Positions 1-64,000 of a stretch of 64,000 nucleotides of DNA are shown here, in pieces. Made by a program: the position numbers and the translations under genes. Origin of the DNA: a virus; IMG/VR virus record IMGVR_UViG_3300025154_000073, positions 1 through 64,000 of that record. One strand, given 5' to 3'. Position 1 is the first letter of the stretch. Each line of letters starts with the position of its first letter. The notes beneath the pieces were generated by a model. The model had not been told where the DNA came from. It made no database searches and worked only from the letters and a program-made list of their open reading frames with translations.

Positions 1-5
1 GGGCT

Positions 6-314
6 GTGCCATCAGGGACTGTCGTCTACCAAAATCTATCCGTTAGAATTGAGCCTGCCAAGCCAAGTCAAGTTTTATTGGAACAAGGCTTACAAGTTCC
101 AACACTTTTCAATGTCATGTTATTTGCTGGAAACATTGAGGTGAAGCATAACGATCAGATTAGATTTACCGCTCCCGTAAATGACAGGTATTACAACAAA
201 AAATTTAGAGTTATAGGCGTTCAAAATTCAAGCAACGGATATTTTCAAGACAGGAATCAAATCAAATTGGTGGCTCGCAGATGGGAAGAATCGCATTCTA
301 ATAACCTACAATGA
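6..314 (+). CDS. Putative head-closure / head-tail adaptor protein (may be 5'-truncated)
   Basis: Small beta-rich ORF at the start of the head-tail/tail module; position and size. Confidence 0.5.
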   Translation: MPSGTVVYQNLSVRIEPAKPSQVLLEQGLQVPTLFNVMLFAGNIEVKHNDQIRFTAPVNDRYYNKKFRVIGVQNSSNGYFQDRNQIKLVARRWEESHSNNLQ

Positions 315-838
315 CAGATGACCTAATTAAAGGACTCAAAAGGCGTACCCGCGCATGGGGCGATGAAATAAAGAAACTTGCCAATCAAAATCTTGGCAAG
401 TTCAGAAGTCTTATATCTGTTACATTCAGGACGGTGGAGAAAGACGGGAGGGTTGGACTTGACATTACCGCAACAGCTACCGACCCCAAGAAACCTGTCG
501 TTCGTGCTTATGAGTATGGTTCGGGTATTCATTCAAGGGTAAAGAGACGCTCCCCACATCAACTTCCTGATGGCAGGATATTGATAAGACCAAAAACGTC
601 AGGGAAACTACTCGCTTTTCATTGGGAAATTGCAAACGCCAATCCTGAATTATTTGCATTTGATAAAAAGGGAAGAGTTTTACTTCCTGAGGTGAGACAT
701 CCTGGAGTCAAAGCCGCCAATAACGGAAAGGGCTATCTTTCTCCTGCTATTGCAAAAGTGCGTAGAAAGATGAGGAAAGAAATATTATTAGAGGTGCGGG
801 AGTCGGTAATGGGGCAATTCAAGAAAAAGTTTAAATAG
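311..838 (+). CDS. Putative neck/tail-completion protein (HK97 gp10-like)
   Basis: YEYGSG...HPG...YL.PA motifs, basic, synteny. Confidence 0.55.
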   Translation: MTDDLIKGLKRRTRAWGDEIKKLANQNLGKFRSLISVTFRTVEKDGRVGLDITATATDPKKPVVRAYEYGSGIHSRVKRRSPHQLPDGRILIRPKTSGKLLAFHWEIANANPELFAFDKKGRVLLPEVRHPGVKAANNGKGYLSPAIAKVRRKMRKEILLEVRESVMGQFKKKFK

Positions 839-855
839 AAAACACCGTGTTTACT
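837..855. repeat. Copy 1 of dispersed 19-bp palindrome AGAAAACAC-S-GTGTTTWCT (19 copies, listed in findings)
   Basis: AGAAAACACCGTGTTTACT overlapping the stop codons of two convergent genes. Confidence 0.9.
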
Positions 856-1741
856 CAAAAGACTTCTTCGCCAGTTCCTCTTTATACCACTCCGGAACCC
901 CACTAACAATTCCCCTTGAAATCTTGCTCCAAAAGTGCTTGAATAGCTTTTCTTTTATTTCTTCCTCACACTCTTTGAGCGTGTCTGCCGACACTTCTTT
1001 CATCAATGCGCCAATATCTTTGGGAGAACCGTCAAGCAATCCCCGTTCTTGAAGATGTTGAACGGACTTCTGCCATCTGGTGTTTGAACGATATTCCCCT
1101 ATCAAAATCGCCTCAATATCCCTATTATTAGGATTAGACTTTTTCCACTCGCCCTGATGAATCTCTTTGAAGGCTTCTGAGACATACTTCCCCATTGCCA
1201 CTTTCTTCTCTTGTGTAAAAACAGAGTAGTTTTTGATAACAACACCTTCAACCAGTGTTCCGCCTAGTACAGATTCTTTTTCAAGAAACGATTTGAATTG
1301 TTCAAAATCCGACACCTTGCCTTGATACATAATGGGAACACATTCAAGACCGATTCTCTCCGCTTCTGCAAGTTTTTCCTCATACGGCATATATTCCTCA
1401 AGACCCGTATTAATGTCAAAAATGATAATGAAATTCTTCGGGGTTCTGGAATATTTCAACGTGTTATGTTTCGGTGATTGAAGATACTCGCCTCTGTAAA
1501 ACCACCCATCGCGCAGAGGAAGTTCTTTGATGACTTCAACTGCCTTCGAGAACATCTTTTCGGGAGCATCTAAAATAATGTCTTTTCCCTTACTTCTGCA
1601 TACCAATTCTCCGTCTATTCGACCAAATGAGAACTGAGAACCATCGCACTTTTCTTCAATCAGAACATCCGAATCAAACAAATTGGCAATAGCCCTATGA
1701 CCGAGAGCGTAAATGGATGGGTAACTACTGATATGTTGCAT
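851..1741 (-). CDS. ATP-dependent RNA ligase family protein (Rnl2-like)
   Basis: Motif I EEKCDGSQ, YRGEY, IIIFDI, EGVVIK and K.VSE.FKE nucleotidyltransferase motifs; GGAG RBS. Confidence 0.8.
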   Translation of the reverse strand: MQHISSYPSIYALGHRAIANLFDSDVLIEEKCDGSQFSFGRIDGELVCRSKGKDIILDAPEKMFSKAVEVIKELPLRDGWFYRGEYLQSPKHNTLKYSRTPKNFIIIFDINTGLEEYMPYEEKLAEAERIGLECVPIMYQGKVSDFEQFKSFLEKESVLGGTLVEGVVIKNYSVFTQEKKVAMGKYVSEAFKEIHQGEWKKSNPNNRDIEAILIGEYRSNTRWQKSVQHLQERGLLDGSPKDIGALMKEVSADTLKECEEEIKEKLFKHFWSKISRGIVSGVPEWYKEELAKKSFE

Positions 1742-1811
1742 TTTCTCTCCTTTTCATGTTTGAAGGATACCATAAAGTAGGTGATAATTACTTAGAGGAA
1801 CATTAGAATTT

Positions 1812-2231
1812 ATGATCTCAAATGCAGACATCCAGAGCGCATGGATTACAAAGCTAAAAGCGAACACGTCAATAACAAACCTAGTTTCCGCTGTGGAAAT
1901 ACGAGAAGATTCATACAAGGGAACGGATTTCGTATATCCCAACATTCGCGTGAAACTTGGAAACCTGACCCCGCAGAATCCCAACAAGAACTGCCAAGTT
2001 TTTAATTCCAAAGTCTCAATTCTCGTCTTTACGGAGGAGAAGTCCTCAAAACAGGCAGATCAAATCGCTGGTGTGATAGCAACACAGTTTTGGGGGCTTA
2101 CATTTTCAAGCAATGGGGTTCGTTTTGCGGGAGTGACATTAGAGTCCGTATCACCCGCGGAAGTGCCCGAAAGTGATGTGAATTCTTGGCTTGCAAGCAC
2201 AAACTTTAGCTGTACTGTTCAGACTGGATAG
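1812..2231 (+). CDS. Putative tail terminator / tail completion protein
   Basis: 139 aa, YPNI motif, located upstream of the major tail protein. Confidence 0.6.
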   Translation: MISNADIQSAWITKLKANTSITNLVSAVEIREDSYKGTDFVYPNIRVKLGNLTPQNPNKNCQVFNSKVSILVFTEEKSSKQADQIAGVIATQFWGLTFSSNGVRFAGVTLESVSPAEVPESDVNSWLASTNFSCTVQTG

Positions 2232-2242
2232 GAAGGATATTT

Positions 2243-2539
2243 ATGCAAACAAACTTTTCAAAACGCGCTGTCTCTGACACAAAAGCCGTAGTTGAATTAA
2301 AAGTACAAGAGACTACAATTAAGAAAGCACAAAGAGTCGCTGTTTATTCTATTTACGACGCCAGACTGAGCTATGTTGGTCGCGTGAGCGGTGAACAATA
2401 TATCTGGAGCAAGATAGATGAATCGGTTCTCGTGTTAACTGAGGATGTGCCGTATCTCTTGGAAAAGAGGCTCGGCTCTCGAAGTTGCTGTGGCGGAATG
2501 AACCAAGATGGCAACCGAGTTTTTGAAATTAGGAGTTAA
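2243..2539 (+). CDS. Hypothetical virion-module protein
   Basis: ORF with GGAAGG RBS in tail operon. Confidence 0.5.
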   Translation: MQTNFSKRAVSDTKAVVELKVQETTIKKAQRVAVYSIYDARLSYVGRVSGEQYIWSKIDESVLVLTEDVPYLLEKRLGSRSCCGGMNQDGNRVFEIRS

Positions 2540-2541
2540 TT

Positions 2542-3177
2542 ATGACAACGTTAACCACAGGAACCCCGCAAGGCAACGTTGATACCCAAGAGGATTTGTA
2601 TATTGAATCGTCTCCATATATCTTCATTCAGGATAACACGGCAAACCCGCTGAACAATCCTGATTCAGATGGTTTCTATTGGGGACTAAGTGGAACTACA
2701 ACCTATCCGGTCTATGAATTAGGCTGTATCCAAGACGTAAGCCTTACCGAAGGGTTAACGATGAACGATGTTCGTTGTGACACCGTAGGTATTGTGGATA
2801 CTGTTCAGAGACGGGATTATGTGGAGTTCAACTTTACAATCCTTTCGTTGTTCCCGCTGGTCACTTCCCGACATCCTCTCAATCTGTCCGTTCCTGTTGT
2901 GGCAACTGGCTATGAAAAAGTTGGAATCGGTCAGATCAATAATGTTCGCAAGTACATGGTCTACGCGCCAATTGTCTATGACGCCGATAATGGAGACTAT
3001 CTTTTGTTCCATCTCCACAAGGCTAAGTTCGTGGACGCTTGGACGATTGACTTCAAATCTGGTGGCAACCCCTGGGCTATCACTGGTCTGAAACTTCGCG
3101 GTTATGCAGATACTACGAAACCCGCAACCCAGCGTTTCGGAGTTATCGTGAGATCGGATTTGAGTGCCTTGCCGTAA
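2542..3177 (+). CDS. Major tail (tube) protein
   Basis: 211 aa, T/G-rich beta-type sequence, AGGAG RBS, upstream of chaperones and TMP. Confidence 0.7.
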   Translation: MTTLTTGTPQGNVDTQEDLYIESSPYIFIQDNTANPLNNPDSDGFYWGLSGTTTYPVYELGCIQDVSLTEGLTMNDVRCDTVGIVDTVQRRDYVEFNFTILSLFPLVTSRHPLNLSVPVVATGYEKVGIGQINNVRKYMVYAPIVYDADNGDYLLFHLHKAKFVDAWTIDFKSGGNPWAITGLKLRGYADTTKPATQRFGVIVRSDLSALP

Positions 3178-3179
3178 CC

Positions 3180-3806
3180 TTGAACATCGGGTTTCGCAAA
3201 TTTATAAATCTCGAAAATAAAAAAATCAAAATCGTATCGGCAACAGAGGATGAGAGTTTTCCTGAAAAGGTCTACTCTTATCTCTCTGTTGCTTTTGATA
3301 TTCCAGTCAAGAAATTAGAAAAGAAAGATTGGCAAAAGACACTACTCGATATGACCGAGGCGATGAGAAATTTCGCGCCCGACAGTTCCCTGCCGCTTCT
3401 ACAAGGCTCTCCACAGAAAGAAAAGCCTGCCGATTGGGATTACGAAGATAGGGCGTGGGCTTATCACTCTCACGTCCTAGCAAAGGCTTATGGGTGGACA
3501 CTGGAATACATTGCAGAACTAGGTGTCAATGAAGCCTTAGCTCATTTACAGGAAATATTAGTAGACGAACAGCTTGAAGATGAGTTCATGTACGGATTGA
3601 GCGAGGTTGCTTATCCTTACAACAAATCAACCAAGAAGAGTGAGTTCAAGCCCATGAAACGCCCCTACTTCATGCGCCCGTCTATTTCAAGTGCGATCAA
3701 GAAGGTCAGGATTAGAAAAGATATGTTGCCGCAGGGACGTATCATTGATGTAAGTGGGATGCCAGAAGAGTATGCAATTCCTGGACTTGTCACAGAAAAA
3801 GGATGA
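3180..3806 (+). CDS. Putative tail assembly chaperone
   Basis: LAKAYGWTLEYI.EL motif typical of chaperone-like proteins between MTP and TMP. Confidence 0.55.
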   Translation: MNIGFRKFINLENKKIKIVSATEDESFPEKVYSYLSVAFDIPVKKLEKKDWQKTLLDMTEAMRNFAPDSSLPLLQGSPQKEKPADWDYEDRAWAYHSHVLAKAYGWTLEYIAELGVNEALAHLQEILVDEQLEDEFMYGLSEVAYPYNKSTKKSEFKPMKRPYFMRPSISSAIKKVRIRKDMLPQGRIIDVSGMPEEYAIPGLVTEKG

Positions 3807-3815
3807 GAAAACACG

Positions 3816-4121
3816 GTGTTTACTAAGAGAAAACTAAACCTAAGAAAAATTCACAAATTGTATCTAACCCTAAAACATTGCCTGCCTGTAAAAGAACATC
3901 AATACCTCATAGATCAGATAGACGAAATACTGGACAAGGCACAGGATGGCATGATGGTTAGATGTCTTGGAATTATGTATAACAAGGATTTTAGTAAAAA
4001 ATCGTATGTTGAATTGTTGACTTTGTTTATCAAAGGACTAAGAGAAAACGACTTCTTTGCATACGTCAATTTCATAAAAGGAATGTCAAAAAGTGATACT
4101 AGTAATAGTACCAAGAAGTAA
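3816..4121 (+). CDS. Hypothetical protein (tail chaperone region)
   Basis: GTG start lies inside palindrome copy 3806-3824. Confidence 0.45.
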   Translation: MFTKRKLNLRKIHKLYLTLKHCLPVKEHQYLIDQIDEILDKAQDGMMVRCLGIMYNKDFSKKSYVELLTLFIKGLRENDFFAYVNFIKGMSKSDTSNSTKK

Positions 4122-4647
4122 TGTTGAACTGAACGCAAAAACCGCCCTGACAGAACTACGGGGATTACTGTCTGGAAACACCGCTGAGTTCGGTCAATTT
4201 CTGATTCTCAAAAGCGAAGAGTGGAATATGCCCGCCAAAGTACTTCTTGGTCAATTTGAGAAACTTGGCGCAGAATTTTCAAACAAAAAAGATGCGGGCA
4301 AGGAATTGTATGTAGGCGTAAAAAAGTACCTAGACAATCCAGTTAGTGCAAATAGTGCACATACTGAAATGCTAAGTTCCGAAGATGCTGAAAAACTTGT
4401 ATCCATCATTGCCAAATACATTGACTTGGACACCATTGGAGAACTGACGGGGAAAGAGTTTGCGCTTCAATTATTCAACAAAATGGACTTAGATGAAATA
4501 GTGGTAATTGAAAAACTTCTGTTGGGTGATGATTTTTCTGAAACACCCACATCTGAAATAATGAACTTGTGTATTAAGGCAATGATAAGAAATAATTTGT
4601 TGAGTCTACTCAAAGTCTATAATACGGGGGGTAATAATGGCATCTGA
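4093..4647 (+). CDS. Hypothetical protein (tail chaperone region)
   Basis: ORF overlapping TMP start; C-terminus weakly resembles the 3816-4121 product. Confidence 0.5.
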   Translation: MILVIVPRSNVELNAKTALTELRGLLSGNTAEFGQFLILKSEEWNMPAKVLLGQFEKLGAEFSNKKDAGKELYVGVKKYLDNPVSANSAHTEMLSSEDAEKLVSIIAKYIDLDTIGELTGKEFALQLFNKMDLDEIVVIEKLLLGDDFSETPTSEIMNLCIKAMIRNNLLSLLKVYNTGGNNGI

Positions 4648-7393
4648 ACAGGTCAGATTTGACATTCTAATTGAAGCCAAGATTGCTATGGCAACTATGA
4701 AAGAGTTGCTAAAAGACACTCAAGACAATAACATCAAAATGAAGGCTTTTAGCAATACGGTGTTGGAGTCCAGCAGGGCGTGGGGGAGGTCTTGGCAATA
4801 TGCTCTTGGAATTTACAAACAACTTAATGCGGAACTCTCAAAAGCGCACAAACCCACTATGTTTGGAAATGTGGGTGGACAAGATTTGTTTGCTGGTACG
4901 GGGAAAATTCTTCAGGGTATGGAGGATGGTGGAAGAATAGCATCCAAAGTTGCGGAAGATGTTAAGAAAGTACCTAAAGCCTTAAACGAAATCCCCCCTG
5001 CTGTACAAAAAACCTCCAACGCATTCGGAAGCATGATAAACGTAGTCAAGGGTGCGATCACCGCCATGCTGACTCTTGCTGCTCTGCGTGCCGTTACTCA
5101 GTTCTTTACTGGCGCAATAAAAGCCGCTCAGGATTTCAGGGCGCAATTACTTTTGCTGAATTTTTCAGAAGCAATTCTTTCGCAGAAGGGGATGGATATA
5201 ACCCGCGCCGAACTGGATAAGTTCGTTACGGATGTAGAGACCAAGTTCAAGTATCTGTCTAAACTACAGGCGATGACGATAGTAAGCGAAACTGCGGGGG
5301 CTACTCAGGAATTTGGCATATCCAAAGAGCAACTTGGGGATTTGACCAAAGCAATTGCATTTATCCAACTCAAAAATAAGATGCTTGGGCGCGAAGATGT
5401 AGACGCCGCTCACATCATCAACGCCGCAATGGACGCTCGCTCCAATTTCTTCAACGGAATGGGTATCAACATCACCAAGAGTATTGTAGACCAAAAAGCC
5501 TATAATATGGGATTGGCAAAATGGGGAGAAGAACTTACTAAAGACGCCAGATTCCAAGCCATTCTTGCGCTACTTGTAGAACAAACATCATCGAAGCAGG
5601 AAGAACTTAATAAGCAGTTAGAGGGGACTCCACTCGGCAATCAGATGAAGTTTAGCAAAGAGTGGGCGGATACAATGCTTGAAGTAGGAACTTCTCTACT
5701 TGCAGTAAAGGACAACCTGATTGAGCTATGGGCTAATATAAACGCCAATCAGGGTACTTCTAACGCTATTATAGCATTTTTTGAAAATCTAACTGGCAAT
5801 ACAAACGATTTTATTAACGCTTTGGATAATGCAAATGAAGTCCTTACTATCTTTGCGGCTACCGAAGACGCTCTCAATAAAAAATATGGGGGGAAAGATA
5901 AAGGCGGAATTTCCCTTAATCAAATTGTTGGATTTCTAACCTTCAATCTTTGGCAAGCCATCATTCAGGGGCTTGCAACTCTTACAGCCGAAATAGTAGC
6001 GTGGGCCGCAACCCTGTGGATAGAAATAGCGTCAGGCACTCCTTTTCTTGAGGCTTGGAAAAGCGCGGGGAATAGTGCAGTAGAAGCGTGGACTTCTGGA
6101 TGGGATAAGGCTTGGAAAATCTGGAAAGGCGAAGCAGAATTATTTACGCCAAATACGCCTGCACCTGTACCAAACACTCAAAGAGAGGCGGGCTTTGGCG
6201 GAGGGCATAGCGTTCCTTCTGGCGGGGGAGAAACACAAGAAGAAATCAACGCAGAAATGCAAGAGAAGCTGGACAAATTTAATCAAGAAATACTTGAAGC
6301 CCAACTGAAACTCGCACAGGACATGGAAGATGCGGCGATAGACCTGGGGCGAAAACTTTATGATATTACGGTTGAATATGAACAGAAACGCGCAGACGCT
6401 TACAGAAATTATCAAAATAGAATTGACGATATCAATAGAGATTTTGACGAAAAAATAGAAGATATTAATCGTAAGCAACAGGAAGATAAAGCTAAAGAAC
6501 GGCAGGATGAACTAGAACGGGAACGAGAGTTTCAGAACAAGATGCAGGAGTTGAAAGAGAACTTCCTGATGGATTTGGATGATGCCCTTCATGCTCGCGA
6601 TGCCCGCCAAATTTTACGACTTATCAAACAATATAACCTTGACAAACTTCAAGCTGAAAGAAAAAACGCCCTTGATGAACAATCAGCAAAAGAAAATGCA
6701 AGGATTCGCCAAAAAGCATTTGATGAACAACGCAAACAAGCAGAGGAAGAAAGAAAACAAAAGATCGCTGATGCACAACAAGACCTCAATGATAAACTAG
6801 CCCAACTTGCTCTGGACGAAGCCCTTGAGATTCAAGCGGCTAATTTGAAATATCAAAGAGAGATAGAAGATTTAACTCGTCACATGCAGGACAGGCTTGA
6901 AATTATTGCGGCTAATCTTGCAATGGAATATGCTACTACGGCAGGTTGGTTGGCGGCTATCGTTGCTGTATACAGACAATACTATGCCGATGTAAGTGCC
7001 ATCTACGCCGCTATACAAACCATGATGAGTGGAGCAGGAATTTCAATGGGAGGAACAGGTGGAAAACTTCCAGAAGCTGGTGGAATAGGTGGAGTAGATA
7101 ATCCTGGAATGGGCGGAGGTTTCCGCTTTGCCAAGGGGGGTACACTCTTTGCCAATCGTCCAACTAATGTTACTTTTGGTGAAGGTGGACTTGAAATGGC
7201 AACCTTCACTCCTCTTGACAGGCGGGGGCAGGATACAAATAAAATATTCTCGTCTCTGGGCGGGGGCGCAAATGGTGCAGACGGAAAAATAAGTATTGAA
7301 TTATTACTATCCCCTGATTTAGAATCAAGGATAGTGAGCAACACTCTGAATAAAACAGCGGATATTGTGACTCGAATAAGGAACTCGAAATAA
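4637..7393 (+). CDS. Tail tape measure protein
   Basis: 918 aa, helical/coiled-coil, hydrophobic segments, C-terminal FAKGG...GEGG.E motif. Confidence 0.85.
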   Translation: MASEQVRFDILIEAKIAMATMKELLKDTQDNNIKMKAFSNTVLESSRAWGRSWQYALGIYKQLNAELSKAHKPTMFGNVGGQDLFAGTGKILQGMEDGGRIASKVAEDVKKVPKALNEIPPAVQKTSNAFGSMINVVKGAITAMLTLAALRAVTQFFTGAIKAAQDFRAQLLLLNFSEAILSQKGMDITRAELDKFVTDVETKFKYLSKLQAMTIVSETAGATQEFGISKEQLGDLTKAIAFIQLKNKMLGREDVDAAHIINAAMDARSNFFNGMGINITKSIVDQKAYNMGLAKWGEELTKDARFQAILALLVEQTSSKQEELNKQLEGTPLGNQMKFSKEWADTMLEVGTSLLAVKDNLIELWANINANQGTSNAIIAFFENLTGNTNDFINALDNANEVLTIFAATEDALNKKYGGKDKGGISLNQIVGFLTFNLWQAIIQGLATLTAEIVAWAATLWIEIASGTPFLEAWKSAGNSAVEAWTSGWDKAWKIWKGEAELFTPNTPAPVPNTQREAGFGGGHSVPSGGGETQEEINAEMQEKLDKFNQEILEAQLKLAQDMEDAAIDLGRKLYDITVEYEQKRADAYRNYQNRIDDINRDFDEKIEDINRKQQEDKAKERQDELEREREFQNKMQELKENFLMDLDDALHARDARQILRLIKQYNLDKLQAERKNALDEQSAKENARIRQKAFDEQRKQAEEERKQKIADAQQDLNDKLAQLALDEALEIQAANLKYQREIEDLTRHMQDRLEIIAANLAMEYATTAGWLAAIVAVYRQYYADVSAIYAAIQTMMSGAGISMGGTGGKLPEAGGIGGVDNPGMGGGFRFAKGGTLFANRPTNVTFGEGGLEMATFTPLDRRGQDTNKIFSSLGGGANGADGKISIELLLSPDLESRIVSNTLNKTADIVTRIRNSK

Positions 7394-7394
7394 A

Positions 7395-7763
7395 ATGCAG
7401 GGCGCATCAGGAACTTTTGGAATCAACGGAACAGATTTTATTCTCCCCCCTTCAACCGCCGCGTGGGGTACTCGTGACACGCTTGGAATTGATGGGAATG
7501 GACATCCTATCTATCCCGCTCTCAGAACTTTTGAAATGATGTGGGAACTCGCCAGTCCCTCAGATGTCAAACAACTCATAGACACATATAACTCTGTGAG
7601 CAATACAGGAACAGTTGTATTTGACCTTCCCAAATGGGGAGATGCAAATTATATTTTCTATTCTTATTCGGGATGCGTTCTAAGAGAGGCTGAAACCGGT
7701 GTGTATTTCAACGAATATATTACCGATGTTCGCGTAATTATTGATAAAGTGAGGACTACTTAG
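7395..7763 (+). CDS. Putative distal tail protein
   Basis: Immediately after TMP, 122 aa. Confidence 0.55.
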   Translation: MQGASGTFGINGTDFILPPSTAAWGTRDTLGIDGNGHPIYPALRTFEMMWELASPSDVKQLIDTYNSVSNTGTVVFDLPKWGDANYIFYSYSGCVLREAETGVYFNEYITDVRVIIDKVRTT

Positions 7764-10003
7764 TGATACTGACTTCTCCAGATTTGGAGCTACTTCGCAC
7801 CCGCCCAAGCACAACTAACTTAAATCTATTCATCTTCCAGCCCCGCTCGGTAATGAAGTGCAGAGTAAATGACGCATCCATAGCAAAGGGAGCTAGAGAG
7901 ATAGTCTACAACGCCGTGTCGCTTGGGTCTTATCTGGACGTTGAAGCTAATATGACTATGTTGGTAGGAACAAGCGCAGGGGCTAGTGATGTGGGGCGTA
8001 TAAGAATACGCTCGGCGGATGGGAGTCAATTTGTAGTAAGCGAAAACTCAAACATAGAATGGTCAAACGCCCTGCATCTTACAGTTTTGAGATATTGGGA
8101 AATATGGCCTATTTTTCCAAGAATCATTCCCGATCCAGCAGTTACAGATAATGTTATCTTCTACAAAGACTATGATATTGCATACACAAACCAAAATACA
8201 ATTCTTGGTACTTTTGTAAACGCAGGACCACACAGACCCGTTCTAATTGAAAACGGCACAGGGACGGTCTACTATTCATCCAACGGTATTTACAACGTAC
8301 TGGGAGATGCGCTTAGTTTCAATTGGGCATTTGAGGGAGGGACTCCAACAGGAAGCGTATCTAACACCCCTGGCAATGTTGCTTATACAGTTCCAGGTGA
8401 TTATGTAACAAGGATTATCGTTACATCTGCATCTGGCGCAGTGGATACTACATACAGATACGTTTCAGTAAAAAACAAGATTGGCGAGGGAAGCACTACT
8501 CCAACCATTAGATGGGAAATGACAAATCTTGCGGGTTCAAGGGGCGAGGCTGGGTACTCTGCCGAATTCACTGTATTTGACAATATTACTATTGACGAAA
8601 ATGCGGTAGTCATGCTTCTCGCTGATGACTGGTATGGTGGGACACATCAATCTCTTGGCGGCAACTTTCCAAATGCAGAAAAGATTTTCTTCGTTGGATA
8701 TATTGACAAGGGAAGTTTGAAATACAATTATAGAGAAAGCTCATATTCATTTACAGCATCCAGTATAACAGCACTAATGAAAAAGGCTTCTGGATTTTCA
8801 GTTTCAGTTGAAACGTCCGCCGCTCCCGATACATGGTTTAAGTTATTGAATCTTGATTGCCGCAGGGCAATTTATCATTACCTTCGCTGGCACAGTACGG
8901 TACTCAATACCACAGATTTTGAGTTTAATGGAACAGATTATCCAATTCAATACTTTGACGCTGACAGAACTTCACTATTCGATTCAATTGACAGTTTCCT
9001 TCGTGGAACACTTGTTGGAACAATGTCATCAGACCGTCAAGGTAGGTTGTACGCAGAAGTTGAACCGATGGCATACTCAGACCCAACAGGCTCGTTCACT
9101 CCTGTTATGGAGATAACCAATCGGGATTGGATGGGACAGCCTGAAATAGAAGAAAAGCACGGAGATACGGTTTCCTATGTCGAGTATGGCGGAGTTGCAT
9201 ATAGCGGAACATCAGGCACATTTCTCGCTCTACTTGCAGATGCGCCAGGTGGTGTGCCTGCGTTTAGGGGAGATGTGGAAAAGAACTCGGGTTTAGCACT
9301 TGCAGATCAGACACAATTGAATGCTCTGACTGGTAATATATATGCCAATAAGAATTCACGTTACCCATCCATAAGTTTGGACATGGCAATTCCTCCCAGA
9401 AATCTTGACATCGCTCCGTATGAAACAGTTCAGGTTATTGTAAATTCTGGAGATACTGTTCGTGGGATTGCACTGAATAAGTTATACATTCCTGACACGG
9501 CGTCATGGCAGTATGACCCCAAAAATCAAATTCTTCTCTCATCAATTACGTTTCTAAATCTTGTCAACGGACAACCTGGGGAGACTATCACCATTCCAGA
9601 CGCACCTCCCGAAGATGGGTTCGACCAGCCCGGAATTGACATTCCCAACATTCCAATATTCACACCAGTTCCAATATCTAATTCTCCTACATATACATGG
9701 GTGATAAAAATGCCAGGAGTCGGAGGAATTCCCGGACCCAGACTACCCCAAGATCATACAGCCCTGCGGGTTGATGCTTATTGCGTAGGCGGAACTTCGG
9801 TAACTTTCAATATAGAGATATGCTCTTCTGCTGGAGGTGGTGGAACAGATATATTAGCGGCAGATGCGGTTGCCACTACAACTGCGGGTACAGCAGTTCC
9901 AGCGGTATCTGCAATTCCTCTTGGAAGTTGGCTCTGGTTGGACATCTCCTCCGTATCTGGGGCAGTAAGCGAATTTGTAGTTACTTTGGCAACATCAGGA
10001 TAA
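7763..10003 (+). CDS. Tail/baseplate hub protein with PKD-like domain
   Basis: 746 aa; W.FEGGTP...Y..PGDY PKD-like motif; synteny. Confidence 0.6.
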   Translation: MILTSPDLELLRTRPSTTNLNLFIFQPRSVMKCRVNDASIAKGAREIVYNAVSLGSYLDVEANMTMLVGTSAGASDVGRIRIRSADGSQFVVSENSNIEWSNALHLTVLRYWEIWPIFPRIIPDPAVTDNVIFYKDYDIAYTNQNTILGTFVNAGPHRPVLIENGTGTVYYSSNGIYNVLGDALSFNWAFEGGTPTGSVSNTPGNVAYTVPGDYVTRIIVTSASGAVDTTYRYVSVKNKIGEGSTTPTIRWEMTNLAGSRGEAGYSAEFTVFDNITIDENAVVMLLADDWYGGTHQSLGGNFPNAEKIFFVGYIDKGSLKYNYRESSYSFTASSITALMKKASGFSVSVETSAAPDTWFKLLNLDCRRAIYHYLRWHSTVLNTTDFEFNGTDYPIQYFDADRTSLFDSIDSFLRGTLVGTMSSDRQGRLYAEVEPMAYSDPTGSFTPVMEITNRDWMGQPEIEEKHGDTVSYVEYGGVAYSGTSGTFLALLADAPGGVPAFRGDVEKNSGLALADQTQLNALTGNIYANKNSRYPSISLDMAIPPRNLDIAPYETVQVIVNSGDTVRGIALNKLYIPDTASWQYDPKNQILLSSITFLNLVNGQPGETITIPDAPPEDGFDQPGIDIPNIPIFTPVPISNSPTYTWVIKMPGVGGIPGPRLPQDHTALRVDAYCVGGTSVTFNIEICSSAGGGGTDILAADAVATTTAGTAVPAVSAIPLGSWLWLDISSVSGAVSEFVVTLATSG

Positions 10004-10004
10004 A

Positions 10005-11486
10005 ATGACAGAACCCAACAACGCCAATAACGGAAAAATCTATAATTTAAGAATGCCAGACCCAAATAATTCAAGAGTAGCTCATACCTCGCTTGTAACT
10101 GGCTCTATGAATTTTTTGTCGTCTACATTTATGAATGCCGGTGGATACGAAAGTCCTGGCATTACAGAACCCCTTGTATGGATTTCAGACGAGCCGGGCA
10201 CGAGGGAGGCGGCTGTATTAATAAGTAGTACGATTTTAGATGTAATTACGGTCTATACTGGAGTTACCGGAACCCCATCAATAACAAGAAGTAGCAGAAC
10301 CGATTTCACACTAACAGACACTCAAGGCGTGCAGTGGCTTGGCATAAAAAAGGTGGGAAATAATTACAATATATACTATGGAGAGATTCTAACTTCCGAT
10401 TCTGTGTATAGATTCAAGAAAATGGTCATAACTCCTGGAGTTGGAAGCGTGGACACCCTTATAGATGAGATTCCTCTGTCTCCAGAAAATGGGGCATGGG
10501 ATGTGGCTCAAGTCAAAAAGGTTGAAAATATTGGTCATGTCAGTTTGGTAAAGACCTACCCAAACAAAATTTATCCATATAGATTTGATATTTATATTTA
10601 TTCTATTGACATGGATACCGAAGTTATCTCTGGTGGTCTTACCTGGTCGTCTGGGGGAACGCCTACCCACTGGAAAAGCTACATGAAAGACTTTTCTTCA
10701 CAAAGTCTGGTTTCTGTAGTAGCCCTTACAGCTTCTATGGGAGTGCTACATTGGGCTACTCATTATGTGGACGACGCAAGTAATACGGTTGGCGGAACTC
10801 CATTAATATTTCATGTTGTCGCAGACGGTGTAGACACGATTACTTTAGACACCGTTTCAAACGATTGGATAGGAAGTTGGTCTGTTGATGGTTTCTCGAA
10901 AGTTTGTCAATACAATACAAAAGATTTCTTGTTGGTTTGCGAAGCTTCAAGAAACCCATCTAACGGTCTTACGCATAGAGACTTGATAGATACCAATGGA
11001 ACAGTCACAACAGAATTCGACCCAACCACCACCATCTACAATCCAACAAGTTCAAGATTGCTTCCGTTTATATCCGATTTCGCATTTCCTGCGGTTGCAT
11101 ATATTACCGGAACGTATCATAATATAGACATCTACACTGGACAACCAACCACTCAATTTTCAATAGCGGGGGTTACGTCAATATACAATATATTTCCTAA
11201 TTTAGATGCCTTTGACGGCTCAATCTATCTTAGTGTTAGAAAAGATGCGAAAGACAAGATCATAGGAGTGAATCCGTACACTATGGATATTACAAAAACA
11301 ATTGAGGTTACTCTTCCAAGCGCATCTACTTTAACAAGTAGTACCGTAAAGAATAGTTTCAATCACGGGAATTTTTTTGTTCGGTGGGGAATAGGCGGTT
11401 TCTCCGCGCTACAAGTGTATATATCTTATTTATTCAATCTGAAATCTGGATTGAATCAAGTCCAAATGATAATTGAGCAAAACTAA
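10005..11486 (+). CDS. Putative tail-associated protein
   Basis: 493 aa, S/T-rich beta-type sequence in tail operon. Confidence 0.5.
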   Translation: MTEPNNANNGKIYNLRMPDPNNSRVAHTSLVTGSMNFLSSTFMNAGGYESPGITEPLVWISDEPGTREAAVLISSTILDVITVYTGVTGTPSITRSSRTDFTLTDTQGVQWLGIKKVGNNYNIYYGEILTSDSVYRFKKMVITPGVGSVDTLIDEIPLSPENGAWDVAQVKKVENIGHVSLVKTYPNKIYPYRFDIYIYSIDMDTEVISGGLTWSSGGTPTHWKSYMKDFSSQSLVSVVALTASMGVLHWATHYVDDASNTVGGTPLIFHVVADGVDTITLDTVSNDWIGSWSVDGFSKVCQYNTKDFLLVCEASRNPSNGLTHRDLIDTNGTVTTEFDPTTTIYNPTSSRLLPFISDFAFPAVAYITGTYHNIDIYTGQPTTQFSIAGVTSIYNIFPNLDAFDGSIYLSVRKDAKDKIIGVNPYTMDITKTIEVTLPSASTLTSSTVKNSFNHGNFFVRWGIGGFSALQVYISYLFNLKSGLNQVQMIIEQN

Positions 11487-13639
11487 TGACTCGAAAATTA
11501 AGGAAATCTTTTTCGGAATTCGATAAGACCCTAGCCAAAGAACCAAACATTCTCTTTGGAGAACTTGGTATTCCTCTTGGGGGAAAACAAGTAGTAGAAG
11601 TTGTAACTCGCAATGGTTTTGTGTATGTTCGCCTACGAAGCAATACATCGGAAATAATTCAAGCCTTCAATGACAAGGTATCCCCCGCCTATGGACTTCC
11701 TGTACTTGTTGTCAGGGAGGGAAATCGCTATGTTATAAAAGGTAGAGATACCGAAAGATATTCAGATTGGGGAAATGATTCTCCCTATCTCCCTCGACAT
11801 GGAAACGCACACTCGTTCAATCCAGATGGAAGCGGAGGTGGGGATATGGTTTGGGTGTATGGGCAACAGATAATGCCCGCCCTGACTTTTCCGTCTGGCT
11901 CTTATGGTGCAGATAATGTATTGATTGCGTCCTATCCTCTAAAAAACCTGAACGGGGATTGGATGTATATTGGCAATACAGGAACTCCGTCTCTTACTCA
12001 ATACAATCCTGTGTCTGGGTCTGCTTTGATATTAATTAGCATTGACACCAATACAGGGAATCCTTATTTACAGGCAACCACTGGGACATACATCCCTGAG
12101 TCAATCACCAGCATACAGGGATTGATGCCCTATCTTCCAGATAATAATAGTCCCCAATACATGCCAGATTCATTTGTCAGATTGGGGAGTGGAACATCAG
12201 TAATTGATTGGGGCAATATTTATGATATTAGACAATTTATCCCAGTATTGTCCACAGGTACTTTTATTGCAGACGGGGCAATTACTCCCGTTAAATTAGC
12301 CAACGCTTCCGCCCAATACAAATATCTTGTAGCTGGCGCAACCCCGTTTGCATACGCCGAAAGCGTGGGGGCGTTGAACATCGCCAGCGGCAAGACGCTG
12401 GTTGTGTCAGAGAGCTTGACGCTGACTGCTGGGGCAGCGGGATATACACTGACAGTGCCAGGTACGGGTGTCGCATTAGTCAAGCCGACTGCGCTCACAG
12501 TTGGCTATATTCCGTTTGGGATTGCCGCAAATTTAGTTGGCGAGGATGCTGGATTATTTTGGGATAACACAAACAAAAGATTAGGAATTATTCAAGTCGC
12601 CCCCGTTGCCCCTCTGCATGTAGGCGATTCGACGGTTAATAATAGTGTTGACGCCCAGATATTAATTTCGCGTGCCGTAAATGATGATGTTGCCGGAAAT
12701 GGTCACGCATTTTCGGATTCATCCACCATCACTAGGTCTGGAACTATTGCCTACAATTCGTTTGACGGTAGAACTATATTTTCGGGAACAAATAACTACG
12801 ATCATTATGCTTTAATGCAAGCGGCGGTAACATACAATTCTTCCGGGACAATGACAAATTTGTATGGATTTATCAACGTCCCAGCCATTAGTGCCGGAAC
12901 AATAACAAATTCATACGGCATTAAGATCAATAATCCAACAGGTGCGGGAGCATTGACTAATAATTATGGGGTTTACGTAAGCGCTCTTACAAAGGGTGGG
13001 ACGCTAAACTATGCGATTTATACTGCGGGCGCTACGATAAGTTATTTTGGGGGCGCGGTAAGTTTTGCCGACACCACAGAGTCCACATCCGCATCTACTG
13101 GCGCATTAAAGGTATCAGGCGGCATAGGCGTGGCGAAGAATGTCTATATTGCTGGCAAACTCGGAGTAGGTGTAAATCCAAGTTATTATATAGACGGAGT
13201 TGTGCCGAGCGGGGCAAACAGAAGCATTCTACGATTGGGCGTATTGGGCGTAACCAATGGTTTAACCGTAGACTACACCAACACTGGCACGATAATCACG
13301 ATCCGAGGGGCTGACAGCCAACTTATAATAGGCGCACCAACTGGAGACGGAAAAGGGAAGGGGACGATTAACGCGCAGGCAGTTTATGATGATGGGGCGG
13401 GGCCGCTTACCGATTTTGTTTTTGAACCAGATTACAAAATGTTATCAATCTCGGAAATGACGAGGTATTATAATAAAGAAAAACATCTTCCAACCCTGCC
13501 TGGCATGGATGAATGGAAGGAAAAAAAGGGTTTATCTCTTGGTCAGATGTCAATAAATCTTTGGGAAACAATCGAAGTGCAGGCGAGATATATTACGGAA
13601 TTAAATCAAAGATTGGAAATTTTGGAGAAAGGAAATTAA
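11486..13639 (+). CDS. Tail fibre / receptor-binding protein
   Basis: G/S/T-rich repeats; C-terminal DFVFE..Y...HLP..P and coiled coil resembling fibre chaperone domains. Confidence 0.7.
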   Translation: MTRKLRKSFSEFDKTLAKEPNILFGELGIPLGGKQVVEVVTRNGFVYVRLRSNTSEIIQAFNDKVSPAYGLPVLVVREGNRYVIKGRDTERYSDWGNDSPYLPRHGNAHSFNPDGSGGGDMVWVYGQQIMPALTFPSGSYGADNVLIASYPLKNLNGDWMYIGNTGTPSLTQYNPVSGSALILISIDTNTGNPYLQATTGTYIPESITSIQGLMPYLPDNNSPQYMPDSFVRLGSGTSVIDWGNIYDIRQFIPVLSTGTFIADGAITPVKLANASAQYKYLVAGATPFAYAESVGALNIASGKTLVVSESLTLTAGAAGYTLTVPGTGVALVKPTALTVGYIPFGIAANLVGEDAGLFWDNTNKRLGIIQVAPVAPLHVGDSTVNNSVDAQILISRAVNDDVAGNGHAFSDSSTITRSGTIAYNSFDGRTIFSGTNNYDHYALMQAAVTYNSSGTMTNLYGFINVPAISAGTITNSYGIKINNPTGAGALTNNYGVYVSALTKGGTLNYAIYTAGATISYFGGAVSFADTTESTSASTGALKVSGGIGVAKNVYIAGKLGVGVNPSYYIDGVVPSGANRSILRLGVLGVTNGLTVDYTNTGTIITIRGADSQLIIGAPTGDGKGKGTINAQAVYDDGAGPLTDFVFEPDYKMLSISEMTRYYNKEKHLPTLPGMDEWKEKKGLSLGQMSINLWETIEVQARYITELNQRLEILEKGN

Positions 13640-13644
13640 ATAAA

Positions 13645-13863
13645 ATGGAAATCAGCAAAGAAGTTAAAATACAGATAATCGAGAACGAGATTGCCGCTCA
13701 TTTGAACGGACAGTATCTTTTAGAGATGCGCTATCGGGTGAGTAAAAAAATCGGTGCATCACCAGATGAATTGAAGGCAATCACGGACGAACTGACGAAG
13801 CTCGCCGCAAAACTTGACGAATGGGAGACGGTCAAGTCTGAATTGGAGAAGGAGTCAAAATGA
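13645..13863 (+). CDS. Small coiled-coil protein after the tail fibre
   Basis: ATG at 13645 after AAGGA RBS, in frame with ORF 13513-13863. Confidence 0.5.
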   Translation: MEISKEVKIQIIENEIAAHLNGQYLLEMRYRVSKKIGASPDELKAITDELTKLAAKLDEWETVKSELEKESK

Positions 13864-14834
13864 AAGTAACTAAAATAATTGCTGGCGCGATTGCAATAAT
13901 TCTCGCGCTTGTTGGCATAGGAGCAACCGCCGCGCAGTCTGATGTTCTCTGGCGCGGGGATGCGGAGACGGGTGATTTGTCTCAATGGGAAGTCCGCGCG
14001 CCGGGTCAAATCAGTGTCGTAACGAACCCTGTAGGACAAGGGAGATACGCGTACAAGTTTGTCCTGCCCGCCGATTTTGTTTCTCAAGGCGGAAAAGAGG
14101 CGGTATGGCTTTCTTCCAAGCCTTTCCATAGTGACGTAAGCGGCGAAGAAAAATACTATGGCTGGCAAGTGTTCATCCCAGCCGACTACCCCACCAACTC
14201 CGCATGGGCGCTTGTCATGCAGTTCAAAGGCGAGGGCACAGGTTCGCCGCCTGTTGCTTTGGGATATCGCAACAACTCGTGGAGTATAAATAATAATCCT
14301 GTTGCAGGAACTGGAAACAACGTAGTTCTTGCAAGGTTCGGAGCAACCAAAGGCAGATGGGAAAGATTTGTTTTCCATATCAAATGGTCTCCAGATCCAT
14401 CTGTGGGTTTTATTGAAGCCTGGCACAACGGAAATTTAATCTTACCACTGAAGCACGTTTCAACTATTCATCTAAGCGGCGGTAATCCGGTACAAAATTA
14501 TATTGATATGGGAATGTACCGCGATCCTAGTGTAAATGATACGGTAACTTTTTATCACGATGGGTTTATCGTGTGTAAAACCTATGTGTGTGCGGCGGGA
14601 GGACTACCCCCTGTTACTGGCGTTCCAACTCAGACAAATACTGCTCTGCCTATTACCAGAACGCCCACAGCAAGCCGTACACCTACACAGACACCTATTC
14701 CTTTTACGGTTACGCCCAGCCTGACTCCGCCTGTTGTGACTGCGACATTTACCCCAACAACCGCCCCGACATGCTTTGATGTATTCCGGTTTCGAAATGG
14801 TATTTATGAAAAGATAGGTAATATTTGCCCATGA
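13860..14834 (+). CDS. Secreted polysaccharide lyase-like protein with P/T-rich tail
   Basis: Signal peptide; W.GD.ETGDLSQW, YYGW..F.P, W..FV.H.KWS, G.YR motifs of polysaccharide lyase (heparin lyase I-like) family. Confidence 0.65.
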   Translation: MKVTKIIAGAIAIILALVGIGATAAQSDVLWRGDAETGDLSQWEVRAPGQISVVTNPVGQGRYAYKFVLPADFVSQGGKEAVWLSSKPFHSDVSGEEKYYGWQVFIPADYPTNSAWALVMQFKGEGTGSPPVALGYRNNSWSINNNPVAGTGNNVVLARFGATKGRWERFVFHIKWSPDPSVGFIEAWHNGNLILPLKHVSTIHLSGGNPVQNYIDMGMYRDPSVNDTVTFYHDGFIVCKTYVCAAGGLPPVTGVPTQTNTALPITRTPTASRTPTQTPIPFTVTPSLTPPVVTATFTPTTAPTCFDVFRFRNGIYEKIGNICP

Positions 14835-15006
14835 GCAACTTATACCAAGTTCTGCCCGACTATCTAATTCCCAATTTCTATCGCAGCGGACGAGAAGGAT
14901 TCCCTGTCTATCATCCTATTTGGTCATTAGGTGAATGCTTCCTGCCGATGGATATGTTAGTCAAGCTGGAAGATGATACAATTATTCCATCGCCTTACAA
15001 TCCCGC

Positions 15007-16755
15007 GTGAAGGTCAATATGCAAATAAAACAACCGCCAATATATGACGTAAGTCATTGGGAAGAAATCCCAGATTTTACAAAGGTCTCACCACGACCCG
15101 TTCTATTTATTACAAAAGCAACAGAAGGAATAACATATAAAGATGATAAATTTATTCGTTTCTTTGGTGGCATGAAACAAATAGGTGTGTTGCGTGGTGC
15201 GTATCATTTCTTCCGGCAGGCATATAATTCGGTTGCTCAGGCGAAGTTTTTTCTTGGCTTTGTGGGTCAATTTATCACTTATAAAGACTTGCTGATTTTG
15301 GATGTTGAAGAGGGTGGAGAGACGGCTCCCATGCTTCAAGACTGGCTGGAGTATGTTCGTACTGAGCGACCTAATAATCAAATCATTATATACAGTCGCA
15401 AGAACATCCTTGATAGTATTTTGATGACATCTACTCAAAGAGCTTATTTCAAAACGTTCTCTATTTGGACAGCTGGTTATCCATATTTTCCAGACCAATA
15501 CAGCACACCGCCCGCAAGTTATATTCCAGATCAGACACGTTTCGGGCCTGTTGTGCTGTGGCAATATTCAGATAAGGGGATTGTTTCAGGAATTCAAGGC
15601 TACGTGGATGTCAATTGGATTGACCCCGTTTTTCTTGAAAAGATGAACGGTTTACCTGACCCTCCTCCTCCCCCCACCGACGACACTATTTTATCCGAGC
15701 GCGAATACTTCCTTGGCGCAATTGAAAAAAGATGCGAAACTATCACAACACATGGAAAGGCAATATATAACCTAACCGAAATACTAACCGAAAAAGTAGA
15801 AAAGTTCTTTATCAGTCCACAATTGCAATCCCGCCAATATGTACCTAAGTTTTTAGAGGATTACGATCTGCACTTTGCAATAAATTGTGACGGGTGGACA
15901 ACGCCTCCATTAATCCCCACTGGCTATAACGCTTCAGAGGGTCATCCTTATGGAATTACAGGAAATGAAGAAACAGTTTATGTAAGCAAGGATAACACTT
16001 TCTCTCTTACCCGCCCCGCCTCTATCTGGAACGCCTTTTCGTTTCAAAACCGCCTGATAAAAGATGGCGTAATTCCTGTCATAAATAAGAGTGTTGATGA
16101 CATCCGTGCCCGCACAGCAATTGGGTATACACAAGATCAATCAAAGGTCTATCTAATCACAGTAGATGGTGGAGACCAGTACTCAAAAGAGGGCTTGAAC
16201 TTCCAAGAGACCGCCGCTATACTACTTAAATTAGGGTGCTATCAGGCATTTATGCTGGATGGCGGTGGCAGCACGGCAAAGGTGGTTGAAGATCACGGAG
16301 TAAAGGTTATTGGATTGACAAGTGGCGAGGATTTGGTTTTGCAGTATGGCGCACTTTTGCGCCGTGTATTGAACATTTTTGGATTACAAATGAAAGACGG
16401 GACGGTCGAACCGCCCACAGGAGAAACCATGACTCATAAAGTTTTAGTGGCAGTAAAACCGAGGATTGAACATAGCATGTATGCCAATAGCGCAAGCGTC
16501 AATCTGGCGGTTGGCACAGAGTTTGAAAGCACCATATCTTTTATCGTAAATGACCCGTCCCGCGTTGACAACGGCGTGACGTTCGTTCAGATAATCGGCG
16601 GAACGTATAACCAGTATTGGGTTCCCCTGATTTATAAATCAGTTGAATATGTCAAGGCTTTGGATGTGGTCGTTCCTCCTCCAACAACCGTCTGGCCCGA
16701 CAAATTGACAGCCCACTACGGAACCGAAACAAAGGACTACTTCCCCAATGCTTGA
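15007..16755 (+). CDS. Endolysin: GH25 muramidase fused to phosphodiester-glycosidase (NAGPA-like) domain
   Basis: DVSHW, KATEG, GAYHF, LDVE, LWQYS (GH25); RTAIG, TVDG, LDGGGS (phosphodiester glycosidase). Confidence 0.85.
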   Translation: MKVNMQIKQPPIYDVSHWEEIPDFTKVSPRPVLFITKATEGITYKDDKFIRFFGGMKQIGVLRGAYHFFRQAYNSVAQAKFFLGFVGQFITYKDLLILDVEEGGETAPMLQDWLEYVRTERPNNQIIIYSRKNILDSILMTSTQRAYFKTFSIWTAGYPYFPDQYSTPPASYIPDQTRFGPVVLWQYSDKGIVSGIQGYVDVNWIDPVFLEKMNGLPDPPPPPTDDTILSEREYFLGAIEKRCETITTHGKAIYNLTEILTEKVEKFFISPQLQSRQYVPKFLEDYDLHFAINCDGWTTPPLIPTGYNASEGHPYGITGNEETVYVSKDNTFSLTRPASIWNAFSFQNRLIKDGVIPVINKSVDDIRARTAIGYTQDQSKVYLITVDGGDQYSKEGLNFQETAAILLKLGCYQAFMLDGGGSTAKVVEDHGVKVIGLTSGEDLVLQYGALLRRVLNIFGLQMKDGTVEPPTGETMTHKVLVAVKPRIEHSMYANSASVNLAVGTEFESTISFIVNDPSRVDNGVTFVQIIGGTYNQYWVPLIYKSVEYVKALDVVVPPPTTVWPDKLTAHYGTETKDYFPNA

Positions 16756-17605
16756 TTCTATTGTTGCCTCACAAGGCGATAATACCAAGACCTATTCGCC
16801 TAAACGTGCTTTGCCTGACCCCGGAGTAGGCAAACGATGGGCGCGGGTAATAACTACGCCTGAGTACTGTAAAAAGAAAGGGCTACCCATCAGGAATATT
16901 CTCGAATATCCTTTGATGGTGGCAAAAAGTTTCTCGTCAATTCCTGACGTGTTTCAGCGTACCATCGCCAGTAAAGAAGAAAATCCTGTTACCCTGACCG
17001 AGCCTGTTCAACGGTGGGTGTATGCCCGCTTCAGGGAGTGCGCACCAAAGTGGCTGTCTGAGCTTGAACTATTGAAGGCGTGGCTGAATGCCTTTGAAAG
17101 CGCAAAGGCTTTTTGTAATGGTACGGGAGTCAACAAGATTGACGAGAATACTGGCGAGTACCTGTATGCCGATTTTATCGGTGGAACAGGACTGGATAAA
17201 AAAGGCTTCAAACTATGGGCTACAATTTGTCGCGGCGCGTTGGTCAAGGTATCGCAAGAGGCGTATTGGGGCGGAGAATGGCGAGTACAGATCGAGGTTA
17301 TGGATGTGTTTGATCCCGCCACCCTGACCAAGACATACAAAGGCAATGAGCATTTATTCACACCTGCGATTAGCTGGAATCGGATGTGGATCAATCCTAC
17401 AACAGCAAATCCGTATGGCACACCTGACCCCGCCATGCCTTATGGACGTGCAAATCCTTTTCCCCATTTCGGAGACGACAGAAGTACGATAGTGCCAATC
17501 CCTTTATTGGGGAAAGGCGTCAAAGTGAGTTATCTTCCGAGAGAGTGGATTGAATATCTAAATGCTGGAGACCCCTACCCTAATTTCTATTGGGAAAATT
17601 TCTAA
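16748..17605 (+). CDS. Hypothetical protein in lysis region
   Basis: 285-aa ORF overlapping the endolysin stop. Confidence 0.5.
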   Translation: MLDSIVASQGDNTKTYSPKRALPDPGVGKRWARVITTPEYCKKKGLPIRNILEYPLMVAKSFSSIPDVFQRTIASKEENPVTLTEPVQRWVYARFRECAPKWLSELELLKAWLNAFESAKAFCNGTGVNKIDENTGEYLYADFIGGTGLDKKGFKLWATICRGALVKVSQEAYWGGEWRVQIEVMDVFDPATLTKTYKGNEHLFTPAISWNRMWINPTTANPYGTPDPAMPYGRANPFPHFGDDRSTIVPIPLLGKGVKVSYLPREWIEYLNAGDPYPNFYWENF

Positions 17606-17628
17606 TTATGACGTAATAAGTCCCTCAT

Positions 17629-18030
17629 GTGAGGGATAAAATCTTGCTCGACTGGATAAAATTTATGAATATTGAATTGTTTCTACAAGAAAAGAGTTGG
17701 ATTGCATTGATTGTCTATATTCTCATAAAGGAAATATGGCCGTTTTTCCGCGACAAGATTTACCCGAGCAGGATGGCGGAAGAACATTTGATTCGAGAAC
17801 GGAGGGTTAAAATGGAGGAACGCGCTTTGAAAAACGATGAGCGTAATATTATCGCTTTTGAAAGCATGTCGCTGGCCGTTCAGCACATGACTCTGGCGCT
17901 TACCAGCAACAATGAGCGACTCTCAACATTGATAGCGGATCAAGCCAGACATGCGACCTTTATGTCGGATGCCATTGCTGATATGCGCGAAAAAGTTGCA
18001 GCAGGTCATGCGGACATAAATAAAAGATAG
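17629..18030 (+). CDS. Holin-like membrane protein
   Basis: Single N-terminal TM segment plus coiled coil, at end of late operon. Confidence 0.45.
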   Translation: MRDKILLDWIKFMNIELFLQEKSWIALIVYILIKEIWPFFRDKIYPSRMAEEHLIRERRVKMEERALKNDERNIIAFESMSLAVQHMTLALTSNNERLSTLIADQARHATFMSDAIADMREKVAAGHADINKR

Positions 18031-18060
18031 GGAACGCGCTAGTTCAGGCGTTCCCTATCT
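18025..18060. terminator. Hairpin terminator between convergent late and early arms
   Basis: AGATAGGGAACGC / GCGTTCCCTATCT 13-bp inverted repeat. Confidence 0.7.
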
Positions 18061-18109
18061 CTTCTCTAACCGGTCTTTTTTGAGTCTTTACGTCATGTTC
18101 ATAAAGTAA

Positions 18110-18994
18110 TTACTCCACATCCTGTATCAGTTGCAGGCGAACATGCCTGCTCTCTAGCCAAAAACGCAACCAAACACATCCCATAGGCTTTGGGGGTGCG
18201 CCGCGCTCCACATGCCAACCACCAGAACCATCGCCATAATCGTTTTTATAGGTTGCCGTTCTAACATGATATTGCATGTCTTGATATATAATTCCAGCGT
18301 CACTAAGTCTTTCACGGGGCATTGATAAGACCCACGACTCATGAATGTGGCCATTGACCACTATATCTGCGTCTGGCAAAAACACGGCTTGACGGTTTGA
18401 TTGAATAACGCCTTTTGTGACAGGCCCGCCGCCACCAGAACCATGAAAATATTTTAGATTTATGGTCTCTCTTTGTGTTCCGTTTATTGTGAAATGAAAT
18501 ATTACCCATCCCCCATACGCTCCCTTATTTACAATCCCCCCATCTTTTTGCATCCCCTTCACAAATAGGTCAATCAGGTTTACATCTGAGTTCTTGGCTA
18601 CGCTTACTTCGTGATTCCCCACCGCCTGCAACGCCCACAGGTCTCTATACGGTCTATAAAACTCTATTGCCTCATCAGTAATTACGTTGAAATATGACTC
18701 TCCCAATATCATTTTCTGAGCATATTCTTTTCTCATATCCGGATAGGATTTGCGAGGATCGTACCTCCCCTGCATTACATCAAATAAATCTCCAAAGTCC
18801 AATATATGAGCATTTCTTTCTTTTGCAAGTTCGAGATGTTTGAGTTCTAGTTGTCTGTTGTTTCCTGCGCTATCGTGGTGGGCATCTGAACGAAGCATAA
18901 ACCATTTTTCCCAACCCGCGCTAACCTCGAAATAGTTCGATAAAACATTGGGCGATTTCTTTTCAATCCTTATCGGTTTTGTTTTTTTCAACAT
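18110..18994 (-). CDS. Calcineurin-like metallophosphoesterase
   Basis: SDAHHD, GDLFD, GNHE, FHG, GHIH motifs. Confidence 0.85.
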   Translation of the reverse strand: MLKKTKPIRIEKKSPNVLSNYFEVSAGWEKWFMLRSDAHHDSAGNNRQLELKHLELAKERNAHILDFGDLFDVMQGRYDPRKSYPDMRKEYAQKMILGESYFNVITDEAIEFYRPYRDLWALQAVGNHEVSVAKNSDVNLIDLFVKGMQKDGGIVNKGAYGGWVIFHFTINGTQRETINLKYFHGSGGGGPVTKGVIQSNRQAVFLPDADIVVNGHIHESWVLSMPRERLSDAGIIYQDMQYHVRTATYKNDYGDGSGGWHVERGAPPKPMGCVWLRFWLESRHVRLQLIQDVE

Positions 18995-19066
18995 TCCTCA
19001 CATGACAATATGATATTTAGGTTAAATTATATCAGTAAACACGGTGTTTTCTTTACTTCGCCACAA

Positions 19067-19801
19067 CTATTGGCTTGCGTTACAAACTACGCCGCACTCG
19101 GTCTCAAGTTCTGACTTATAATTACCTGCGGACGGATCGAGTTCGTCAAGATATACATCTTTGTTTACACGAACGCCCATTTTGCGTTCTTGCTTGACCA
19201 TGCGCTCAAAGGATTCTGGGAAGTCAACGCGGATTTTATTCCAGTAACCTTTGCCGCCTTTTACGCACCCAATACAGTTATTGTTTTTATAGCCAAGTTT
19301 GTACATGGCTGGTAATTCAATGTCTGCTTGCATGAGCATATCGAGACAGGCTTGCTTATTCATGCCAGCGTCACGCAACGGAAACATAAGATAGAGTTCA
19401 GGATTATTACGCTCAAAGCGGGCAAGGCGGGCGAGTTCGTCTACGCCAAAACCAAACACATGCACATCACCAGCGACCTGATATTGTTCGCGGACATTGC
19501 GCTTTAGTTCTGTTGTGCAACGTGCGCCACCTGGACCAACAAGCCAACCTGTTTTGTCGAACACATCGAAAATATTCTTATACTTTTCGGAATTCAAGAT
19601 TTTAATTTCTTTGCCTATCCACTTTTCGACATCGGCAATAAATCGGCGGTTGTCTGGATGCTCAAAGGCTAAGGTATCGCAGTATAAAATCTCTGCGTCT
19701 GGATGCTGTTTGAGTGTGAGTTTTGCCGCACACGCCGAAGCTGCTCCGCATGAGAACCACACGAGGACACGACCGGCGGGCTGTTGAGGCAATCTAGTCA
19801 T
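19067..19801 (-). CDS. PAPS reductase-family (PP-loop) protein
   Basis: WFSCGAASA, CT.ELK, NNNCIGC, ECG..C motifs. Confidence 0.75.
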   Translation of the reverse strand: MTRLPQQPAGRVLVWFSCGAASACAAKLTLKQHPDAEILYCDTLAFEHPDNRRFIADVEKWIGKEIKILNSEKYKNIFDVFDKTGWLVGPGGARCTTELKRNVREQYQVAGDVHVFGFGVDELARLARFERNNPELYLMFPLRDAGMNKQACLDMLMQADIELPAMYKLGYKNNNCIGCVKGGKGYWNKIRVDFPESFERMVKQERKMGVRVNKDVYLDELDPSAGNYKSELETECGVVCNASQ

Positions 19802-20178
19802 CGTGCTTTATCCTTTGCAATCCAGATTGTTTCGTCTGGTGTCATAAGCAAGGTTGAGATTTGGAAAGTTTCATCTAAAATTTTAATTGCCAAGTCTTTT
19901 GCTCTCTCTAAAATCTTTTCTTGTGTTTCAGGAAAACGAGGATAGTTTATAAACCCAACAACAAATCCAACTTCTTCGCCACCTAAAAATATAAACTTTG
20001 TTGGATCGAGCGTTACACACAGACCGCCAAGCAGACATTCACGACGAATAACCTGTGAGGCGGCTTCAATTGAGCCGGACTGATAAATTTTTACCCAATA
20101 TGTTTTTTCCTTAATCTCATTCATGTTTGCCAGTCTCCTCAAGTTTTCCGTGTTAGAAGTTGCACTCATAGTAAACAC
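19798..20178 (-). CDS. Hypothetical protein
   Basis: GGEE.GF.VG.INYPRFP motif seen in small phage proteins. Confidence 0.55.
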   Translation of the reverse strand: MFTMSATSNTENLRRLANMNEIKEKTYWVKIYQSGSIEAASQVIRRECLLGGLCVTLDPTKFIFLGGEEVGFVVGFINYPRFPETQEKILERAKDLAIKILDETFQISTLLMTPDETIWIAKDKAR

Positions 20179-20821
20179 CCTTACTTCCCCATCGGAAGTT
20201 TGCCGTACCTAGTCCAGTAGTATTCGCGCACTTCCTGGATCACAAAGAACAAAACCCACGCAACGGGGACGATCAGAACCCACAAAAGTTTCTTCATCTC
20301 TTCCTCAACCTGACACCTGTCCAGGGAAAACTCATCTTGAAAGTTTCAATCTCAGGATTACGGCATAATTTTGTAAACATTCTGCCATCTTTGTTAGTTT
20401 CAACATCAAAACACGAAAACTTCCCAGCCTCTAAGACTGCCGCCTTGATATTTTCATAGGTGCGCTTCTTGCCACGCAAATCAGATATGGTATCAAATCT
20501 ACATAAAAATATTTGTTTCATCCCTTCCTCATGTCATAGCCAAGTGAGCAAACTGTATTAATTTCTTGTTTTTGCATACCCTTCTGCAAAGCCCTCATTT
20601 TGGCGGCAATTTCTTTACACTTACGCACACCAGCTTGATAAGCCCGAAGATCAATACGATTCATTCCTTGATGATAGTGCAAATCTTTTCGTAACTCCTT
20701 GATAAGAGTTTTATTTCTCTTCATCTCTCCCCCAATTCATCGTCAATCCTTGCCGCAAGAGCGCACATTGCCCACGCCATAAAGAAAGCAAATATCATAG
20801 GTATCAAACAGATTAGCCACA

Positions 20822-22030
20822 TCATTTTTCTCTCCAGTATTCAATTCTCTTTTCGGCTATGTCAATATATCCATTTTCCTTGTCAAATTCAATTCCAACC
20901 ACCTCATCCCACCCTGCTTTATAACAACCTATCATTTCGCTTGCCACCCCACTAAAAGGAATTACAATTCTGCGCGGAGCGTATTCGATGGGAGGTAAAA
21001 GAAGTTTGGCAAGATAGGTACATAAATCAATTGGTTTTAGGGTGGGGTGAGTATTTTTGTGAATGGGATTATTATGCTCTCCAATAAGTCCTTGTCGGAC
21101 AAGGACTTGCCCGTCTAATTCATCCAATCCCGCATTTCGTTCTTTGACTCCGACTTTGGCACAATAATAAATAGGGTCTGCTTCGTCTATCTGGTTGGAG
21201 ACATTGAAGAAGAAACGAGATGCGCCACCAGAATCTCCGACAGTTTCCTTCAGAGGAGCGTCAACGTCAAACATTCCGTAAATTCCGTTTGGAGAACCGT
21301 TTGTATGTCTTTTGTGTTTTGTGGTCATTTTTCCAGAAGTAAGACTTCCACTCTGTTCGTCCAAATGTACCGCGTTTTCTTTGCTAATAATAAAATTCGC
21401 AGGATAGCGACCCAGACCACCGTCAAAGCGATTAATTACATATTCTTCACTTGTGGGAACGCGAGACCCATTAATGTTTAACGTTCCTGCGCCAGTTTTT
21501 AGAATGTTGTCTATGGGTCTTCCATTGTACGGTTTTTGAAAAACTATAATCGGCTCAACCGCAGGCTTTAGGGCTTGTAGAGAATAGCGATGACCGTCAA
21601 ATACACCTTCGCCCTCTTTGTGGACTCTGTGCGCTTTCGGGAATCCCTGACCATTCACCCATCCGAAAATTGTGGGATGAATAATAAATCCAGCATCTTC
21701 AATGGCAACCGCCAACCTATGCCAATTTCTCGACGCGGAGAATGCCATTCCAAATGCCCCATCATATAAAACCCCCATAAGAGCCGACCACGTTTCAGGC
21801 TGAAAAGCAACATCGCCTCCATCCCAAACTTGACCCATAAAACCCTTGCTCGATCTTGAGAAAACACCGTCTTTTCCAAATTGGGCGGGTGCGGAATTCT
21901 TTCCGCCAAATCTTTTGACAATAGAGGTTAGATGATAGGGCGGATCACAAAACAAAGCATGAAATTTCTCGCCCTCATAATTCTTAGCCCAACTTACAAC
22001 ATCCTCGTTGTATATCATTTTTTTCTCCAC
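20822..22030 (-). CDS. DNA N6-adenine/N4-cytosine methyltransferase
   Basis: DPPY, GFPK, ALKPA.EP, HPTLKP, PFSG motifs. Confidence 0.85.
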   Translation of the reverse strand: MEKKMIYNEDVVSWAKNYEGEKFHALFCDPPYHLTSIVKRFGGKNSAPAQFGKDGVFSRSSKGFMGQVWDGGDVAFQPETWSALMGVLYDGAFGMAFSASRNWHRLAVAIEDAGFIIHPTIFGWVNGQGFPKAHRVHKEGEGVFDGHRYSLQALKPAVEPIIVFQKPYNGRPIDNILKTGAGTLNINGSRVPTSEEYVINRFDGGLGRYPANFIISKENAVHLDEQSGSLTSGKMTTKHKRHTNGSPNGIYGMFDVDAPLKETVGDSGGASRFFFNVSNQIDEADPIYYCAKVGVKERNAGLDELDGQVLVRQGLIGEHNNPIHKNTHPTLKPIDLCTYLAKLLLPPIEYAPRRIVIPFSGVASEMIGCYKAGWDEVVGIEFDKENGYIDIAEKRIEYWREK

Positions 22031-22509
22031 AAGCCACTTAGAATTTCTCTTTGCGTAAATCTAGGTTTCCACTCAGGATTCTTCAACAGTTTTTCCTTGA
22101 TGTCGGTCAGCTGGGCTATCATTTCTTCCAGTTCGTAGGACTTCAAGCCAAGATTGTCCGCGTCTTGTTTTAGACGGTGATATTGGGTTTCGTCAAACTC
22201 GAACAAAAACCAGTCCGTATAATAACACTCGTAGTACTCATGGCGTCCGTTACACGCCTTACATTGAAGATTTACGTTATACAAATCGAAGTATGTTCCA
22301 CCCTTTGTTCCTGGTATCAAATGACCTGCTTGCAGAATGGCAGAATGTCCATTCTTGGGCGCGGGACACACACATTCTTTATCCCGCATAAGGACAATAT
22401 CTCTCAGTAAGGCGTGAGCAACCTTCTTGCGTGCGCCATGAGAGGACACTTTCTTGACAGGCTTCCTGCCCTTCTTCTGTTTTCTCTTCGGTTTAGGTTT
22501 ACTAATCAT
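22015..22509 (-). CDS. NinG/Rap-like HNH nuclease
   Basis: RD..C.C...QAGH.I...NV.LQC..CN; start refined to MISKPK. Confidence 0.65.
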   Translation of the reverse strand: MISKPKPKRKQKKGRKPVKKVSSHGARKKVAHALLRDIVLMRDKECVCPAPKNGHSAILQAGHLIPGTKGGTYFDLYNVNLQCKACNGRHEYYECYYTDWFLFEFDETQYHRLKQDADNLGLKSYELEEMIAQLTDIKEKLLKNPEWKPRFTQREILSGLWRKK

Positions 22510-22729
22510 CTTTTTTCTCGTTTTCAATAAAGTCAAATAGTCCAGTTTGACCCGCCGCCCGCATTTTCCACGCTTCGGGGATACCCCGCGTGTAATTGCA
22601 TTCGGGATAATTCGGACACCCAAGAAATTGATTGTCATTCATTCGATTTGTTTTGACAATCATTTTTCTAGGCGGATTGCATTGCGGACATAAAATATCG
22701 CTCTCTGTATTTTCAATAAATTTTTTCAT
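22502..22729 (-). CDS. Topoisomerase-type C4 zinc-ribbon protein
   Basis: CPQC...FLGCPNYPECNYT. Confidence 0.75.
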   Translation of the reverse strand: MKKFIENTESDILCPQCNPPRKMIVKTNRMNDNQFLGCPNYPECNYTRGIPEAWKMRAAGQTGLFDFIENEKKDD

Positions 22730-22732
22730 TTT

Positions 22733-23404
22733 CTAATACTCTATACTTGGTAAAACTCCAGAACAATTTGTCAATCGACTGATACCTTTTTGTACAACAA
22801 GACTGTCGCTGTTCACATACAACTTTCCTATTTCTTCATGACTGGTGGCTGTATGGGCTACCAGAACACCTTTGTCATTAATGGTGATTGCCAAATAATT
22901 GCTTCTTGGAGGAACTTTCTTTATCTTCCTCGCAATCATGCCTACCTTACGATCATCACCACTTGCCTCTGATATAGCCAGCCAGTCCTCAGGCTCAAGT
23001 TCATATCCTGCATCAACCAGATTGGCGACCTGCACAAGAGACTTTTCGCCTGACTGTTCGATACTTTCATATTCTTCTTCTGGTATCTTTCCGCTTTTCA
23101 ATAACTTCTGAATCTTGACGTGTCTTTTGATGGTGGTGGGGTCAAGTCCTGTCTTACGAACCGCCGCAGACAGAAACGACTCTCCCTCATGCTTCTCAGG
23201 TCTCCACGCACCCTCCAAAATCTCGAATCCGATGGATTTTGCCCTGTCAAAACTCCTACCCCGCTCCTCCAGGTCACAAATTAGACCAAATCCACCCTCA
23301 AAATCCTCTGAATCTGCATAGGTCTGGAATATCTTACCCAAACTCTCCACGATTTCGGTGTGAGCAAGCGAGGTGGCGGGGACGGAGATTATCTCGCCTG
23401 TCAT
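22733..23404 (-). CDS. Hypothetical protein
   Basis: 223-aa ORF in operon. Confidence 0.5.
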   Translation of the reverse strand: MTGEIISVPATSLAHTEIVESLGKIFQTYADSEDFEGGFGLICDLEERGRSFDRAKSIGFEILEGAWRPEKHEGESFLSAAVRKTGLDPTTIKRHVKIQKLLKSGKIPEEEYESIEQSGEKSLVQVANLVDAGYELEPEDWLAISEASGDDRKVGMIARKIKKVPPRSNYLAITINDKGVLVAHTATSHEEIGKLYVNSDSLVVQKGISRLTNCSGVLPSIEY

Positions 23405-23613
23405 TCATTGCCTAGTAAAAAGTGGGATTTCGGAATATTGACACTCTGTATTCTCACAACCATCTGCATTCCTTCTGGTATAGGTTCATCCTTCAAGGAC
23501 ATCTCGACTATATTGGCGGGAACGCCAAATTTTTCCTTATAGAAATCAAGAACCTTTTGTACCTTTTCTGATACAGGCTCTTTCGAGCCATCAAACCATA
23601 ATAAGTAGTCCAT

Positions 23614-23868
23614 TTATTTCTCCATTGCTCGGCGTTCTAACGGCGAGCGTGAGCAGCGCAAGCCAAGCCAAGATAATTGCGCCAGCCACCACGTGGCGAA
23701 GCGTCCGCTGCACGCTTTGGTAGAGGGCGGGTACATTTCTTCCCACCACGTATATTTCCACTCGTTATAAACACGCCACAAATCCCAGGCGTGAGTAAAT
23801 GCCTGCTCATGCCTATCGCATAACTCGCAAGTTCGATTGTACGGATTTCTGTATTTCCATTTGTGCAT
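23614..23868 (-). CDS. Cassette-like small Cys-containing protein reading through an attC-like site
   Basis: Between attI-like 23876-23890 and attC-like 23635-23725. Confidence 0.5.
   Translation of the reverse strand: MHKWKYRNPYNRTCELCDRHEQAFTHAWDLWRVYNEWKYTWWEEMYPPSTKACSGRFATWWLAQLSWLGLRCSRSPLERRAMEK
23635..23725 (-). mobile_element. Integron attC-like site
   Basis: Minus strand CTCTACC-AAAGCGTGCAGCGG...GCTGCTCACGCTCGCC-GTTAGAA; imperfect IR with extrahelical bases. Confidence 0.7.
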
Positions 23869-23875
23869 AGTAGCC

Positions 23876-23890
23876 TTCTAACTATGATTT
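23876..23890 (-). mobile_element. attI-like array start
   Basis: AAATCATA-GTTAGAA; shares AAATCATAGTT with 29061-29075; no upstream inverse core. Confidence 0.5.
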
Positions 23891-24021
23891 GACCAATTCT
23901 TGTCCGACAAAAATACTTATATCAAATAAGGCAAGAGCAGGAATATTTGACGCCATATTGTTATTATAAGTCTTATGTGGGGATTTATGGTGAGAATTAG
24001 ATTAGAAAACACGGTGTTTAC

Positions 24022-24348
24022 TCAACGTTCCTTATTCCTCTTTTCTGCTTCCTTCCAAATTCTAAGCCACGTTTCTCCGTGACAATTCTTTTCACCAGCC
24101 TTGCACCAGCAGGCGATGTGTTCAATCTTGTCAACCACGCATCTTTCCAAAAACTCGTTGATAAGTCCAACCTGTTCGGGTCTGCGTATCCACTCATCAA
24201 AAATAGCTTTCTGTTCCGCCTTTGTCTTTTTCTTCTTTCCGACATAATTACCGAAGTGAGTTCCCCTTGTAACCGTAAGCGTGTTCTTGGGTATTCTCTC
24301 GCCTGTCTGCCGACTTCTTGAAATTCTATTCATTATTTTTCTCTCCAA
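24022..24348 (-). CDS. DUF4326-like protein
   Basis: TRGT.FGN...IACWC......CHG motif. Confidence 0.65.
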   Translation of the reverse strand: MERKIMNRISRSRQTGERIPKNTLTVTRGTHFGNYVGKKKKTKAEQKAIFDEWIRRPEQVGLINEFLERCVVDKIEHIACWCKAGEKNCHGETWLRIWKEAEKRNKER

Positions 24349-24632
24349 TATAGGCTTAGTCCAAAACTTCTCGCTCCAGTCTTCCAGAATCCGAAGGTTG
24401 TAATCTCCACCCTGCCCTTCACCATCTTTCTGATGAAAGAACGCAGGAAGGACAGGGCTTTGTTGTGAAGTGACTCAACCATTATTCCCCTCAGTCAATA
24501 TCTCGGCTTGATACGCAATGTCCAATAAAACGGCATTCCTAAGTTCAATGTAATTGTCCTGCGTTATCTCCTCACGCATCATGGCGCGATACATATTTGT
24601 CAATATATCTTTGGCTTCATCCACCAGTTCTT

Positions 24633-25637
24633 TCATGCCCTCACCGCCATATTCACAGCATTTCTGAATTTGAACCCCAACAATATTGCATCATCAAATT
24701 TTTCGTTTCTAGGAGGAATAACCAATCTGCACCTTTTCTCTCCAATCTGCTTTGCCGTGTTCAATACAGCTACGACTCCATTGGGCTGTTTTACATAGGC
24801 GTCGGGGTCAAAGGCTAGATAAAAAATCTCTACGTCTGAGTCTGCAAGCATCTTCAATATTCTTTTTTCTGGCATTGAGGATTGTACACCGACTACCTGA
24901 AATTCAGATGAGAGTTCTCCCCATATCTCGGTAACGTCGGCTTTCTTCTCGCCCTCCATTACCACAACCTTATTTGACAATTTCCCGTTTTCATGCAGGG
25001 GAACGTATAAGTGCTGGCATCCAGATTTGTATAGATTTCTGTATCGGTCATTTGAGTTGGCGGGTTTAACAACGCGCAGTTTTACATTTTCAATTCGGTT
25101 TCCGAGTGTCCATATCGGGAAGGTGAATGCAGAGTTGTTATAGGTGGACAAACTTCCACGAACCTTATAATCTTTGATATATCCCTTTTGAAGATACTCT
25201 CTCCAATTTGGGGGAACTCCAATAGACTCGTAATACATATTTGCAATTTCGTTATCCAATCCGTCCTCGTAATATCTTTTGTAAAAACCTTGTTCCTCGA
25301 TGGTTCTGGAGAGTTCCTCAAGTTCTTTGGATTTCTTTTCAAAATATTCGCGTTCAAGTTGGACAACCTTTAATCTAAATTCTTCGCGCTCTTCGGAAGT
25401 CCATTCCGCATCTGATTTTTCTGGAGACCATTTATACCCACACTTGCGGCACAATCCAAAGGGAACTCCTCTGCGTGACGCAATCCATAAAACAAATCTA
25501 TCTGAACAAGTACCATCTTCGTGAATCTCGCCACCACAAGAAGGACAAGACGAATGGAATTCGTTAGGGGTTACTTGAACTACAAAAGATACCTTGCCTT
25601 GAAGAGATGCGAAGATTGGGGGAAGTAGATCGATCAT
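24633..25637 (-). CDS. DNA primase (Zn finger + TOPRIM)
   Basis: CPSCGG...CRKCG, MEGEKKA, FDPD; adjacent to helicase. Confidence 0.75.
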   Translation of the reverse strand: MIDLLPPIFASLQGKVSFVVQVTPNEFHSSCPSCGGEIHEDGTCSDRFVLWIASRRGVPFGLCRKCGYKWSPEKSDAEWTSEEREEFRLKVVQLEREYFEKKSKELEELSRTIEEQGFYKRYYEDGLDNEIANMYYESIGVPPNWREYLQKGYIKDYKVRGSLSTYNNSAFTFPIWTLGNRIENVKLRVVKPANSNDRYRNLYKSGCQHLYVPLHENGKLSNKVVVMEGEKKADVTEIWGELSSEFQVVGVQSSMPEKRILKMLADSDVEIFYLAFDPDAYVKQPNGVVAVLNTAKQIGEKRCRLVIPPRNEKFDDAILLGFKFRNAVNMAVRA

Positions 25638-26629
25638 TTTACACCTATTGGCTTTAGATAGATTTGGTCGTGAAATTTCTTGTCATAAATAAAAGAACCG
25701 CTTGGGTCGATGTGGCAGGGAAACACTCTTCCAACAACATCTTTTTCCCCAACAAATCCCATTTCCTCAGCATTACGACGTTTAACTATTCTAACAAATA
25801 CCAAGTTAGGTTCAACCTCGAAATTCCAATTACCTTCTTCTACTCTTGAATACATGGGGTGATCGTGCTTGGGTTGCCAGTAGGCATATACAATGTCTGG
25901 AATGGAATAAAGTTCCCCAGCCTCCGCAAGATCAGCCGCTCCAGGTATCCTCATTTTCTGCGTGTAGTTGTCTCTTTGAGTCTTCAATAAGGCTTGACTC
26001 GCTAATCCAATAGGACACTTAAACTTCTTGCAGGCGTGAAAAAGCCTGAGAACATTGTCGGCAGTTTGTAATCTCTTCTGGTCATTATTGGTCATCATCC
26101 TACGTTCAGGGTCGGGAGGAATAATTTGGGCATAATCTATTCCAATGTGAGTAAATTGCATTTTGTCCGCAAACTTTTCATTTGCTCCAAATTCAAGGGT
26201 CTTGATGATGTTACCGACATTTAGCTGAGCCATGTCATCCATTGACATTCCAAACGAATTGCCAATAAAAATAAACTGGTCATCCTGATAAGCAAGCGAA
26301 TCTCCGCCATACTTCTTGACCTGCTTTCCAGCAGTTCCTTCGGAAGTGTCCTCAAGGCTTACCAGACCCACCAACGTCCCCTGTTTACCCTCAATTCGTT
26401 TTTGTGCCTTGAAAGTTACATCACGCAAGGCGGTAGATTTACCTTGATGGGATTTTGCGGCATAGATGGCAAGCTCGCCTGGATACTGGTCTGGGACAAT
26501 ACCCTCAAGCCCCTCGATGTGGAACGGAAGGGCAAGGTGAGAGTTCTCTTTCAAAAAAATGTCGTAGGCGACTTTGTCTTCCCAAGTTTGTTGGGCAGTT
26601 TTTACGAAGTTGGCGGGTTTGAATGTCAT
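25634..26629 (-). CDS. DnaB-like replicative helicase
   Basis: Walker A AAKSHQGKS, SLE, IDYAQ, LASQ, KRR. Confidence 0.8.
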   Translation of the reverse strand: MTFKPANFVKTAQQTWEDKVAYDIFLKENSHLALPFHIEGLEGIVPDQYPGELAIYAAKSHQGKSTALRDVTFKAQKRIEGKQGTLVGLVSLEDTSEGTAGKQVKKYGGDSLAYQDDQFIFIGNSFGMSMDDMAQLNVGNIIKTLEFGANEKFADKMQFTHIGIDYAQIIPPDPERRMMTNNDQKRLQTADNVLRLFHACKKFKCPIGLASQALLKTQRDNYTQKMRIPGAADLAEAGELYSIPDIVYAYWQPKHDHPMYSRVEEGNWNFEVEPNLVFVRIVKRRNAEEMGFVGEKDVVGRVFPCHIDPSGSFIYDKKFHDQIYLKPIGVK

Positions 26630-26649
26630 AGAGAATGCACCGTGTTTTC

Positions 26650-27216
26650 TTAGTAGCTCAGTGGGATGTCGTTTGCGTCTTTTTTCTTTTCAACCAATCT
26701 GTTATTGGCTTCTCTTAATTCTCTTGCCTTTGCCGCGCACATATTAACCAGACTGGTTGGTTTTGCTACTGTGTATGGCGCAAGTCCATTCTTAAACCCA
26801 TTTTTCCAATCGGCATGAACTTTGATAAGTACTTCAACTCCGAATTCTGCACAATTTTGTTTTATAGCTTCCATTGCTTGAATGTAAAACGCATATTGTC
26901 CCTTACTTTTTTTATGCGGTTTAGACGGAAGCGAGAACATCCAAGTATCACGAAGGACACGAGCAATTTCCTGTACCGACTGAGGATAGTCTTTGTAATC
27001 TCCTCTAAATAATTCTACGTTGTATTCTCCCGCCATCTCGTCTGTTTTCCTTGCAATTCCAGAAATCCCCATCACGGCATCAACAAGCAGTTCTGACAAT
27101 CGTTCATAATTTTCTTTATATGGACTTTCGCATTCTAATCCATCAGAACAAAATATTGCCTCGTGTTTTAGAATATTTTCAAATTTCAATTTTAATTCTC
27201 TACGCAAAGTTGTCAT
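26650..27216 (-). CDS. Putative replication initiator-like protein
   Basis: Directly upstream of helicase/primase; start refined to MTTLRR (GGAGG RBS). Confidence 0.4.
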   Translation of the reverse strand: MTTLRRELKLKFENILKHEAIFCSDGLECESPYKENYERLSELLVDAVMGISGIARKTDEMAGEYNVELFRGDYKDYPQSVQEIARVLRDTWMFSLPSKPHKKSKGQYAFYIQAMEAIKQNCAEFGVEVLIKVHADWKNGFKNGLAPYTVAKPTSLVNMCAAKARELREANNRLVEKKKDANDIPLSY

Positions 27217-27239
27217 TCTTCCTCCTGCGAAAACACGGT

Positions 27240-27536
27240 TCATTCTTTTTTGGAAGGCTTTGCAAACCACTTTATTTTGTGGCCTACAAGTTTCATATGC
27301 TCTACTCTGTGCTTCTTTGCATTCCAACGGTCTAAAGATATTCCCAACAACTCTGTCAAACCCATAGGAATAGGGCCTCCGAAAATTCCAGGAAATCCAT
27401 CGGTGTCAATTTTGCAATCATAGCACCATATCTTATGTTCATATTCAGACCACTCAATATTTGTGCCATTGCATTTGTCACACGTGATGCAATATTCGTA
27501 CGGGTGCATAATATAATGCCACGTTCTTTTTCTCAT
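27240..27536 (-). CDS. Small zinc-binding protein
   Basis: CDKC...WSEYE..IWCYDC. Confidence 0.55.
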   Translation of the reverse strand: MRKRTWHYIMHPYEYCITCDKCNGTNIEWSEYEHKIWCYDCKIDTDGFPGIFGGPIPMGLTELLGISLDRWNAKKHRVEHMKLVGHKIKWFAKPSKKE

Positions 27537-27880
27537 TCTAATTCCTTTCTGATTATTTTATGACAGAATCATCCTAAGACTTCCTAATTAGCCACTCAGA
27601 TTCTTTAAAGAACCTCTACCCTATTAGGGTCAAGTAGGACTATTCATCCTGGACGTGGGCGGATTTATAACGGCGTACCGTCTCACCTTTCGGGATTCTC
27701 TGTTAGAGACACCCGCCCCGCCTGCCTCTGTGCTTTGACGCGGGGACGTTGTTGGGAGTCCTGCCACTCGGTTACTTAGTAGGCAGACTGCAATCTCTTT
27801 ATCGTATGAGAGCCTGTTTCGCTCAAAAATGTATTTTCGGATTAGGCAGGATTGCTAGTTGCTGTTCCGTTAAACGCAAA

Positions 27881-28025
27881 ATCCAGTTTTGACAACTGCG
27901 GCTCTGGCGGCTAAAAGAACTACCGCTCGCGCGGATATGGAAGGGATACCATAGCCGCAGTTGTCAAAACTGGATAATGTCGAAGTTAATATGTTCATTT
28001 GTCCTTTTAGCCTTTCGCGCTTCCA
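27881..28025 (-). ncRNA. Long hairpin with loop complementary to upstream leader (C4/CI-antisense-like architecture)
   Basis: Perfect 23-bp IR 27881-27903/27953-27975; loop GGCTAAAAGAAC pairs with GTCCTTTTAGCC (28001-28012). Confidence 0.55.
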
Positions 28026-28047
28026 CACGCTTTTCCTTACTCACCCA

Positions 28048-28076
28048 ATAGTAATCTCATCCTTGACGGATGTCAA
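28048..28076 (-). promoter_or_regulatory. Sigma70-type promoter of replication operon
   Basis: TTGACA-N17-TACTAT; -35 overlapped by palindrome CTTGAC-GGAT-GTCAAG. Confidence 0.7.
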
Positions 28077-28240
28077 GTTAAATCAGACAGGTCTTTTCTA
28101 TTCTTTTTGTCTTTCCACATCTCTCACAGACATAGGTTTCGGAGAACTCCGCATAATATCCGAAGCCAACGTACCTGAACTTACCCATCCTGAATGTGAA
28201 TGTATGACCAAAAAGAAAACACAGTGTTTTGTTTAGCATC

Positions 28241-28498
28241 TCATTCCTCTTTAGGTAATATGGTCACAACTGTTCCGCGCATCCCATCATAGACGACTCT
28301 TATACCATCTACAATGTGAACTGACACGCGGTTGGATTGACGCTCTACGAACTGAGAACGTCCCGCCCTGATTGCTTTTGCGATGGCTTTTACATCCACG
28401 ATCCTACCGAGCCGTTCTTGGGAACGTCTGCGGGCATGAGACATTTGTGCATTAGCTTTTATGGATAGGTCAGGATGTTTAGATTGATAGAATGACAT
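28241..28498 (-). CDS. Small basic protein flanked by two palindrome copies
   Basis: HARRR.QER...VVYD...VVT.LP motif; copies at 28214-28232 and 28498-28516. Confidence 0.55.
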   Translation of the reverse strand: MSFYQSKHPDLSIKANAQMSHARRRSQERLGRIVDVKAIAKAIRAGRSQFVERQSNRVSVHIVDGIRVVYDGMRGTVVTILPKEE

Positions 28499-28517
28499 AA
28501 ATACACCGTGTTTTCTA

Positions 28518-28643
28518 GCCCAACGGTTATGAGTTAGTGGTTTGCCGTATTACCGAATTGACAATGTTTGCTGTGGATTCCGTTTACTTCGCAACCACAG
28601 ACAGCGCACAGTATAGGCACATCCGCTGCACGCTTTGTTAGGT
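28518..28643 (-). mobile_element. Integron attC-like site
   Basis: ACCTAAC-AAAGCGTGCAGCGGATGTGCC...GGCAAACCACTAACTCATAACC-GTTGGGC. Confidence 0.75.
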
Positions 28644-28785
28644 GCGCTTGAAGTTGCGCCACTAACTCAGGCAAAAGGGAATTAGGAATTTTTATATCTC
28701 CAATTCCTTCATACCAAAAACCTGCTTCTTTTCTGACTTCAATTAGCAGGTATTCTTTTGTTGGACAAATTTTTATATTTTGCAT
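28534..28785 (-). CDS. Cassette ORF whose C-terminal CxxC..HxxxC is encoded by the attC
   Basis: LTKRAADV translation of attC R''/L''. Confidence 0.55.
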   Translation of the reverse strand: MQNIKICPTKEYLLIEVRKEAGFWYEGIGDIKIPNSLLPELVAQLQAHLTKRAADVPILCAVCGCEVNGIHSKHCQFGNTANH

Positions 28786-28791
28786 ATTAGC

Positions 28792-28899
28792 ACCCAACGG
28801 TTTGCGTAACCCGCTTTATGCAGGCGAAGTATCTTCAACTTTCACAGATTCGGGCAGGCCCAAAACGCCAGCCTTCAAGGAGTCGAAGCTGGGTTGGGC
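28792..28899 (-). mobile_element. Integron attC-like site (degenerate left arm)
   Basis: GCCCAAC...GCGGGTTACGCAAACC-GTTGGGT. Confidence 0.65.
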
Positions 28900-29032
28900 G
28901 CAATTCCAGACACGCAGGACAATCAACATCATTCCATCCAGTGCTTGCAAAACTCCAACCAGTGCTACCACATACGGCGATTGTTTTTGTATATGGCACA
29001 AGAAATTTTTTTACATGATGACAAGTAGGCAT
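28835..29032 (-). CDS. Cassette ORF, small Cys-rich protein
   Basis: AAGGA RBS after attI-like site; CG...CPAC. Confidence 0.5.
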   Translation of the reverse strand: MPTCHHVKKFLVPYTKTIAVCGSTGWSFASTGWNDVDCPACLELRPTQLRLLEGWRFGPARICES

Positions 29033-29060
29033 ATCTTATCCTTTCGGTTTCAGGGCTTCC

Positions 29061-29075
29061 GCCCAACTATGATTT
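29061..29075 (-). mobile_element. attI-like array start
   Basis: AAATCATA-GTTGGGC; first cassette R'' GCGCCCAAC complements GTTGGGCGG. Confidence 0.55.
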
Positions 29076-29121
29076 ATAAAGTAACCGCAATACGGAAATC
29101 ATTTAAATAACACGATGGTTT

Positions 29122-29159
29122 GCAGGGCGTACTCAACACTCTTATCAAGTACGCCCTGC
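29122..29159 (-). terminator. Hairpin after ssb
   Basis: 12-bp perfect IR GCAGGGCGTACT/AGTACGCCCTGC. Confidence 0.6.
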
Positions 29160-29164
29160 GCCAA

Positions 29165-29572
29165 CTAACCCGTCATGTATTCTGGCAAATCTTCTTCCTC
29201 GGAGGATGCTTGACTTTCTCCGCCAGATTTGCTTGAAAGAAACTTGACCAGAGAGGCGTTGATCTCAAGGGTTGAAGCCCAAGTTCCATCGCTCTTTTCA
29301 AAGATGCGTGGATTTCCTGTCGCTTTGTCAATAGAGACCTTGCCCTCAACGAACACCAAAGAGCCTTTATTCAGATACTTCTTGCAGGCTTCCGCCGCAC
29401 TCCCCCAGATTGACACCCGAAACCAAGTTGTTTCTTTTACGTGTTCTCCGCCTTTGGTATTGTATTCGTTTGTGGTGGCGACTGATAAATTGGTAACAGG
29501 CTGACCGGATGGGGTATAGCGCATGGACGGATCAGCACCTAAGCGCCCGATAATTTCTATTTTCTGATACAT
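29165..29572 (-). CDS. ssb: Single-stranded DNA-binding protein
   Basis: IIGRLG.DP.MRYTPSG, TTWFRV..WG, KGSLVFVEG, acidic tail. Confidence 0.92.
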   Translation of the reverse strand: MYQKIEIIGRLGADPSMRYTPSGQPVTNLSVATTNEYNTKGGEHVKETTWFRVSIWGSAAEACKKYLNKGSLVFVEGKVSIDKATGNPRIFEKSDGTWASTLEINASLVKFLSSKSGGESQASSEEEDLPEYMTG

Positions 29573-29573
29573 A

Positions 29574-30218
29574 CTACGCCTCTTTCTTCATCATGGCGTC
29601 AATCTCTGCCATCTTCTCTTTGATAAATTCGGCGGTTGAATCTCCGCTGATTTTGGGAACGTCTTTTATTCCGGCTTGATGCGCGGCGGCGAATTTTTCT
29701 CCAAACGCTTTTTGCAGGGATTGTAATTCGCTGGCTGGCTTTGGGGTTTTTAATTCGGGCTTGGGATGTTCCACAAGTTGTTTTGAGGGGCGTTCCTGGT
29801 CTCCAGATGGGTATTTATCTGGGTCGTCTCCTGTTTCAATATTGAAAGTTTGGCGAATGGCATACTTATACATGCCCGTCATTGCTTTGTTGCAACTCTT
29901 ATCTCCGCTGTCTGCCCCCTCGCCTAGTGATTGAACATCAATATAGCTTCCGCCAACGTGGGTAAATCTCACAATTCCGTGAACGGTGGTGTTAATCATC
30001 GCCGTTCCTTTTGCGGTTGTGTATTGCTCTCTGTTTGTCTCGGCAACTTGAAGTACGGAGACATACACTCCATGTTCAACCATTGACGGGCGAACCGCCT
30101 CAATCAATGCCGCCTCGCCTGCGTATGAGTATGATAGTCCCGCTCCCCTCTGTTTTTGAACATATCCCACTTCTTTCATTATTGCATTAATCGCTTCGTG
30201 AATATCTTTTTCTGACAT
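29574..30218 (-). CDS. ERF-family ssDNA annealing protein
   Basis: GEG.DSGDK...KAMT...KY.....F.I.TGDDPD. Confidence 0.8.
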   Translation of the reverse strand: MSEKDIHEAINAIMKEVGYVQKQRGAGLSYSYAGEAALIEAVRPSMVEHGVYVSVLQVAETNREQYTTAKGTAMINTTVHGIVRFTHVGGSYIDVQSLGEGADSGDKSCNKAMTGMYKYAIRQTFNIETGDDPDKYPSGDQERPSKQLVEHPKPELKTPKPASELQSLQKAFGEKFAAAHQAGIKDVPKISGDSTAEFIKEKMAEIDAMMKKEA

Positions 30219-30307
30219 TTCTACTCCTTGTTTTAGGTTACACCGACATTTGTCGTATGTTTCAAAAATTATTGTACATCAACTACCTGAGAATGGGGTG
30301 AGAAATG

Positions 30308-31075
30308 CTATTTCTTCAATTCTCCTTCCCATAAGATACCATCCTGACCATGAAGCCTCCATAGTTTTCCGTCAAAGGATGGGACTAATCCCACATTCCA
30401 TAAATCAACTGCTGGTTGATATGGATACGTCTTTTTCCAATCTTTTACAATGGGCACAAAAATACTGACCGTATAAGCCCACACAGAATCTCTCACAGAA
30501 TCTCTCACAGAATCCCACACAGAATTCCACACAGAATTCCACACAGAATTCCACACAGAATTCCACACAGAATTCCCCACAGAATTCCCCACAGAATTCC
30601 ACACAGAATTCCACACAGAATCTCTCACAGAATCTCTCACAGAATCCCACACAGAATTCCACACAGAATCCCACGCTTTAAGCAATTCCAATTCCTTTGA
30701 ACTGATTTTCCCATGTTTTAATGTAAATGGATTTAGTGGGCTGGCAGCTTTCAGATAATCCCATTTGAATAACGTTTCTGGTTTTACTTCCCGTTCTATT
30801 CTCAAGAATTCAAATCCCGCCTTATCCGATTCTTCGAGTACTGGAGTTCCATACACGATGTACGCAGAACATGGTATGGATGCTCCGATAAAGCATTGAT
30901 CTGGTTTTCGGCTGGCGTGAAGAAACGCATTTGAACATAACCTTCCAGTTTCGGAGAAATGTGGTGCGTACACATCCCACCCGACACTTTCTCGGTAGTT
31001 TATGGTTTTTCCTGTGTAAAAGTCAAAACCATCTGGTCTTGCGAGTTTGTAGAACTTTTGTAGTTTTGTTTTCAT
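30308..31075 (-). CDS. Tetrapeptide-repeat protein (paralog A)
   Basis: 16 x (W/R/G)(D/N)SV; C-terminus LW..GLVPSFDGK.WRLH. Confidence 0.7.
   Translation of the reverse strand: MKTKLQKFYKLARPDGFDFYTGKTINYRESVGWDVYAPHFSETGRLCSNAFLHASRKPDQCFIGASIPCSAYIVYGTPVLEESDKAGFEFLRIEREVKPETLFKWDYLKAASPLNPFTLKHGKISSKELELLKAWDSVWNSVWDSVRDSVRDSVWNSVWNSVGNSVGNSVWNSVWNSVWNSVWNSVWDSVRDSVRDSVWAYTVSIFVPIVKDWKKTYPYQPAVDLWNVGLVPSFDGKLWRLHGQDGILWEGELKK
30479..30674. repeat. 12-bp coding tandem repeat, 16 units
   Basis: CACAGAAT-containing units. Confidence 0.95.
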
Positions 31076-31087
31076 GTTATTTTCTCC

Positions 31088-31549
31088 TTAGTAATTCGGG
31101 TTATCGTGATACCAGCGGTCGTCGGGTTCTGGGTCAAGCTCGGAATTTCGTACGCCACATTGACGCATCCACTTAATGACATCCTTCTCTATTTCAGCAT
31201 ACTTGTCTTTCACGATTTCAAGTTCAAAATTTCGCTCATCACCCCTGCTTGGTGATGAGGGGGAATAATATCCTCCGTACTTCATAGCTCCCAGAAATGC
31301 TTCATACGGATTGAATTCAATCTTTGGAGACTTCTGGATAATAATTGTGGGCGCAATCCAGCAATCTTCTAAATCTGCGCCTGAACATGGATTATCTCTG
31401 TTATCTTCAACCGCAACAAAGACATTTTTATAGTAAGCTCGGAAGGTGATTTCGTAATCCTCGGCGTAGTTATCATTGCCAAGTGTTATATATAACTCGG
31501 TGTAAGGAATGTCTTTGTCTGTTTTTCCTATACGAATTTTTGAGATCAT
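31088..31549 (-). CDS. Hypothetical protein
   Basis: GGAGG RBS just after palindrome 31564-31582. Confidence 0.55.
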   Translation of the reverse strand: MISKIRIGKTDKDIPYTELYITLGNDNYAEDYEITFRAYYKNVFVAVEDNRDNPCSGADLEDCWIAPTIIIQKSPKIEFNPYEAFLGAMKYGGYYSPSSPSRGDERNFELEIVKDKYAEIEKDVIKWMRQCGVRNSELDPEPDDRWYHDNPNY

Positions 31550-31833
31550 TTGTCAACCTCCTGAGAATGCACGGTGTTTTCTCTGCCATCTTTCGGACGG
31601 CTTCAACCACGTCTTGTTCTGTTGCTTCAAGATAGTCCAATTCCAGGATTTTGCATAAAGTGACCATGAGGGACTCGTGAGCGTTGAACAACTCCTCTTT
31701 TGTCGGTTTGTCTTCCGATTCGTGAGGAGTTTTAGGACAGTACCACTCTTTAGTCCAGGGGTCTTGCACAAGATCGCCGTCGCAAATACGGCAATGCTTT
31801 TCTGAGCCGAACGGGTCGGCGTTTTGGTCATAA

Positions 31834-32550
31834 TTAACTCTCATAATCAGTCTCCTTTTTGAAATTTAGCGGTCTGTCTATTTTATTTTCAATTATATAT
31901 TTATCATACGCAATTGCAGCATCAATTTCGTAAACATACGACCCCACATAACAGCGATTAGATTTTCCCTTTAACCTAAATCTACAATACCACCTATTAT
32001 GTTTTTCTGAGAAGAATATTCCGAAGAATTTTGATGACGCACTAGAAACTTTCTTTCCGAATCGGGGGTTGTTTTTCCACCCTTGCGCCAACTTCATTTT
32101 TTCTCTTGAGGCGTCTGCTATTTCTTCTCTATTTCTATTTGCTTCTGATATTTTATTGATGGCCTCTTTTGTGTGGTGTTTTCCATACATGGGATTTTTT
32201 TCTTTAGCCTGTGAACAAGACATTTTTGCCTTAGTTTCTTCTGTGCATCTCCCATGCGCTCCGGCATCTTTTTTGTTGTATCCAAATAATTTGTTTTTAG
32301 TGTGGTAAAAATTAATCCAATAATCCTCTCTGTCAACAAGCATTTCTACTGAACATACGTCAATAACTTCAAACAAGAAATTATATTCTCCGTATTTGTT
32401 CCACGCGTTTTGTAGGTGCGCGTTGTGTGCCGTGCCGTTTTTCAATAAAAAAATATGGTCTTTCCATCTATGCTTTATGTCAATAGATTGACCTATGTAG
32501 TTTTTTCCGCTTATTTTATTCATAATACGATAGATTCCGCATATAGGCAT
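31834..32550 (-). CDS. GIY-YIG homing endonuclease (NUMOD3 + AP2-like)
   Basis: GIY..I.N...YIGQS, NPMYGKHH, SSKFFG...AA.AYD. Confidence 0.85.
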   Translation of the reverse strand: MPICGIYRIMNKISGKNYIGQSIDIKHRWKDHIFLLKNGTAHNAHLQNAWNKYGEYNFLFEVIDVCSVEMLVDREDYWINFYHTKNKLFGYNKKDAGAHGRCTEETKAKMSCSQAKEKNPMYGKHHTKEAINKISEANRNREEIADASREKMKLAQGWKNNPRFGKKVSSASSKFFGIFFSEKHNRWYCRFRLKGKSNRCYVGSYVYEIDAAIAYDKYIIENKIDRPLNFKKETDYES

Positions 32551-33086
32551 TGTATATACTTCAAACAAACCACCGCCAATCTGCATTCCGAACTTGTCAC
32601 AGTTGCAGGAGCGCGGCAGACGGGCGGTGGTTTATCTCGGAATAAAAAATCTCCTGTGAAACTGTGACGAATTGATTATACCACAATCACGGATCAGCGG
32701 AAGGGTCATAAATACTCATCGCCCCTCCATCTCTTCAAGCAGGGAGACAGCTTGCAAATCCATGACTAACTGTTCGTCATAGTCGGGCTGGTTGTCCTGA
32801 CAAAAAACTTTCCAAACGCCCGTTTTACCCAGACCGTGAGTGTCGGAAAATAGGGATTCTGGCGGAGGACAGAAAGCATAACCTTTTTCGAGGAAACAGA
32901 AGTCAATTTCCGCACCGAACTCGGTCTCCACAGGGTAGGCATGACCTACGCACGCGCCGTGTTCGAGTTTGACCATTTGCTCGTGTTCAATGCACCAGAC
33001 GAACTCTGGAGCGTCTCGCCTCACGGAAGATACAAGGCGGTGTACGTGCGTTCCTAGTGAAGTTTTCATAATGTTCTCCTTTTCTC

Positions 33087-33905
33087 CTATTTTGTACATT
33101 CAAAGACGATCTCGGCATTTTTCCCTGAGTGTAATCTCCATGTTTTTCCATCAAACGATGGCACAAATCCTCGCTTCCATAGATCAACACAAGGCTGAAA
33201 TTCATAATTGTTATCCCAAATATAAAATAAACTTCCGATGTAAGCCCCCACAGAACCCCCCACAGAATCTATCACAGAATTCCCCACAGAATTCCACACA
33301 GAATCTCTCACAGAATCTATCACAGAATTCCCCACAGAATTCCCCACAGAATTCCCCACAGAATCCCACACAGAATTCCACACAGAATTCCCCACAGACC
33401 CCCCCACAGAACCCCCCACAGAATCTCTCACAGAATTCCACACAGAATCCCACACAGAATTCCACACAGAATTCCACACAGAATTCCCCACAGAATCTCT
33501 CACAGAATCTCTCACAGAATCCCACTGCTTTAATAATTCAATGTCTTTTTTTGTGGGCTTTGATTTATTGGCTAGTGGATTGATTGGATTTTGCGCTTCC
33601 TTGATATTAATTAATGGATATACCTCCTTTTTCCACTTCTTAAGGGAGCGCAGAGCCTCTGCTGAGTGTGAAGCAGACCACCATGACGGAATATCTTCTT
33701 CATCAACATTCAATGTCCAATCGCAATCTGGATATAAATATCCTTTATCTGGTGTGATCTCCACCTTTACGGAATTTCTAGATGCTTCTTTCAGTTCTGG
33801 GTACTTAGACAGATATCTAGAATACAGCGTGTCGTGAGAGGAAATGCCGCGCTCCCAAATTACTTGGTGACTTCTTGTTACAATACATGAAAAATCTTTA
33901 CACAT
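33087..33905 (-). CDS. Tetrapeptide-repeat protein (paralog B)
   Basis: 23 x (W/R/G/I)(D/N/G)SV; same C-terminus as paralog A. Confidence 0.7.
   Translation of the reverse strand: MCKDFSCIVTRSHQVIWERGISSHDTLYSRYLSKYPELKEASRNSVKVEITPDKGYLYPDCDWTLNVDEEDIPSWWSASHSAEALRSLKKWKKEVYPLINIKEAQNPINPLANKSKPTKKDIELLKQWDSVRDSVRDSVGNSVWNSVWNSVWDSVWNSVRDSVGGSVGGSVGNSVWNSVWDSVGNSVGNSVGNSVIDSVRDSVWNSVGNSVIDSVGGSVGAYIGSLFYIWDNNYEFQPCVDLWKRGFVPSFDGKTWRLHSGKNAEIVFECTK
33246..33524. repeat. 12-bp coding tandem repeat, 23 units
   Basis: CACAGA-containing units. Confidence 0.95.
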
Positions 33906-34617
33906 TGTTTTTCTCCTTTTGTTTTTCTAATTGTTTTTCTGCCAATTCTGCGAGAATAAGAATTCTGTCGTAAATCTCTCGCCAAGTTCCTTCGATATTA
34001 TTTGTCATGCGCCTAGCTTCACTCTCTCCAACAACGTCTATGAGCCTTTCAAGAGCATCTTCGGCTGAGTTCCGCCAGTATCGCGCCATTGGTGGGATTT
34101 CAAAAGAAAATCTACTTCTTACGTGCCTCTGTCCGTGAAAGTGACTCATTTCGTACTCCACAACTTACGGATTGACTTAGGAAGGCGAATGTCCGCGTGT
34201 GGCGGATTCTTCTCGCCTTTGCCATTGTTCATTACTCGGACGTTGTTCAACTTGTCCTCAACTGTTTTCGGCATGATTTTTAACAATGCCGCTGTTCCAG
34301 ATCGTTTTAACGTCCAAGTCATAGTTTTCAGCCTCTCGGTTTCGGTTTTGACATTCGTACTAGGTAGCGGGAGTCGCGCTCGAAGCGACCTCAATGCTGA
34401 GTTTATGAAACTCGCTCTGACCCATGCCAGCCTCCCGCAGTGTTTATTTCTTTCTGCCTTCGCTTAGGTCATAACTCCTAAGCCTTGAAAAACACTTGTG
34501 GGCGGAGCATTGTCTTTTTGCTCACGGGCTTTGACTTCGCCTGCTTCATTCAACATAGTTGAATTGCGCCCACATTTTTAATATATCACGATTGCGCTCT
34601 CTTAGGATTAAATCTTC

Positions 34618-34926
34618 CTAAGTGTTTGACAATATGGATTTGGCTTTTAATAGAATTCTTGCAAAGTGCCTGTGGGAGGCGTATCTTTCTGGATTTGCTA
34701 TAATCCAGGAGTTTTCTCCATCCATTTCATCAAATACTTCCTTTATAAATTCTGTCAATGCGGCGATGACGGTGGCACTATCGTCTTCCTTCTCGAATGT
34801 TGTTGTTTTCCATTCCTGCTTGCGCCCTATCGGGGCTTCGCGTCCACCGACGGGGCATTGGTTGGTTTCAAAGTGATGTAAACCGTATTCGCCGCCACAG
34901 TTTTTACATTTATCGTATGTGTTCAT
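34618..34926 (-). CDS. Small zinc-binding hypothetical protein
   Basis: CKNCG...H....CP; GGAG RBS. Confidence 0.55.
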   Translation of the reverse strand: MNTYDKCKNCGGEYGLHHFETNQCPVGGREAPIGRKQEWKTTTFEKEDDSATVIAALTEFIKEVFDEMDGENSWIIANPERYASHRHFARILLKAKSILSNT

Positions 34927-35038
34927 TTTAGCTCCTATTGTTTTACGTTAGTTTGTACGTGAGCTGCGACACAACCTTAATCATAAGATTTGCTTAAGTG
35001 TTGCGTTAAGCCTTGTTTCCTTTACTAGAATTCTCGGA

Positions 35039-35128
35039 CGGTTCATCCCCACGTGTGTGGGGAATACCATGGCAGGAATATAGTCACTGTCTCTTGACAC
35101 GGTTCATCCCCACGTGTGTGGGGAATAC
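35039..35128 (-). CRISPR. Mini-CRISPR array, type I-E-like, 2 repeats / 1 spacer, no cas genes
   Basis: Two identical 29-bp repeats GTATTCCCCACACACGTGGGGATGAACCG (35039-35067, 35100-35128) with a 32-bp spacer. Confidence 0.9.
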
Positions 35129-35403
35129 TTTTACAGTACGGATAAAGACCATCCCTATGACCTTTGCTTTTGTGAAATTCCGAATAGTCTTTATCTTGTA
35201 AACACTTTTTGCATTTTTTCATTATCTATTTGCTCCAATAGAAAACTCCACAAGTCAAAGCCGTTGATTGTTCAGGTCTACGGGGACGAGTGGAGTAATT
35301 CTTATTGTAACATAACGACTTTTCCATAGACCTGAACAGTTGGAGTATATCATACTTTGAACAAAAGGGACGACGACAGATGCAACAGAACCTAATCTAA
35401 CTC

Positions 35404-36069
35404 TCATTTTCTCTTTTCGTCTTTCCATTTGATAACTGGCTTATTGTTGATTTTTACATCGTAGCTCTTTAGATATGGCACATCTACAACGTGCCAGTTT
35501 TTTGTCATTCCAGGATGATAAATCAAGGACTGATCTATCGGAATGTGTAGCATGTAGTCATCCTTGATAGCTTCGCCCTCATCGTGGAAGGTTTTTAGCA
35601 TGTGGTCAAGGTTCGAGCGTTGAATAACGCTGATTAATGTGGTTTGCTTAAAGAGTACCGCATCAAGCTCCCCACTGATCTTGCCATTAAAGTTGTGAGC
35701 GAGTCCGCACAGGATGATCGTGTTATTGTGATATGGATGGTAGATTGTCTGCAAAATTCCTGTAAACGTTTTCATATCTTTTCGATTGTCTGGGTCTGCA
35801 AGGAATTTCAGTTCATCCAAAATAATCAGGCTGTTTTTAATTTTTGACAACTCAATCAGTGTGCTAATTGAAAGAACGCCAGGGATATTAACGGACAGTC
35901 TGAATCCGACAATGTTTGTCTCTGGGGCTTGCTTTCTGACAATATCAATGATGTTGAATAGCAATCCTGATTTTCCTGTATTTTTGTCGCCCACTACGCC
36001 AATGACGCGAAGGCTTTTATCTTTAAGGAACTCCTCAAGATCGTGAATATTTTCGTTAGGTGTGTACAT
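35404..36069 (-). CDS. P-loop NTPase
   Basis: Walker A GDKNTGKS, Walker B LIILDE; start refined to MYTP (AAGGAG RBS). Confidence 0.7.
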   Translation of the reverse strand: MYTPNENIHDLEEFLKDKSLRVIGVVGDKNTGKSGLLFNIIDIVRKQAPETNIVGFRLSVNIPGVLSISTLIELSKIKNSLIILDELKFLADPDNRKDMKTFTGILQTIYHPYHNNTIILCGLAHNFNGKISGELDAVLFKQTTLISVIQRSNLDHMLKTFHDEGEAIKDDYMLHIPIDQSLIYHPGMTKNWHVVDVPYLKSYDVKINNKPVIKWKDEKRK

Positions 36070-37048
36070 GGTATCTCCTTTTTCTGGCGGGTGATTGGGT
36101 TGCCAGAATACACGGTGTTTTCTTTTACGAGTTGGCGTCCCAACATTCCTTGTGGACAATGCGCTCAAATTTGTTACGGTACGCCCATTTTGCGGTATCT
36201 AGTTCTTCACGTGTGAAGTTGCGATGACAATACATACACTCATCATCAAGGTACATGGAAATTGCCAACTCAAGCATGGCGGGGCGATTCTCATCTGTGA
36301 GTTCAACGACTGCAACGGATTTGCCACCGCCTAAATCAAACTCTTGTACGTCCTCTTGTTTGGGTAAATTAAAGACATTCATTTCAGACTCCTTTAATCA
36401 TAATCAGGGCTTGGGCTACAAGGTACAATCCCAAGACGACAACCGCCAGAGCCTTTAATAGTCTGGCTTCATGCGTGTAGTTCATAGTCCCTCCGCTATG
36501 TCCAGGGCTTGCCGCGCCGCGTCAACACGGTTAGAGGCGTCAATGGGCGGGATTTTCAACAGTCGCCCGTCCTTTGTGGCGATGACACACCACTGACTTA
36601 TGGAAAAAGGTGATAGGTAGACGGTGACGGCGATCCCGTTGCGCGTCTCTGAGTAAGTTCTGCTCATGCTTCACCCTTTGCCTGTTTCAAGGCGGTGCGG
36701 ATACGCTCGTTTACCGCCTCGCCTGACAGCGCCATGTCTTTTGTGACTGCCAACACGTCAGGATGCTCAAGGTAGCGTATTGCCAGTTCAAGCATGGCGA
36801 TCAGCGCATCATGGTTATTGCAGGCGGTGACAATAAACTCCGCGTTTGCTCGGTCTAATTCTGATGGAATTCCATTTGCTGAGTCAAGGTCGGGACTAAT
36901 AAACGCCACTCCAAAGCATTCTGGTGAGTTAATGGAGATGGCTTGTTCCCAGGCAACCCATTTATAAGGTGTAGGTGTGTGCTTGTTCATTTTTATTTCT
37001 CCTCTGCCCCTCACTGGTTAGGCGAGGGGCGGTAATGGGTGTGAGTGT

Positions 37049-37855
37049 TTACTTTGTGCGGGCGGAGTTCCTTAATTCCTTGACGAATTCTCCTGCGTTG
37101 TAATTGTAGTAAGCTGAGAATGCGCCTTCGCCCTCTGATCTAAGTACACGGTATCCGTGAGATTTCAGGTTTTTGAAGGTGTCAAGGTCAACGCGGGCGG
37201 GGAAGTAGATTCGGATTCGGTTCTCGCCTGCTCGCCATTGTATTTTGACGCCGTTGATTTCTTCGTCCTTGTCTGGGATAGCTTGTTTCTTCTCAACCAG
37301 CGCGGCGCGTTTGGTCGCTGTGCGGATATTGGCAGACAAGTTAGTCAATTGAAATGGGGTGATAGGGTGCGGTTCCCATCTATATTCTGGCTTATAGTTG
37401 CGAATTGTGATTTTGTCCGACTCGGACAGTTCGCACAAGTCAAGGCTGGCGGGGTTTTTTAAGTACTTGGCGTGAGCGGCATTAATCGCCTTGTATCGTT
37501 TTTGTAGTACTAATAAACCGTCAAGTTTGGATTCCAGTTTTTCAACGGCTTCAGGGTCATCGCTAAAAATAGCGTTGTTTGCCTCCATAGACGCGGCGCG
37601 GCTTTTCAGTTCTTCGGCGCGGAGATGCAATTCGTACCCTTTGCGGTGTTTGCTTTCAATCCGTGCGCGATAATTTCGGTCTCTGCCCTCGGAGTAATGT
37701 CCCACGAGGATCGGTTGACCAAACGGTATACAATCTGCCATTTTATGAGCCTGATTCCAATTCGATTCGCTTTCTGTTTCTGCTTTTTGTGCGGCTTTTA
37801 CAAGCCTTTCATAGCGGGCGGTGCGTTTTGCTTCGTATTCTTCAATTGTGTACAT
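37049..37855 (-). CDS. DUF3560-like protein
   Basis: IPFGQPILVGH.SE..DR.YR, I.SDDPEA.EKL. Confidence 0.8.
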   Translation of the reverse strand: MYTIEEYEAKRTARYERLVKAAQKAETESESNWNQAHKMADCIPFGQPILVGHYSEGRDRNYRARIESKHRKGYELHLRAEELKSRAASMEANNAIFSDDPEAVEKLESKLDGLLVLQKRYKAINAAHAKYLKNPASLDLCELSESDKITIRNYKPEYRWEPHPITPFQLTNLSANIRTATKRAALVEKKQAIPDKDEEINGVKIQWRAGENRIRIYFPARVDLDTFKNLKSHGYRVLRSEGEGAFSAYYNYNAGEFVKELRNSARTK

Positions 37856-39210
37856 ATTAATCCTCTGCAAGAGCAACCAGCGCGGCGAATTGCAATTCGT
37901 ATTCTGGGCGGTCTGTTGATAATTCTATGACGCGCTCGGCTGTAGGTGTGTGGGCGGATGATTGTCCGATTGCCCATTCAAAAAAATATGGGTAGTTTTT
38001 ATACATTTTGTAATCTCCTTTGATTTGAGAAAACACGGTGTATTTGTATCTTACACGGTCAAGATGAGAGAGGGGTTAAAATGTTGCCGGTGTTAAGCGG
38101 ATGAAGGATAACCGCTTCGTGTAGAGGCGCGCCGTTGCCTCTACAATATTGTGGAAAAACTAACCCGCTATCAATCCACAAAGAAAAACGACGCACAACC
38201 TTCGCGCCACAATGTTTACAGTGATATTCCATGATTTTTACTCCTCTTCCTCTTTATCGGTCGTAGTGGTTTATAGGGTTGGCTGGTGTGTAAAACGCGC
38301 ACTGTCTACAATCGCGCATTGCCAGAGCCAAGAGACAGCAAGCGCAATTAATACGCCTTTCTGCCAGAGTCCATATGTGGGGGATGATTACAGATTGCAT
38401 GGCTATACCTTTGCGCCAAGTTTCTCAAAGGATTCCAGGCAATTTTTGTATACATTCCACCCAAACATTGACGCGCTTTCCATCGCTTGCGCCTGTGGTT
38501 TTGTTACGTCAAGTTTGGCATTCATCGTGTCCACCTGATTCTGGTTAGCTTTCTGGTTAGTTTTGTAGTATCCAGTTTCAAAGGCGCGTATCTCGATCAC
38601 CTCGCCAATTTGGGTAGAGGGATTGATGGTCATATTGTTCAGGGAATAGCATTTATTGGGTATGATCATGGTAATATACTCCTATATAAGATTATGGTTA
38701 GGTTTATTAATCAGATTAATCATATTTATTAGACTGATTACAAGGCACTACCTAGTAATACCCTGTAATCAACCCCCCTCGTTTGTGTTAGTCGTCCGCT
38801 AGTGCGATCATAGAGTCCCACGCTACGTCAATTTCGCGCTTATGCTGCGCTGGGGCGTTGGAAGGGTAATAGCTACCATCTAGGAAGAGAGAAAACCATA
38901 CTAAAGCGGTATCCATTATGAACCCCCGAAGATTGACCAGAACGCCTTGCCTAACAACTCGCTGACCGGCGATCCGAGAATAAGCGAGTGAGCCGCGTAC
39001 GCCATGCCTAAGATGATGATTGCCACTGTGTAGGTACGATATGAGCGTGTAGCGTGTACCGGCTTGGCTTGTGCGTGGCTGGGGATGAACCCGTTGGCGG
39101 TCCACTTACCTGCTGCCCCATTGATACCCTTAGCGTGTAGTTGCTTGTTCATTGTCGTATCTCCTGTTGTGTATGTGGTGGTGATTAGTCACCTGTGTTT
39201 GATTGACTAC

Positions 39211-39239
39211 ATGATACACTATATCGTATAGTAATACAA
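39211..39239 (-). promoter_or_regulatory. Promoter with palindromic operator in spacer
   Basis: TTGTAT-N17-TATCAT; ACTATA-TCG-TATAGT between the boxes. Confidence 0.55.
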
Positions 39240-39678
39240 TAGATATACCCTTACTCTAATCTAACTCTAATCTAGTGTTCTAATTATGTTCTAAGCGCAT
39301 AGATATAATATATTAGCTCATGTGTTCTAACCCAGGGTCATAGTTAGAACAGGCGTGCTAATATTCTGCGGACGCTGAGAGTTCGCATAGGGTATGCACA
39401 GTCAACAAAGTAAATCGTTTGGTCTTTTGAAATGCTTCCCCCTATACGTACTATATCAAGAAGATGTCTGTAAGATCAAGCCACGCTTGGTTGAACTTCC
39501 CGTGTAATAGATTGTCGAGCGCGTGAAGCATTAGTTCTGAGTGGCTTGGCTCGTATTGTAGGGAGTAGTCTGGATGTGATGCACCAGCAAGAACCATTTC
39601 CCCACACAAAGGACAGTGAAATTGACCAAGCGGAACATCAACAAGGTCGGATGGGTCGTAGATGCATTTATCCATTTA

Positions 39679-39951
39679 TTAGCCACCATATTCCAGCACA
39701 TACTTTTTAGCAGCTTCTTTTGAGACATACTTGTCATCCCAGTCAAGATAGATTTCGCCTGGAACAAGATCAATTAACTTGCAAATGATTTCCTTTTGCT
39801 CTGGCGTATCATTTTGAGTCATCGCAGACATGGAATAGCCTAACTCGCCATACTTTTCAAGCAGGGCTTTCCCTTCTGCACTTGTGATGCTCCACGATTT
39901 CAGCGTTCCCCATTTTAGAGTAATATAATCCTGCTCGGTTTCTGTTCCCAT
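39679..39951 (-). CDS. Conserved-looking small phage protein
   Basis: LKWGTLK.W...Q.DTPEQKE.IC.LID. Confidence 0.6.
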   Translation of the reverse strand: MGTETEQDYITLKWGTLKSWSITSAEGKALLEKYGELGYSMSAMTQNDTPEQKEIICKLIDLVPGEIYLDWDDKYVSKEAAKKYVLEYGG

Positions 39952-40083
39952 CTTTTTCTCCTATATTGCCCTACTTCAACGGAATACTAACACACTCTTA
40001 TGGATATGGTATTGTTTGTTATCCATCAGCTTAAAAAAAACACCACCCTACGAGCACTAGGGCTCCTCAAGTGGTTCTTAATT

Positions 40084-40112
40084 ATTATATGTTTTCTCTT
40101 AAAAATTGTCAA
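40084..40112 (-). promoter_or_regulatory. Consensus sigma70 promoter
   Basis: TTGACA-N17-TATAAT. Confidence 0.8.
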
Positions 40113-40955
40113 GGCCTTTTAGAATAGGTATTCTAACTCTGTAAGGTGTGAAAATTTACAATTCATCTTCTTCTCCTGTAATTTTTATGTTTGGTCTTGG
40201 GGAAACGCTTTCCCTATACCGTCTAAACCCGACTCCATTTGAGCTTACTTTACGCGAGCGCCTGCAAAAACATAAGCATATTCTTTTTCTGATACCCGCC
40301 TTTCGAGAATATACACAAGCACAAAGATAGGCATAATTTCAGACGGGTCAATTTTCTGGCTTATGTTGTAATTCATTTCAGGCGGCACGGCAAACAATAA
40401 CTCTGGCGCGTAAGTGCTGGATATAACTGTTTTGGCAAGTGCGCTTTCTCTTGCTCCAATATCACACTTTATTGCGGCTTCAAGTATTTGGTTGGACATT
40501 TCCCCGAACTCTTTAAGCACCATCAACAGTACGACTACGATAAAGGGGACTCCAATAAGAATCAGGATGGTAGCCAGGACTTCAAGTTTCATCTCTACTT
40601 CCTATATCACTTCTTCATCCGCGAGGATGCCCAGGATGGATAAGATCAGTGTGTGAGAGAAACCGCGCAGGCTTCCACTCATCTTCTCAAGTAGGAGGGA
40701 GTGCGCTTTCCCCTCTACGAGCATACTTGCCAGCACAACATTCTCAATAACGTCAATTACGTTTACAAAATCATTCTCGTCCATCTTGCTTAGAACAATA
40801 TCTTTGCCGTTGTCAGTCATTTTGTCGAGGTATTCCCTGATTTGGTCAACCTCGTCGAGGTCTTTCCCGATATTGCCCATACTTACGTTTTCATAATACT
40901 TTAGTAATGCCTGTACGTTCATGTTATTTTCTCCTATGGTTAGAATACACGGTGT

Positions 40956-41691
40956 TTACTGAATGCGCCTGATGGTGATTGAAGGCGCGCCCTCAGTATA
41001 GCAATTCTTTATGTCAGAGTGGGTTTCTGTGTAAATCGTCCAACTTTGCGGGTATCCATATTTTTCTAGGCTTCCCGTAAATCGCGTGAAAGAATTTCCC
41101 TTTTACGCCTAAATCTTTGCATTTTGGATTTTCTTTCAACTTCTCGACAACGTGTTTTTTCATGTCATCTTTAATCTCGGCTTCGAGCTTCTTGATGTTC
41201 TCGTCAACATCTTCGGATTTGCCAGAGAACTCGGCTTCAATTTCAAGTTTGCGTTGCGCGATTTGGGCGTACACATCTTTGGTCTGTTGTTCGATTTCTG
41301 CTTGCAAAGCCCGTTTCTGGATTACAAGAGCCTCAGTTGCGATGTTTTCGTTTTCTCGTTTCTTAGCCACAATTGCTTGGCGTTGTTTCTCAATATCCGT
41401 AAACTTAGCCATTAGTTCTGTGCGTTGTCGGTCTATTTCTGCAAGCGCGATCTTGAATTCTTCCGGTACGACGATCTCCGCGATTTCCTTGTCAACATCC
41501 GCGTTGAACGCATTGATAGCCGCACGAGTCTTTGCTTCAAGTTCGGACGCCTGTTTCATCCCGTTACTGACAACAATCTCAATTTCGGCAGGAATCTTAA
41601 CTTCGTCAAGAAGTTTGCTTTTGTCAAGTTCGAGCAAATCTTTTTGTGCGTGGAACTCAGCAAGCAGGTCTAACTTTTGTTCGATTTCCAT
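40956..41691 (-). CDS. Coiled-coil protein, apparently frameshifted near 41033
   Basis: ORF stops at 41014, but removing one base at GAT-TTA-C gives ...LDDYTETHSDIKNCYTEGAPSITIRRIQ* ending at 40956. Confidence 0.55.
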
Positions 41692-41799
41692 TTTTATTTT
41701 CTCCTAAATACACGGTGTTTTCTCAAGATACTGCCCCGCCGCTCTGCAACCTTTCGCCAGAAACTTCAACATCGCGAGCAGATATTCGGACACGGCGGG

Positions 41800-42515
41800 G
41801 ATGAAATCGGGCGGGAGGCGCGGGGAAAACTTAATTTCCACTCCATAATTCACTCATTCTCGGCTCGGATTGCTCCGCCGCCCGATATTCATTTGGTAAA
41901 GGTTGAGGCGGGACACGTGGGCTAGGACACAGCCCGCCTCCGATCTTATGTGCAGGCACATGTTTTATCGTTGTTACCTAGTCTGCGCCGGATTTTATTA
42001 CCGGCCTCTTTTGATAAAATATTGAAGTAAAGTTGCTGTCTCTCCAAGCTGTCAAGCCTTCTGTCTAATGCTCTATTGGTTGTACTGGGCTTTCTCTACC
42101 GCAATTACACCTCAGCAATCGGGGCGGCATACTTCTGTCACAGTTGCGCCGCATTCATCGTATCTATTGTGACAATGAAAAATCTTATAAGGGTTCTGCC
42201 CAGCCGTCCTGCTTCTCAGTCAGGCTTGCGCCACCGGCTTACACATGTTTGTTATCTGTGCGTGCGGTACAGGGACCGGCTGGGGTGCTCTAAAACGAGT
42301 ATCGGTTCGGTATTTAGCCTGCCGATATTGTTATCGTCCACTCGTAATATTCTGTTTGCCCCGCCGCCAGTTAAGCCTAACTGATTTCACCGACTGGACA
42401 GCAACGACGGGGACTTTGATCGTGGAGAAGTCTGCTAATCAGGCTTCAAGCGGATAAAGGAGATACCGAAAACCGCCTTAGAACTTCTCCATTGAACAGG
42501 GCTACCCGTTCAATA
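41800..42515 (-). ncRNA. Large multi-hairpin structured RNA candidate
   Basis: No credible long ORF; serial IRs; extended -10 TGnTAAGAT at about 42521-42529. Confidence 0.5.
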
Positions 42516-42579
42516 AATATATCTTATCACAGTCTTGAAAAAGTACATTAATATAAGCTAAGAATTGCCTAATTTTCGG

Positions 42580-43032
42580 CTAAGTGTTTCTATATATTTC
42601 TCTTTTATCCGATTTTATGGTGAAATCCAGGATTATATGCAGGGCATCAGAAAGGCATATCCCTACGAACCATTGACCGAATTTATCGGGCAAGTGCGCG
42701 GGAAGTCCGAGGTAATTTAGTATAAGTATGGGCAACGCCAGGTATCCTACGCGCAATACTGTACCAAAAAAGATGCTGTGAGATATTACGCTTCGATGTT
42801 TAACGATTTTAGAGTAGGGTAGCCAAAATACGCGCCATGCAAGAGATAGAGGTTTACCAATTATGGGGATTCGCCTGAGATGGTGAAGTCCCAAAAAACC
42901 CTCGTCAATATCCAAGTCCGGCGAGAGGATTAATCCAGACAGGATTCCAACGGTAAGGGCTGGCTCGAAAGCACAAACGCTTCCTAAAGCCAGCCCGATT
43001 GTAGTCATTGAATGCGTTTTTCCAGAAGGCAA
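42580..43032 (-). CDS. DUF2227-like metal-binding membrane protein
   Basis: MPSGKTH, LSPDLD, W.PY....HRS..SH, H...D. Confidence 0.75.
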   Translation of the reverse strand: MPSGKTHSMTTIGLALGSVCAFEPALTVGILSGLILSPDLDIDEGFLGLHHLRRIPIIGKPLSLAWRVFWLPYSKIVKHRSVISHSIFFGTVLRVGYLALPILILNYLGLPAHLPDKFGQWFVGICLSDALHIILDFTIKSDKREIYRNT

Positions 43033-43229
43033 ATTCTACTCACTCAATCCATATTTGAAAAATAGAACCAAAAACAACACAACCAGGATAACTAGAATCT
43101 GGATGAGCAGAACACCCGCCGCGATTGTTCTTCGAGCCAGTTCTATCTGCTCATCAGTCCATTCGGGAATGCTTGGCTTTACGGGGACTGCGTATAGATG
43201 CCCGTCAGAAGTTCTAAAGTAGTCGTATT

Positions 43230-43568
43230 TCATTTTTCACCACACAGATATTTGGCACGAACGACGCCCGATCCGCCTTCAAAAGTTATCCGATACCACA
43301 TATTGCCATTTACGTCATACAGTTTCTCAATTATCTCGACTGGCGTTCCGTCCGCAAAAGGCTCTTCGCGAACTAAAGGGAAAGACGTACCCGCGCCTGT
43401 GCGGATGTTCAACCCGTAAGAACCACAAACCACCATTTCAACCATTGGTTTGACTGTTTGTTTGGCAGTTCCTCCAAACTGTGAACTATTAGCACTTTTG
43501 GGCAACGTTGAGGCAACCCCGCAAGCCAGGGAAGTAAGAATTAACAAGACCATCAATCGGTTCATCAT
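43230..43568 (-). CDS. Lipoprotein with SH3b domain
   Basis: LILTSLAC lipobox; LNIRTGAGT...WY.I...G.V...YL. Confidence 0.75.
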   Translation of the reverse strand: MMNRLMVLLILTSLACGVASTLPKSANSSQFGGTAKQTVKPMVEMVVCGSYGLNIRTGAGTSFPLVREEPFADGTPVEIIEKLYDVNGNMWYRITFEGGSGVVRAKYLCGEK

Positions 43569-43878
43569 ATTTTGCCTGTTTTCAATTTTGAATGGTTTAC
43601 TCGTTTGCTGTTAGCGCGTTCCACTAACCACTCCGCCAATACAGGTTTCCAACTCTCCCAAGCGTCAGGGTTGTTGGTTTTGCTGATTGTGCAAACGGTC
43701 AGAGGATATTTACCGCGTTTTACGATCACAATTGAACGTGGAGGACTACCAACTGCAAACCAGCGCAAGTCTTTCCAGTCGCCAATGTGGGCTTCGCTGG
43801 CTATCTCGGTTAGCAGTTGTGTTTCTCGAACCTTTGGGATGGGCAAGGCAATGGGTGTTTGCACTACTAATTCCGTTG

Positions 43879-44571
43879 TTAGTTCCCATTGCCGCGAGTT
43901 TTTGTTTTGTTTGCAATCGCCTCGAATTCGTCAATTGCCTTATTCTGACCCATTTGCGCGCCTTTTTCGCCGTACAAACGAGCAAGCTCTGCGTTTCTGC
44001 CCTTCATCACAATTTTCTCGCCTTCGATTTCGGCAGTACGCTTATCCCTTGTTAGTTTCCTTGTTTGTTCCCTAAAATCGCGCTCCAGAGCCGCATCGGG
44101 GTCGTTTCGTCTGTATTGCCAGTCCGCGTAAAGGTGTCCGCCCGCTAACACAAAGATGCAAACAACCGCTAATAAACCTAAATACACTTCCATATTTGGG
44201 ATGGTCAGTAAATATGCCATATCGCTCTGGGCTATTTCGATTGTCGCTCCCGCTAACATGGTCAACACGGAAGCCGAGAGGGTCAAATATACCATCGTGT
44301 TTGCAATTGACTCTTGTTTGTTTGTGTTAGTTCTGCCATCGTCAATTGGGTCTGCTTCATATTCCCGCCAACGCCAATAAAGATAACCTCCCTCCATCAA
44401 ACAAACGCCTAAGGCGGGAAGCCATAATGCCCACTTGGGAGCAAACGTTCCAACTAAAAAATATGTTTGCGTGCTACTAACACCCAGAATAACTACCGTC
44501 ATCCAATGGTCAACCAAAAAACGACCAAACCTTACCGCTTGTATTTTTGCTTTTTCTAAGGCGTCCATCAT
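43879..44571 (-). CDS. Four-TM membrane protein with C-terminal coiled coil
   Basis: Hydrophobic segments; GGAGG RBS. Confidence 0.6.
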   Translation of the reverse strand: MMDALEKAKIQAVRFGRFLVDHWMTVVILGVSSTQTYFLVGTFAPKWALWLPALGVCLMEGGYLYWRWREYEADPIDDGRTNTNKQESIANTMVYLTLSASVLTMLAGATIEIAQSDMAYLLTIPNMEVYLGLLAVVCIFVLAGGHLYADWQYRRNDPDAALERDFREQTRKLTRDKRTAEIEGEKIVMKGRNAELARLYGEKGAQMGQNKAIDEFEAIANKTKTRGNGN

Positions 44572-44789
44572 TCCTCCGTCTGTTTCCAAGTGCTGTTTGG
44601 GATTACTATGTTTCGAACTCCATCATGCTCCAGAAGTCCATCTGTTTCCAAGCTATCAAGAAGATACTTCATCACTGACTTTGAGGTTATCTTGCAAGCC
44701 ATCATAATTTCATCATACGATGGACTGTTGCCGTTGTGTTTCTTTTTGTAATCAATGACGAATTTTATGATTCTACTTTTATCAAACAT
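44568..44789 (-). CDS. LexA-type DNA-binding-domain-only protein
   Basis: FVIDY...NG.SPSYDEI...C.ITSKS....L..LE..G. Confidence 0.8.
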   Translation of the reverse strand: MFDKSRIIKFVIDYKKKHNGNSPSYDEIMMACKITSKSVMKYLLDSLETDGLLEHDGVRNIVIPNSTWKQTEE

Positions 44790-44803
44790 ACTCGCTCCTT
44801 AGT

Positions 44804-44845
44804 GAACTTTCGTTCTATTCTAATTCCAAAGACTCCAGCCGTCAA
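44804..44845 (-). promoter_or_regulatory. Promoter TTGACG-N17-TAGAAT followed by SOS-like box GAAC-N4-GTTC
   Basis: -35 44840-44845, -10 44817-44822, GAACTTTCGTTC 44804-44815. Confidence 0.7.
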
Positions 44846-44951
44846 GGGAAAACACGGTGTTTATTGCTATTCCAAACACTAATAAATTTCTCATATAAAA
44901 CCCTTGCGCTTTTCCTTATATCGTATATACTTATGGAAAGGATAAAAAAAG

Positions 44952-45323
44952 ATGATAGCTGTGATTAAATATGACGGAAAAAAGATTTTTGAAAAGTTTA
45001 TGCGAATGGGCGCGGCATCCAGTATGCCCAAGATTCGCAAATGGCTCAGGACGGAGGAGAACATAACCGTCTCCCAGATGGGTCCAATCTGGGCAATGTG
45101 GAAGTACGCCACCCAGAACCCGGAAGAAGCGTTTCCCCTCTACAAGGTTTGGCACTTTGAGTATTGGTCAAACGTGAGTGTTATGGGAAAGATAATCGAC
45201 TCAAACGCAACCTTTGAATCCTTCTTAAAGGATTGCCAGTATAGAATCAAAAAATCTGGCGATTCAATAATGAGCAAAACCGCATATAAAAGGTTTTGTA
45301 ATAAGTATGGTCTTGAGGAGTAA
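44952..45323 (+). CDS. Hypothetical protein, first gene of rightward arm
   Basis: Divergent from LexA-like gene. Confidence 0.5.
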   Translation: MIAVIKYDGKKIFEKFMRMGAASSMPKIRKWLRTEENITVSQMGPIWAMWKYATQNPEEAFPLYKVWHFEYWSNVSVMGKIIDSNATFESFLKDCQYRIKKSGDSIMSKTAYKRFCNKYGLEE

Positions 45324-45777
45324 AGAGGGTAGTATGCCTAAATACGATCTAATTGAAGCGGAGATACAATGGTGCGAGACACATCGCAATCCTGATGATC
45401 CTGAGCAAACGATCTACCAAGATGGTTTTGTTGCTGGTTTATATCAGGCACTTTGGCTAATGAAAAGTAGACAAACAAACGAAAATTACATTCCGAAAGA
45501 TAAAGATGCCGTTATTCACCCAGATTGGTATTCTCTCGCGCTTTTGAAGCGCATTGAATTAACCAATTCGCAAATTGATACTCTGTTGAAAAATGAGTTG
45601 TCAACGAGAAGCAGAAAAAAAGTGTTGCAATATTTTAGGGCGCGCAAAAAGCCCCGCAAAGGAAATTAAATGAAAAAATTCAAAGCCGTGCCAGTGGCAC
45701 ACAGTAAAGATGATTTGGGCGGGTACAGGCGGGCATGCGGGGTGGTGTGAATTGGAAAAGTATTGGGTGGCACTTCG

Positions 45778-45799
45778 CCAGTAACGCAAACCGTTCTAC
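45778..45799 (+). mobile_element. attC-like right arm (L'/R')
   Basis: CCAGTAACGCAAACC-GTTCTAC. Confidence 0.6.
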
Positions 45800-45823
45800 C
45801 GCACTTGCAAACAAAGGAGTCTT

Positions 45824-46087
45824 ATGACTAAGAAATTGAAACTTGAGAATACAGAGCGTGGCTTTGCTAGGTCAGATTTTGATGACCTATATGGTAGTCA
45901 TTGCTCAATTCAGGAAAGTAGCCTTGCCACAGATAATGCAATCTGGCTTGGCGTGCATGAAGGTTCGGCGCAATATGACAATAAAGAAAGTTCTCGTATG
46001 CACTTGAATCAAGAACAAGTAGCGTCATTGCTCCCGCTTTTGGAGCGTTTTGTGAAAACTGGTCGCCTTCAAACGAGAAGGCGATAG
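45824..46087 (+). CDS. Cassette ORF, conserved-looking small phage protein
   Basis: CSIQESSLAT..AIWLG...RMHL..EQV..LLP.L..FV.TG.L; AAGGAG RBS. Confidence 0.65.
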   Translation: MTKKLKLENTERGFARSDFDDLYGSHCSIQESSLATDNAIWLGVHEGSAQYDNKESSRMHLNQEQVASLLPLLERFVKTGRLQTRRR

Positions 46088-46175
46088 AACACGGCGTGCA
46101 ACGGATTTGCTTTACGGGCTGGCAAAATCGGGAGCAATGACACAATCCGCAAACCGCTCACGCAAACCGTTCGGC
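46084..46175 (+). mobile_element. Integron attC-like site
   Basis: ATAGAAC-ACGGCGTG(C)AACGG(A)TTTGC...GCAAACCGCTCACGCAAACC-GTTCGGC. Confidence 0.8.
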
Positions 46176-46204
46176 GGACACGCCCAACGCCCAGAAGGAG
46201 AAAA

Positions 46205-46432
46205 ATGTTAGAACTGTTTTTGTCTGCTCTCGAAGATCAACTAGGTCTTATTGTAGACCCTCCATTAGCTCCTATTGCCCGCATGGGTATTATCAGCCAA
46301 GAAATCACCCGCATAACATCCAGCGGGCTAACAAAGCGTGCAGCGGATGTGCTGGAAGTCTGCGATAATTTCAAGAAAGCACGCGATGGTAAATGTTTCA
46401 ACTGCGGTCACGCGGAATCCGTACACCGCTAG
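46205..46432 (+). CDS. Cassette ORF with attC-encoded C..CxxCGH...H tail
   Basis: LTKRAADV read-through; AAGGAG RBS. Confidence 0.55.
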   Translation: MLELFLSALEDQLGLIVDPPLAPIARMGIISQEITRITSSGLTKRAADVLEVCDNFKKARDGKCFNCGHAESVHR

Positions 46433-46447
46433 CGCAATCTGTTGACG
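46326..46447 (+). mobile_element. Integron attC-like site
   Basis: GGCTAAC-AAAGCGTGCAGCGGATGTGC...ACACCGCTAGCGCAATCT-GTTGACG; 25 nt identical to the 28518-28643 site. Confidence 0.7.
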
Positions 46448-46670
46448 TGGTACAATAAAGAAAACACGGTGTTTACTATGAACATAACCCTTGACATTAA
46501 AACCTTGAGAAAATTGGCGAATAAGAACTACACGCCTCTTATGGAAATAAATTTTGAGAACGACGAGGAAATTAAGTTTATTTACTTAGAGCCTGATTAC
46601 GGAATGTGGGCACAAAAAGAATATGTATATCAGGACTTCGAGACTGGACTAAAAGAGGAAATACTCAGAC

Positions 46671-47195
46671 TTGGCAAATGAACAATACTCAGAGGTCTAC
46701 AAGATTAAGTGTAGAGCCATCTGGTATGACAATGGCTGTCCAAGCCCTAGAAAATTGGAAGAACTGAAAATACTACCTCCCGACGAATTGGGAAGGACTG
46801 TAAGAACCAGTGAACTGAAACACTGGATTTTTGATGGGGATTGGACTCAGTGGAAAGATGTGATGGACTCTGAGGTCGCCACGCGGACAGAAGAAGAACT
46901 TTTAGGTCGCAAGGTTGCTGTCATCAAAGAGCAACTGGAGCAGACTAAAGTTATACGCAACGCCGCATATCAAAATATAAAAGACGGTAAGTTTGATAGC
47001 TCTGCCTCTGCTGTGAATGCGTTTTTCAAAGCATCCGAAGCCGAACGAGGACTGATGCAAATCGAGAAGGTCATTGAAGATTTGGCTAAACGTCAGACAT
47101 CAGACCTACAAAACGAATTCAAAGAGTTGGCAGAACGCGCAGGGGCGACAACCGTTGAGGCAGAGGATATAACAGAGGAAAAAGAAGATGAATAA
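46671..47195 (+). CDS. Putative terminase small subunit
   Basis: N-terminal HTH-like region, helical, upstream of TerL. Confidence 0.5.
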   Translation: MANEQYSEVYKIKCRAIWYDNGCPSPRKLEELKILPPDELGRTVRTSELKHWIFDGDWTQWKDVMDSEVATRTEEELLGRKVAVIKEQLEQTKVIRNAAYQNIKDGKFDSSASAVNAFFKASEAERGLMQIEKVIEDLAKRQTSDLQNEFKELAERAGATTVEAEDITEEKEDE

Positions 47196-47868
47196 AGAAA
47201 ACACGGTGTTTACTCCAATGAGGATTTTGATAGCGTGTGAAGAAAGCCAGGCGGTTGCGATTGCTTTTAGAGAATTGGGTCACGAAGCGTACTCATGCGA
47301 CCTGTATCCTTGTTCCGGCGGTCATCCTGAATGGCACTTACAACAAGACGTGAAACCGTTATTGCGTCAGTATTGGGATATGATTATCGCCCACCCAACT
47401 TGCAGATATTTGACCAATAGTGGAGTTTGCCATCTGTACGTTGGCAAGCGTAAAGAAAACGGAAATTTTCAGCCGCGATGGGAGAGCATGCGGGAAGGCG
47501 TAGAGTTTTTCAATTTGTTTTTAGACCTTCCGCATATTCCAAAGGTTGCAATTGAAAATCCTATAATGCACGCCTACGCAAGAGAGATTGTTAAATCTCC
47601 ATACACACAAATAATCCAGCCATGGATGTTTGGACACATGGAGCAAAAGGCAACTTGCTTGTGGTTGAAAGGTTTGCCAAAGTTGGAAGAAACTGATAAC
47701 GTCCACGAACAAATGATGGGGTTGCCGGATAAACAAAGACAACGATTGTACTACCTTCCACCTGGACCTGAAAGAGAAAAGGAGCGAAGCAAAACATTTC
47801 TTGGAATTGCTCGCGCTATGGCGGAACAATGGGGCAACGGCATTAATCGAACCTCAATGGAGTTATAA
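47188..47868 (+). CDS. Phage DNA cytosine methyltransferase-like protein
   Basis: RILIACEESQ, AYSCDL, AHPTC, IENP, IQPWMFG, TCLWLKGLP, RSKTF.GIA.AMAEQWG. Confidence 0.75.
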   Translation: MNKENTVFTPMRILIACEESQAVAIAFRELGHEAYSCDLYPCSGGHPEWHLQQDVKPLLRQYWDMIIAHPTCRYLTNSGVCHLYVGKRKENGNFQPRWESMREGVEFFNLFLDLPHIPKVAIENPIMHAYAREIVKSPYTQIIQPWMFGHMEQKATCLWLKGLPKLEETDNVHEQMMGLPDKQRQRLYYLPPGPEREKERSKTFLGIARAMAEQWGNGINRTSMEL

Positions 47869-49434
47869 CTGCCGAATCTTAGCAGTAGAAAACCTCTTAG
47901 TCAGGATGAGTGGAAGAAACTCTACCTGATCTCAAAAGAACTGGAAAGCAGGGGGGAGAAAGTACCTGAACAATCCATTGAACAATTCAAGGATAAAAAA
48001 CGAAAAAAGTGGCCTGTTGACCCCAACGGGTATTTTGTGCGTAATGACGGAAAGTCGTACAGCCCCTCAGAGAACCACAAGAAATTTGTGGAAAGTACCG
48101 CCAGATTTTCAGCCCTGTACGGCCCGAGAGGTTGTGGAAAATCCGGTGGTGGAGGACAGAAGACTCTTAGAAAAATAATGCAGGGGGAAGATGGCGCGGT
48201 GATGAACCCCGACATGGAGAATTTTAAGCTATCAACGTGGCCTGAGTTGAAGGCGTGGATACCCTGGAAGATGGTAGTCCCTACACAGAAACACAGGTCG
48301 AGACCTGAGTGGGAACCGACCAAACCGTTTACAATGGTGTTTATAAATGGGGCAAGAGTCTACTGCAAGGGACTCAAAGACCCCGACTCTGCGCGCGGCC
48401 CTAATATCAACTACCTTTGGTATGACGAAGCGGGGCGCGATAAAACAGGACAGGGTTGGAAGATTGCCGTGTCCTCTGTCCGTGTTGGAAACAATCCTCA
48501 AGCGTTTGCAACTTTCACGCCAAAGACTTCCGAACACTGGACGACAAAGTTTTTTGTTAAGCAAGAAATCCCCGAAGATGTCAAACAACAGTTTGCGGAA
48601 GCGTTGGGAGATGATAAAATTCTCATAGAGTCTTTTCACGCAACGCGCGAGGACAACAAGGCGAATCTTGACCCCGCTTTCTATGCCTCCATCCTTGCAA
48701 GTAATCCTTCTGGATGGCTCAAGGCTCAAGAGTACGATGGAGAAGTTGCAGATGAAGGCGGTCAGATTGGTTATCGAAGTTGGTTTGATGGCAGAATCAT
48801 CACTACGTTACCAACCAGAATTATAAAAAAGATACGCGCATGGGATACTGCCGCCAGTGAGAAGAAGGTCGCCAAAGACGACCCAGACGAATCGGTTGGT
48901 TCATTACTTATAAAATTTCTTCCAAAGGACAACCCTGAATGGATGGAACTCTACGGACACTTATTGCAAGAGGGGCAGGAAAAACAACCACATTTTATTT
49001 TAGAAAATCAAGTCGCTGGTTTTTGGGCGGCGGAAAGACTATTTGAAGTCATCAAGAATACTGCTAGATATGATGGAGTCTATGTTCCCGTTTACATTGA
49101 CCAAGACCCAGGCGGGGCAGGCAAGAACCAGGTCGCTCTACTTGCCGCGTCTTTCAAGGACTCGAAGAACCCAGAACTCCATGCTCATCAGGTTCTTGAA
49201 GTGGATGTTAGAAAAGTTGGAGATAGAGTCCTCGCCGCGAACAATCACTGGTTTGGTGCGGCGTCAGAAGGTAGGATGTGGTTGATGAAAAGCAGTTGGA
49301 ACGACGGATTCTTGGGTCAACTTGATGGATTTACGATGATTGGGCATGACGACAAAATCACCTCGGTCACTTCTGGAATGTATGTTTTGAACCCCGCGAA
49401 AAAATGGGGCAAACTCCCATTTGTCACATTATGA
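47869..49434 (+). CDS. terL: Terminase large subunit (probable CTG start)
   Basis: Walker A GPRGCGKS, Walker B LWYDEA, nuclease WDTA / HDD; frame open back to CTG at 47869 with GGAG RBS. Confidence 0.88.
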   Translation: MPNLSSRKPLSQDEWKKLYLISKELESRGEKVPEQSIEQFKDKKRKKWPVDPNGYFVRNDGKSYSPSENHKKFVESTARFSALYGPRGCGKSGGGGQKTLRKIMQGEDGAVMNPDMENFKLSTWPELKAWIPWKMVVPTQKHRSRPEWEPTKPFTMVFINGARVYCKGLKDPDSARGPNINYLWYDEAGRDKTGQGWKIAVSSVRVGNNPQAFATFTPKTSEHWTTKFFVKQEIPEDVKQQFAEALGDDKILIESFHATREDNKANLDPAFYASILASNPSGWLKAQEYDGEVADEGGQIGYRSWFDGRIITTLPTRIIKKIRAWDTAASEKKVAKDDPDESVGSLLIKFLPKDNPEWMELYGHLLQEGQEKQPHFILENQVAGFWAAERLFEVIKNTARYDGVYVPVYIDQDPGGAGKNQVALLAASFKDSKNPELHAHQVLEVDVRKVGDRVLAANNHWFGAASEGRMWLMKSSWNDGFLGQLDGFTMIGHDDKITSVTSGMYVLNPAKKWGKLPFVTL

Positions 49435-49548
49435 ACAAGAAGAATAGAAATCGTTTCAAGCGTATGCCTCTGGTTTGTAAGTATCGCTGGCGAGGTATCG
49501 CAAAAAGCAATTATCGAAAACACGGAATCAAGAAGTTAAGGAAGTCTT

Positions 49549-51489
49549 ATGCCAACTAATACAGGCAATGTTTCAACGCTAGACATTATCAACGCTCCGC
49601 AACCCACGAGAGAAGCGGGTCAGCGCAGTATGCGGGTATCGGATGCGTACTTTACAAGGATGATTCCAAGGTGGTCACAACCCTCAATTCTTACGCCTGG
49701 TCAATGGCGTGCGTGGGTGGCGAGTCAACCCGTAGCTGTGACCTGTAAAGACACCATGATCTCCAACATTGCCGACCTTGACTGGAAGATAACTCCTCGC
49801 AAGAGCGACATGCGCGATGAACTAAAGGGGACAATAGAGTATTATGAAAAGTTTCTTAGGAACGGCGGGTATTCGGGTTTGGATTGGATTGGATTTCTTG
49901 AATGGTTCATCTCCGACCTAAACGACCTTCCTTTTGGAACAGGATTTGAACTTGGCAGAAAGGGAGATACAGAGAATGGCAGAGTAATGTGGCTCGAACC
50001 CTTAGACGGCGGAACGCTCTACCCCACCAACAATAAAGACACTCCAATCATTCAATACTACAATGGGCATTATGCTTCGTTTCCCAAACACGCCATAGCA
50101 AGAGCCTACATGAGTCCACGTCCTGAAATAGAAAGAAAAGGGTGGGGTGTCGCTCCACCAGAAAAAGTATTCCTAGCTATGGAAATGCTGGCGAGAGGGG
50201 ATAGGTATTATGCCAATCTTCTTCTCGACATCCCGCCCGCTGGAGTCTTTGATCTCGGAGATATTACATGGGAGGATGCGAATACATGGATTGAATCTTT
50301 CAGAACCTTTACACAGGGTGGAACAGCGGAGGGATTCAAGATTCCTGTTCTTGCAGAGCATACAGGGAAAGTACAGTTCATCCCGTTAGGCAAAGCCCCC
50401 AATGACATCATGTATGACAGGATTACCCTAAAATACGCGGCTCTTGTAACCGCAGCATACGGCATGACATTGGGAGACATTGGACTTGCGGGGTCGTCTG
50501 CTTCTGGCGAAACTCTGGCTGGCTCGATTCGTGGCGAACAGAAAACCAACCGAACAGGTAAGGCTAGAAACAAAGGAAAGATTAAGTACTTCATTGAAGG
50601 GATAATTCCATCTGTTTTACAGTTTGATTTTATTGACACGGACGGAGAAAGACTCTCCATGCTCGGACGCGCCAGGCTTGCAAGTGCAACCGCCTTCAAT
50701 ATGAACGTTCAAAATGGAACAATCTCTCCCGAAGAATCAAGACTGCAACAGATTCAAGACGGACTATTTACGATCTCCATGCCAGAGAAGCCGCCGAAAG
50801 ATGCCAAGCCTACTTTGTTAGGCAAAGCCCCAGAACGCCCCGCATCCGTAGGCTCTCCCCAACCCCCCTCTTTAGGTGGAGATGGCGAGATGAAGTCTCT
50901 AGTCGGTCTGACAATTGAAAAAGGACGCTCGTTCAATGCCAGAATTGGCAAGTTAGTAAAACGAATCTGTGAAGACATTGCGCCCATACTCACAGAATCG
51001 TCTCAAAGTGTTAATGCGGATGATCTATATTTACTCCGCTCGGCTGTGGACGATTCCATTTTTGGAGAAGAGGACGTATTCAATATTGCGGAAATCCTCA
51101 AGGCAATTTGGGTACAGGATAATTGGGTCTCGGTCAAAGACGTAGACCTGCCTTTTGAACTAAAGGCTTTGTTCACTCAGAAATATATTTGGGAACTGAC
51201 TGACGAACAGATTGACAAGATTGACTTCGTTCCTTTCGCAGAGGAACTAAAACACCGTGTTTCCTCGGAGATAAAAAACTTCATTGGAAAGTCGGCTGTC
51301 TCGATGTTGAAAGACCAAATCATAAATGACGCATTTGACAATGGCGATGGCACAAGTTACGATAATATAGTGAATGCTATACGAAGTCGCATAGTTGAGA
51401 ACTTTGGCGAATTTTCTTCAACCTGTGTTGGGTTGGAGGCAGAAAAAATACTAGACGAAATAAGGAAAAACATAAATGAAAACAGTTAA
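49549..51489 (+). CDS. Portal protein
   Basis: After TerL; L.PLDGGT, G..P.E, P.GV, A.YG....IG portal-like motifs. Confidence 0.8.
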   Translation: MPTNTGNVSTLDIINAPQPTREAGQRSMRVSDAYFTRMIPRWSQPSILTPGQWRAWVASQPVAVTCKDTMISNIADLDWKITPRKSDMRDELKGTIEYYEKFLRNGGYSGLDWIGFLEWFISDLNDLPFGTGFELGRKGDTENGRVMWLEPLDGGTLYPTNNKDTPIIQYYNGHYASFPKHAIARAYMSPRPEIERKGWGVAPPEKVFLAMEMLARGDRYYANLLLDIPPAGVFDLGDITWEDANTWIESFRTFTQGGTAEGFKIPVLAEHTGKVQFIPLGKAPNDIMYDRITLKYAALVTAAYGMTLGDIGLAGSSASGETLAGSIRGEQKTNRTGKARNKGKIKYFIEGIIPSVLQFDFIDTDGERLSMLGRARLASATAFNMNVQNGTISPEESRLQQIQDGLFTISMPEKPPKDAKPTLLGKAPERPASVGSPQPPSLGGDGEMKSLVGLTIEKGRSFNARIGKLVKRICEDIAPILTESSQSVNADDLYLLRSAVDDSIFGEEDVFNIAEILKAIWVQDNWVSVKDVDLPFELKALFTQKYIWELTDEQIDKIDFVPFAEELKHRVSSEIKNFIGKSAVSMLKDQIINDAFDNGDGTSYDNIVNAIRSRIVENFGEFSSTCVGLEAEKILDEIRKNINENS

Positions 51490-51722
51490 GGTAGATCATG
51501 TAATTTTGACTCTCGCCCTCTCCCCTCATGCTCTTACATTGGGTGGACAGACACGCGAGGACATCAACCAAATGATTAATGCCCGTCTTGCGGAGGGGTA
51601 CGATGAAGTAGAGGTTATCCCGCTTCGCACAAATATGGGCGAACGCGAACAAGCTACACACGTAATCAATCAGTACATCTTTCGCAAGTTCGAGAGACCC
51701 GTAGAATCAGCCAAATCCAAGA

Positions 51723-52058
51723 ATGCTTAACTGGCTCGTCTTTGCGGCAGTCGGAAAGTTGATTATATATTTGTGGATGAAGTTTCCTCTGCCGCAGTCT
51801 ATATTGGATAATACACAAGAAAAGTATATTTACCGATTTATAAAACAATTGCATGAGTGTGAACTATGTTCAGGAGTTTGGATATTTTGCGCCCTCGCCT
51901 TGTTCTTTGGAGTAGACATCTTTCAAGATTTATTTGGCTACATAGGGGCTATCCCGCAAATTGTTGGGAACTTGGTGACTGGAGCGGTAACTTCTTGGTT
52001 GGTGTTCATTTTTAACGCAGGTTGGCGAGAAGTATATCAAGAGGTGATGATAATTTAA
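51723..52058 (+). CDS. Small membrane protein with CxxC..VW motif
   Basis: LHECELCSGVW plus hydrophobic segments. Confidence 0.55.
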   Translation: MLNWLVFAAVGKLIIYLWMKFPLPQSILDNTQEKYIYRFIKQLHECELCSGVWIFCALALFFGVDIFQDLFGYIGAIPQIVGNLVTGAVTSWLVFIFNAGWREVYQEVMII

Positions 52059-53557
52059 TGCCATACGAAATTAAGAAACAGGGCGACCAGTATTGTGTCG
52101 TCAAGGCTGGGGGCGAAACTGTAAAATGCCATGAAAGCAAAGACAAAGCCCTAGATCACATGCGGGCGTTATACGCCAATGTTCACGACTCTGCGATTGC
52201 GGAGTTCTCAATGAGCATCGTCAAAGCAACCTCCAAAGACGGAGAGATGAAATGGCGTTCTGTTAACTCAGACATCGAAGAGGATTTCTTTGGCGAGAGA
52301 ATGTCTTTAGAACTGTTCGCAGACTTTAATAAACACATTGAAAATAAAGACTCTGTTCCAGACGTTTTCAAATCGGTAGTTTGTGAAGAGGATTGGTGCG
52401 GTGGAATGCCGTATGTTTCATTATCTCACTACAAGTCTGGAAAGAACAAAGTCAACGTTCCTGGAGAGGTCTCTAAAGTTTATGTAGACGGCAAAGCCCT
52501 AAAATCCACAGGAACGCTTTACGATACCCCTCTTGGCAAGGCGGTCTACAAGTCTCTTGAAAAAGATTTAGTAGAGAAATCAGATACCCCCGTTAGAATC
52601 TCAATAGGATTCCTTGACCTAGAACATTCGCACGGAGACAAGTTTACCTTCATGCGCAAGGGACTGACTGATAAGTGCCCTTTGTGTAAAGAGGGGATTG
52701 GGGATAAAATTTATAAGAAAGGACATCTCGTTCATTTGGCTCTCACCAGAGTCCCCGCAAACCCCAGAACAGAGATGGAGTTGGAGACAAAATCTATGAC
52801 TACAAAACTCGAAGATGCAAAGTCTGTGGTTGAGGACGAAGAAGTGTTGAAAGGTCTTGAATTAAAGTCCCAGACCGAGAACGATGTCCTTGTCATCAAG
52901 ACGGAAGATGCTGACGCAGACGAAAAAGATTGTCCAGAAGGCGATGAAGAGTGCATGAAAAAGCACAAAAAGGACATGAAGAAGGACATGAAGAAAGAAA
53001 TGTCCACCACAACGTCTGATGCAGAAACCACCGTGTTTTCTCCCGCCAAATCAGAGGTTGAATTAAGCGTAAAAATCAACACAGAAGTTGCGGAAAACAC
53101 ACCTGTTGAGAAGGCTCTTTCCGCTCTTAGAAACAGGATTGACGCTCTCAAATCGCAAGGACTGACCGGCGACTCTGCCCTTGCTGAAATTCAGAAGAAC
53201 TTTGATGAACTTGGGACTGTGGTAAAGTCTGAATTTATAGTTCCTCCCTCACCCGAAGAAGTCGCCAAAAAAGAAATGTCGGAAATCGTTCGATCTGCTA
53301 TACAAGAAGCGTTACCTCAGGCGCTTATTCAAGTTGCTCCAATTCAAGCCAAACTTGAAGAAGTTCAACACGAAATGGCAGAGTTAAGGGCGTTAGTTAC
53401 AAACAAATCCGTAACAATCAAAAGAGAAGAAGTTCCTCAACCCCGCAGTCTAAATGTAAACCTAGTGCAAAAAGCGGCAATTGAAACTCTCATCGCCAAA
53501 ACTAAACCAAAAGACCAGTTTCAAGCCATAGCCGATCAGAGCATGGGTATTCAATAG
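52058..53557 (+). CDS. Prohead protease/scaffold protein
   Basis: Between portal and MCP; ISIGF, LALT..PAN..T; C-terminal coiled coil. Confidence 0.7.
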   Translation: MPYEIKKQGDQYCVVKAGGETVKCHESKDKALDHMRALYANVHDSAIAEFSMSIVKATSKDGEMKWRSVNSDIEEDFFGERMSLELFADFNKHIENKDSVPDVFKSVVCEEDWCGGMPYVSLSHYKSGKNKVNVPGEVSKVYVDGKALKSTGTLYDTPLGKAVYKSLEKDLVEKSDTPVRISIGFLDLEHSHGDKFTFMRKGLTDKCPLCKEGIGDKIYKKGHLVHLALTRVPANPRTEMELETKSMTTKLEDAKSVVEDEEVLKGLELKSQTENDVLVIKTEDADADEKDCPEGDEECMKKHKKDMKKDMKKEMSTTTSDAETTVFSPAKSEVELSVKINTEVAENTPVEKALSALRNRIDALKSQGLTGDSALAEIQKNFDELGTVVKSEFIVPPSPEEVAKKEMSEIVRSAIQEALPQALIQVAPIQAKLEEVQHEMAELRALVTNKSVTIKREEVPQPRSLNVNLVQKAAIETLIAKTKPKDQFQAIADQSMGIQ

Positions 53558-53614
53558 ACTCACCCGCAGGTTAAGCCGTAAGGCGTCTCGGCATATTCCT
53601 TTTAGGAGGACATT

Positions 53615-54793
53615 ATGTCCGATGTAATTTTGAACGTCGGTGAAGATGCCGCAACTCAGCCCGCTTTTACAGAGGCTATGGTTCAGCGTGCCGCAGACCC
53701 GTTAGCGCATAACGTAGTTCTGCCTGCTGATTTTGCCGCACAATATCCGACCCCGCTCGACACCACAGAAATTCTCGCCATGTGCGAGGAAATCAATCTG
53801 TATCTCAATATCCCCGAATTAATGACGGGCTTGAAGCAAGAGACCTACCGCGAGATGACCTCGCTCGGTTTCAACTCAGGCTCAAGTTATATCTCCTTCG
53901 CGGACTATGTTTGTCCCGAAGAGTACACCCACGATGGCGAGAACGTCACTGTTGATTTGAAGAATATCGGCGCGAAGAAATCCCTCGGCATTTCCGACAT
54001 CATGCACTCACAGGCTGTCGCCGCCGCTGGATGGAATGGCATTAATACCCTCGTTGGTGCTTCGCCCGCATTCTCAGGACTCCCGGGCACTTCCGACATT
54101 GGTACTTTCCAACGCCAGCACATTGCTGATGTGAAAGCCAAAGAAATGCGCTTTATGGCGACCCTCGTCCTCAATCAGTGGGATAGACTCCTCGCCGTAG
54201 GCAACGCCAGCAATAACGCTCTCGAATTCAGCGGTATTGAAACTTTAGTCACCGCCGTAAATGGCGCACATGTTCAGTCCACCGCCGACATCGCAGCTTC
54301 CGGCACGTTCTCGGCAACAGGCTTTGACCGCTTCCTGAGCGAGTCCTGCGCCGCACCCACCAAGATTTTCGGGCATCCCCAAGCTATTCAGGAAATGATG
54401 AGCGCATACTTCCAGTTGTGGGGAGCAGGCGTGCAGTCGGTTAGTTCTCAGAAGGGAAGTCGATTGACTCCTGGTTATAACTTCTCAGGCGAAGTCATCA
54501 CCGGCATCGGAACTCTCGGTGTTGTGGCAGATGCTAACTTCACCCGCACAACCAACGGAACAGGCTTTGTTTCCAACCTATACCCGCTCCGCATGGTGCA
54601 TAACGGCGAACCGCTGGTTTATCGCCGGACTCAGATTCCTCTCGCAGTCAAAGATTTAGCTCCAGGCTGCACATTTATACAATTTATGGAATTTGCGAAA
54701 ACAGCTTTAATAATCAAGTACCGCTGCTCTCAAAGCAAGTTCCAGGCTACTTTTGTGGGCCGCGTGACCACATCATGTCCAACTATTTATTGA
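53615..54793 (+). CDS. Major capsid protein
   Basis: 392 aa, strong AGGAGG RBS, biased codons, EF.GI motif, followed by a terminator. Confidence 0.8.
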   Translation: MSDVILNVGEDAATQPAFTEAMVQRAADPLAHNVVLPADFAAQYPTPLDTTEILAMCEEINLYLNIPELMTGLKQETYREMTSLGFNSGSSYISFADYVCPEEYTHDGENVTVDLKNIGAKKSLGISDIMHSQAVAAAGWNGINTLVGASPAFSGLPGTSDIGTFQRQHIADVKAKEMRFMATLVLNQWDRLLAVGNASNNALEFSGIETLVTAVNGAHVQSTADIAASGTFSATGFDRFLSESCAAPTKIFGHPQAIQEMMSAYFQLWGAGVQSVSSQKGSRLTPGYNFSGEVITGIGTLGVVADANFTRTTNGTGFVSNLYPLRMVHNGEPLVYRRTQIPLAVKDLAPGCTFIQFMEFAKTALIIKYRCSQSKFQATFVGRVTTSCPTIY

Positions 54794-54814
54794 GCCTAAA
54801 ACAAGAATAAAAAT

Positions 54815-54847
54815 AAACACCCTTCATAAAGAGGGGTGTTTTTTATT
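54815..54847 (+). terminator. Rho-independent terminator after MCP
   Basis: AAACACCCTTC-ATAAA-GAGGGGTGTTT plus T tract. Confidence 0.75.
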
Positions 54848-54893
54848 AGAGTTTTATAATTGTTTATGATATGGGGTAAAATTATGGTAGAAT

Positions 54894-55664
54894 ATGTGTA
54901 TGAGAAAAACTTCTGGAATCTACTACTATCGAAACAAGATAAATGGAAAAAGATATATTGGTCAAGCCCACAATATTGAAAGGCGATTGCGCGAACACAA
55001 CTATTATCTTATAAAAGGAACAGATAAATGCGCCGCCCTACAAAGAGCAGTCAATAAATACGGAATAGAAAATTTTGAAGTCGGTATACTTGAGGCTTGC
55101 GAACCCGATAAAATGAACGATAGAGAAATCTATTGGATTGACCTGTATAAATCATCCAGCAGGGATGGATATAATATTTCAAATGGCGGAGAAAGCGGGT
55201 TATTTGGATACAAGAGACCGCCAGAGTTCGGGAAAAAGGTTTCTGCCTCCAAAAAGGCGATGCACTTGAAGATGACAGACGAACAAAAGAAGAAAATATC
55301 AGAACTTCATAAAGGAAAGCCAAAGTCAGAAGAAACTAGGCGGAAGATGTCCGAGAATCATTCTAGGTATATGCTCGGAAGAAAACACTCGGAGGAAACA
55401 CTTGCAAAACTTCGCGTTGCTCATGGTGGAAAAAACGCATACCAGTTAGGGAAGAAGTCCCCCAATGCAGCATCTAAATATTTCGGGGTTAATAAACTCT
55501 TGCAAAAAGGTCATACATATTGGGCAGCAAACGTAAAGGCTTTCGGAAAAAGAACTTATGTTGGCATGTCCAAAATCGAAGAAGAAGCCGCCCGTCTCTA
55601 TGATGCCTATGTCACAGAAAACAATCTACCCAACCCGCTAAATTTTCCAGAGGAGATGAAATGA
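54894..55664 (+). CDS. GIY-YIG homing endonuclease (NUMOD3 + AP2-like)
   Basis: SGIY...N..NGKRYIGQ, GYNI..GG, SEETR.KMS, SKYFGV...AARLYD. Confidence 0.85.
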   Translation: MCMRKTSGIYYYRNKINGKRYIGQAHNIERRLREHNYYLIKGTDKCAALQRAVNKYGIENFEVGILEACEPDKMNDREIYWIDLYKSSSRDGYNISNGGESGLFGYKRPPEFGKKVSASKKAMHLKMTDEQKKKISELHKGKPKSEETRRKMSENHSRYMLGRKHSEETLAKLRVAHGGKNAYQLGKKSPNAASKYFGVNKLLQKGHTYWAANVKAFGKRTYVGMSKIEEEAARLYDAYVTENNLPNPLNFPEEMK

Positions 55665-56232
55665 ACAATCATTGGGATTTGTATCAAGGTTATTGCTCTG
55701 TGTGCAGAACTTTTGATGATTACAGCGCATTTACAATATACAGCATTCCGTGTTACTGTAAAACTTTTCCAGAAGAACACAGGGTAATGAGGAGAATTTG
55801 CCACAAATGCAGAATAGAATTGATGAAGATAGCCGAGAAAACCTCATTCACATGGGATTTTCGTGAACACTACCGACTTTTGTCCATTGCCGCATCTCCC
55901 CCATCTCTTCGTCAAGATTTCGCAAAGTCTGTGAAAGGCGTAAAATGAATAATGTCCTAGATTTAACTCAGGAATTCAATCAATTATTTATCGCATCTGT
56001 CATTTGTGTGCTGTGCGAACAAGAATCAATCGAGATTGACCTACAAGATATTGAAAAGTATTGGCAGGGCGAAGTTTCAAGACTTCAATACGACATGAAG
56101 GTGGACATACAGGGCAAGAGCGGAACAATCACGTTCAGCCTGAAACCGTAACTCTCTAATCCCTGTCTAATCTATGTGTGATACCATGAAGGAAAATATT
56201 CAATAGTAGAAAAAAATGAAGGAGCGTTACGG

Positions 56233-57030
56233 ATGGCTATCCCACTAGATATTACTGAACAAAACCCAGCACTGGGAGAATGGTGTATTTTATCAGGTTA
56301 CAGAGGATCAATTTCGCATGGGTGTTATATTCCATCATCCGACCCCAACTCAATTGACGATAAAGATGTAATGGGTGTTTGCGTCCCCCCAATTGATTTC
56401 TATTTTGGCATTCATTCCGCATTTCCTGCAAACGAAATGTTTCCGTCCAACGGAACAAAGGAAATCAAAAAGGACGAATGGGATATAGTTGTTTACGATG
56501 CAAAGAAATTCATTGGTTTATTGGCACAGGGCAATCCAAATGTTCTAGCACTTCTTTGGCTTGAAAGTAATTATTACCTAAAGGTCACAGAACCAGGGCG
56601 TTTACTTATTGAAAACAGAAATCTATTCGTGGGTCGTCATGTCTACAAATCGTTTACTGGCTATGCTTACAGTCAGCTTCACCGAATGACACATGGAGGA
56701 ACATACAATGGTCACGCCTCTGCAAAACGAAAAGAACTTGTCGAGAAGTATGGCTATGACTGCAAGAACGCCGCCCACCTTATTCGATTACTGAGAATGG
56801 GAATTGAGTTTTTGAAGGATGGAGAGTTATCTGTTTTACGCGAAGATGCGAGTCAGTTACTTGAAATAAAACGCGGAGAGTGGACACTTGAACAAGTACA
56901 GACAGAAGCAGAACATGGTTTCAAATTGTCGGAGCAGGCGTATCTAAATTCAAGCCTTCCGAAATCTCCCGACTTGAAGGCGATCAACAAACTTGCGGTA
57001 GATGTAATTCGTATGTCTTTGCAGATATGA
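56233..57030 (+). CDS. Pol-beta-superfamily nucleotidyltransferase (RlaP/YcgL-like)
   Basis: GS.SHG...DDKD.MGV, GNPNVL..LW, YD.K.A.HL.RLL, LL.IK.GE. Confidence 0.8.
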   Translation: MAIPLDITEQNPALGEWCILSGYRGSISHGCYIPSSDPNSIDDKDVMGVCVPPIDFYFGIHSAFPANEMFPSNGTKEIKKDEWDIVVYDAKKFIGLLAQGNPNVLALLWLESNYYLKVTEPGRLLIENRNLFVGRHVYKSFTGYAYSQLHRMTHGGTYNGHASAKRKELVEKYGYDCKNAAHLIRLLRMGIEFLKDGELSVLREDASQLLEIKRGEWTLEQVQTEAEHGFKLSEQAYLNSSLPKSPDLKAINKLAVDVIRMSLQI

Positions 57031-57043
57031 TATACTTTCAAGC

Positions 57044-57155
57044 GAACGGTCATTGAGGGCGTCCCACCACTAAGATGTAAGGCGCGGCAGTCCTAGCGGC
57101 GCTAGGCAGGTGAAACATCCAGAACCAGCGCACAGACGAGCGACCTGAGCCGTTC
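57044..57155 (+). ncRNA. About 110-nt structured RNA candidate
   Basis: Closing stem GAACGG.TCA/TGA.CCGTTC, internal CCTAGC/GCTAGG and GATGT/ACATC; TGnTATACT just upstream. Confidence 0.5.
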
Positions 57156-57847
57156 CAATATTTGTGGTAGAATATGGATGTTCATCTTATTCTCCTCCGC
57201 CCAACTCCTCTGAAAAGGGGAGTTGTGGTTTTAATGGGGACTGATAGAATTAGGGGAAGGAAACAAAAAAATGGAAACAATTGAGAAAACTTATTACGAA
57301 TACAAGACACAATCTTTAGACGAATTCGCCGTTGCCCTTTCTCTTGGAGCAGAAGTGTTGTGGGTGGACAAGACCACAGACTCCAGATTTTACACGTTCG
57401 GACTCAAGGCAGAGTTTGACATGGAGAAAACAATGCTGGCTCTCGCGTCCAGAACACTTACGGTAAATGCGTATGGCCTCTGCGACGCTCTCAGACGTGC
57501 AAAATCAATAGTCCACAGAAGAGAGCCACTAATCTTGACGTAATTTCAGTTAGGATTTACACTATGCGCATGGTTAAGCGTGATGGGCAAGTAGCCCTGC
57601 AACAAAACTCTTCTAATAATATCCCAAGACAAGTAGAAGTTGATGGTGTTACATACACACCCGCGCTGAGATATAACGTAATCCTAGTATGGGTATTAGA
57701 AGAACACGCGGAGAAGATAATAAATTCCCCAAAGAATAAAGAAAAGAGTTGTAACTGTAACGGCGGAACATTTCGTCCGCAGTTTTTTTATGCTAGTCAG
57801 ATCAACGTCAACATTTTCGAGACTGGCAATAGATAATAGGAGTAAAC

Positions 57848-58195
57848 ATGCAAGCATTTGTACAACTTCCCCCCGAAATTCAGAATCTAATCTTGGTTGG
57901 CGCAACCCTGTTGGTTGGGTTTGTATTCGCCAAAGCCGCAGAATATCTTCCACTTGAAAAGCTGAGTAAATATTTCCCAAAACTTTCGGAGTGGATTAAA
58001 CAGAACTCAGCCGTAGTCAGCGTTTCAATTGCTGGAGTTGTGGTTCAACTTTTGCAAGGATACTTGAATCAAATCCCCGCAATTTGGGAAAATGTAGTAA
58101 CCATCGCCTTTCAACTTTTAGTTACTATTCTCGCAACCTTGAAGGTGTTTGACGTTGCCAAGAATCGAAAGGTGAAGTACTTCCGCACCCTGTAA
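57848..58195 (+). CDS. Three-TM membrane protein (holin-like)
   Basis: Hydrophobic segments, basic C-terminus. Confidence 0.45.
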   Translation: MQAFVQLPPEIQNLILVGATLLVGFVFAKAAEYLPLEKLSKYFPKLSEWIKQNSAVVSVSIAGVVVQLLQGYLNQIPAIWENVVTIAFQLLVTILATLKVFDVAKNRKVKYFRTL

Positions 58196-58534
58196 GTAAA
58201 CACGGTGTATTCTAAAGAGAAGAGAAAATATGAAAATGCACATATTGGCGCACCTAGCTCCCCGGTCAAATAGGATTGATTTACTAATCAAGCAAATAGA
58301 TGGAAATACGCTTGCCATTGGGAGAGGCGTTCTTTTTGAGGTTGTTCCAGAGGGTCAAGAAATAGAGCCAACTCTTAGTCTGCCCATTGAGTCGGCTCAA
58401 GAGTTAATGGATAGCCTTTGGCAATGCGGTTTACGCCCGTCCGAAGGCTCTGGTAGTGCTGGCGCGTTGAGGGCAACACAAAACCACCTGGAAGATATGC
58501 GAAAAATAGTATTCAAGATGATTGAAGAGAAAAT

Positions 58535-59329
58535 ATGAAATTTTACGTTATCGGATATAAAGGTTATATAGGCAGAGAACTTATGAGAAGAGGCTTTCTG
58601 GCTTTGGACTGTGATGTGAGAGACAGAGCATCTGTTCAAAGGGCGGCGAAATACTCCAAGCCCGATCTTGTAATTCACCTTGCAGGACATTCATCTGTAA
58701 ACTTCTGCGAGGAGAAAAAGAACGAAAGAGAGGTCACGGACGTAAATGTGATGGGGGCTGGCAATGTATTTAGAGTTATGTCAGACTCAAGGATTCCGTG
58801 CGTCTTTATATCATCAGACCACATTTTTCATGGGGGGGTATTTGAGACACATAAGGAAGATTCCAAACTTACCCGACCAGTCAATTTCTACGGACTTTGT
58901 AAATTAGCAGCCGAGCAGTCCGCACAAATTTTTGACGCAAACATCATACGGACTTCGTACATTTTTGACTCCACCCGTCTTTATGACGACATATTGGATA
59001 TGGATTTAAGGAAATATCCGACATTTATAAAAAGGTCTTTCCTGCATCTGTATGATTTCTGCGATATGTTGAAAAAATACTGCGATAATTTTTACACAAT
59101 GCCGAAAGTGCTACACTTATCTGGAAGTATGGTGGTTTCGTGGCATACATTCGCTAAAGAAATTGCAAGACAATATGGCTATAAATCCCCCAAACCCAGG
59201 TTCTTTGACAACAAGAATTTCCCTCCGCGCCCTCATAATGGGGGGCTGGATGTAAGTCTTTCCCATTCTTTAGGCTTCCCAGGCGTGAACTACGTAAGCG
59301 GAATTGAGAGGATGAAACATGAAGGTTAG
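58535..59329 (+). CDS. RmlD-like NDP-sugar reductase (SDR)
   Basis: G..GYIG, HLAG, ISSD.IF, P.NFYG..KLA.E. Confidence 0.8.
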   Translation: MKFYVIGYKGYIGRELMRRGFLALDCDVRDRASVQRAAKYSKPDLVIHLAGHSSVNFCEEKKNEREVTDVNVMGAGNVFRVMSDSRIPCVFISSDHIFHGGVFETHKEDSKLTRPVNFYGLCKLAAEQSAQIFDANIIRTSYIFDSTRLYDDILDMDLRKYPTFIKRSFLHLYDFCDMLKKYCDNFYTMPKVLHLSGSMVVSWHTFAKEIARQYGYKSPKPRFFDNKNFPPRPHNGGLDVSLSHSLGFPGVNYVSGIERMKHEG

Positions 59330-59981
59330 TTTTGTAATACCAAGCTGGAATCACTTTGAGTTGGTCAATCAGCTTCTTGTAGATATTCGAGATAACTGCA
59401 CTCCCGATGAAATCATTGTGGTAGACGACTGCTCCACAGACCAGAAAGCCATAGATGGGCTAGATTGGTGGCGAGACAATTATGGCGTAACGGTTCTCAA
59501 AACTCCTGAAAATCAAGGGTTTCTTAGAACGTCCAACTTTGGCATGAAACAAGCCAGTGGAGATATTATCTGTCTGATCTCCACTGACGTGAGAATTTAT
59601 AAAGACATCGCTCTTATAGCTAAAGGAGCGCAACAGATTGAAGGAAAGATATTGTTGGGTGGAAAATATTACAACGAGAGTACGGGGTGGAACTATTTTG
59701 GTGGACGCATTTTCCCTTACATCGAGGGTTGGTTGCTGATTGCCAAAAAAGAACATTGGGAAGAATTAGGATATTTTGACGAGCGTTACGCCCCGAACGA
59801 TTTTGAAGATGTGTGTCTTTCTACAACGGCAATTTCTAAAGGATTTAGCTTGGCTCGAATAACCCCAGACGCGGGGACGGTAGTTGAACATATTGGAGCG
59901 CAGTCAATTGGGTATACAGAAGAAAGACGCGCCCTGACCGAAAGAAACAGGGTGAAGTTTGCGGAGAAGTGGATAAAATGA
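59319..59981 (+). CDS. GT2 glycosyltransferase
   Basis: VSFVIP.WN, IIVVDD.STD, N.GF....N.G, FED. Confidence 0.85.
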   Translation: MKVSFVIPSWNHFELVNQLLVDIRDNCTPDEIIVVDDCSTDQKAIDGLDWWRDNYGVTVLKTPENQGFLRTSNFGMKQASGDIICLISTDVRIYKDIALIAKGAQQIEGKILLGGKYYNESTGWNYFGGRIFPYIEGWLLIAKKEHWEELGYFDERYAPNDFEDVCLSTTAISKGFSLARITPDAGTVVEHIGAQSIGYTEERRALTERNRVKFAEKWIK

Positions 59982-61000
59982 TAGAAGAATTAGAACTTGA
60001 ACCTCAAGTAAAAACCTGGCAAGTTGCCGAGAAACCAAAAATAAAGGTGCTATGTCTCTCGATCTGGTATCCCCTCTCGATGAGTCGCTACTTCGAGCGG
60101 GCTTTTCGCAGGCGTGACGACATAGATTTTATTGCGGCAGGTTCTTATACAGGCTCTAATATCCCCTGGATGGGAGGACTCAACCTTTTAGAGAAGTACG
60201 CAAAAGTCCCCGAACTTCCTCTGCCCTTTCCTCCGAATGTTAACAAAATTTCGTATGACTTCGTAAAGGCGCAACTTCCTAAAGATTGGATACCTGACTT
60301 GGTTTTGGCAATAGATGCTGGAGTTAACTGGACATCCAAGCCTCAGGATGGACTTGTTGCAACTATTGCAACAGACCCGCATTGCCTGAATTATGACCAC
60401 CAACGCAAGATTTCAGACAAGTTCTTCAACATGCAGTTATGCTATTCACAACAGGGAGACATATATCTTCCGTATGCTTACGACCCCTCGGTTCACTATC
60501 TTATGGTTCACACTCTTGAGGGGGAGGACTCTTTCTCGCAAAAATTGGACGTAGCCAACCTGTTCAGAGACACAGACGCAGTTCTTATAGGAATGCCCTA
60601 CGAGAAAAGAGTCAAGTGGGTGAATGAACTTAGAAAACACGGTGTTTCTGTCATCTTCGAGAACTCCCCTGTTTTTGATGAGTATCGGGAACTTGCGAAC
60701 AGGGCACGAGTGGGATTGAACTGGTCATCGCTCAACGATCTAAATGCAAGAGCATTTGAAACTCCCGCCTTTGGACTTGCGCCAGTAATGAACCGAGTTC
60801 CAGACGCGCACTTGTTTTTGACTGAAAATGAGGATTATCTTGGATTTGACGATTTGGGCGAGGCGGTAGAAAAGGTTCTGTATCTCAAAAACAACCCAAA
60901 AGAAATTGAACGTCTTGCCGTCAACGCCTATGAAAAGATTCTCCCGCACACTTACGATGCCCGTGTTCAACAATTGTTAGAGGAGTGCGGTTTCGCATAA
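59969..61000 (+). CDS. GT1/CgeB-like glycosyltransferase
   Basis: YLP.AYDP..H, LN.R.FE, HTY..RV..LL. Confidence 0.75.
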   Translation: MDKMIEELELEPQVKTWQVAEKPKIKVLCLSIWYPLSMSRYFERAFRRRDDIDFIAAGSYTGSNIPWMGGLNLLEKYAKVPELPLPFPPNVNKISYDFVKAQLPKDWIPDLVLAIDAGVNWTSKPQDGLVATIATDPHCLNYDHQRKISDKFFNMQLCYSQQGDIYLPYAYDPSVHYLMVHTLEGEDSFSQKLDVANLFRDTDAVLIGMPYEKRVKWVNELRKHGVSVIFENSPVFDEYRELANRARVGLNWSSLNDLNARAFETPAFGLAPVMNRVPDAHLFLTENEDYLGFDDLGEAVEKVLYLKNNPKEIERLAVNAYEKILPHTYDARVQQLLEECGFA

Positions 61001-61712
61001 ATATTATGACAGGCTCATATTCTTTTGAAGATTATCTTTACCCGCGAGCATCTGGCGGATGGTCTATTATAAATAATTACATTCCTCCAAACGAGAAGAA
61101 AACGTATTTCAAATGCGAAAGCTGTGGCGCAAAATACGTTATTCCAGAAATGAAGGGCGCAAATCTGATAAGGCTTGTTTGTTCGGGGTGCGGAGGAAAT
61201 CTTGAAGAAGTTCAAAAGTAAACCTCTTGCTTTTGTAGCGTCAACCCTTGTATCTCACAAGGGAACGAATAGGAAATTTGTTAAGAAGTACATCGTCATT
61301 TCCAAGTCCATCCCCAAGAATACCGAGGACTTGGGCGCAATGGAAAACGAGGAATTCCTAGAGTCTAAACAGCTTCTAGGATATGAGGTAGTAATCAAAT
61401 GACACAAGCTCCGAAGGTAATTAGAATTCAAGGTCGCGCAAGACGCGCCTACGATGAAGGCAAAGAAATCTACCGTGAGGATAAGATATACGTCCCTTCC
61501 GAAAAGGCGTGGTTCTACACAATAGATACTGACAGCCATTTTGTGTACAGACAGGATTGGAGAGTTGGTTCGTCTCTTATGTGTTCGTGCGGAAGTACTG
61601 GCGGAATATATAATCCAGATGTTTACATGCGCTTTACTTCCATAAATAGGGGTAGACTAATTTGTTGTAATTCCATGATGCAACGCGGAATTCACGGTGA
61701 CGGAAGTTCAGC

Positions 61713-62588
61713 ATGAATCTTGTTATCGGAGCTAACGGTCTCGTAGGGTCTGCCCTAATGAGACACCTGTCTGACGCGGTGGGAACATTCCACACAAACA
61801 AAGACAATCTGTGTCCAGATAGAAAATATGAGTATTTGGACGTAACAGACTCTAAGAATATTGCAGATGTATTCAAGAAGCACAAACCCAAAAAGGTGTT
61901 TCTTGCCGCCGCCAATCCCCATGTGGACGCCTGCGAAAAGCCCAATACGGATATTGTGAATGTTGACGGGCTGAAACAGGTCATCTTAATTTCTGCAATC
62001 TTTCGCTCGCAACTTATATTCTTTTCTTCGTCCTATGTATTTGATGGAAAGAGTCAGACAGCCTACAAGCCAACCGATGACCCCTATCCCATCAATAGAT
62101 ATGGCAGGCAGAAGGAAATCATAGAGAACTGCATATTTGAGTTTAGTGATGAAGTGCAATATTTGATTATTCGCACCGTAGGAGTATTTGGAGAAGAAGG
62201 AAAGCCCAAGAATTTTGTCTCCCAAATAATCAAAGCGGTGGCTGAAAACAAAAAGGTACACGTCCCCACCGACCAGACCATGAATCCTGTGTATGCAATG
62301 GACTTGGCGAAAGTCGTCATTCACTTGTCCAATAGATATATGGACGAGGTGTTTCACGTCGCTGGCGATAAGTGTATGAGCAAGTACGACTTCGCTATAA
62401 AAATAGCCTATAAACTAGGATGCACCAAGCCACACGATCTTATTGTTGGTGTAAAGTCTGAGGACATGAAACAGGTTGCCAACCGTCCTTCCAATGGGTG
62501 TTTGGATTGCCGAACTCTGGAGACAAGAGCGATGAATGTTCCAAACTTTGAAAAAGGACTGGCGAAATTTCTGGAAGGTAAAAAATGA
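61713..62588 (+). CDS. rmlD: dTDP-4-dehydrorhamnose reductase-like protein
   Basis: IGANGLVG, VDACE, FSSSYVFDG, PIN.YG..K, DQ...P....DLA, RP. Confidence 0.85.
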   Translation: MNLVIGANGLVGSALMRHLSDAVGTFHTNKDNLCPDRKYEYLDVTDSKNIADVFKKHKPKKVFLAAANPHVDACEKPNTDIVNVDGLKQVILISAIFRSQLIFFSSSYVFDGKSQTAYKPTDDPYPINRYGRQKEIIENCIFEFSDEVQYLIIRTVGVFGEEGKPKNFVSQIIKAVAENKKVHVPTDQTMNPVYAMDLAKVVIHLSNRYMDEVFHVAGDKCMSKYDFAIKIAYKLGCTKPHDLIVGVKSEDMKQVANRPSNGCLDCRTLETRAMNVPNFEKGLAKFLEGKK

Positions 62589-62778
62589 AATCAATAATTA
62601 CGCAGATTACGTTTCCACATATCTCTACCCATTGTTCTTATCTCCAATCGGAAGAAAGCCTGAAATATGTGAGATGTTATATATTAGAACATAAATGGAT
62701 AACAGATGATGGAAAACCTCCCTATGATGGAGAATACTGTTTGTGCGGAAAGACGACATATTATAGTGGGTAGTCTAA

Positions 62779-64000
62779 TTGAATCTTGACGAGGATAAGA
62801 AGAACCTCAAAGAGCAGATACTCGCTCTTTCATCAATCTACACAAAGAAAAGACTACAAACTAAATTCATAAAAGGCGAGACTTACATCCCTGCTTCTGG
62901 CTCTCTGCTGGAAGAGGAAGAGGTTAATAACCTTATTGAGGTCGCTCTGAGTGGGTGGGTAACAGAGGGTGAATATTCAAAGGCGTTTTCAAAGGGTCTT
63001 AGAGAATATCTCAATTCAAGATTTTGCACATTATGTAATTCAGGCTCAAGTGCAAACCTTCTGGCAATCACAGCAACTACGCAAAAAGAGTTTGGAAGAA
63101 AAGCCGCCAAAGAAGGGGATGAGTTTATTACCGCCGCAGTTGGATTTCCAACGACAGTTTCAGGTCTTGTTCAAAATGGAATAGTCCCCGTATTTGTTGA
63201 CATAAATCCCGTATCTCTTACTCCAGACGTTGAACTCATAGAACAGGCAGTAGTTGAGGGAAAAACGAAGGGAATCATCCTTGCTCACGCTTTAGGGAGT
63301 CCGTATGATGTGGATTCAATTCGAGACATTTGCGATGAGTATGGGATATGGCTAATCGAGGACGTTTGTGATGCCGTAGGAAGTCGGTATAACGGAGAAC
63401 TGGTAGGGACTCAAGGCTCAATGGCTACCATGTCCTTCTTTCCCGCACACCACATCAATACGGGTCAGGGAGGTGCAATCTTCACAAATGATGGACTTGT
63501 CAAAAAAGTTTTAGACAGTCTACACGCCTGGGGACGGAGTTGTTATTGCCTTCCTGGACAAGACAATACTTGCGGAAAGAGATTTGGTTATTGTATTGGT
63601 AAAGACATTGAGTATGACCACAAGTATGTTTTTGACAGAATAGGTTACAATCTTCAAATCACAGACATGCAATCAGCTATTGGGCTAGCTCAACTTGATA
63701 AGATAGCGAGATATGAAGAAATCCGAAAACACAACTGGCATAGGCTGAAAGAGGTATTCTCGGAGTACAAGAAATTCTTTATTCTTCCCCAACCCATCAA
63801 GGGTGCAGACCCCTCTTGGTTTGGTTTTCACGTTACCGTAAAAGGAACTTCGTTTACCCGCAGACAAATAACCGAATACTTGGAAAGCAAGAAGATTGGC
63901 ACAAGGCTTTTGTTTGGCGGAAATCTTCTTCAACAGCCCGCTTTCAAACACATTCCCCATAAAGTATTTGGAACTCTGGAAGAAAGCAATCTTATAACCT
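62779..64000 (+). CDS. rfbH: RfbH/DdhC-like CDP-4-keto-6-deoxyglucose 3-dehydratase (PLP-dependent), truncated by window end
   Basis: Own translation: YIPASG, NSGSSANL, GFPTTV, LIED.CDA.GS, SFFPAHHI..G.GG, YDHKY....IGYNL. Confidence 0.85.
   Translation, partial: MNLDEDKKNLKEQILALSSIYTKKRLQTKFIKGETYIPASGSLLEEEEVNNLIEVALSGWVTEGEYSKAFSKGLREYLNSRFCTLCNSGSSANLLAITATTQKEFGRKAAKEGDEFITAAVGFPTTVSGLVQNGIVPVFVDINPVSLTPDVELIEQAVVEGKTKGIILAHALGSPYDVDSIRDICDEYGIWLIEDVCDAVGSRYNGELVGTQGSMATMSFFPAHHINTGQGGAIFTNDGLVKKVLDSLHAWGRSCYCLPGQDNTCGKRFGYCIGKDIEYDHKYVFDRIGYNLQITDMQSAIGLAQLDKIARYEEIRKHNWHRLKEVFSEYKKFFILPQPIKGADPSWFGFHVTVKGTSFTRRQITEYLESKKIGTRLLFGGNLLQQPAFKHIPHKVFGTLEESNLIT

Follow-up and report, generated by a model that had tools for sequence, protein, structure and literature searches.

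A tailed groundwater phage that probably carries Anaerolineales-type attC cassettes without an integrase of its own

The phage record comprises 73,044 nt (73 kb) from groundwater, is uncultivated and is 81% complete; the window analysed here is its first 64,000 nt. Small ORFs followed by attC-like sites form three short arrays in the window, and cassettes or their relics occupy four or more loci of the 73-kb genome. Scores in brackets are those of R1, a covariance model of the attC family.

19058..19082, minus strand: relic attC site, TAACGCAAGCC-AATA-GTTGTGG, left arm deleted by comparison with L077
19067..19801, minus strand: PAPS-reductase gene (phrog_424), a former cassette
23614..23868, minus strand: ORF of cassette A, 84 aa, with a 180-nt copy at genome 71998-72177(-)
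23635..23725, minus strand: attC A, R'' ending in ACC, not AAC (41.9 bits, E 7e-9)
23873..23890, minus strand: start of array 1, AAATCATA/GTTAGAAGGC, with AAATCATAGTT common to the start of array 2
28518..28643, minus strand: attC B, with an exact left arm, a decayed right arm and non-pairs in the stems (42.7 bits, E 4.3e-9)
28534..28785, minus strand: ORF of cassette B, 83 aa, reading through its own attC
28792..28899, minus strand: attC C, in which the right arm and R box are retained and the left arm has diverged (16.9 bits, E 0.023)
28835..29032, minus strand: ORF of cassette C, 65 aa, 52% identity over 40 aa to L062:4464-4571
29058..29081, minus strand: attI-like junction opening array 2, CTTTATAAATCATA/GTTGGGCGGA, compared with attI over the 14 nt 5' of GTT
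29165..29572, minus strand: SSB gene (phrog_44, E 8e-33)
29574..30218, minus strand: gene of an Erf-like annealing protein (phrog_155, E 9e-26), forming with SSB a block (29165..30218) directly upstream of array 2
45778..45802, plus strand: relic right arm GCCAGTAACGCAAACC and core GTTCTACCGC opening cassette D, with exact ACGCAAACCGTT
45824..46087, plus strand: ORF of cassette D, 87 aa (phrog_3849, E 2e-25), R'' matching the preceding core at 6/7 positions
46084..46175, plus strand: attC D, the best preserved, R'' GCGATAGAAC, R' GTTCGGCGGA (65.8 bits, E 3.9e-15)
46205..46432, plus strand: ORF of cassette E, 75 aa, reading through its own attC
46326..46447, plus strand: attC E, R' GTTGACG departing from GTTRRRY (59.5 bits, E 1.8e-13)

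Cassette D belongs to a phage family of unknown function, and the ORFs of cassettes B and E matched no family in Pfam or PHROG. The homologue of cassette C in L062 directly precedes an attC site (L062:4572-4673) of the same subtype as attC C. The GC content of the cassette coding parts (0.34-0.44) matches that of the phage (0.436 overall), and the cassettes are therefore not recent imports from a GC-richer host. The attC sites themselves are GC-rich (0.49-0.63) and lie at gene ends in an AT-richer genome. The arrays stop directly after R', adjoining phage intergenic motifs. Besides Erf and SSB, the phage encodes a NinG/Rap-like nuclease and an exonuclease.

R1 was built from 73 related sites of other viral contigs (excised with 3-nt flanks, 64-137 nt long), the window sequence being excluded, and was run on the window with filters off. 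It matched sites D, E, B, A and C, in descending order of score, at 46081-46178(+), 46323-46450(+), 28515-28646(-), 23632-23728(-) and 28789-28902(-). The preliminary description of this DNA had placed five attC-like sites here and named an attC covariance model as a check; allowing for the 3-nt flanks, the model reproduced all five to the base (E 3.9e-15 to 0.023). Site C was detected by R1 only with filters off. The window held no further R1 site below E 1 (next match E 1.3), and Rfam gave no match at gathering scores. Because the pattern with which family members were first collected came from the left arm in the window, that arm's share of the scores is not independent; the right arm, stems and R boxes are independent of that pattern.

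The left arm AAAGCGTGCAGCGGA was present in three exact copies in the window and in 7 matches at up to 3 mismatches (1.30 expected; 7 was reached by 0/100 shuffles). Exact copies of the right arm ACGCAAACCGTT lie at 28796, 45784 and 46160, and the second of these shows that the lone right arm first noticed at 45778-45799 is real. Up to E 10, R1 found no complete attC at 45778..45802; the GCCAGTAACGC variant of this relic arm also occurs in L024 and L059. GTT is kept in all five window sites and AAC in four (A has ACC), the R' of E being the other exception. As originally described for four of the five sites, the left arm carries the unpaired C and A, here in A, B, D and E. Sites A, D and E have a good partner right arm, that of B is decayed, and C is without a recognisable left arm; the hairpins of A, D and E fit the attC type, B is decayed and C does not fit. 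In the bottom-strand centroid fold of attC D, the stem of the family is seen and bases on the '' arm are left unpaired. Overall, the window sites are 91-126 nt long and rank in the family's lower half by score; three of the five are decayed, and B and E have 25 identical nt in common.

On the coding strand, the family consensus runs from R'' (RYYYAAC) through a short spacer, the left arm (GCGT-GC-AGCGG-A), a variable stem-loop with a covarying inner stem, the right arm (CCGCT-A-ACGC) and an AAACC spacer to R' (GTTRRRY). The left arm has GC and A unpaired and the right arm a single A, and the folded single bottom strand is predicted to be a hairpin with extrahelical G and T. In the 73 family sites of other viral contigs, double-sided changes in the inner stem were seen in 22-34 sequences per pair, helix 2 was paired at 95.6% and the observed covariation was reached by 0/500 shuffles; sliding the partners by 1-3 columns lowered pairing to 27-43%. 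Site lengths in the family, from R'' to R', cluster at about 54-56, 86-89 and 118-127 nt.

This family leads to one bacterial group. The right-arm motif was found in 80 genome stretches among the matches listed, 57 of them titled Anaerolineae or Chloroflexi, in line with the Anaerolineae integron link proposed at the outset. IntI exceeded its curated cut-off in 3/5 right-arm-motif genomes tested, and R1 arrays lay beside intI, on the opposite strand, in 3/3 IntI-bearing Anaerolineales genomes examined (10, 7 and 14 sites, 31 in total). Homologous arrays adjoin an integron integrase on some IMG/VR contigs too. The window sites are attC homologues, which we regard as virtually certain.

In integron arrays, a circular cassette cut at G/TT is recognised by an R'' that is complementary to the preceding core. 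Across 110 adjacent site pairs, R'' agreed with the preceding R' at 6.20/7 positions on average, with 65 perfect matches, compared to 3.72/7 for its own R' and 3.56/7 for random pairs; 19/22 bacterial adjacent pairs matched perfectly. In the window, the agreement over the 7 variable positions was 6 for A, 6 for C, 5 for B, 6 for D and 3 for E (sum 26 vs. a null of 15.4, sd 2.8, P 0.0005), bearing out the initial observation that R'' complements the preceding core in four of the five cassettes and only weakly in the cassette at 46205. Together with homology and the covarying hairpin, this signature supports the view of the preliminary description that the sites are of the integron attC type.

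Array 2 opens, just behind the Erf-SSB genes, at a junction that resembles an attI site in sequence. Over 14 nt it matched junctions beside intI at 12 (L255), 10 (L254) and 10 (L253) positions, the null probability of at least 10 being 0.0009 per GTT with 214 GTTs tested. A related viral array start (L038) matches the L255 junction at 14/14. For the array 1 start, where there is no arm, the best match to an attI was 9/14 and was not significant.

The copy of cassette A (F, at 72 kb) is truncated and 96% identical (172/180 nt), and most of its 8 differences are silent by reading of the alignment. It starts one base 5' of the GTT core and runs to where the conserved left arm ends; this boundary, inside the arm and not at G/TT, is more readily explained by deletion or homologous exchange than by cutting by IntI. 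Lone right arms are present at 19.07 and 45.78 kb. The PAPS-reductase gene at 19 kb is, judging from its relatives, a former cassette: it is 84-86% identical to an L101 gene and to L077:3210-3938, which is flanked by two attC matches and has an intact attC of 65 nt at its end. It also shows 70% identity to an L116 gene ending at an attC start and 79% to an L183 gene. R1 found no sites in TerL relatives of the phage (71-89% identical), and the array 3 slot measures 1348 nt here vs. 217-790 nt in the two TerL relatives measured directly. Together with the cassette A copy starting next to GTT, the cassette C homologue in another array and the cassette state of the 19-kb gene elsewhere, this speaks for mobility. 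G001, a complete and unrelated phage of 38 kb with terminal repeats, carries at least 14 attC sites with cassettes.

Searches for IntI (TIGR02249) and PF00589 gave 0 matches in the whole 73,044-nt record, so that the absence of a tyrosine recombinase, initially reported for the window, holds for the entire record; no intI remnant was found by these searches either. Because the record is only 81% complete, an integrase is possibly encoded in the missing part. A complete integron has an intI with the IntI-specific domain, which is absent from this 73-kb record, 81% complete. Arrays 2 and 3, with two sites each, are CALINs, defined as at least two clustered attC sites with no intI nearby (Cury et al., NAR 2016, PMC4889954, where integrons in Chloroflexi are also noted); attC site A is solitary, 4.8 kb away from array 2, and intI is absent across 73 kb.

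This tailed phage, in whose record no integrase was found, probably carries genuine integron gene cassettes with the attC type of Anaerolineales (Chloroflexota) chromosomal integrons, and they are likely to have entered the phage by IntI-type recombination. The putative host, Anaerolineales, is read from the attC family alone. The unit would be a promoterless small ORF followed by attC, and an integron integrase of the host or a co-resident element, acting in trans, would have placed circular cassettes between G and TT. The target of array 2 would have been the phage-borne attI-like site just after the Erf-SSB genes, and at the other loci an existing attC or a plain GTT site. Later decay or partial deletion of attC sites would explain why five sites can still be recognised, next to two or more solitary right arms and a truncated duplicate. 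Lacking an integrase, the phage probably borrows one to gain genes. The attI-like start of array 2, the four or more loci and the commonness of IntI in Anaerolineales (above cut-off in 55/151 sampled genomes) would agree with present-day acquisition and shuffling of genes through a host IntI. That cassettes are still exchanged today is a nearly even question, leaning towards the negative.

It is unlikely that the cassettes are integron-derived and moved by phage homologous recombination, with Erf-type annealing at the 12-25 nt attC arms between co-infecting phages, prophages and host arrays and no need for an integrase. The phage's own Erf and SSB genes could move cassettes via the conserved arms: Rad52-like phage recombinases tolerate short, diverged homology, the Erf-like and SSB genes are directly upstream of array 2, and the nuclease and exonuclease are also encoded. 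The identity shared by sites B and E and the fact that the cassette A duplicate stops exactly where the conserved left arm ends point the same way, and the R'' signature is compatible too, because R'' would stay with the preceding core if a right arm recombined with the left arm that follows it. However, homologous recombination leaves unexplained the attI-like array 2 junction and the fact that the identity between A and its copy begins at GTT with one flank armless, and it cannot make the first cassette at a new locus.

A fossil origin of the arrays is even less probable: one or a few events of illegitimate recombination would have brought in parts of a host integron (attI and cassettes), which would now be decaying with no recombination function left. 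The low scores, the three damaged sites and the two lone right arms agree with such decay, and an attI-like end is what a captured platform would have; but the cassettes are spread over at least four distinct loci, have phage GC and phage-type genes (phrog_3849 and the PAPS reductase, phrog_424), end right at R' beside phage intergenic motifs and are accompanied by no intI remnant in the 73-kb record, and the unrelated complete phage G001 retains at least 14 sites. We consider it very improbable that the hairpins serve a function of the phage itself (transcript ends, RNA stability or the target of an unrecognised phage recombinase), the likeness to attC being secondary. GC-rich islands at gene ends would suit such a role, and attC sites are thought to contain weak terminators according to Qi et al. 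(PMC9892861). None of the five attC sites coincides with a terminator-like site, single-strand folds were no more stable than those of shuffles (z -1.5 to +0.9), and in bacteria the identical family makes up the arrays next to IntI.

Phage attC clusters that lack an integrase have been in the literature since 2023, and the present phage is a further example of that kind. Qi, Rajabal, Ghaly, Tetu and Gillings (Front Microbiol 2023, PMC9892861) report 17 CALINs in 10,705 NCBI phage genomes, recombination of 5/6 tested phage attC sites with IntI1 at G/TT, and methyltransferase cassettes among phage CALINs. The likeness lies in phage genomes with attC cassettes and without intI, and in the methyltransferase cassette that is also carried by the related array L024. 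Compared to the CALINs as presented in the main text of that paper, the attC family here is tied to the integrons of one host order, one array starts at an attI-like junction and there are at least four cassette or relic loci in one genome; unlike the sites tested there, this phage is uncultivated and known from its sequence. Insertion of cassettes at genomic attG, with IntI cutting bare 5'-GWT-3', has been reported for IntI1-3 in E. coli (bioRxiv 10.1101/2022.09.11.507474), which may not hold for Anaerolineales IntI. Such insertion is a possible route for the first cassette at an attC-free locus, the array 1 start (AAATCATA/GTT) being armless and not significantly attI-like, whereas array 2 is attI-like rather than attG-like.

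With the sedentary chromosomal integrons of Anaerolineales, the phage arrays share the attC family, the R''/preceding-R' signature and promoterless small ORFs in one orientation. By contrast, they have no intI, hold 1-2 cassettes each, sit between replication and packaging genes, and contain cassettes with phage GC and phage gene families. T4-type phages reportedly carry PeSL 'mobile regulatory cassettes', said to have been described by Arbiol and colleagues in 2010, each with an early promoter and moved by homologous recombination. These are also small ORFs in plastic phage regions, bracketed by a repeated stem-loop thought to drive shuffling. In our phage the repeat is a host integron's attC, and a promoter per repeat unit was not seen: promoter-like sites were not enriched in the cassettes (8 vs. 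11.2 and 3 vs. 4.4 expected from shuffles), and none lay within the five attC sites.

Integrons are usually seen as bacterial devices, and working phage attC sites were shown only in 2023, in the handful of cultured phages of the study cited above. New here are the relic right arm behind the 19-kb PAPS-reductase gene, the truncated duplicate of cassette A at 72 kb and the 38-kb phage with at least 14 sites. The window ties phage cassettes, through their site family, to integrons of a single host order that is abundant and poorly studied, and one genome displays an attI-like entry, intact cassettes, decaying sites, a lone arm (at 19 kb, behind a gene that other phages still carry as a cassette) and an internal duplicate. 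The attC family also offers a host link for viral contigs without other host signal. If a host IntI acts on these sites, phages would carry cassettes between cells, and cassettes would bring phages accessory genes such as methyltransferases; phage use of cassettes would then mirror the anti-phage defences that chromosomal integron cassettes are reported to encode (bioRxiv 2024.07.02.601686, 601719). A wider picture, which we put forward only tentatively, is a guild of phages on Anaerolineales, including the 73-kb phage and the unrelated 38-kb phage G001, that would regularly exchange genes through integrase-less integron platforms, with an attI-like dock of their own, a phage-adapted cassette pool (DNA methyltransferases, PAPS reductase, phrog_3849) and IntI supplied in trans by the host or a co-resident element. 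With the erosion of its attC site, as seen at 19 kb, a cassette would turn into an ordinary phage gene, and cassettes may be a currency shared by phage and host and a source of phage 'morons'.

The window covers positions 1-64,000 of a linear IMG/VR virus record of 73,044 nt, estimated to be 81% complete, and is tailed-phage DNA. Between about 18 and 44.8 kb the genes are encoded on the minus strand; beyond that point they are on the plus strand. The genes and sites considered in the window are as follows.

48037-49434: large terminase (TerL), a tailed-phage gene
Portal and endolysin genes: tailed-phage genes
Genes for an Erf-like annealing protein, SSB, a DnaB-like helicase and a primase
Genes for two DNA methyltransferases and one GIY-YIG homing endonuclease
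23635-23725, minus strand: attC site A (array 1)
28518-28643, minus strand: attC site B (array 2)
28792-28899, minus strand: attC site C (array 2)
45778-45799: lone right arm (array 3)
46084-46175, plus strand: attC site D (array 3)
46326-46447, plus strand: attC site E (array 3)
832, 3801, 19029, 23999, 26627, 28209, 40937, 44842, 46454, 47191, 51242, 53018, 60627 and others: copies of AGAAAACACGGTGTTTACT

All five attC-like sites and the lone right arm claimed in the preliminary description are present in the window sequence. The left arm AAAGCGTGCAGCGGA has an exact copy in three of the sites; allowing up to three mismatches, it was matched 7 times against 1.30 expected, a count reached by none of 100 shuffles. 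The right arm ACGCAAACCGTT has three exact copies, and sites B and E have 25 identical nt in common. Because cassette A reads the same left-arm DNA in a frame different from that of cassettes B and E, conservation is at the level of DNA and not of protein; a protein motif in place of a DNA element (..LTKRAADV.., encoded via the left arm in B and E) was ruled out, since A uses another frame there. An Rfam search of the window gave no family at gathering scores. The coding parts of the cassettes have a phage-like GC content (0.34-0.44). The attC sites stand out as GC-rich islands: their GC content is 0.49-0.63, compared with a 95th percentile of 0.523 for 130-nt windows. Promoter-like sites were not enriched in the cassettes. 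The ORF of cassette D belongs to phrog_3849, a family of unknown function, and the other four cassette ORFs had no Pfam or PHROG family above threshold.

A left-arm pattern, AACNNNGCGTGCARCGGA, matched 117 stretches among viral contigs, which yielded 122 distinct sites. Under a loose rule 76 of these had a candidate right arm, some falsely picked, and a stricter rule left 73 full sites. The family plan is RYYYAAC, A-N-A, GCGT, GC, AGCGG, A, inner stem, variable part, inner stem', CCGCT, A, ACGC, AAACC, GTTRRRY, and site lengths from R'' to R' (the end boxes RYYYAAC and GTTRRRY) cluster at about 54-56, 86-89 and 118-127 nt. When the 73 sites were aligned, pairing of the named structure was 85.6%, compared to 27-43% with the partners shifted by 1-3 columns. 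The five inner-stem pairs, which had no role in sequence selection, showed changes on both sides in 22-34 of the 73 sequences, and none of 500 shuffles reached the observed covariation. The unpaired bases are GC and A in the left arm versus one A in the right arm, from which the extrahelical G and T previously described on the bottom strand follow. Extrahelical bases of this kind are a hallmark of attC sites. The term 'extra helical bases' appears in the Figure 2 legend of Cury et al. (PMC4889954).

A covariance model (R1) was built from these 73 sites, none of them from the window. With filters off, it recovered the same five sites in the window and no other below an E value of 1. Since the fishing pattern derived from the window's left arm, the left-arm share of the R1 scores is circular; this does not apply to the shares of the right arm, the stems and the R boxes. 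Site C, which lacks the left arm, reached an E value of only 0.023 and was missed under default filters. Single-strand fold energies of the window sites showed no extra stability over shuffles (z from -1.5 to +0.9); a true bacterial attC site beside intI had z -0.33 and a 58-nt family member z -3.5. Single-strand folding energy does not discriminate long attC sites.

In a subset of long attC sites (in the viral stretches L010, L016, L044, L068 and others, and at 28534-28643 and 46326-46432 of the window) the cassette ORF passes through the site. These read-through ORFs contain ..KRAAD.. followed by CxxC..CxxC, and they stop within the right arm (CCGCTAACGC), so that the recombination site encodes a zinc-ribbon-like tail. 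As a general trait of long attC sites this was rejected: in no single frame did more than 3 of 97 such sites have two CxxC motifs and a right-arm stop.

Next, each R'' was compared with the core preceding its cassette, using 143 aligned sites from 18 loci and the window. Seven sites in which GTT or AAC/ACC was missing from its expected position were dropped, as were pairs separated by more than 1500 nt, giving 110 neighbouring pairs. Over the 7 variable positions, R'' scored 6.20 against the reverse complement of the R' before it (3.72 against its own R' and 3.56 in random pairs), and the match was perfect in 65 of the 110 pairs (19 of 22 bacterial and 46 of 87 viral). Such matching is a prediction of G/TT cutting of circular cassettes, according to Cury et al. 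(PMC4889954). In the window, where four of the five cassettes had been said to pair and the one at 46205 only weakly, the values were 6, 6, 5, 6 and 3 of 7, a sum of 26 compared to 15.4 (sd 2.8) in the null (P 0.0005). Against their own R' the same boxes scored 5, 5, 3, 2 and 2.

The three arrays begin differently. Array 2 starts at CTTTATAAATCATA|GTTGGGCGG (G at 29067), and the 14 nt 5' of its first GTT are identical to the intI-side junction at 12 of 14 positions in L255 and at 10 of 14 in both L254 and L253, three Anaerolineales intI loci. Judged over all GTTs of the intI loci, the chance of a match of 10 or more was P 0.0009 per GTT, and 214 GTTs were tested. L038, a viral array start, is identical to the L255 junction at 14 of 14 positions. 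The start of array 1 (AAATCATA|GTTAGAAGG) had no significant attI likeness when compared with the intI-side junctions, and array 3 opens at the lone right arm.

The absence of a visible tyrosine recombinase extends to the whole 73,044-nt record (81% complete), which had no match to TIGR02249 or PF00589. Neither profile matched five array-rich viral records, including G001, a phage of 38,412 nt with direct terminal repeats (rated 100% complete) that carries portal, terminase, major head, tape-measure and endolysin genes. Its L077 stretch contains 15 R1 sites, 14 of them at E values of 1e-7 or lower. The window TerL had no match in the five records, which are therefore not close kin of the window phage.

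In the genome collection, the right-arm motif CCGCTAACGCAARCCGTT matched at least 120 stretches. Of the 80 matches listed, 57 were titled Anaerolineae, Anaerolineales, Chloroflexi or alike (counting Ornatilinea, which we take to be a member of Anaerolineae) and 23 belonged to other phyla or were named just 'bacterium'. In three of five such genomes an integron integrase scored higher than the curated cut-off (438-460 bits vs. 265). The comparison of the arms with Anaerolineae integrons agreed with the preliminary description: R1 arrays (10, 7 and 14 sites) adjoin intI on the opposite strand in all three IntI-bearing genomes. IntI was above the cut-off in 55 of 151 sampled Anaerolineales genomes. 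IMG/VR contains at least 517 stretches with IntI relatives, and among the best 80, two were on contigs also yielding attC stretches (L069/L290 and L075/L334). R1 sites lay downstream of intI on the same strand in 6 of 14 IntI-bearing IMG/VR loci checked (L290, L294, L295, L296, L334 and L352), unlike the divergent layout of the three Anaerolineales genomes; the IntI of those contigs is 49-62% identical to Anaerolineales IntI. A phrog_2 terminase was present in just one of five IntI-bearing records checked. Some of the array-bearing 'viral' contigs may therefore represent integrons of hosts, or proviruses together with flanking host DNA. Only the window record and G001 were counted as phages.

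A truncated duplicate of cassette A, copy F (180 nt, 172 identical), lies outside the window at 71998-72177 of the record, on the minus strand between plus-strand genes and near the record end. Most of the eight differences are silent, by reading of the alignment. The match begins a single base ahead of the GTT core and stops at the exact end of GCAGCGGA, after the left arm. The upstream flanks differ, with AAATCATA in one copy and a right-arm-like CACGCAAAA|GTT before copy F. Copy F was rejected as a full attC site, as it is truncated after the left arm and R1 found no full site there.

The window PAPS-reductase gene (19067-19801) has homologues at 84-86% identity in L077 and L101, at 79% in L183 and at 70% in L116. 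The L077 homologue is flanked by attC matches on both sides, and in L116 the gene end is the attC start. The sequence TAACGCAAGCC-AATA-GTT, 3' of the window gene, is an attC site that has lost its left arm. Homologues of three further window genes (20294-20521, 20518-20724 and a methyltransferase at 47188-47868) occur in attC-bearing stretches, at least one of each between R1 sites (L024:8932-9147, L007:2666-2797 and L024:4582-5190). Cassette C has a homologue in L062 (52% identical over 40 aa), followed by the same attC subtype, and the alignment of the right arm stops at GTT.

Among GenBank phages only methyltransferase fragments matched, with no relative, and a second anchor gene found no relative among viral contigs; metagenome contigs held one distant relative (55% identical). 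R1 sites were absent from four contigs whose TerL shows 71-89% identity along the entire protein, and from a fifth that covers part of TerL. A slot between two conserved genes measures 1348 nt in the window phage vs. 217 and 790 nt in two TerL relatives, and a third has one extra small gene there; the DNA of these relatives is too divergent for placing cassette boundaries. Six groundwater runs from three studies hold the window stretch (at least 0.94 of its words). A 1215-nt run contig corresponds to 28361-29575 with zero differences, a 394-nt contig covers 45913-46306, and loose contig ends in public runs are at attC arms. In four other runs no joint was listed on the contigs, which are short and of low depth and hence uninformative on excision.

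Several further features of the phage were observed. The palindromic motif AGAAAACACGGTGTTTACT has at least 13 copies, mostly intergenic; one copy comes directly 3' of the last core in each of arrays 2 and 3, another is about 115 nt upstream of array 1, and the motif probably serves the phage as a signal for regulation or termination. Two GIY-YIG-type homing endonuclease-like genes, at 31834-32586 (early region) and 54894-55664 (among head genes), have an N-terminal motif in common. Long runs of a 12-nt tandem repeat (30386-30746 and 33141-33550) lie within minus-strand ORFs 30308-31075 and 33087-33905, which share the repeat unit. The region 27330-28240 (about 900 nt) has only short ORFs on either strand and a 27-nt inverted repeat that is 96% complementary (27881-27907/27949-27975); it may be non-coding or origin-like. 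A perfect 29-nt repeat with an inner palindrome occurs twice (35038-35066 and 35099-35127) around a 32-nt spacer. This size and spacing are those of type I-E CRISPR, so the region may be a phage-borne mini-array. The spacer had no match elsewhere in the genome or in the collected loci, and Rfam had no match to the repeat region at gathering scores.

The best reading of the origin of the phage cassettes is that circular cassettes would have been inserted into the phage by IntI supplied in trans, and that the attC sites would have decayed after insertion. The main rival is the phage's own Erf/SSB system, exchanging cassettes via the conserved arms. Such exchange would likewise preserve the association of R'' with the preceding core, and it is consistent with the 3' end of the A/F duplicate, but it leaves unexplained both the attI-like junction and the first insertion at a new locus. 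The damaged sites would also suit arrays that are pure fossils, a reading that agrees less well with the many loci and the phage-type cargo.

Among 10,705 phage genomes, Qi et al. 2023 (PMC9892861) report 17 attC clusters lacking an integrase, and they show IntI1 recombination for five of six sites. Chloroflexi integrons are mentioned by Cury et al. (PMC4889954), and cassette insertion outside att sites is demonstrated in bioRxiv 2022.09.11.507474. Our literature search found no paper that describes attC arrays in Anaerolineae phages or a phage-borne attI-like site, and supplements could hold such cases. Integrase-less attC clusters in phages are already known; the family-wide context described here may be new.

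Follow-up and report, generated by a model that had tools for sequence, protein, structure and literature searches.

Leaderless CRISPR mini-arrays of phages and prophages have been surveyed in a study, probably that of Faure et al. 2019. As summarized in PMC6858448 and PMC11656645, which cite the survey as ref. 58 and ref. 12, respectively, such arrays carry one or two spacers between host-identical repeats, come without cas genes and without a leader, and do not target their carrier. According to the same two summaries, their spacers are thought to be gained by recombination with host arrays, and most of them hit related viruses, often in genes adjacent to the array. The mini-arrays of the Sulfolobales viruses SPV1 and SPV2 are described as archaeal and intergenic, with a host-like, promoter-bearing leader and demonstrated reciprocal targets (Medvedeva et al. 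2019, PMC6858448). Racrs, in turn, are reported as solitary repeat units without a spacer, the I-E examples of which inhibit an I-E system (Camara-Wilpert et al. 2023, PMC10651486). Finally, a preprint describes Cracr arrays, in which degenerate psi-repeats flank psi-spacers of 21-24 nt that are partly complementary to the casA promoter or CreR, and reports that phage I-E crRNA-like RNAs of this kind silence the casA promoter (Liu et al., bioRxiv 10.1101/2024.10.29.618823).

Here, we analysed a window of 64,000 nucleotides of viral DNA, namely bases 1-64000 of a 73,044-bp IMG/VR virus record that is linear and estimated to be 81% complete. Judged by its features, the repeat-spacer unit in this window is a further case of the virus-borne mini-array class: like the published leaderless examples, as far as these are summarized in the cited papers, it sits on a viral genome, has one spacer and host-identical repeats, is accompanied by no detectable Cas family, lacks a leader and shows no self-target. 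It differs from them in that our searches found no target, in its probable Anaerolineae hosts and groundwater origin, and in lying inside a truncated open reading frame (ORF). The distinctive points of the case are its probable Chloroflexota host, its groundwater setting and its position inside a destroyed endonuclease gene. The array and its immediate surroundings comprise the following features:

35100-35128, minus strand: repeat 1 (the 5' repeat in sense orientation), GTATTCCCCACACACGTGGGGATGAACCG, 29 nt, identical to the repeats of 31 prokaryote loci
35068-35099, minus strand: spacer, TGTCAAGAGACAGTGACTATATTCCTGCCATG (minus sense), 32 nt
35039-35067, minus strand: repeat 2, 29 nt, same sequence as repeat 1
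35047-35107, minus strand: predicted 61-nt mature crRNA, consisting of an 8-nt 5' handle (AUGAACCG), the 32-nt spacer and a 21-nt 3' hairpin handle
35007-35038, minus strand: the 32 nt past repeat 2 (candidate second guide), phage flank without a following repeat
34992-35011, minus strand: small hairpin GCTTAA-N8-TTAAGC with a 6-bp stem and an 8-nt loop, in the centroid fold, absent from the MFE fold

Compared with the SPV1 and SPV2 arrays as described, the phage array is bacterial and of type I-E, leaderless, located within an ORF and without a target in our searches. It resembles a Racr in being a phage-encoded mimic of a host repeat without cas genes, but consists of two full repeats 32 nt apart, and the Racr study (PMC10651486) counts a pair of full repeats less than 100 bp from each other as an array and leaves it out; the defining feature of a Racr, a single repeat with neither spacer nor partner, is absent. 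With Cracrs, which according to the preprint are processed by host Cas proteins, it shares the layout of a phage-borne I-E repeat-spacer unit, yet its repeats are canonical, its spacer measures 32 nt, and it has no above-chance match to five host cas loci.

On the plus strand, the repeats appear as identical 29-mers (CGGTTCATCCCCACGTGTGTGGGGAATAC) at 35039-35067 and 35100-35128, with 0 mismatches between them and 32 nt (35068-35099) in between; in a repeat search the copies come out at 30 nt, as they share one flanking base. Two sites in the window match the repeat at ≤3 mismatches, whereas none of 100 dinucleotide shuffles contained at least two, and the whole 73,044-bp record holds no additional repeat-like site at ≤9 mismatches. 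Each copy folds into a hairpin with a 7-bp stem and a 4-nt loop (MFE fold). E. coli Cas6e cleaves at the 3' base of the repeat hairpin, a rule which we used to place the ends of the predicted crRNA. The sense strand of the phage array was assigned as minus because the host repeat reads GTATTCC...AACCG in the direction of the cas operon, and it is the strand on which the flanking phage genes lie. Rfam returned no matches in the window at gathering thresholds, and no convincing sigma-70-type promoter was seen near the array. The basic observations of the preliminary description, which was made from the sequence alone, were confirmed here: two 29-nt repeats free of mismatches around a 32-nt spacer, the sequences given for the spacer and for the 32 nt past the distal repeat, a GCTTAA/TTAAGC hairpin, located at 34992-35011, and a TTGACA hexamer on one strand of the spacer, the plus strand, at 35094-35099.

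The exact 29-mer was found in 31 prokaryote loci of a species-representative genome collection, 19 of which are Chloroflexota by record title and 12 of which belong to other phyla. The 19 titles, two names of which were checked, include Chloroflexi, Chloroflexia, Anaerolineae-type taxa, Villigracilaceae and Brevefilum, and are mostly Anaerolineae. In five of five genomes tested, the arrays have a Cas6e gene (PF08798; E 7e-42 to 6e-55, exceeding the curated cut-off) no more than a few kb away. In these hosts, a seven-ORF operon is followed by the array, with the repeats pointing in the direction of the cas operon; Cas6e alone was assigned by profile, the other cas names being inferred from gene order and size. 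Start-to-start spacing in host arrays with this repeat is 61-62 nt. Repeats of type I-E carry a 3' ...AACCG handle motif, and the phage unit has this ending, a 29-nt repeat, an internal palindrome that forms a hairpin, and a 32-nt spacer, within the range of 32-33 nt. As a Cas6e gene adjoins it in all five genomes tested, the repeat is genuine type I-E, so that the original typing stands and the suggested comparison with host arrays did return hosts with a matching repeat, mainly Anaerolineae.

By record title, arrays with the exact repeat are spread over at least eight phylum-level groups (L003-L033), among them Chloroflexota, Acidobacteriota, Deinococcota, Chthonomonadaceae, Synergistaceae, Desulfovibrionaceae/deltaproteobacteria, Spirochaetia and others. 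Such a distribution implies a wide horizontal spread of this I-E variant and limits host calls based on the repeat. Anaerolineae (Chloroflexota) are the probable hosts, an assignment that is tentative because the repeat occurs across phyla, including the 12 non-Chloroflexota loci.

A complementary line of evidence came from comparing 619 spacers of the 31 host loci with the phage. One of them, L019_sp38 of Anaerolineales bacterium UBA2395, matches with an E value of 5e-9 per query:

45768-45799, plus strand: partial protospacer of L019_sp38, 27/32 identical, 24 contiguous

The phage lineage therefore meets Anaerolineales I-E systems. All five mismatches of this protospacer fall in the first eight, PAM-proximal positions, a clustering that would arise by chance in about 3 of 10,000 cases if mismatches were random (an arithmetic estimate); the 5' flank is GGG, and the site lies in an intergenic region between divergent gene blocks. 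The mismatch pattern looks like seed/PAM escape or a mosaic junction. Three other host-spacer matches at E ≤0.003 extend over 15-16 nt and are expected by chance. L019_sp24 was considered as a further phage-targeting spacer and rejected as a chance match, given its 16-nt exact match and 18/32 identities overall. In run X10, the repeat occurs in five separate 31-mers at depths of 6-22.5, compared to about 4 for the phage flanks, and thus arrays with this repeat live in the same groundwater.

Chromosomal I-E arrays of Anaerolineae metagenome-assembled genomes (MAGs; for example L019/L053, L008/L054 and L018/L055) share with the phage unit the 29-nt repeat, the hairpin and spacers of 32-33 nt. 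They contain tens to more than 100 repeats, a T-rich leader end and an adjacent cas operon, none of which the phage array has. A common, conserved T-rich end directly before the first repeat is present in 10 of 19 extracted host leaders, all from Chloroflexota records; upstream of phage repeat 1, a host-type leader end is absent when compared with the conserved end of these ten leaders. The phage unit thus lacks the host-like leader of a canonical leader-driven array, and the sequence immediately upstream of it is coding.

This coding sequence is a small Zn-ribbon ORF, which begins 3' of an inverted repeat:

35130-35222, minus strand: Zn-ribbon endonuclease-type ORF, native N-terminal 31 codons, identified by profile matches
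35269-35338, no strand assigned: inverted repeat with 15-nt arms (35269-35283 and 35324-35338) that are 93% complementary and 40 nt apart, from the repeat search

The whole ORF runs from 35222 down to 35043, starts with ATG about 10 nt after a GGAG, and encodes 59 amino acids, its frame continuing across repeat 1 and the spacer into repeat 2. Residues 1-33 align with positions 63-95 of the 271-position profile phrog_1035, endonuclease VII (E 5.9e-7), and match seven other families as well; the match of the Zn-ribbon module to these endonuclease VII/HNH-type families ends where repeat 1 starts. A full C..C...DG...C..C knuckle is present in the homologues of six out of six other viral loci; in the phage, repeat 1 occupies the position of the fourth Cys. 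No nuclease domain is found downstream of the Zn-ribbon part, and the next gene, starting at 34926, is a gene in its own right, a homologue of which occurs in a distant phage. Because the profile match stops at repeat 1, the fourth Cys is replaced and no nuclease domain follows, the array sits in and truncates a homing-type Zn-ribbon endonuclease gene. The inverted repeat, which separates the Zn-ribbon ORF from the 254-aa gene upstream of it and lacks a U-run after it, could be a regulatory or protein-binding site.

Searching the 59-aa ORF with phmmer against 1.84 billion representatives yielded 898 matches at E ≤0.001. Most of the best 150 of these 898 look like translated CRISPR arrays, a judgement made because they show 3-9 matched stretches over residues 30-59. 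No intact Zn-ribbon allele was among the eight matches read from these best 150 of 898, and no longer protein sharing words with the 59-aa ORF was found. A search of 90% clusters returned two forms only, the 59-aa ORF and P0008, a 68-aa protein on a single 1,251-bp ENA contig. P0008 shows no difference from the 59-aa ORF over the Zn-ribbon part and repeat 1, then continues with 11 differing residues, corresponding to a 33-nt spacer, followed by repeat 2 in another frame. It could represent a second allele, with spacer turnover at the same locus as in SPV1 and SPV2. Alternatively, the array there may be longer, or the contig may be a chimera that was misassembled across the repeat, both of which we considered because its last residues do not fit the phage flank and host arrays co-occur in the samples.

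The carrier is a phage, as the preliminary description had held: it encodes a large terminase (48037-49434), a GH25 lysin, a single-stranded DNA-binding protein (SSB), ERF and homing endonucleases, together with an RNA ligase and a DUF3560/primase-like protein. Record GC is 43.6% and even along the length (0.42-0.46). The endonuclease genes comprise two GIY-YIG homing endonucleases and one HNH_3 endonuclease, two phage ORFs match PADLOC homing-endonuclease profiles, and the phage is hence rich in selfish endonuclease genes. A homing endonuclease with GIY-YIG and NUMOD3 domains and a weak AP2 match is located at 31834-32586 on the minus strand, 2.5 kb from the array. The claim that the phage carries no cas genes also held, with 0 Cas families among the 86 ORFs of at least 90 aa screened with PADLOC profiles, in a record estimated to be 81% complete; the sole Cas-like match among these ORFs was a marginal CARF8 (E 8.9e-4). 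Tyrosine or serine recombinases, integrases and resolvases were not found, and since no such recombinase was detected the phage may be lytic. Overall, it is a tailed groundwater phage that is probably lytic.

Relatives of the carrier are scarce. No INPHARED phage matches 33000-37500 by megablast, and the neighbouring 254-aa gene has no relative in IMG/VR. The 102-aa neighbour gene has one distant relative at 54% amino acid identity on a 50.9-kb contig (L058/G406), and this only relative found has neither the array nor the Zn-ribbon gene. The 102-aa gene lies downstream of the array (34618-34926, minus strand); its counterpart on the metagenome contig L034 (1666-1989) encodes 107 aa, the two copies differing by an indel and the L034 product having a different C-terminal part, and the L058 homologue measures 143 aa. 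At the right end of the record lies an 11-kb block of sugar and polysaccharide genes (window 61713-64000 and L040 2779-11994, that is record 62779-71994) encoding an RmlD-like reductase, a DegT aminotransferase, five glycosyltransferases and a B12-radical SAM enzyme, with the HNH_3 endonuclease amid them. Its GC content equals that of the remainder of the record, and the block represents either a module for glycan modification that belongs to the phage or a piece of host DNA bordering a prophage.

The array recurs in independent assemblies. Contig L034 (2,909 bp) is 99.2% identical over 2,878 bp with the array unchanged, and run X7, which is not among the flagged possible sources of the record, yielded a 321-nt Logan contig that covers 34967-35287 with 0 differences. 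The 59-aa ORF reading through the array is recorded on six contigs (JGI/IMG, Logan and ENA). Altogether, the stretch is present in 16 runs of eight studies, labelled groundwater (12), soil (3) and sediment (1); six of the 16 runs are possible sources of the record, and contigs were compared for four of the 16. Contigs of runs X9 and X12 end at the array, stretches without coverage being uninformative. All phage copies found, from several samples and years, carry the array, which is real phage DNA and not an assembly artefact. Artificial joining of phage and host array reads, to which the co-occurrence of host arrays with the same repeat and the breaking of the X9 and X12 contigs at the array could point, has a practically negligible probability, as phage sequence lies on both sides of the array in the 73-kb record, in L034 and in the 321-nt X7 contig (0 differences), and the ORF is found on six contigs from three sources.

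The exact repeat has 0 matches in other IMG/VR contigs, and a pattern for the repeat family occurs on only nine IMG/VR contigs. Two other IMG/VR contigs, of 23.8 and 23.4 kb, carry a solitary copy with 1-2 mismatches (L060 1832-1860 and L061 4081-4109) and no partner repeat within eight mismatches, which, judged by arrangement, is the layout of RNA anti-CRISPR candidates. Two-repeat units of the family are located on viral contigs L049 (2540-2630) and L065 (near its end), and a five-repeat array lies in the middle of a 38.7-kb viral record (L043 9938-10212, the same as L062). None of the spacers on L049, L065 and L043 match the phage studied here.

We searched widely for a target of the spacer. 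In agreement with the preliminary description, which had seen no self-match, neither 32-mer matches the phage elsewhere at ≤9 mismatches. The database comparison it proposed was run with the spacer on viral, metagenome, phage, plasmid and host-class collections, and a protospacer was found in none of them. IMG/VR gave 0 matches for the spacer with N at every sixth base and 0 matches for two overlapping spacer patterns (positions 1-23 and 9-32); among JGI metagenome contigs the spacer matches only L034, the copy of the same phage. Blastn returned no spacer match in INPHARED phages and one chance match in plasmids (E 9, Yersinia lptE). None of 401 genomes of the host class (the class of G001) matches at ≤3 mismatches, none of the 31 host loci with the repeat contains the spacer, and the best match in the related viral loci L041-L052 is 19/32, below all 100 shuffles. 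This absence of a target is weak evidence, because exact-pattern scans of collections miss diverged protospacers.

Prompted by the preprint on casA silencing, we carried out a Cracr-type comparison of the spacer with five complete host cas loci. PAM-proximal runs reached at most 10, in a match located inside a host array, and the best total was 22/32, with the seed mismatched, while 30 shuffled spacers gave seed runs of 6-13 and totals of 19-21. Matches to these five loci are therefore at chance level, within or barely above the shuffles. The idea that the spacer targets a promoter and acts by repression, which had been drawn from the single TTGACA, thus gained no footing: no target was found, and the matches to the five host cas loci do not exceed chance. 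Nor did the suggestion of a second guide fare well. No third repeat follows the 32 nt past repeat 2, the best downstream candidate having 13/29 identities, and therefore a canonical Cas6e-capped crRNA cannot form from it; its best matches to the five host cas loci are no better than those of the spacer, the second 32-mer itself not having been shuffled. A second guide is not impossible, because 3'-extended I-E species have been seen where the terminal repeat is defective, as reported in the Cracr preprint (Liu et al., bioRxiv 10.1101/2024.10.29.618823).

Taken together, we lean, tentatively and at slightly less than an even chance, towards a leaderless, virus-borne I-E mini-array from which host Cas6e and Cascade would make one crRNA against a rival element, in analogy to the described class. 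Given its sense orientation, the array would be carried by read-through on the mRNA of the minus-strand gene block. Cleavage of both repeat hairpins by host Cas6e would then free a single canonical 61-nt crRNA, with which host Cascade and Cas3 would attack DNA that matches the spacer. By analogy with viral mini-arrays, the likeliest target would be an as yet unsequenced competitor, either another phage or some other mobile element. Recombination with a host array, and not leader-dependent adaptation, is the probable route by which the array entered the phage, and its arrival would have destroyed the Zn-ribbon endonuclease-type gene. In favour of such a guide, we count the perfect, host-identical repeats with the expected hairpins, the sense orientation, the lack of Cas families and of a self-target, the L019_sp38 match, the co-occurring arrays with this repeat, the conserved locus, the class known from the literature and the possible allele P0008. 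Against it stand the missing protospacer, the lack of a convincing promoter nearby and of a host-type leader, the position inside an ORF, unlike the intergenic SPV1 and SPV2 arrays, the possibility that P0008 is a chimera, and the 12 loci of other phyla that share the repeat. Moreover, if the phage is lytic, little time would be left for crRNA loading.

The lytic appearance of the phage and the lack of a cleavage target in any search would fit an RNA anti-CRISPR, in which the abundant phage transcript, with its two perfect repeats, either decoys Cas6e and Cascade subunits like a Racr or, as a regulatory crRNA-like RNA, redirects Cascade and so silences host immunity genes like a Cracr; the spacer sequence would matter little for the decoy and partly for the regulator. 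An I-E array with this very repeat carries a spacer against the lineage (L019_sp38), solitary copies of the same repeat family on L060 and L061 suggest that repeat mimicry recurs, and phage-borne I-E Racrs and I-E Cracr arrays have been demonstrated experimentally according to their reports (PMC10651486; bioRxiv 10.1101/2024.10.29.618823). As described there, however, Racrs are solitary repeats, and the published finder discards paired repeats as arrays; Cracrs have spacers of 21-24 nt, degenerate repeats and at least nine PAM-proximal matches to a cas promoter, in contrast to the canonical repeats and full-length spacer found here, and the spacer scored within or barely above 30 shuffles against the five host cas loci. 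We regard an RNA anti-CRISPR as rather unlikely. On the unlikely side, too, is an inert scar, that is a host repeat-spacer-repeat captured by illegitimate or short-homology recombination, which knocked out a dispensable homing-type endonuclease gene and has since been a neutral passenger. Such an origin would suit an array that lies inside and truncates an ORF, has no leader, identifiable promoter or target, is missing from the only relative found (L058/G406), carries a repeat absent in exact form from other IMG/VR contigs, and resides in a phage encoding ERF and SSB. Several observations speak for more than a scar, although none is decisive: both repeats are still perfect and equal the host consensus, their orientation agrees with the surrounding transcription, the array amounts to exactly one processable crRNA module, and it is fixed in all copies found across several samples and years.

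Recombination also features in a further possibility, in which the repeats serve as homology to integrate into host arrays, disrupt them or exchange spacers with them, and no guide is made. The ERF and SSB genes, the possible alternative-spacer allele P0008 and the view, summarized in the mini-array literature, that leaderless phage arrays gain spacers by recombination are consistent with it. Yet integrated copies were not found, the host loci with the repeat carry neither the phage spacer nor its flanks, and homologies of 29 bp are short, which makes this possibility very improbable. A variant of the guide account is that the array replaced the Zn-ribbon gene and is an active, evolving weapon at a homing-endonuclease locus, its spacer aimed at sibling phages with an intact gene and swapped by recombination with host arrays through the repeats. 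The mini-arrays published for phages often strike neighbouring genes in close relatives, an analogy that we count in its favour; still, we find it quite doubtful. In the frame of the ORF, a Cys codon opens the spacer, ten codons past the point where the knuckle loses its fourth Cys. We also considered that the spacer might be the phage's own sequence bracketed by inserted repeats, and rejected this, as crossover or break repair between spacer and protospacer would not give flanking repeats on both sides. If sibling exclusion were true, with P0008 as the second allele, it would amount to CRISPR-guided exclusion between selfish-gene alleles in Chloroflexota phages.

Virus-borne mini-arrays matter because they show that a phage can put the CRISPR machinery of its host to use while encoding none of it itself. 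To our knowledge, well-documented examples are few and mostly come from cultivated hosts, and we know of almost no phages of Anaerolineae. As it stands, the array described here is an ordinary example of a described class. It extends the mini-array pattern to an uncultivated groundwater phage with likely Anaerolineae hosts, a repeat-based host link that is backed by the L019_sp38 spacer match, and provides an example of a mini-array that has come to lie within a gene. Should a target or an anti-CRISPR effect be demonstrated, the case would tell whether leaderless single-spacer units are weapons or decoys.
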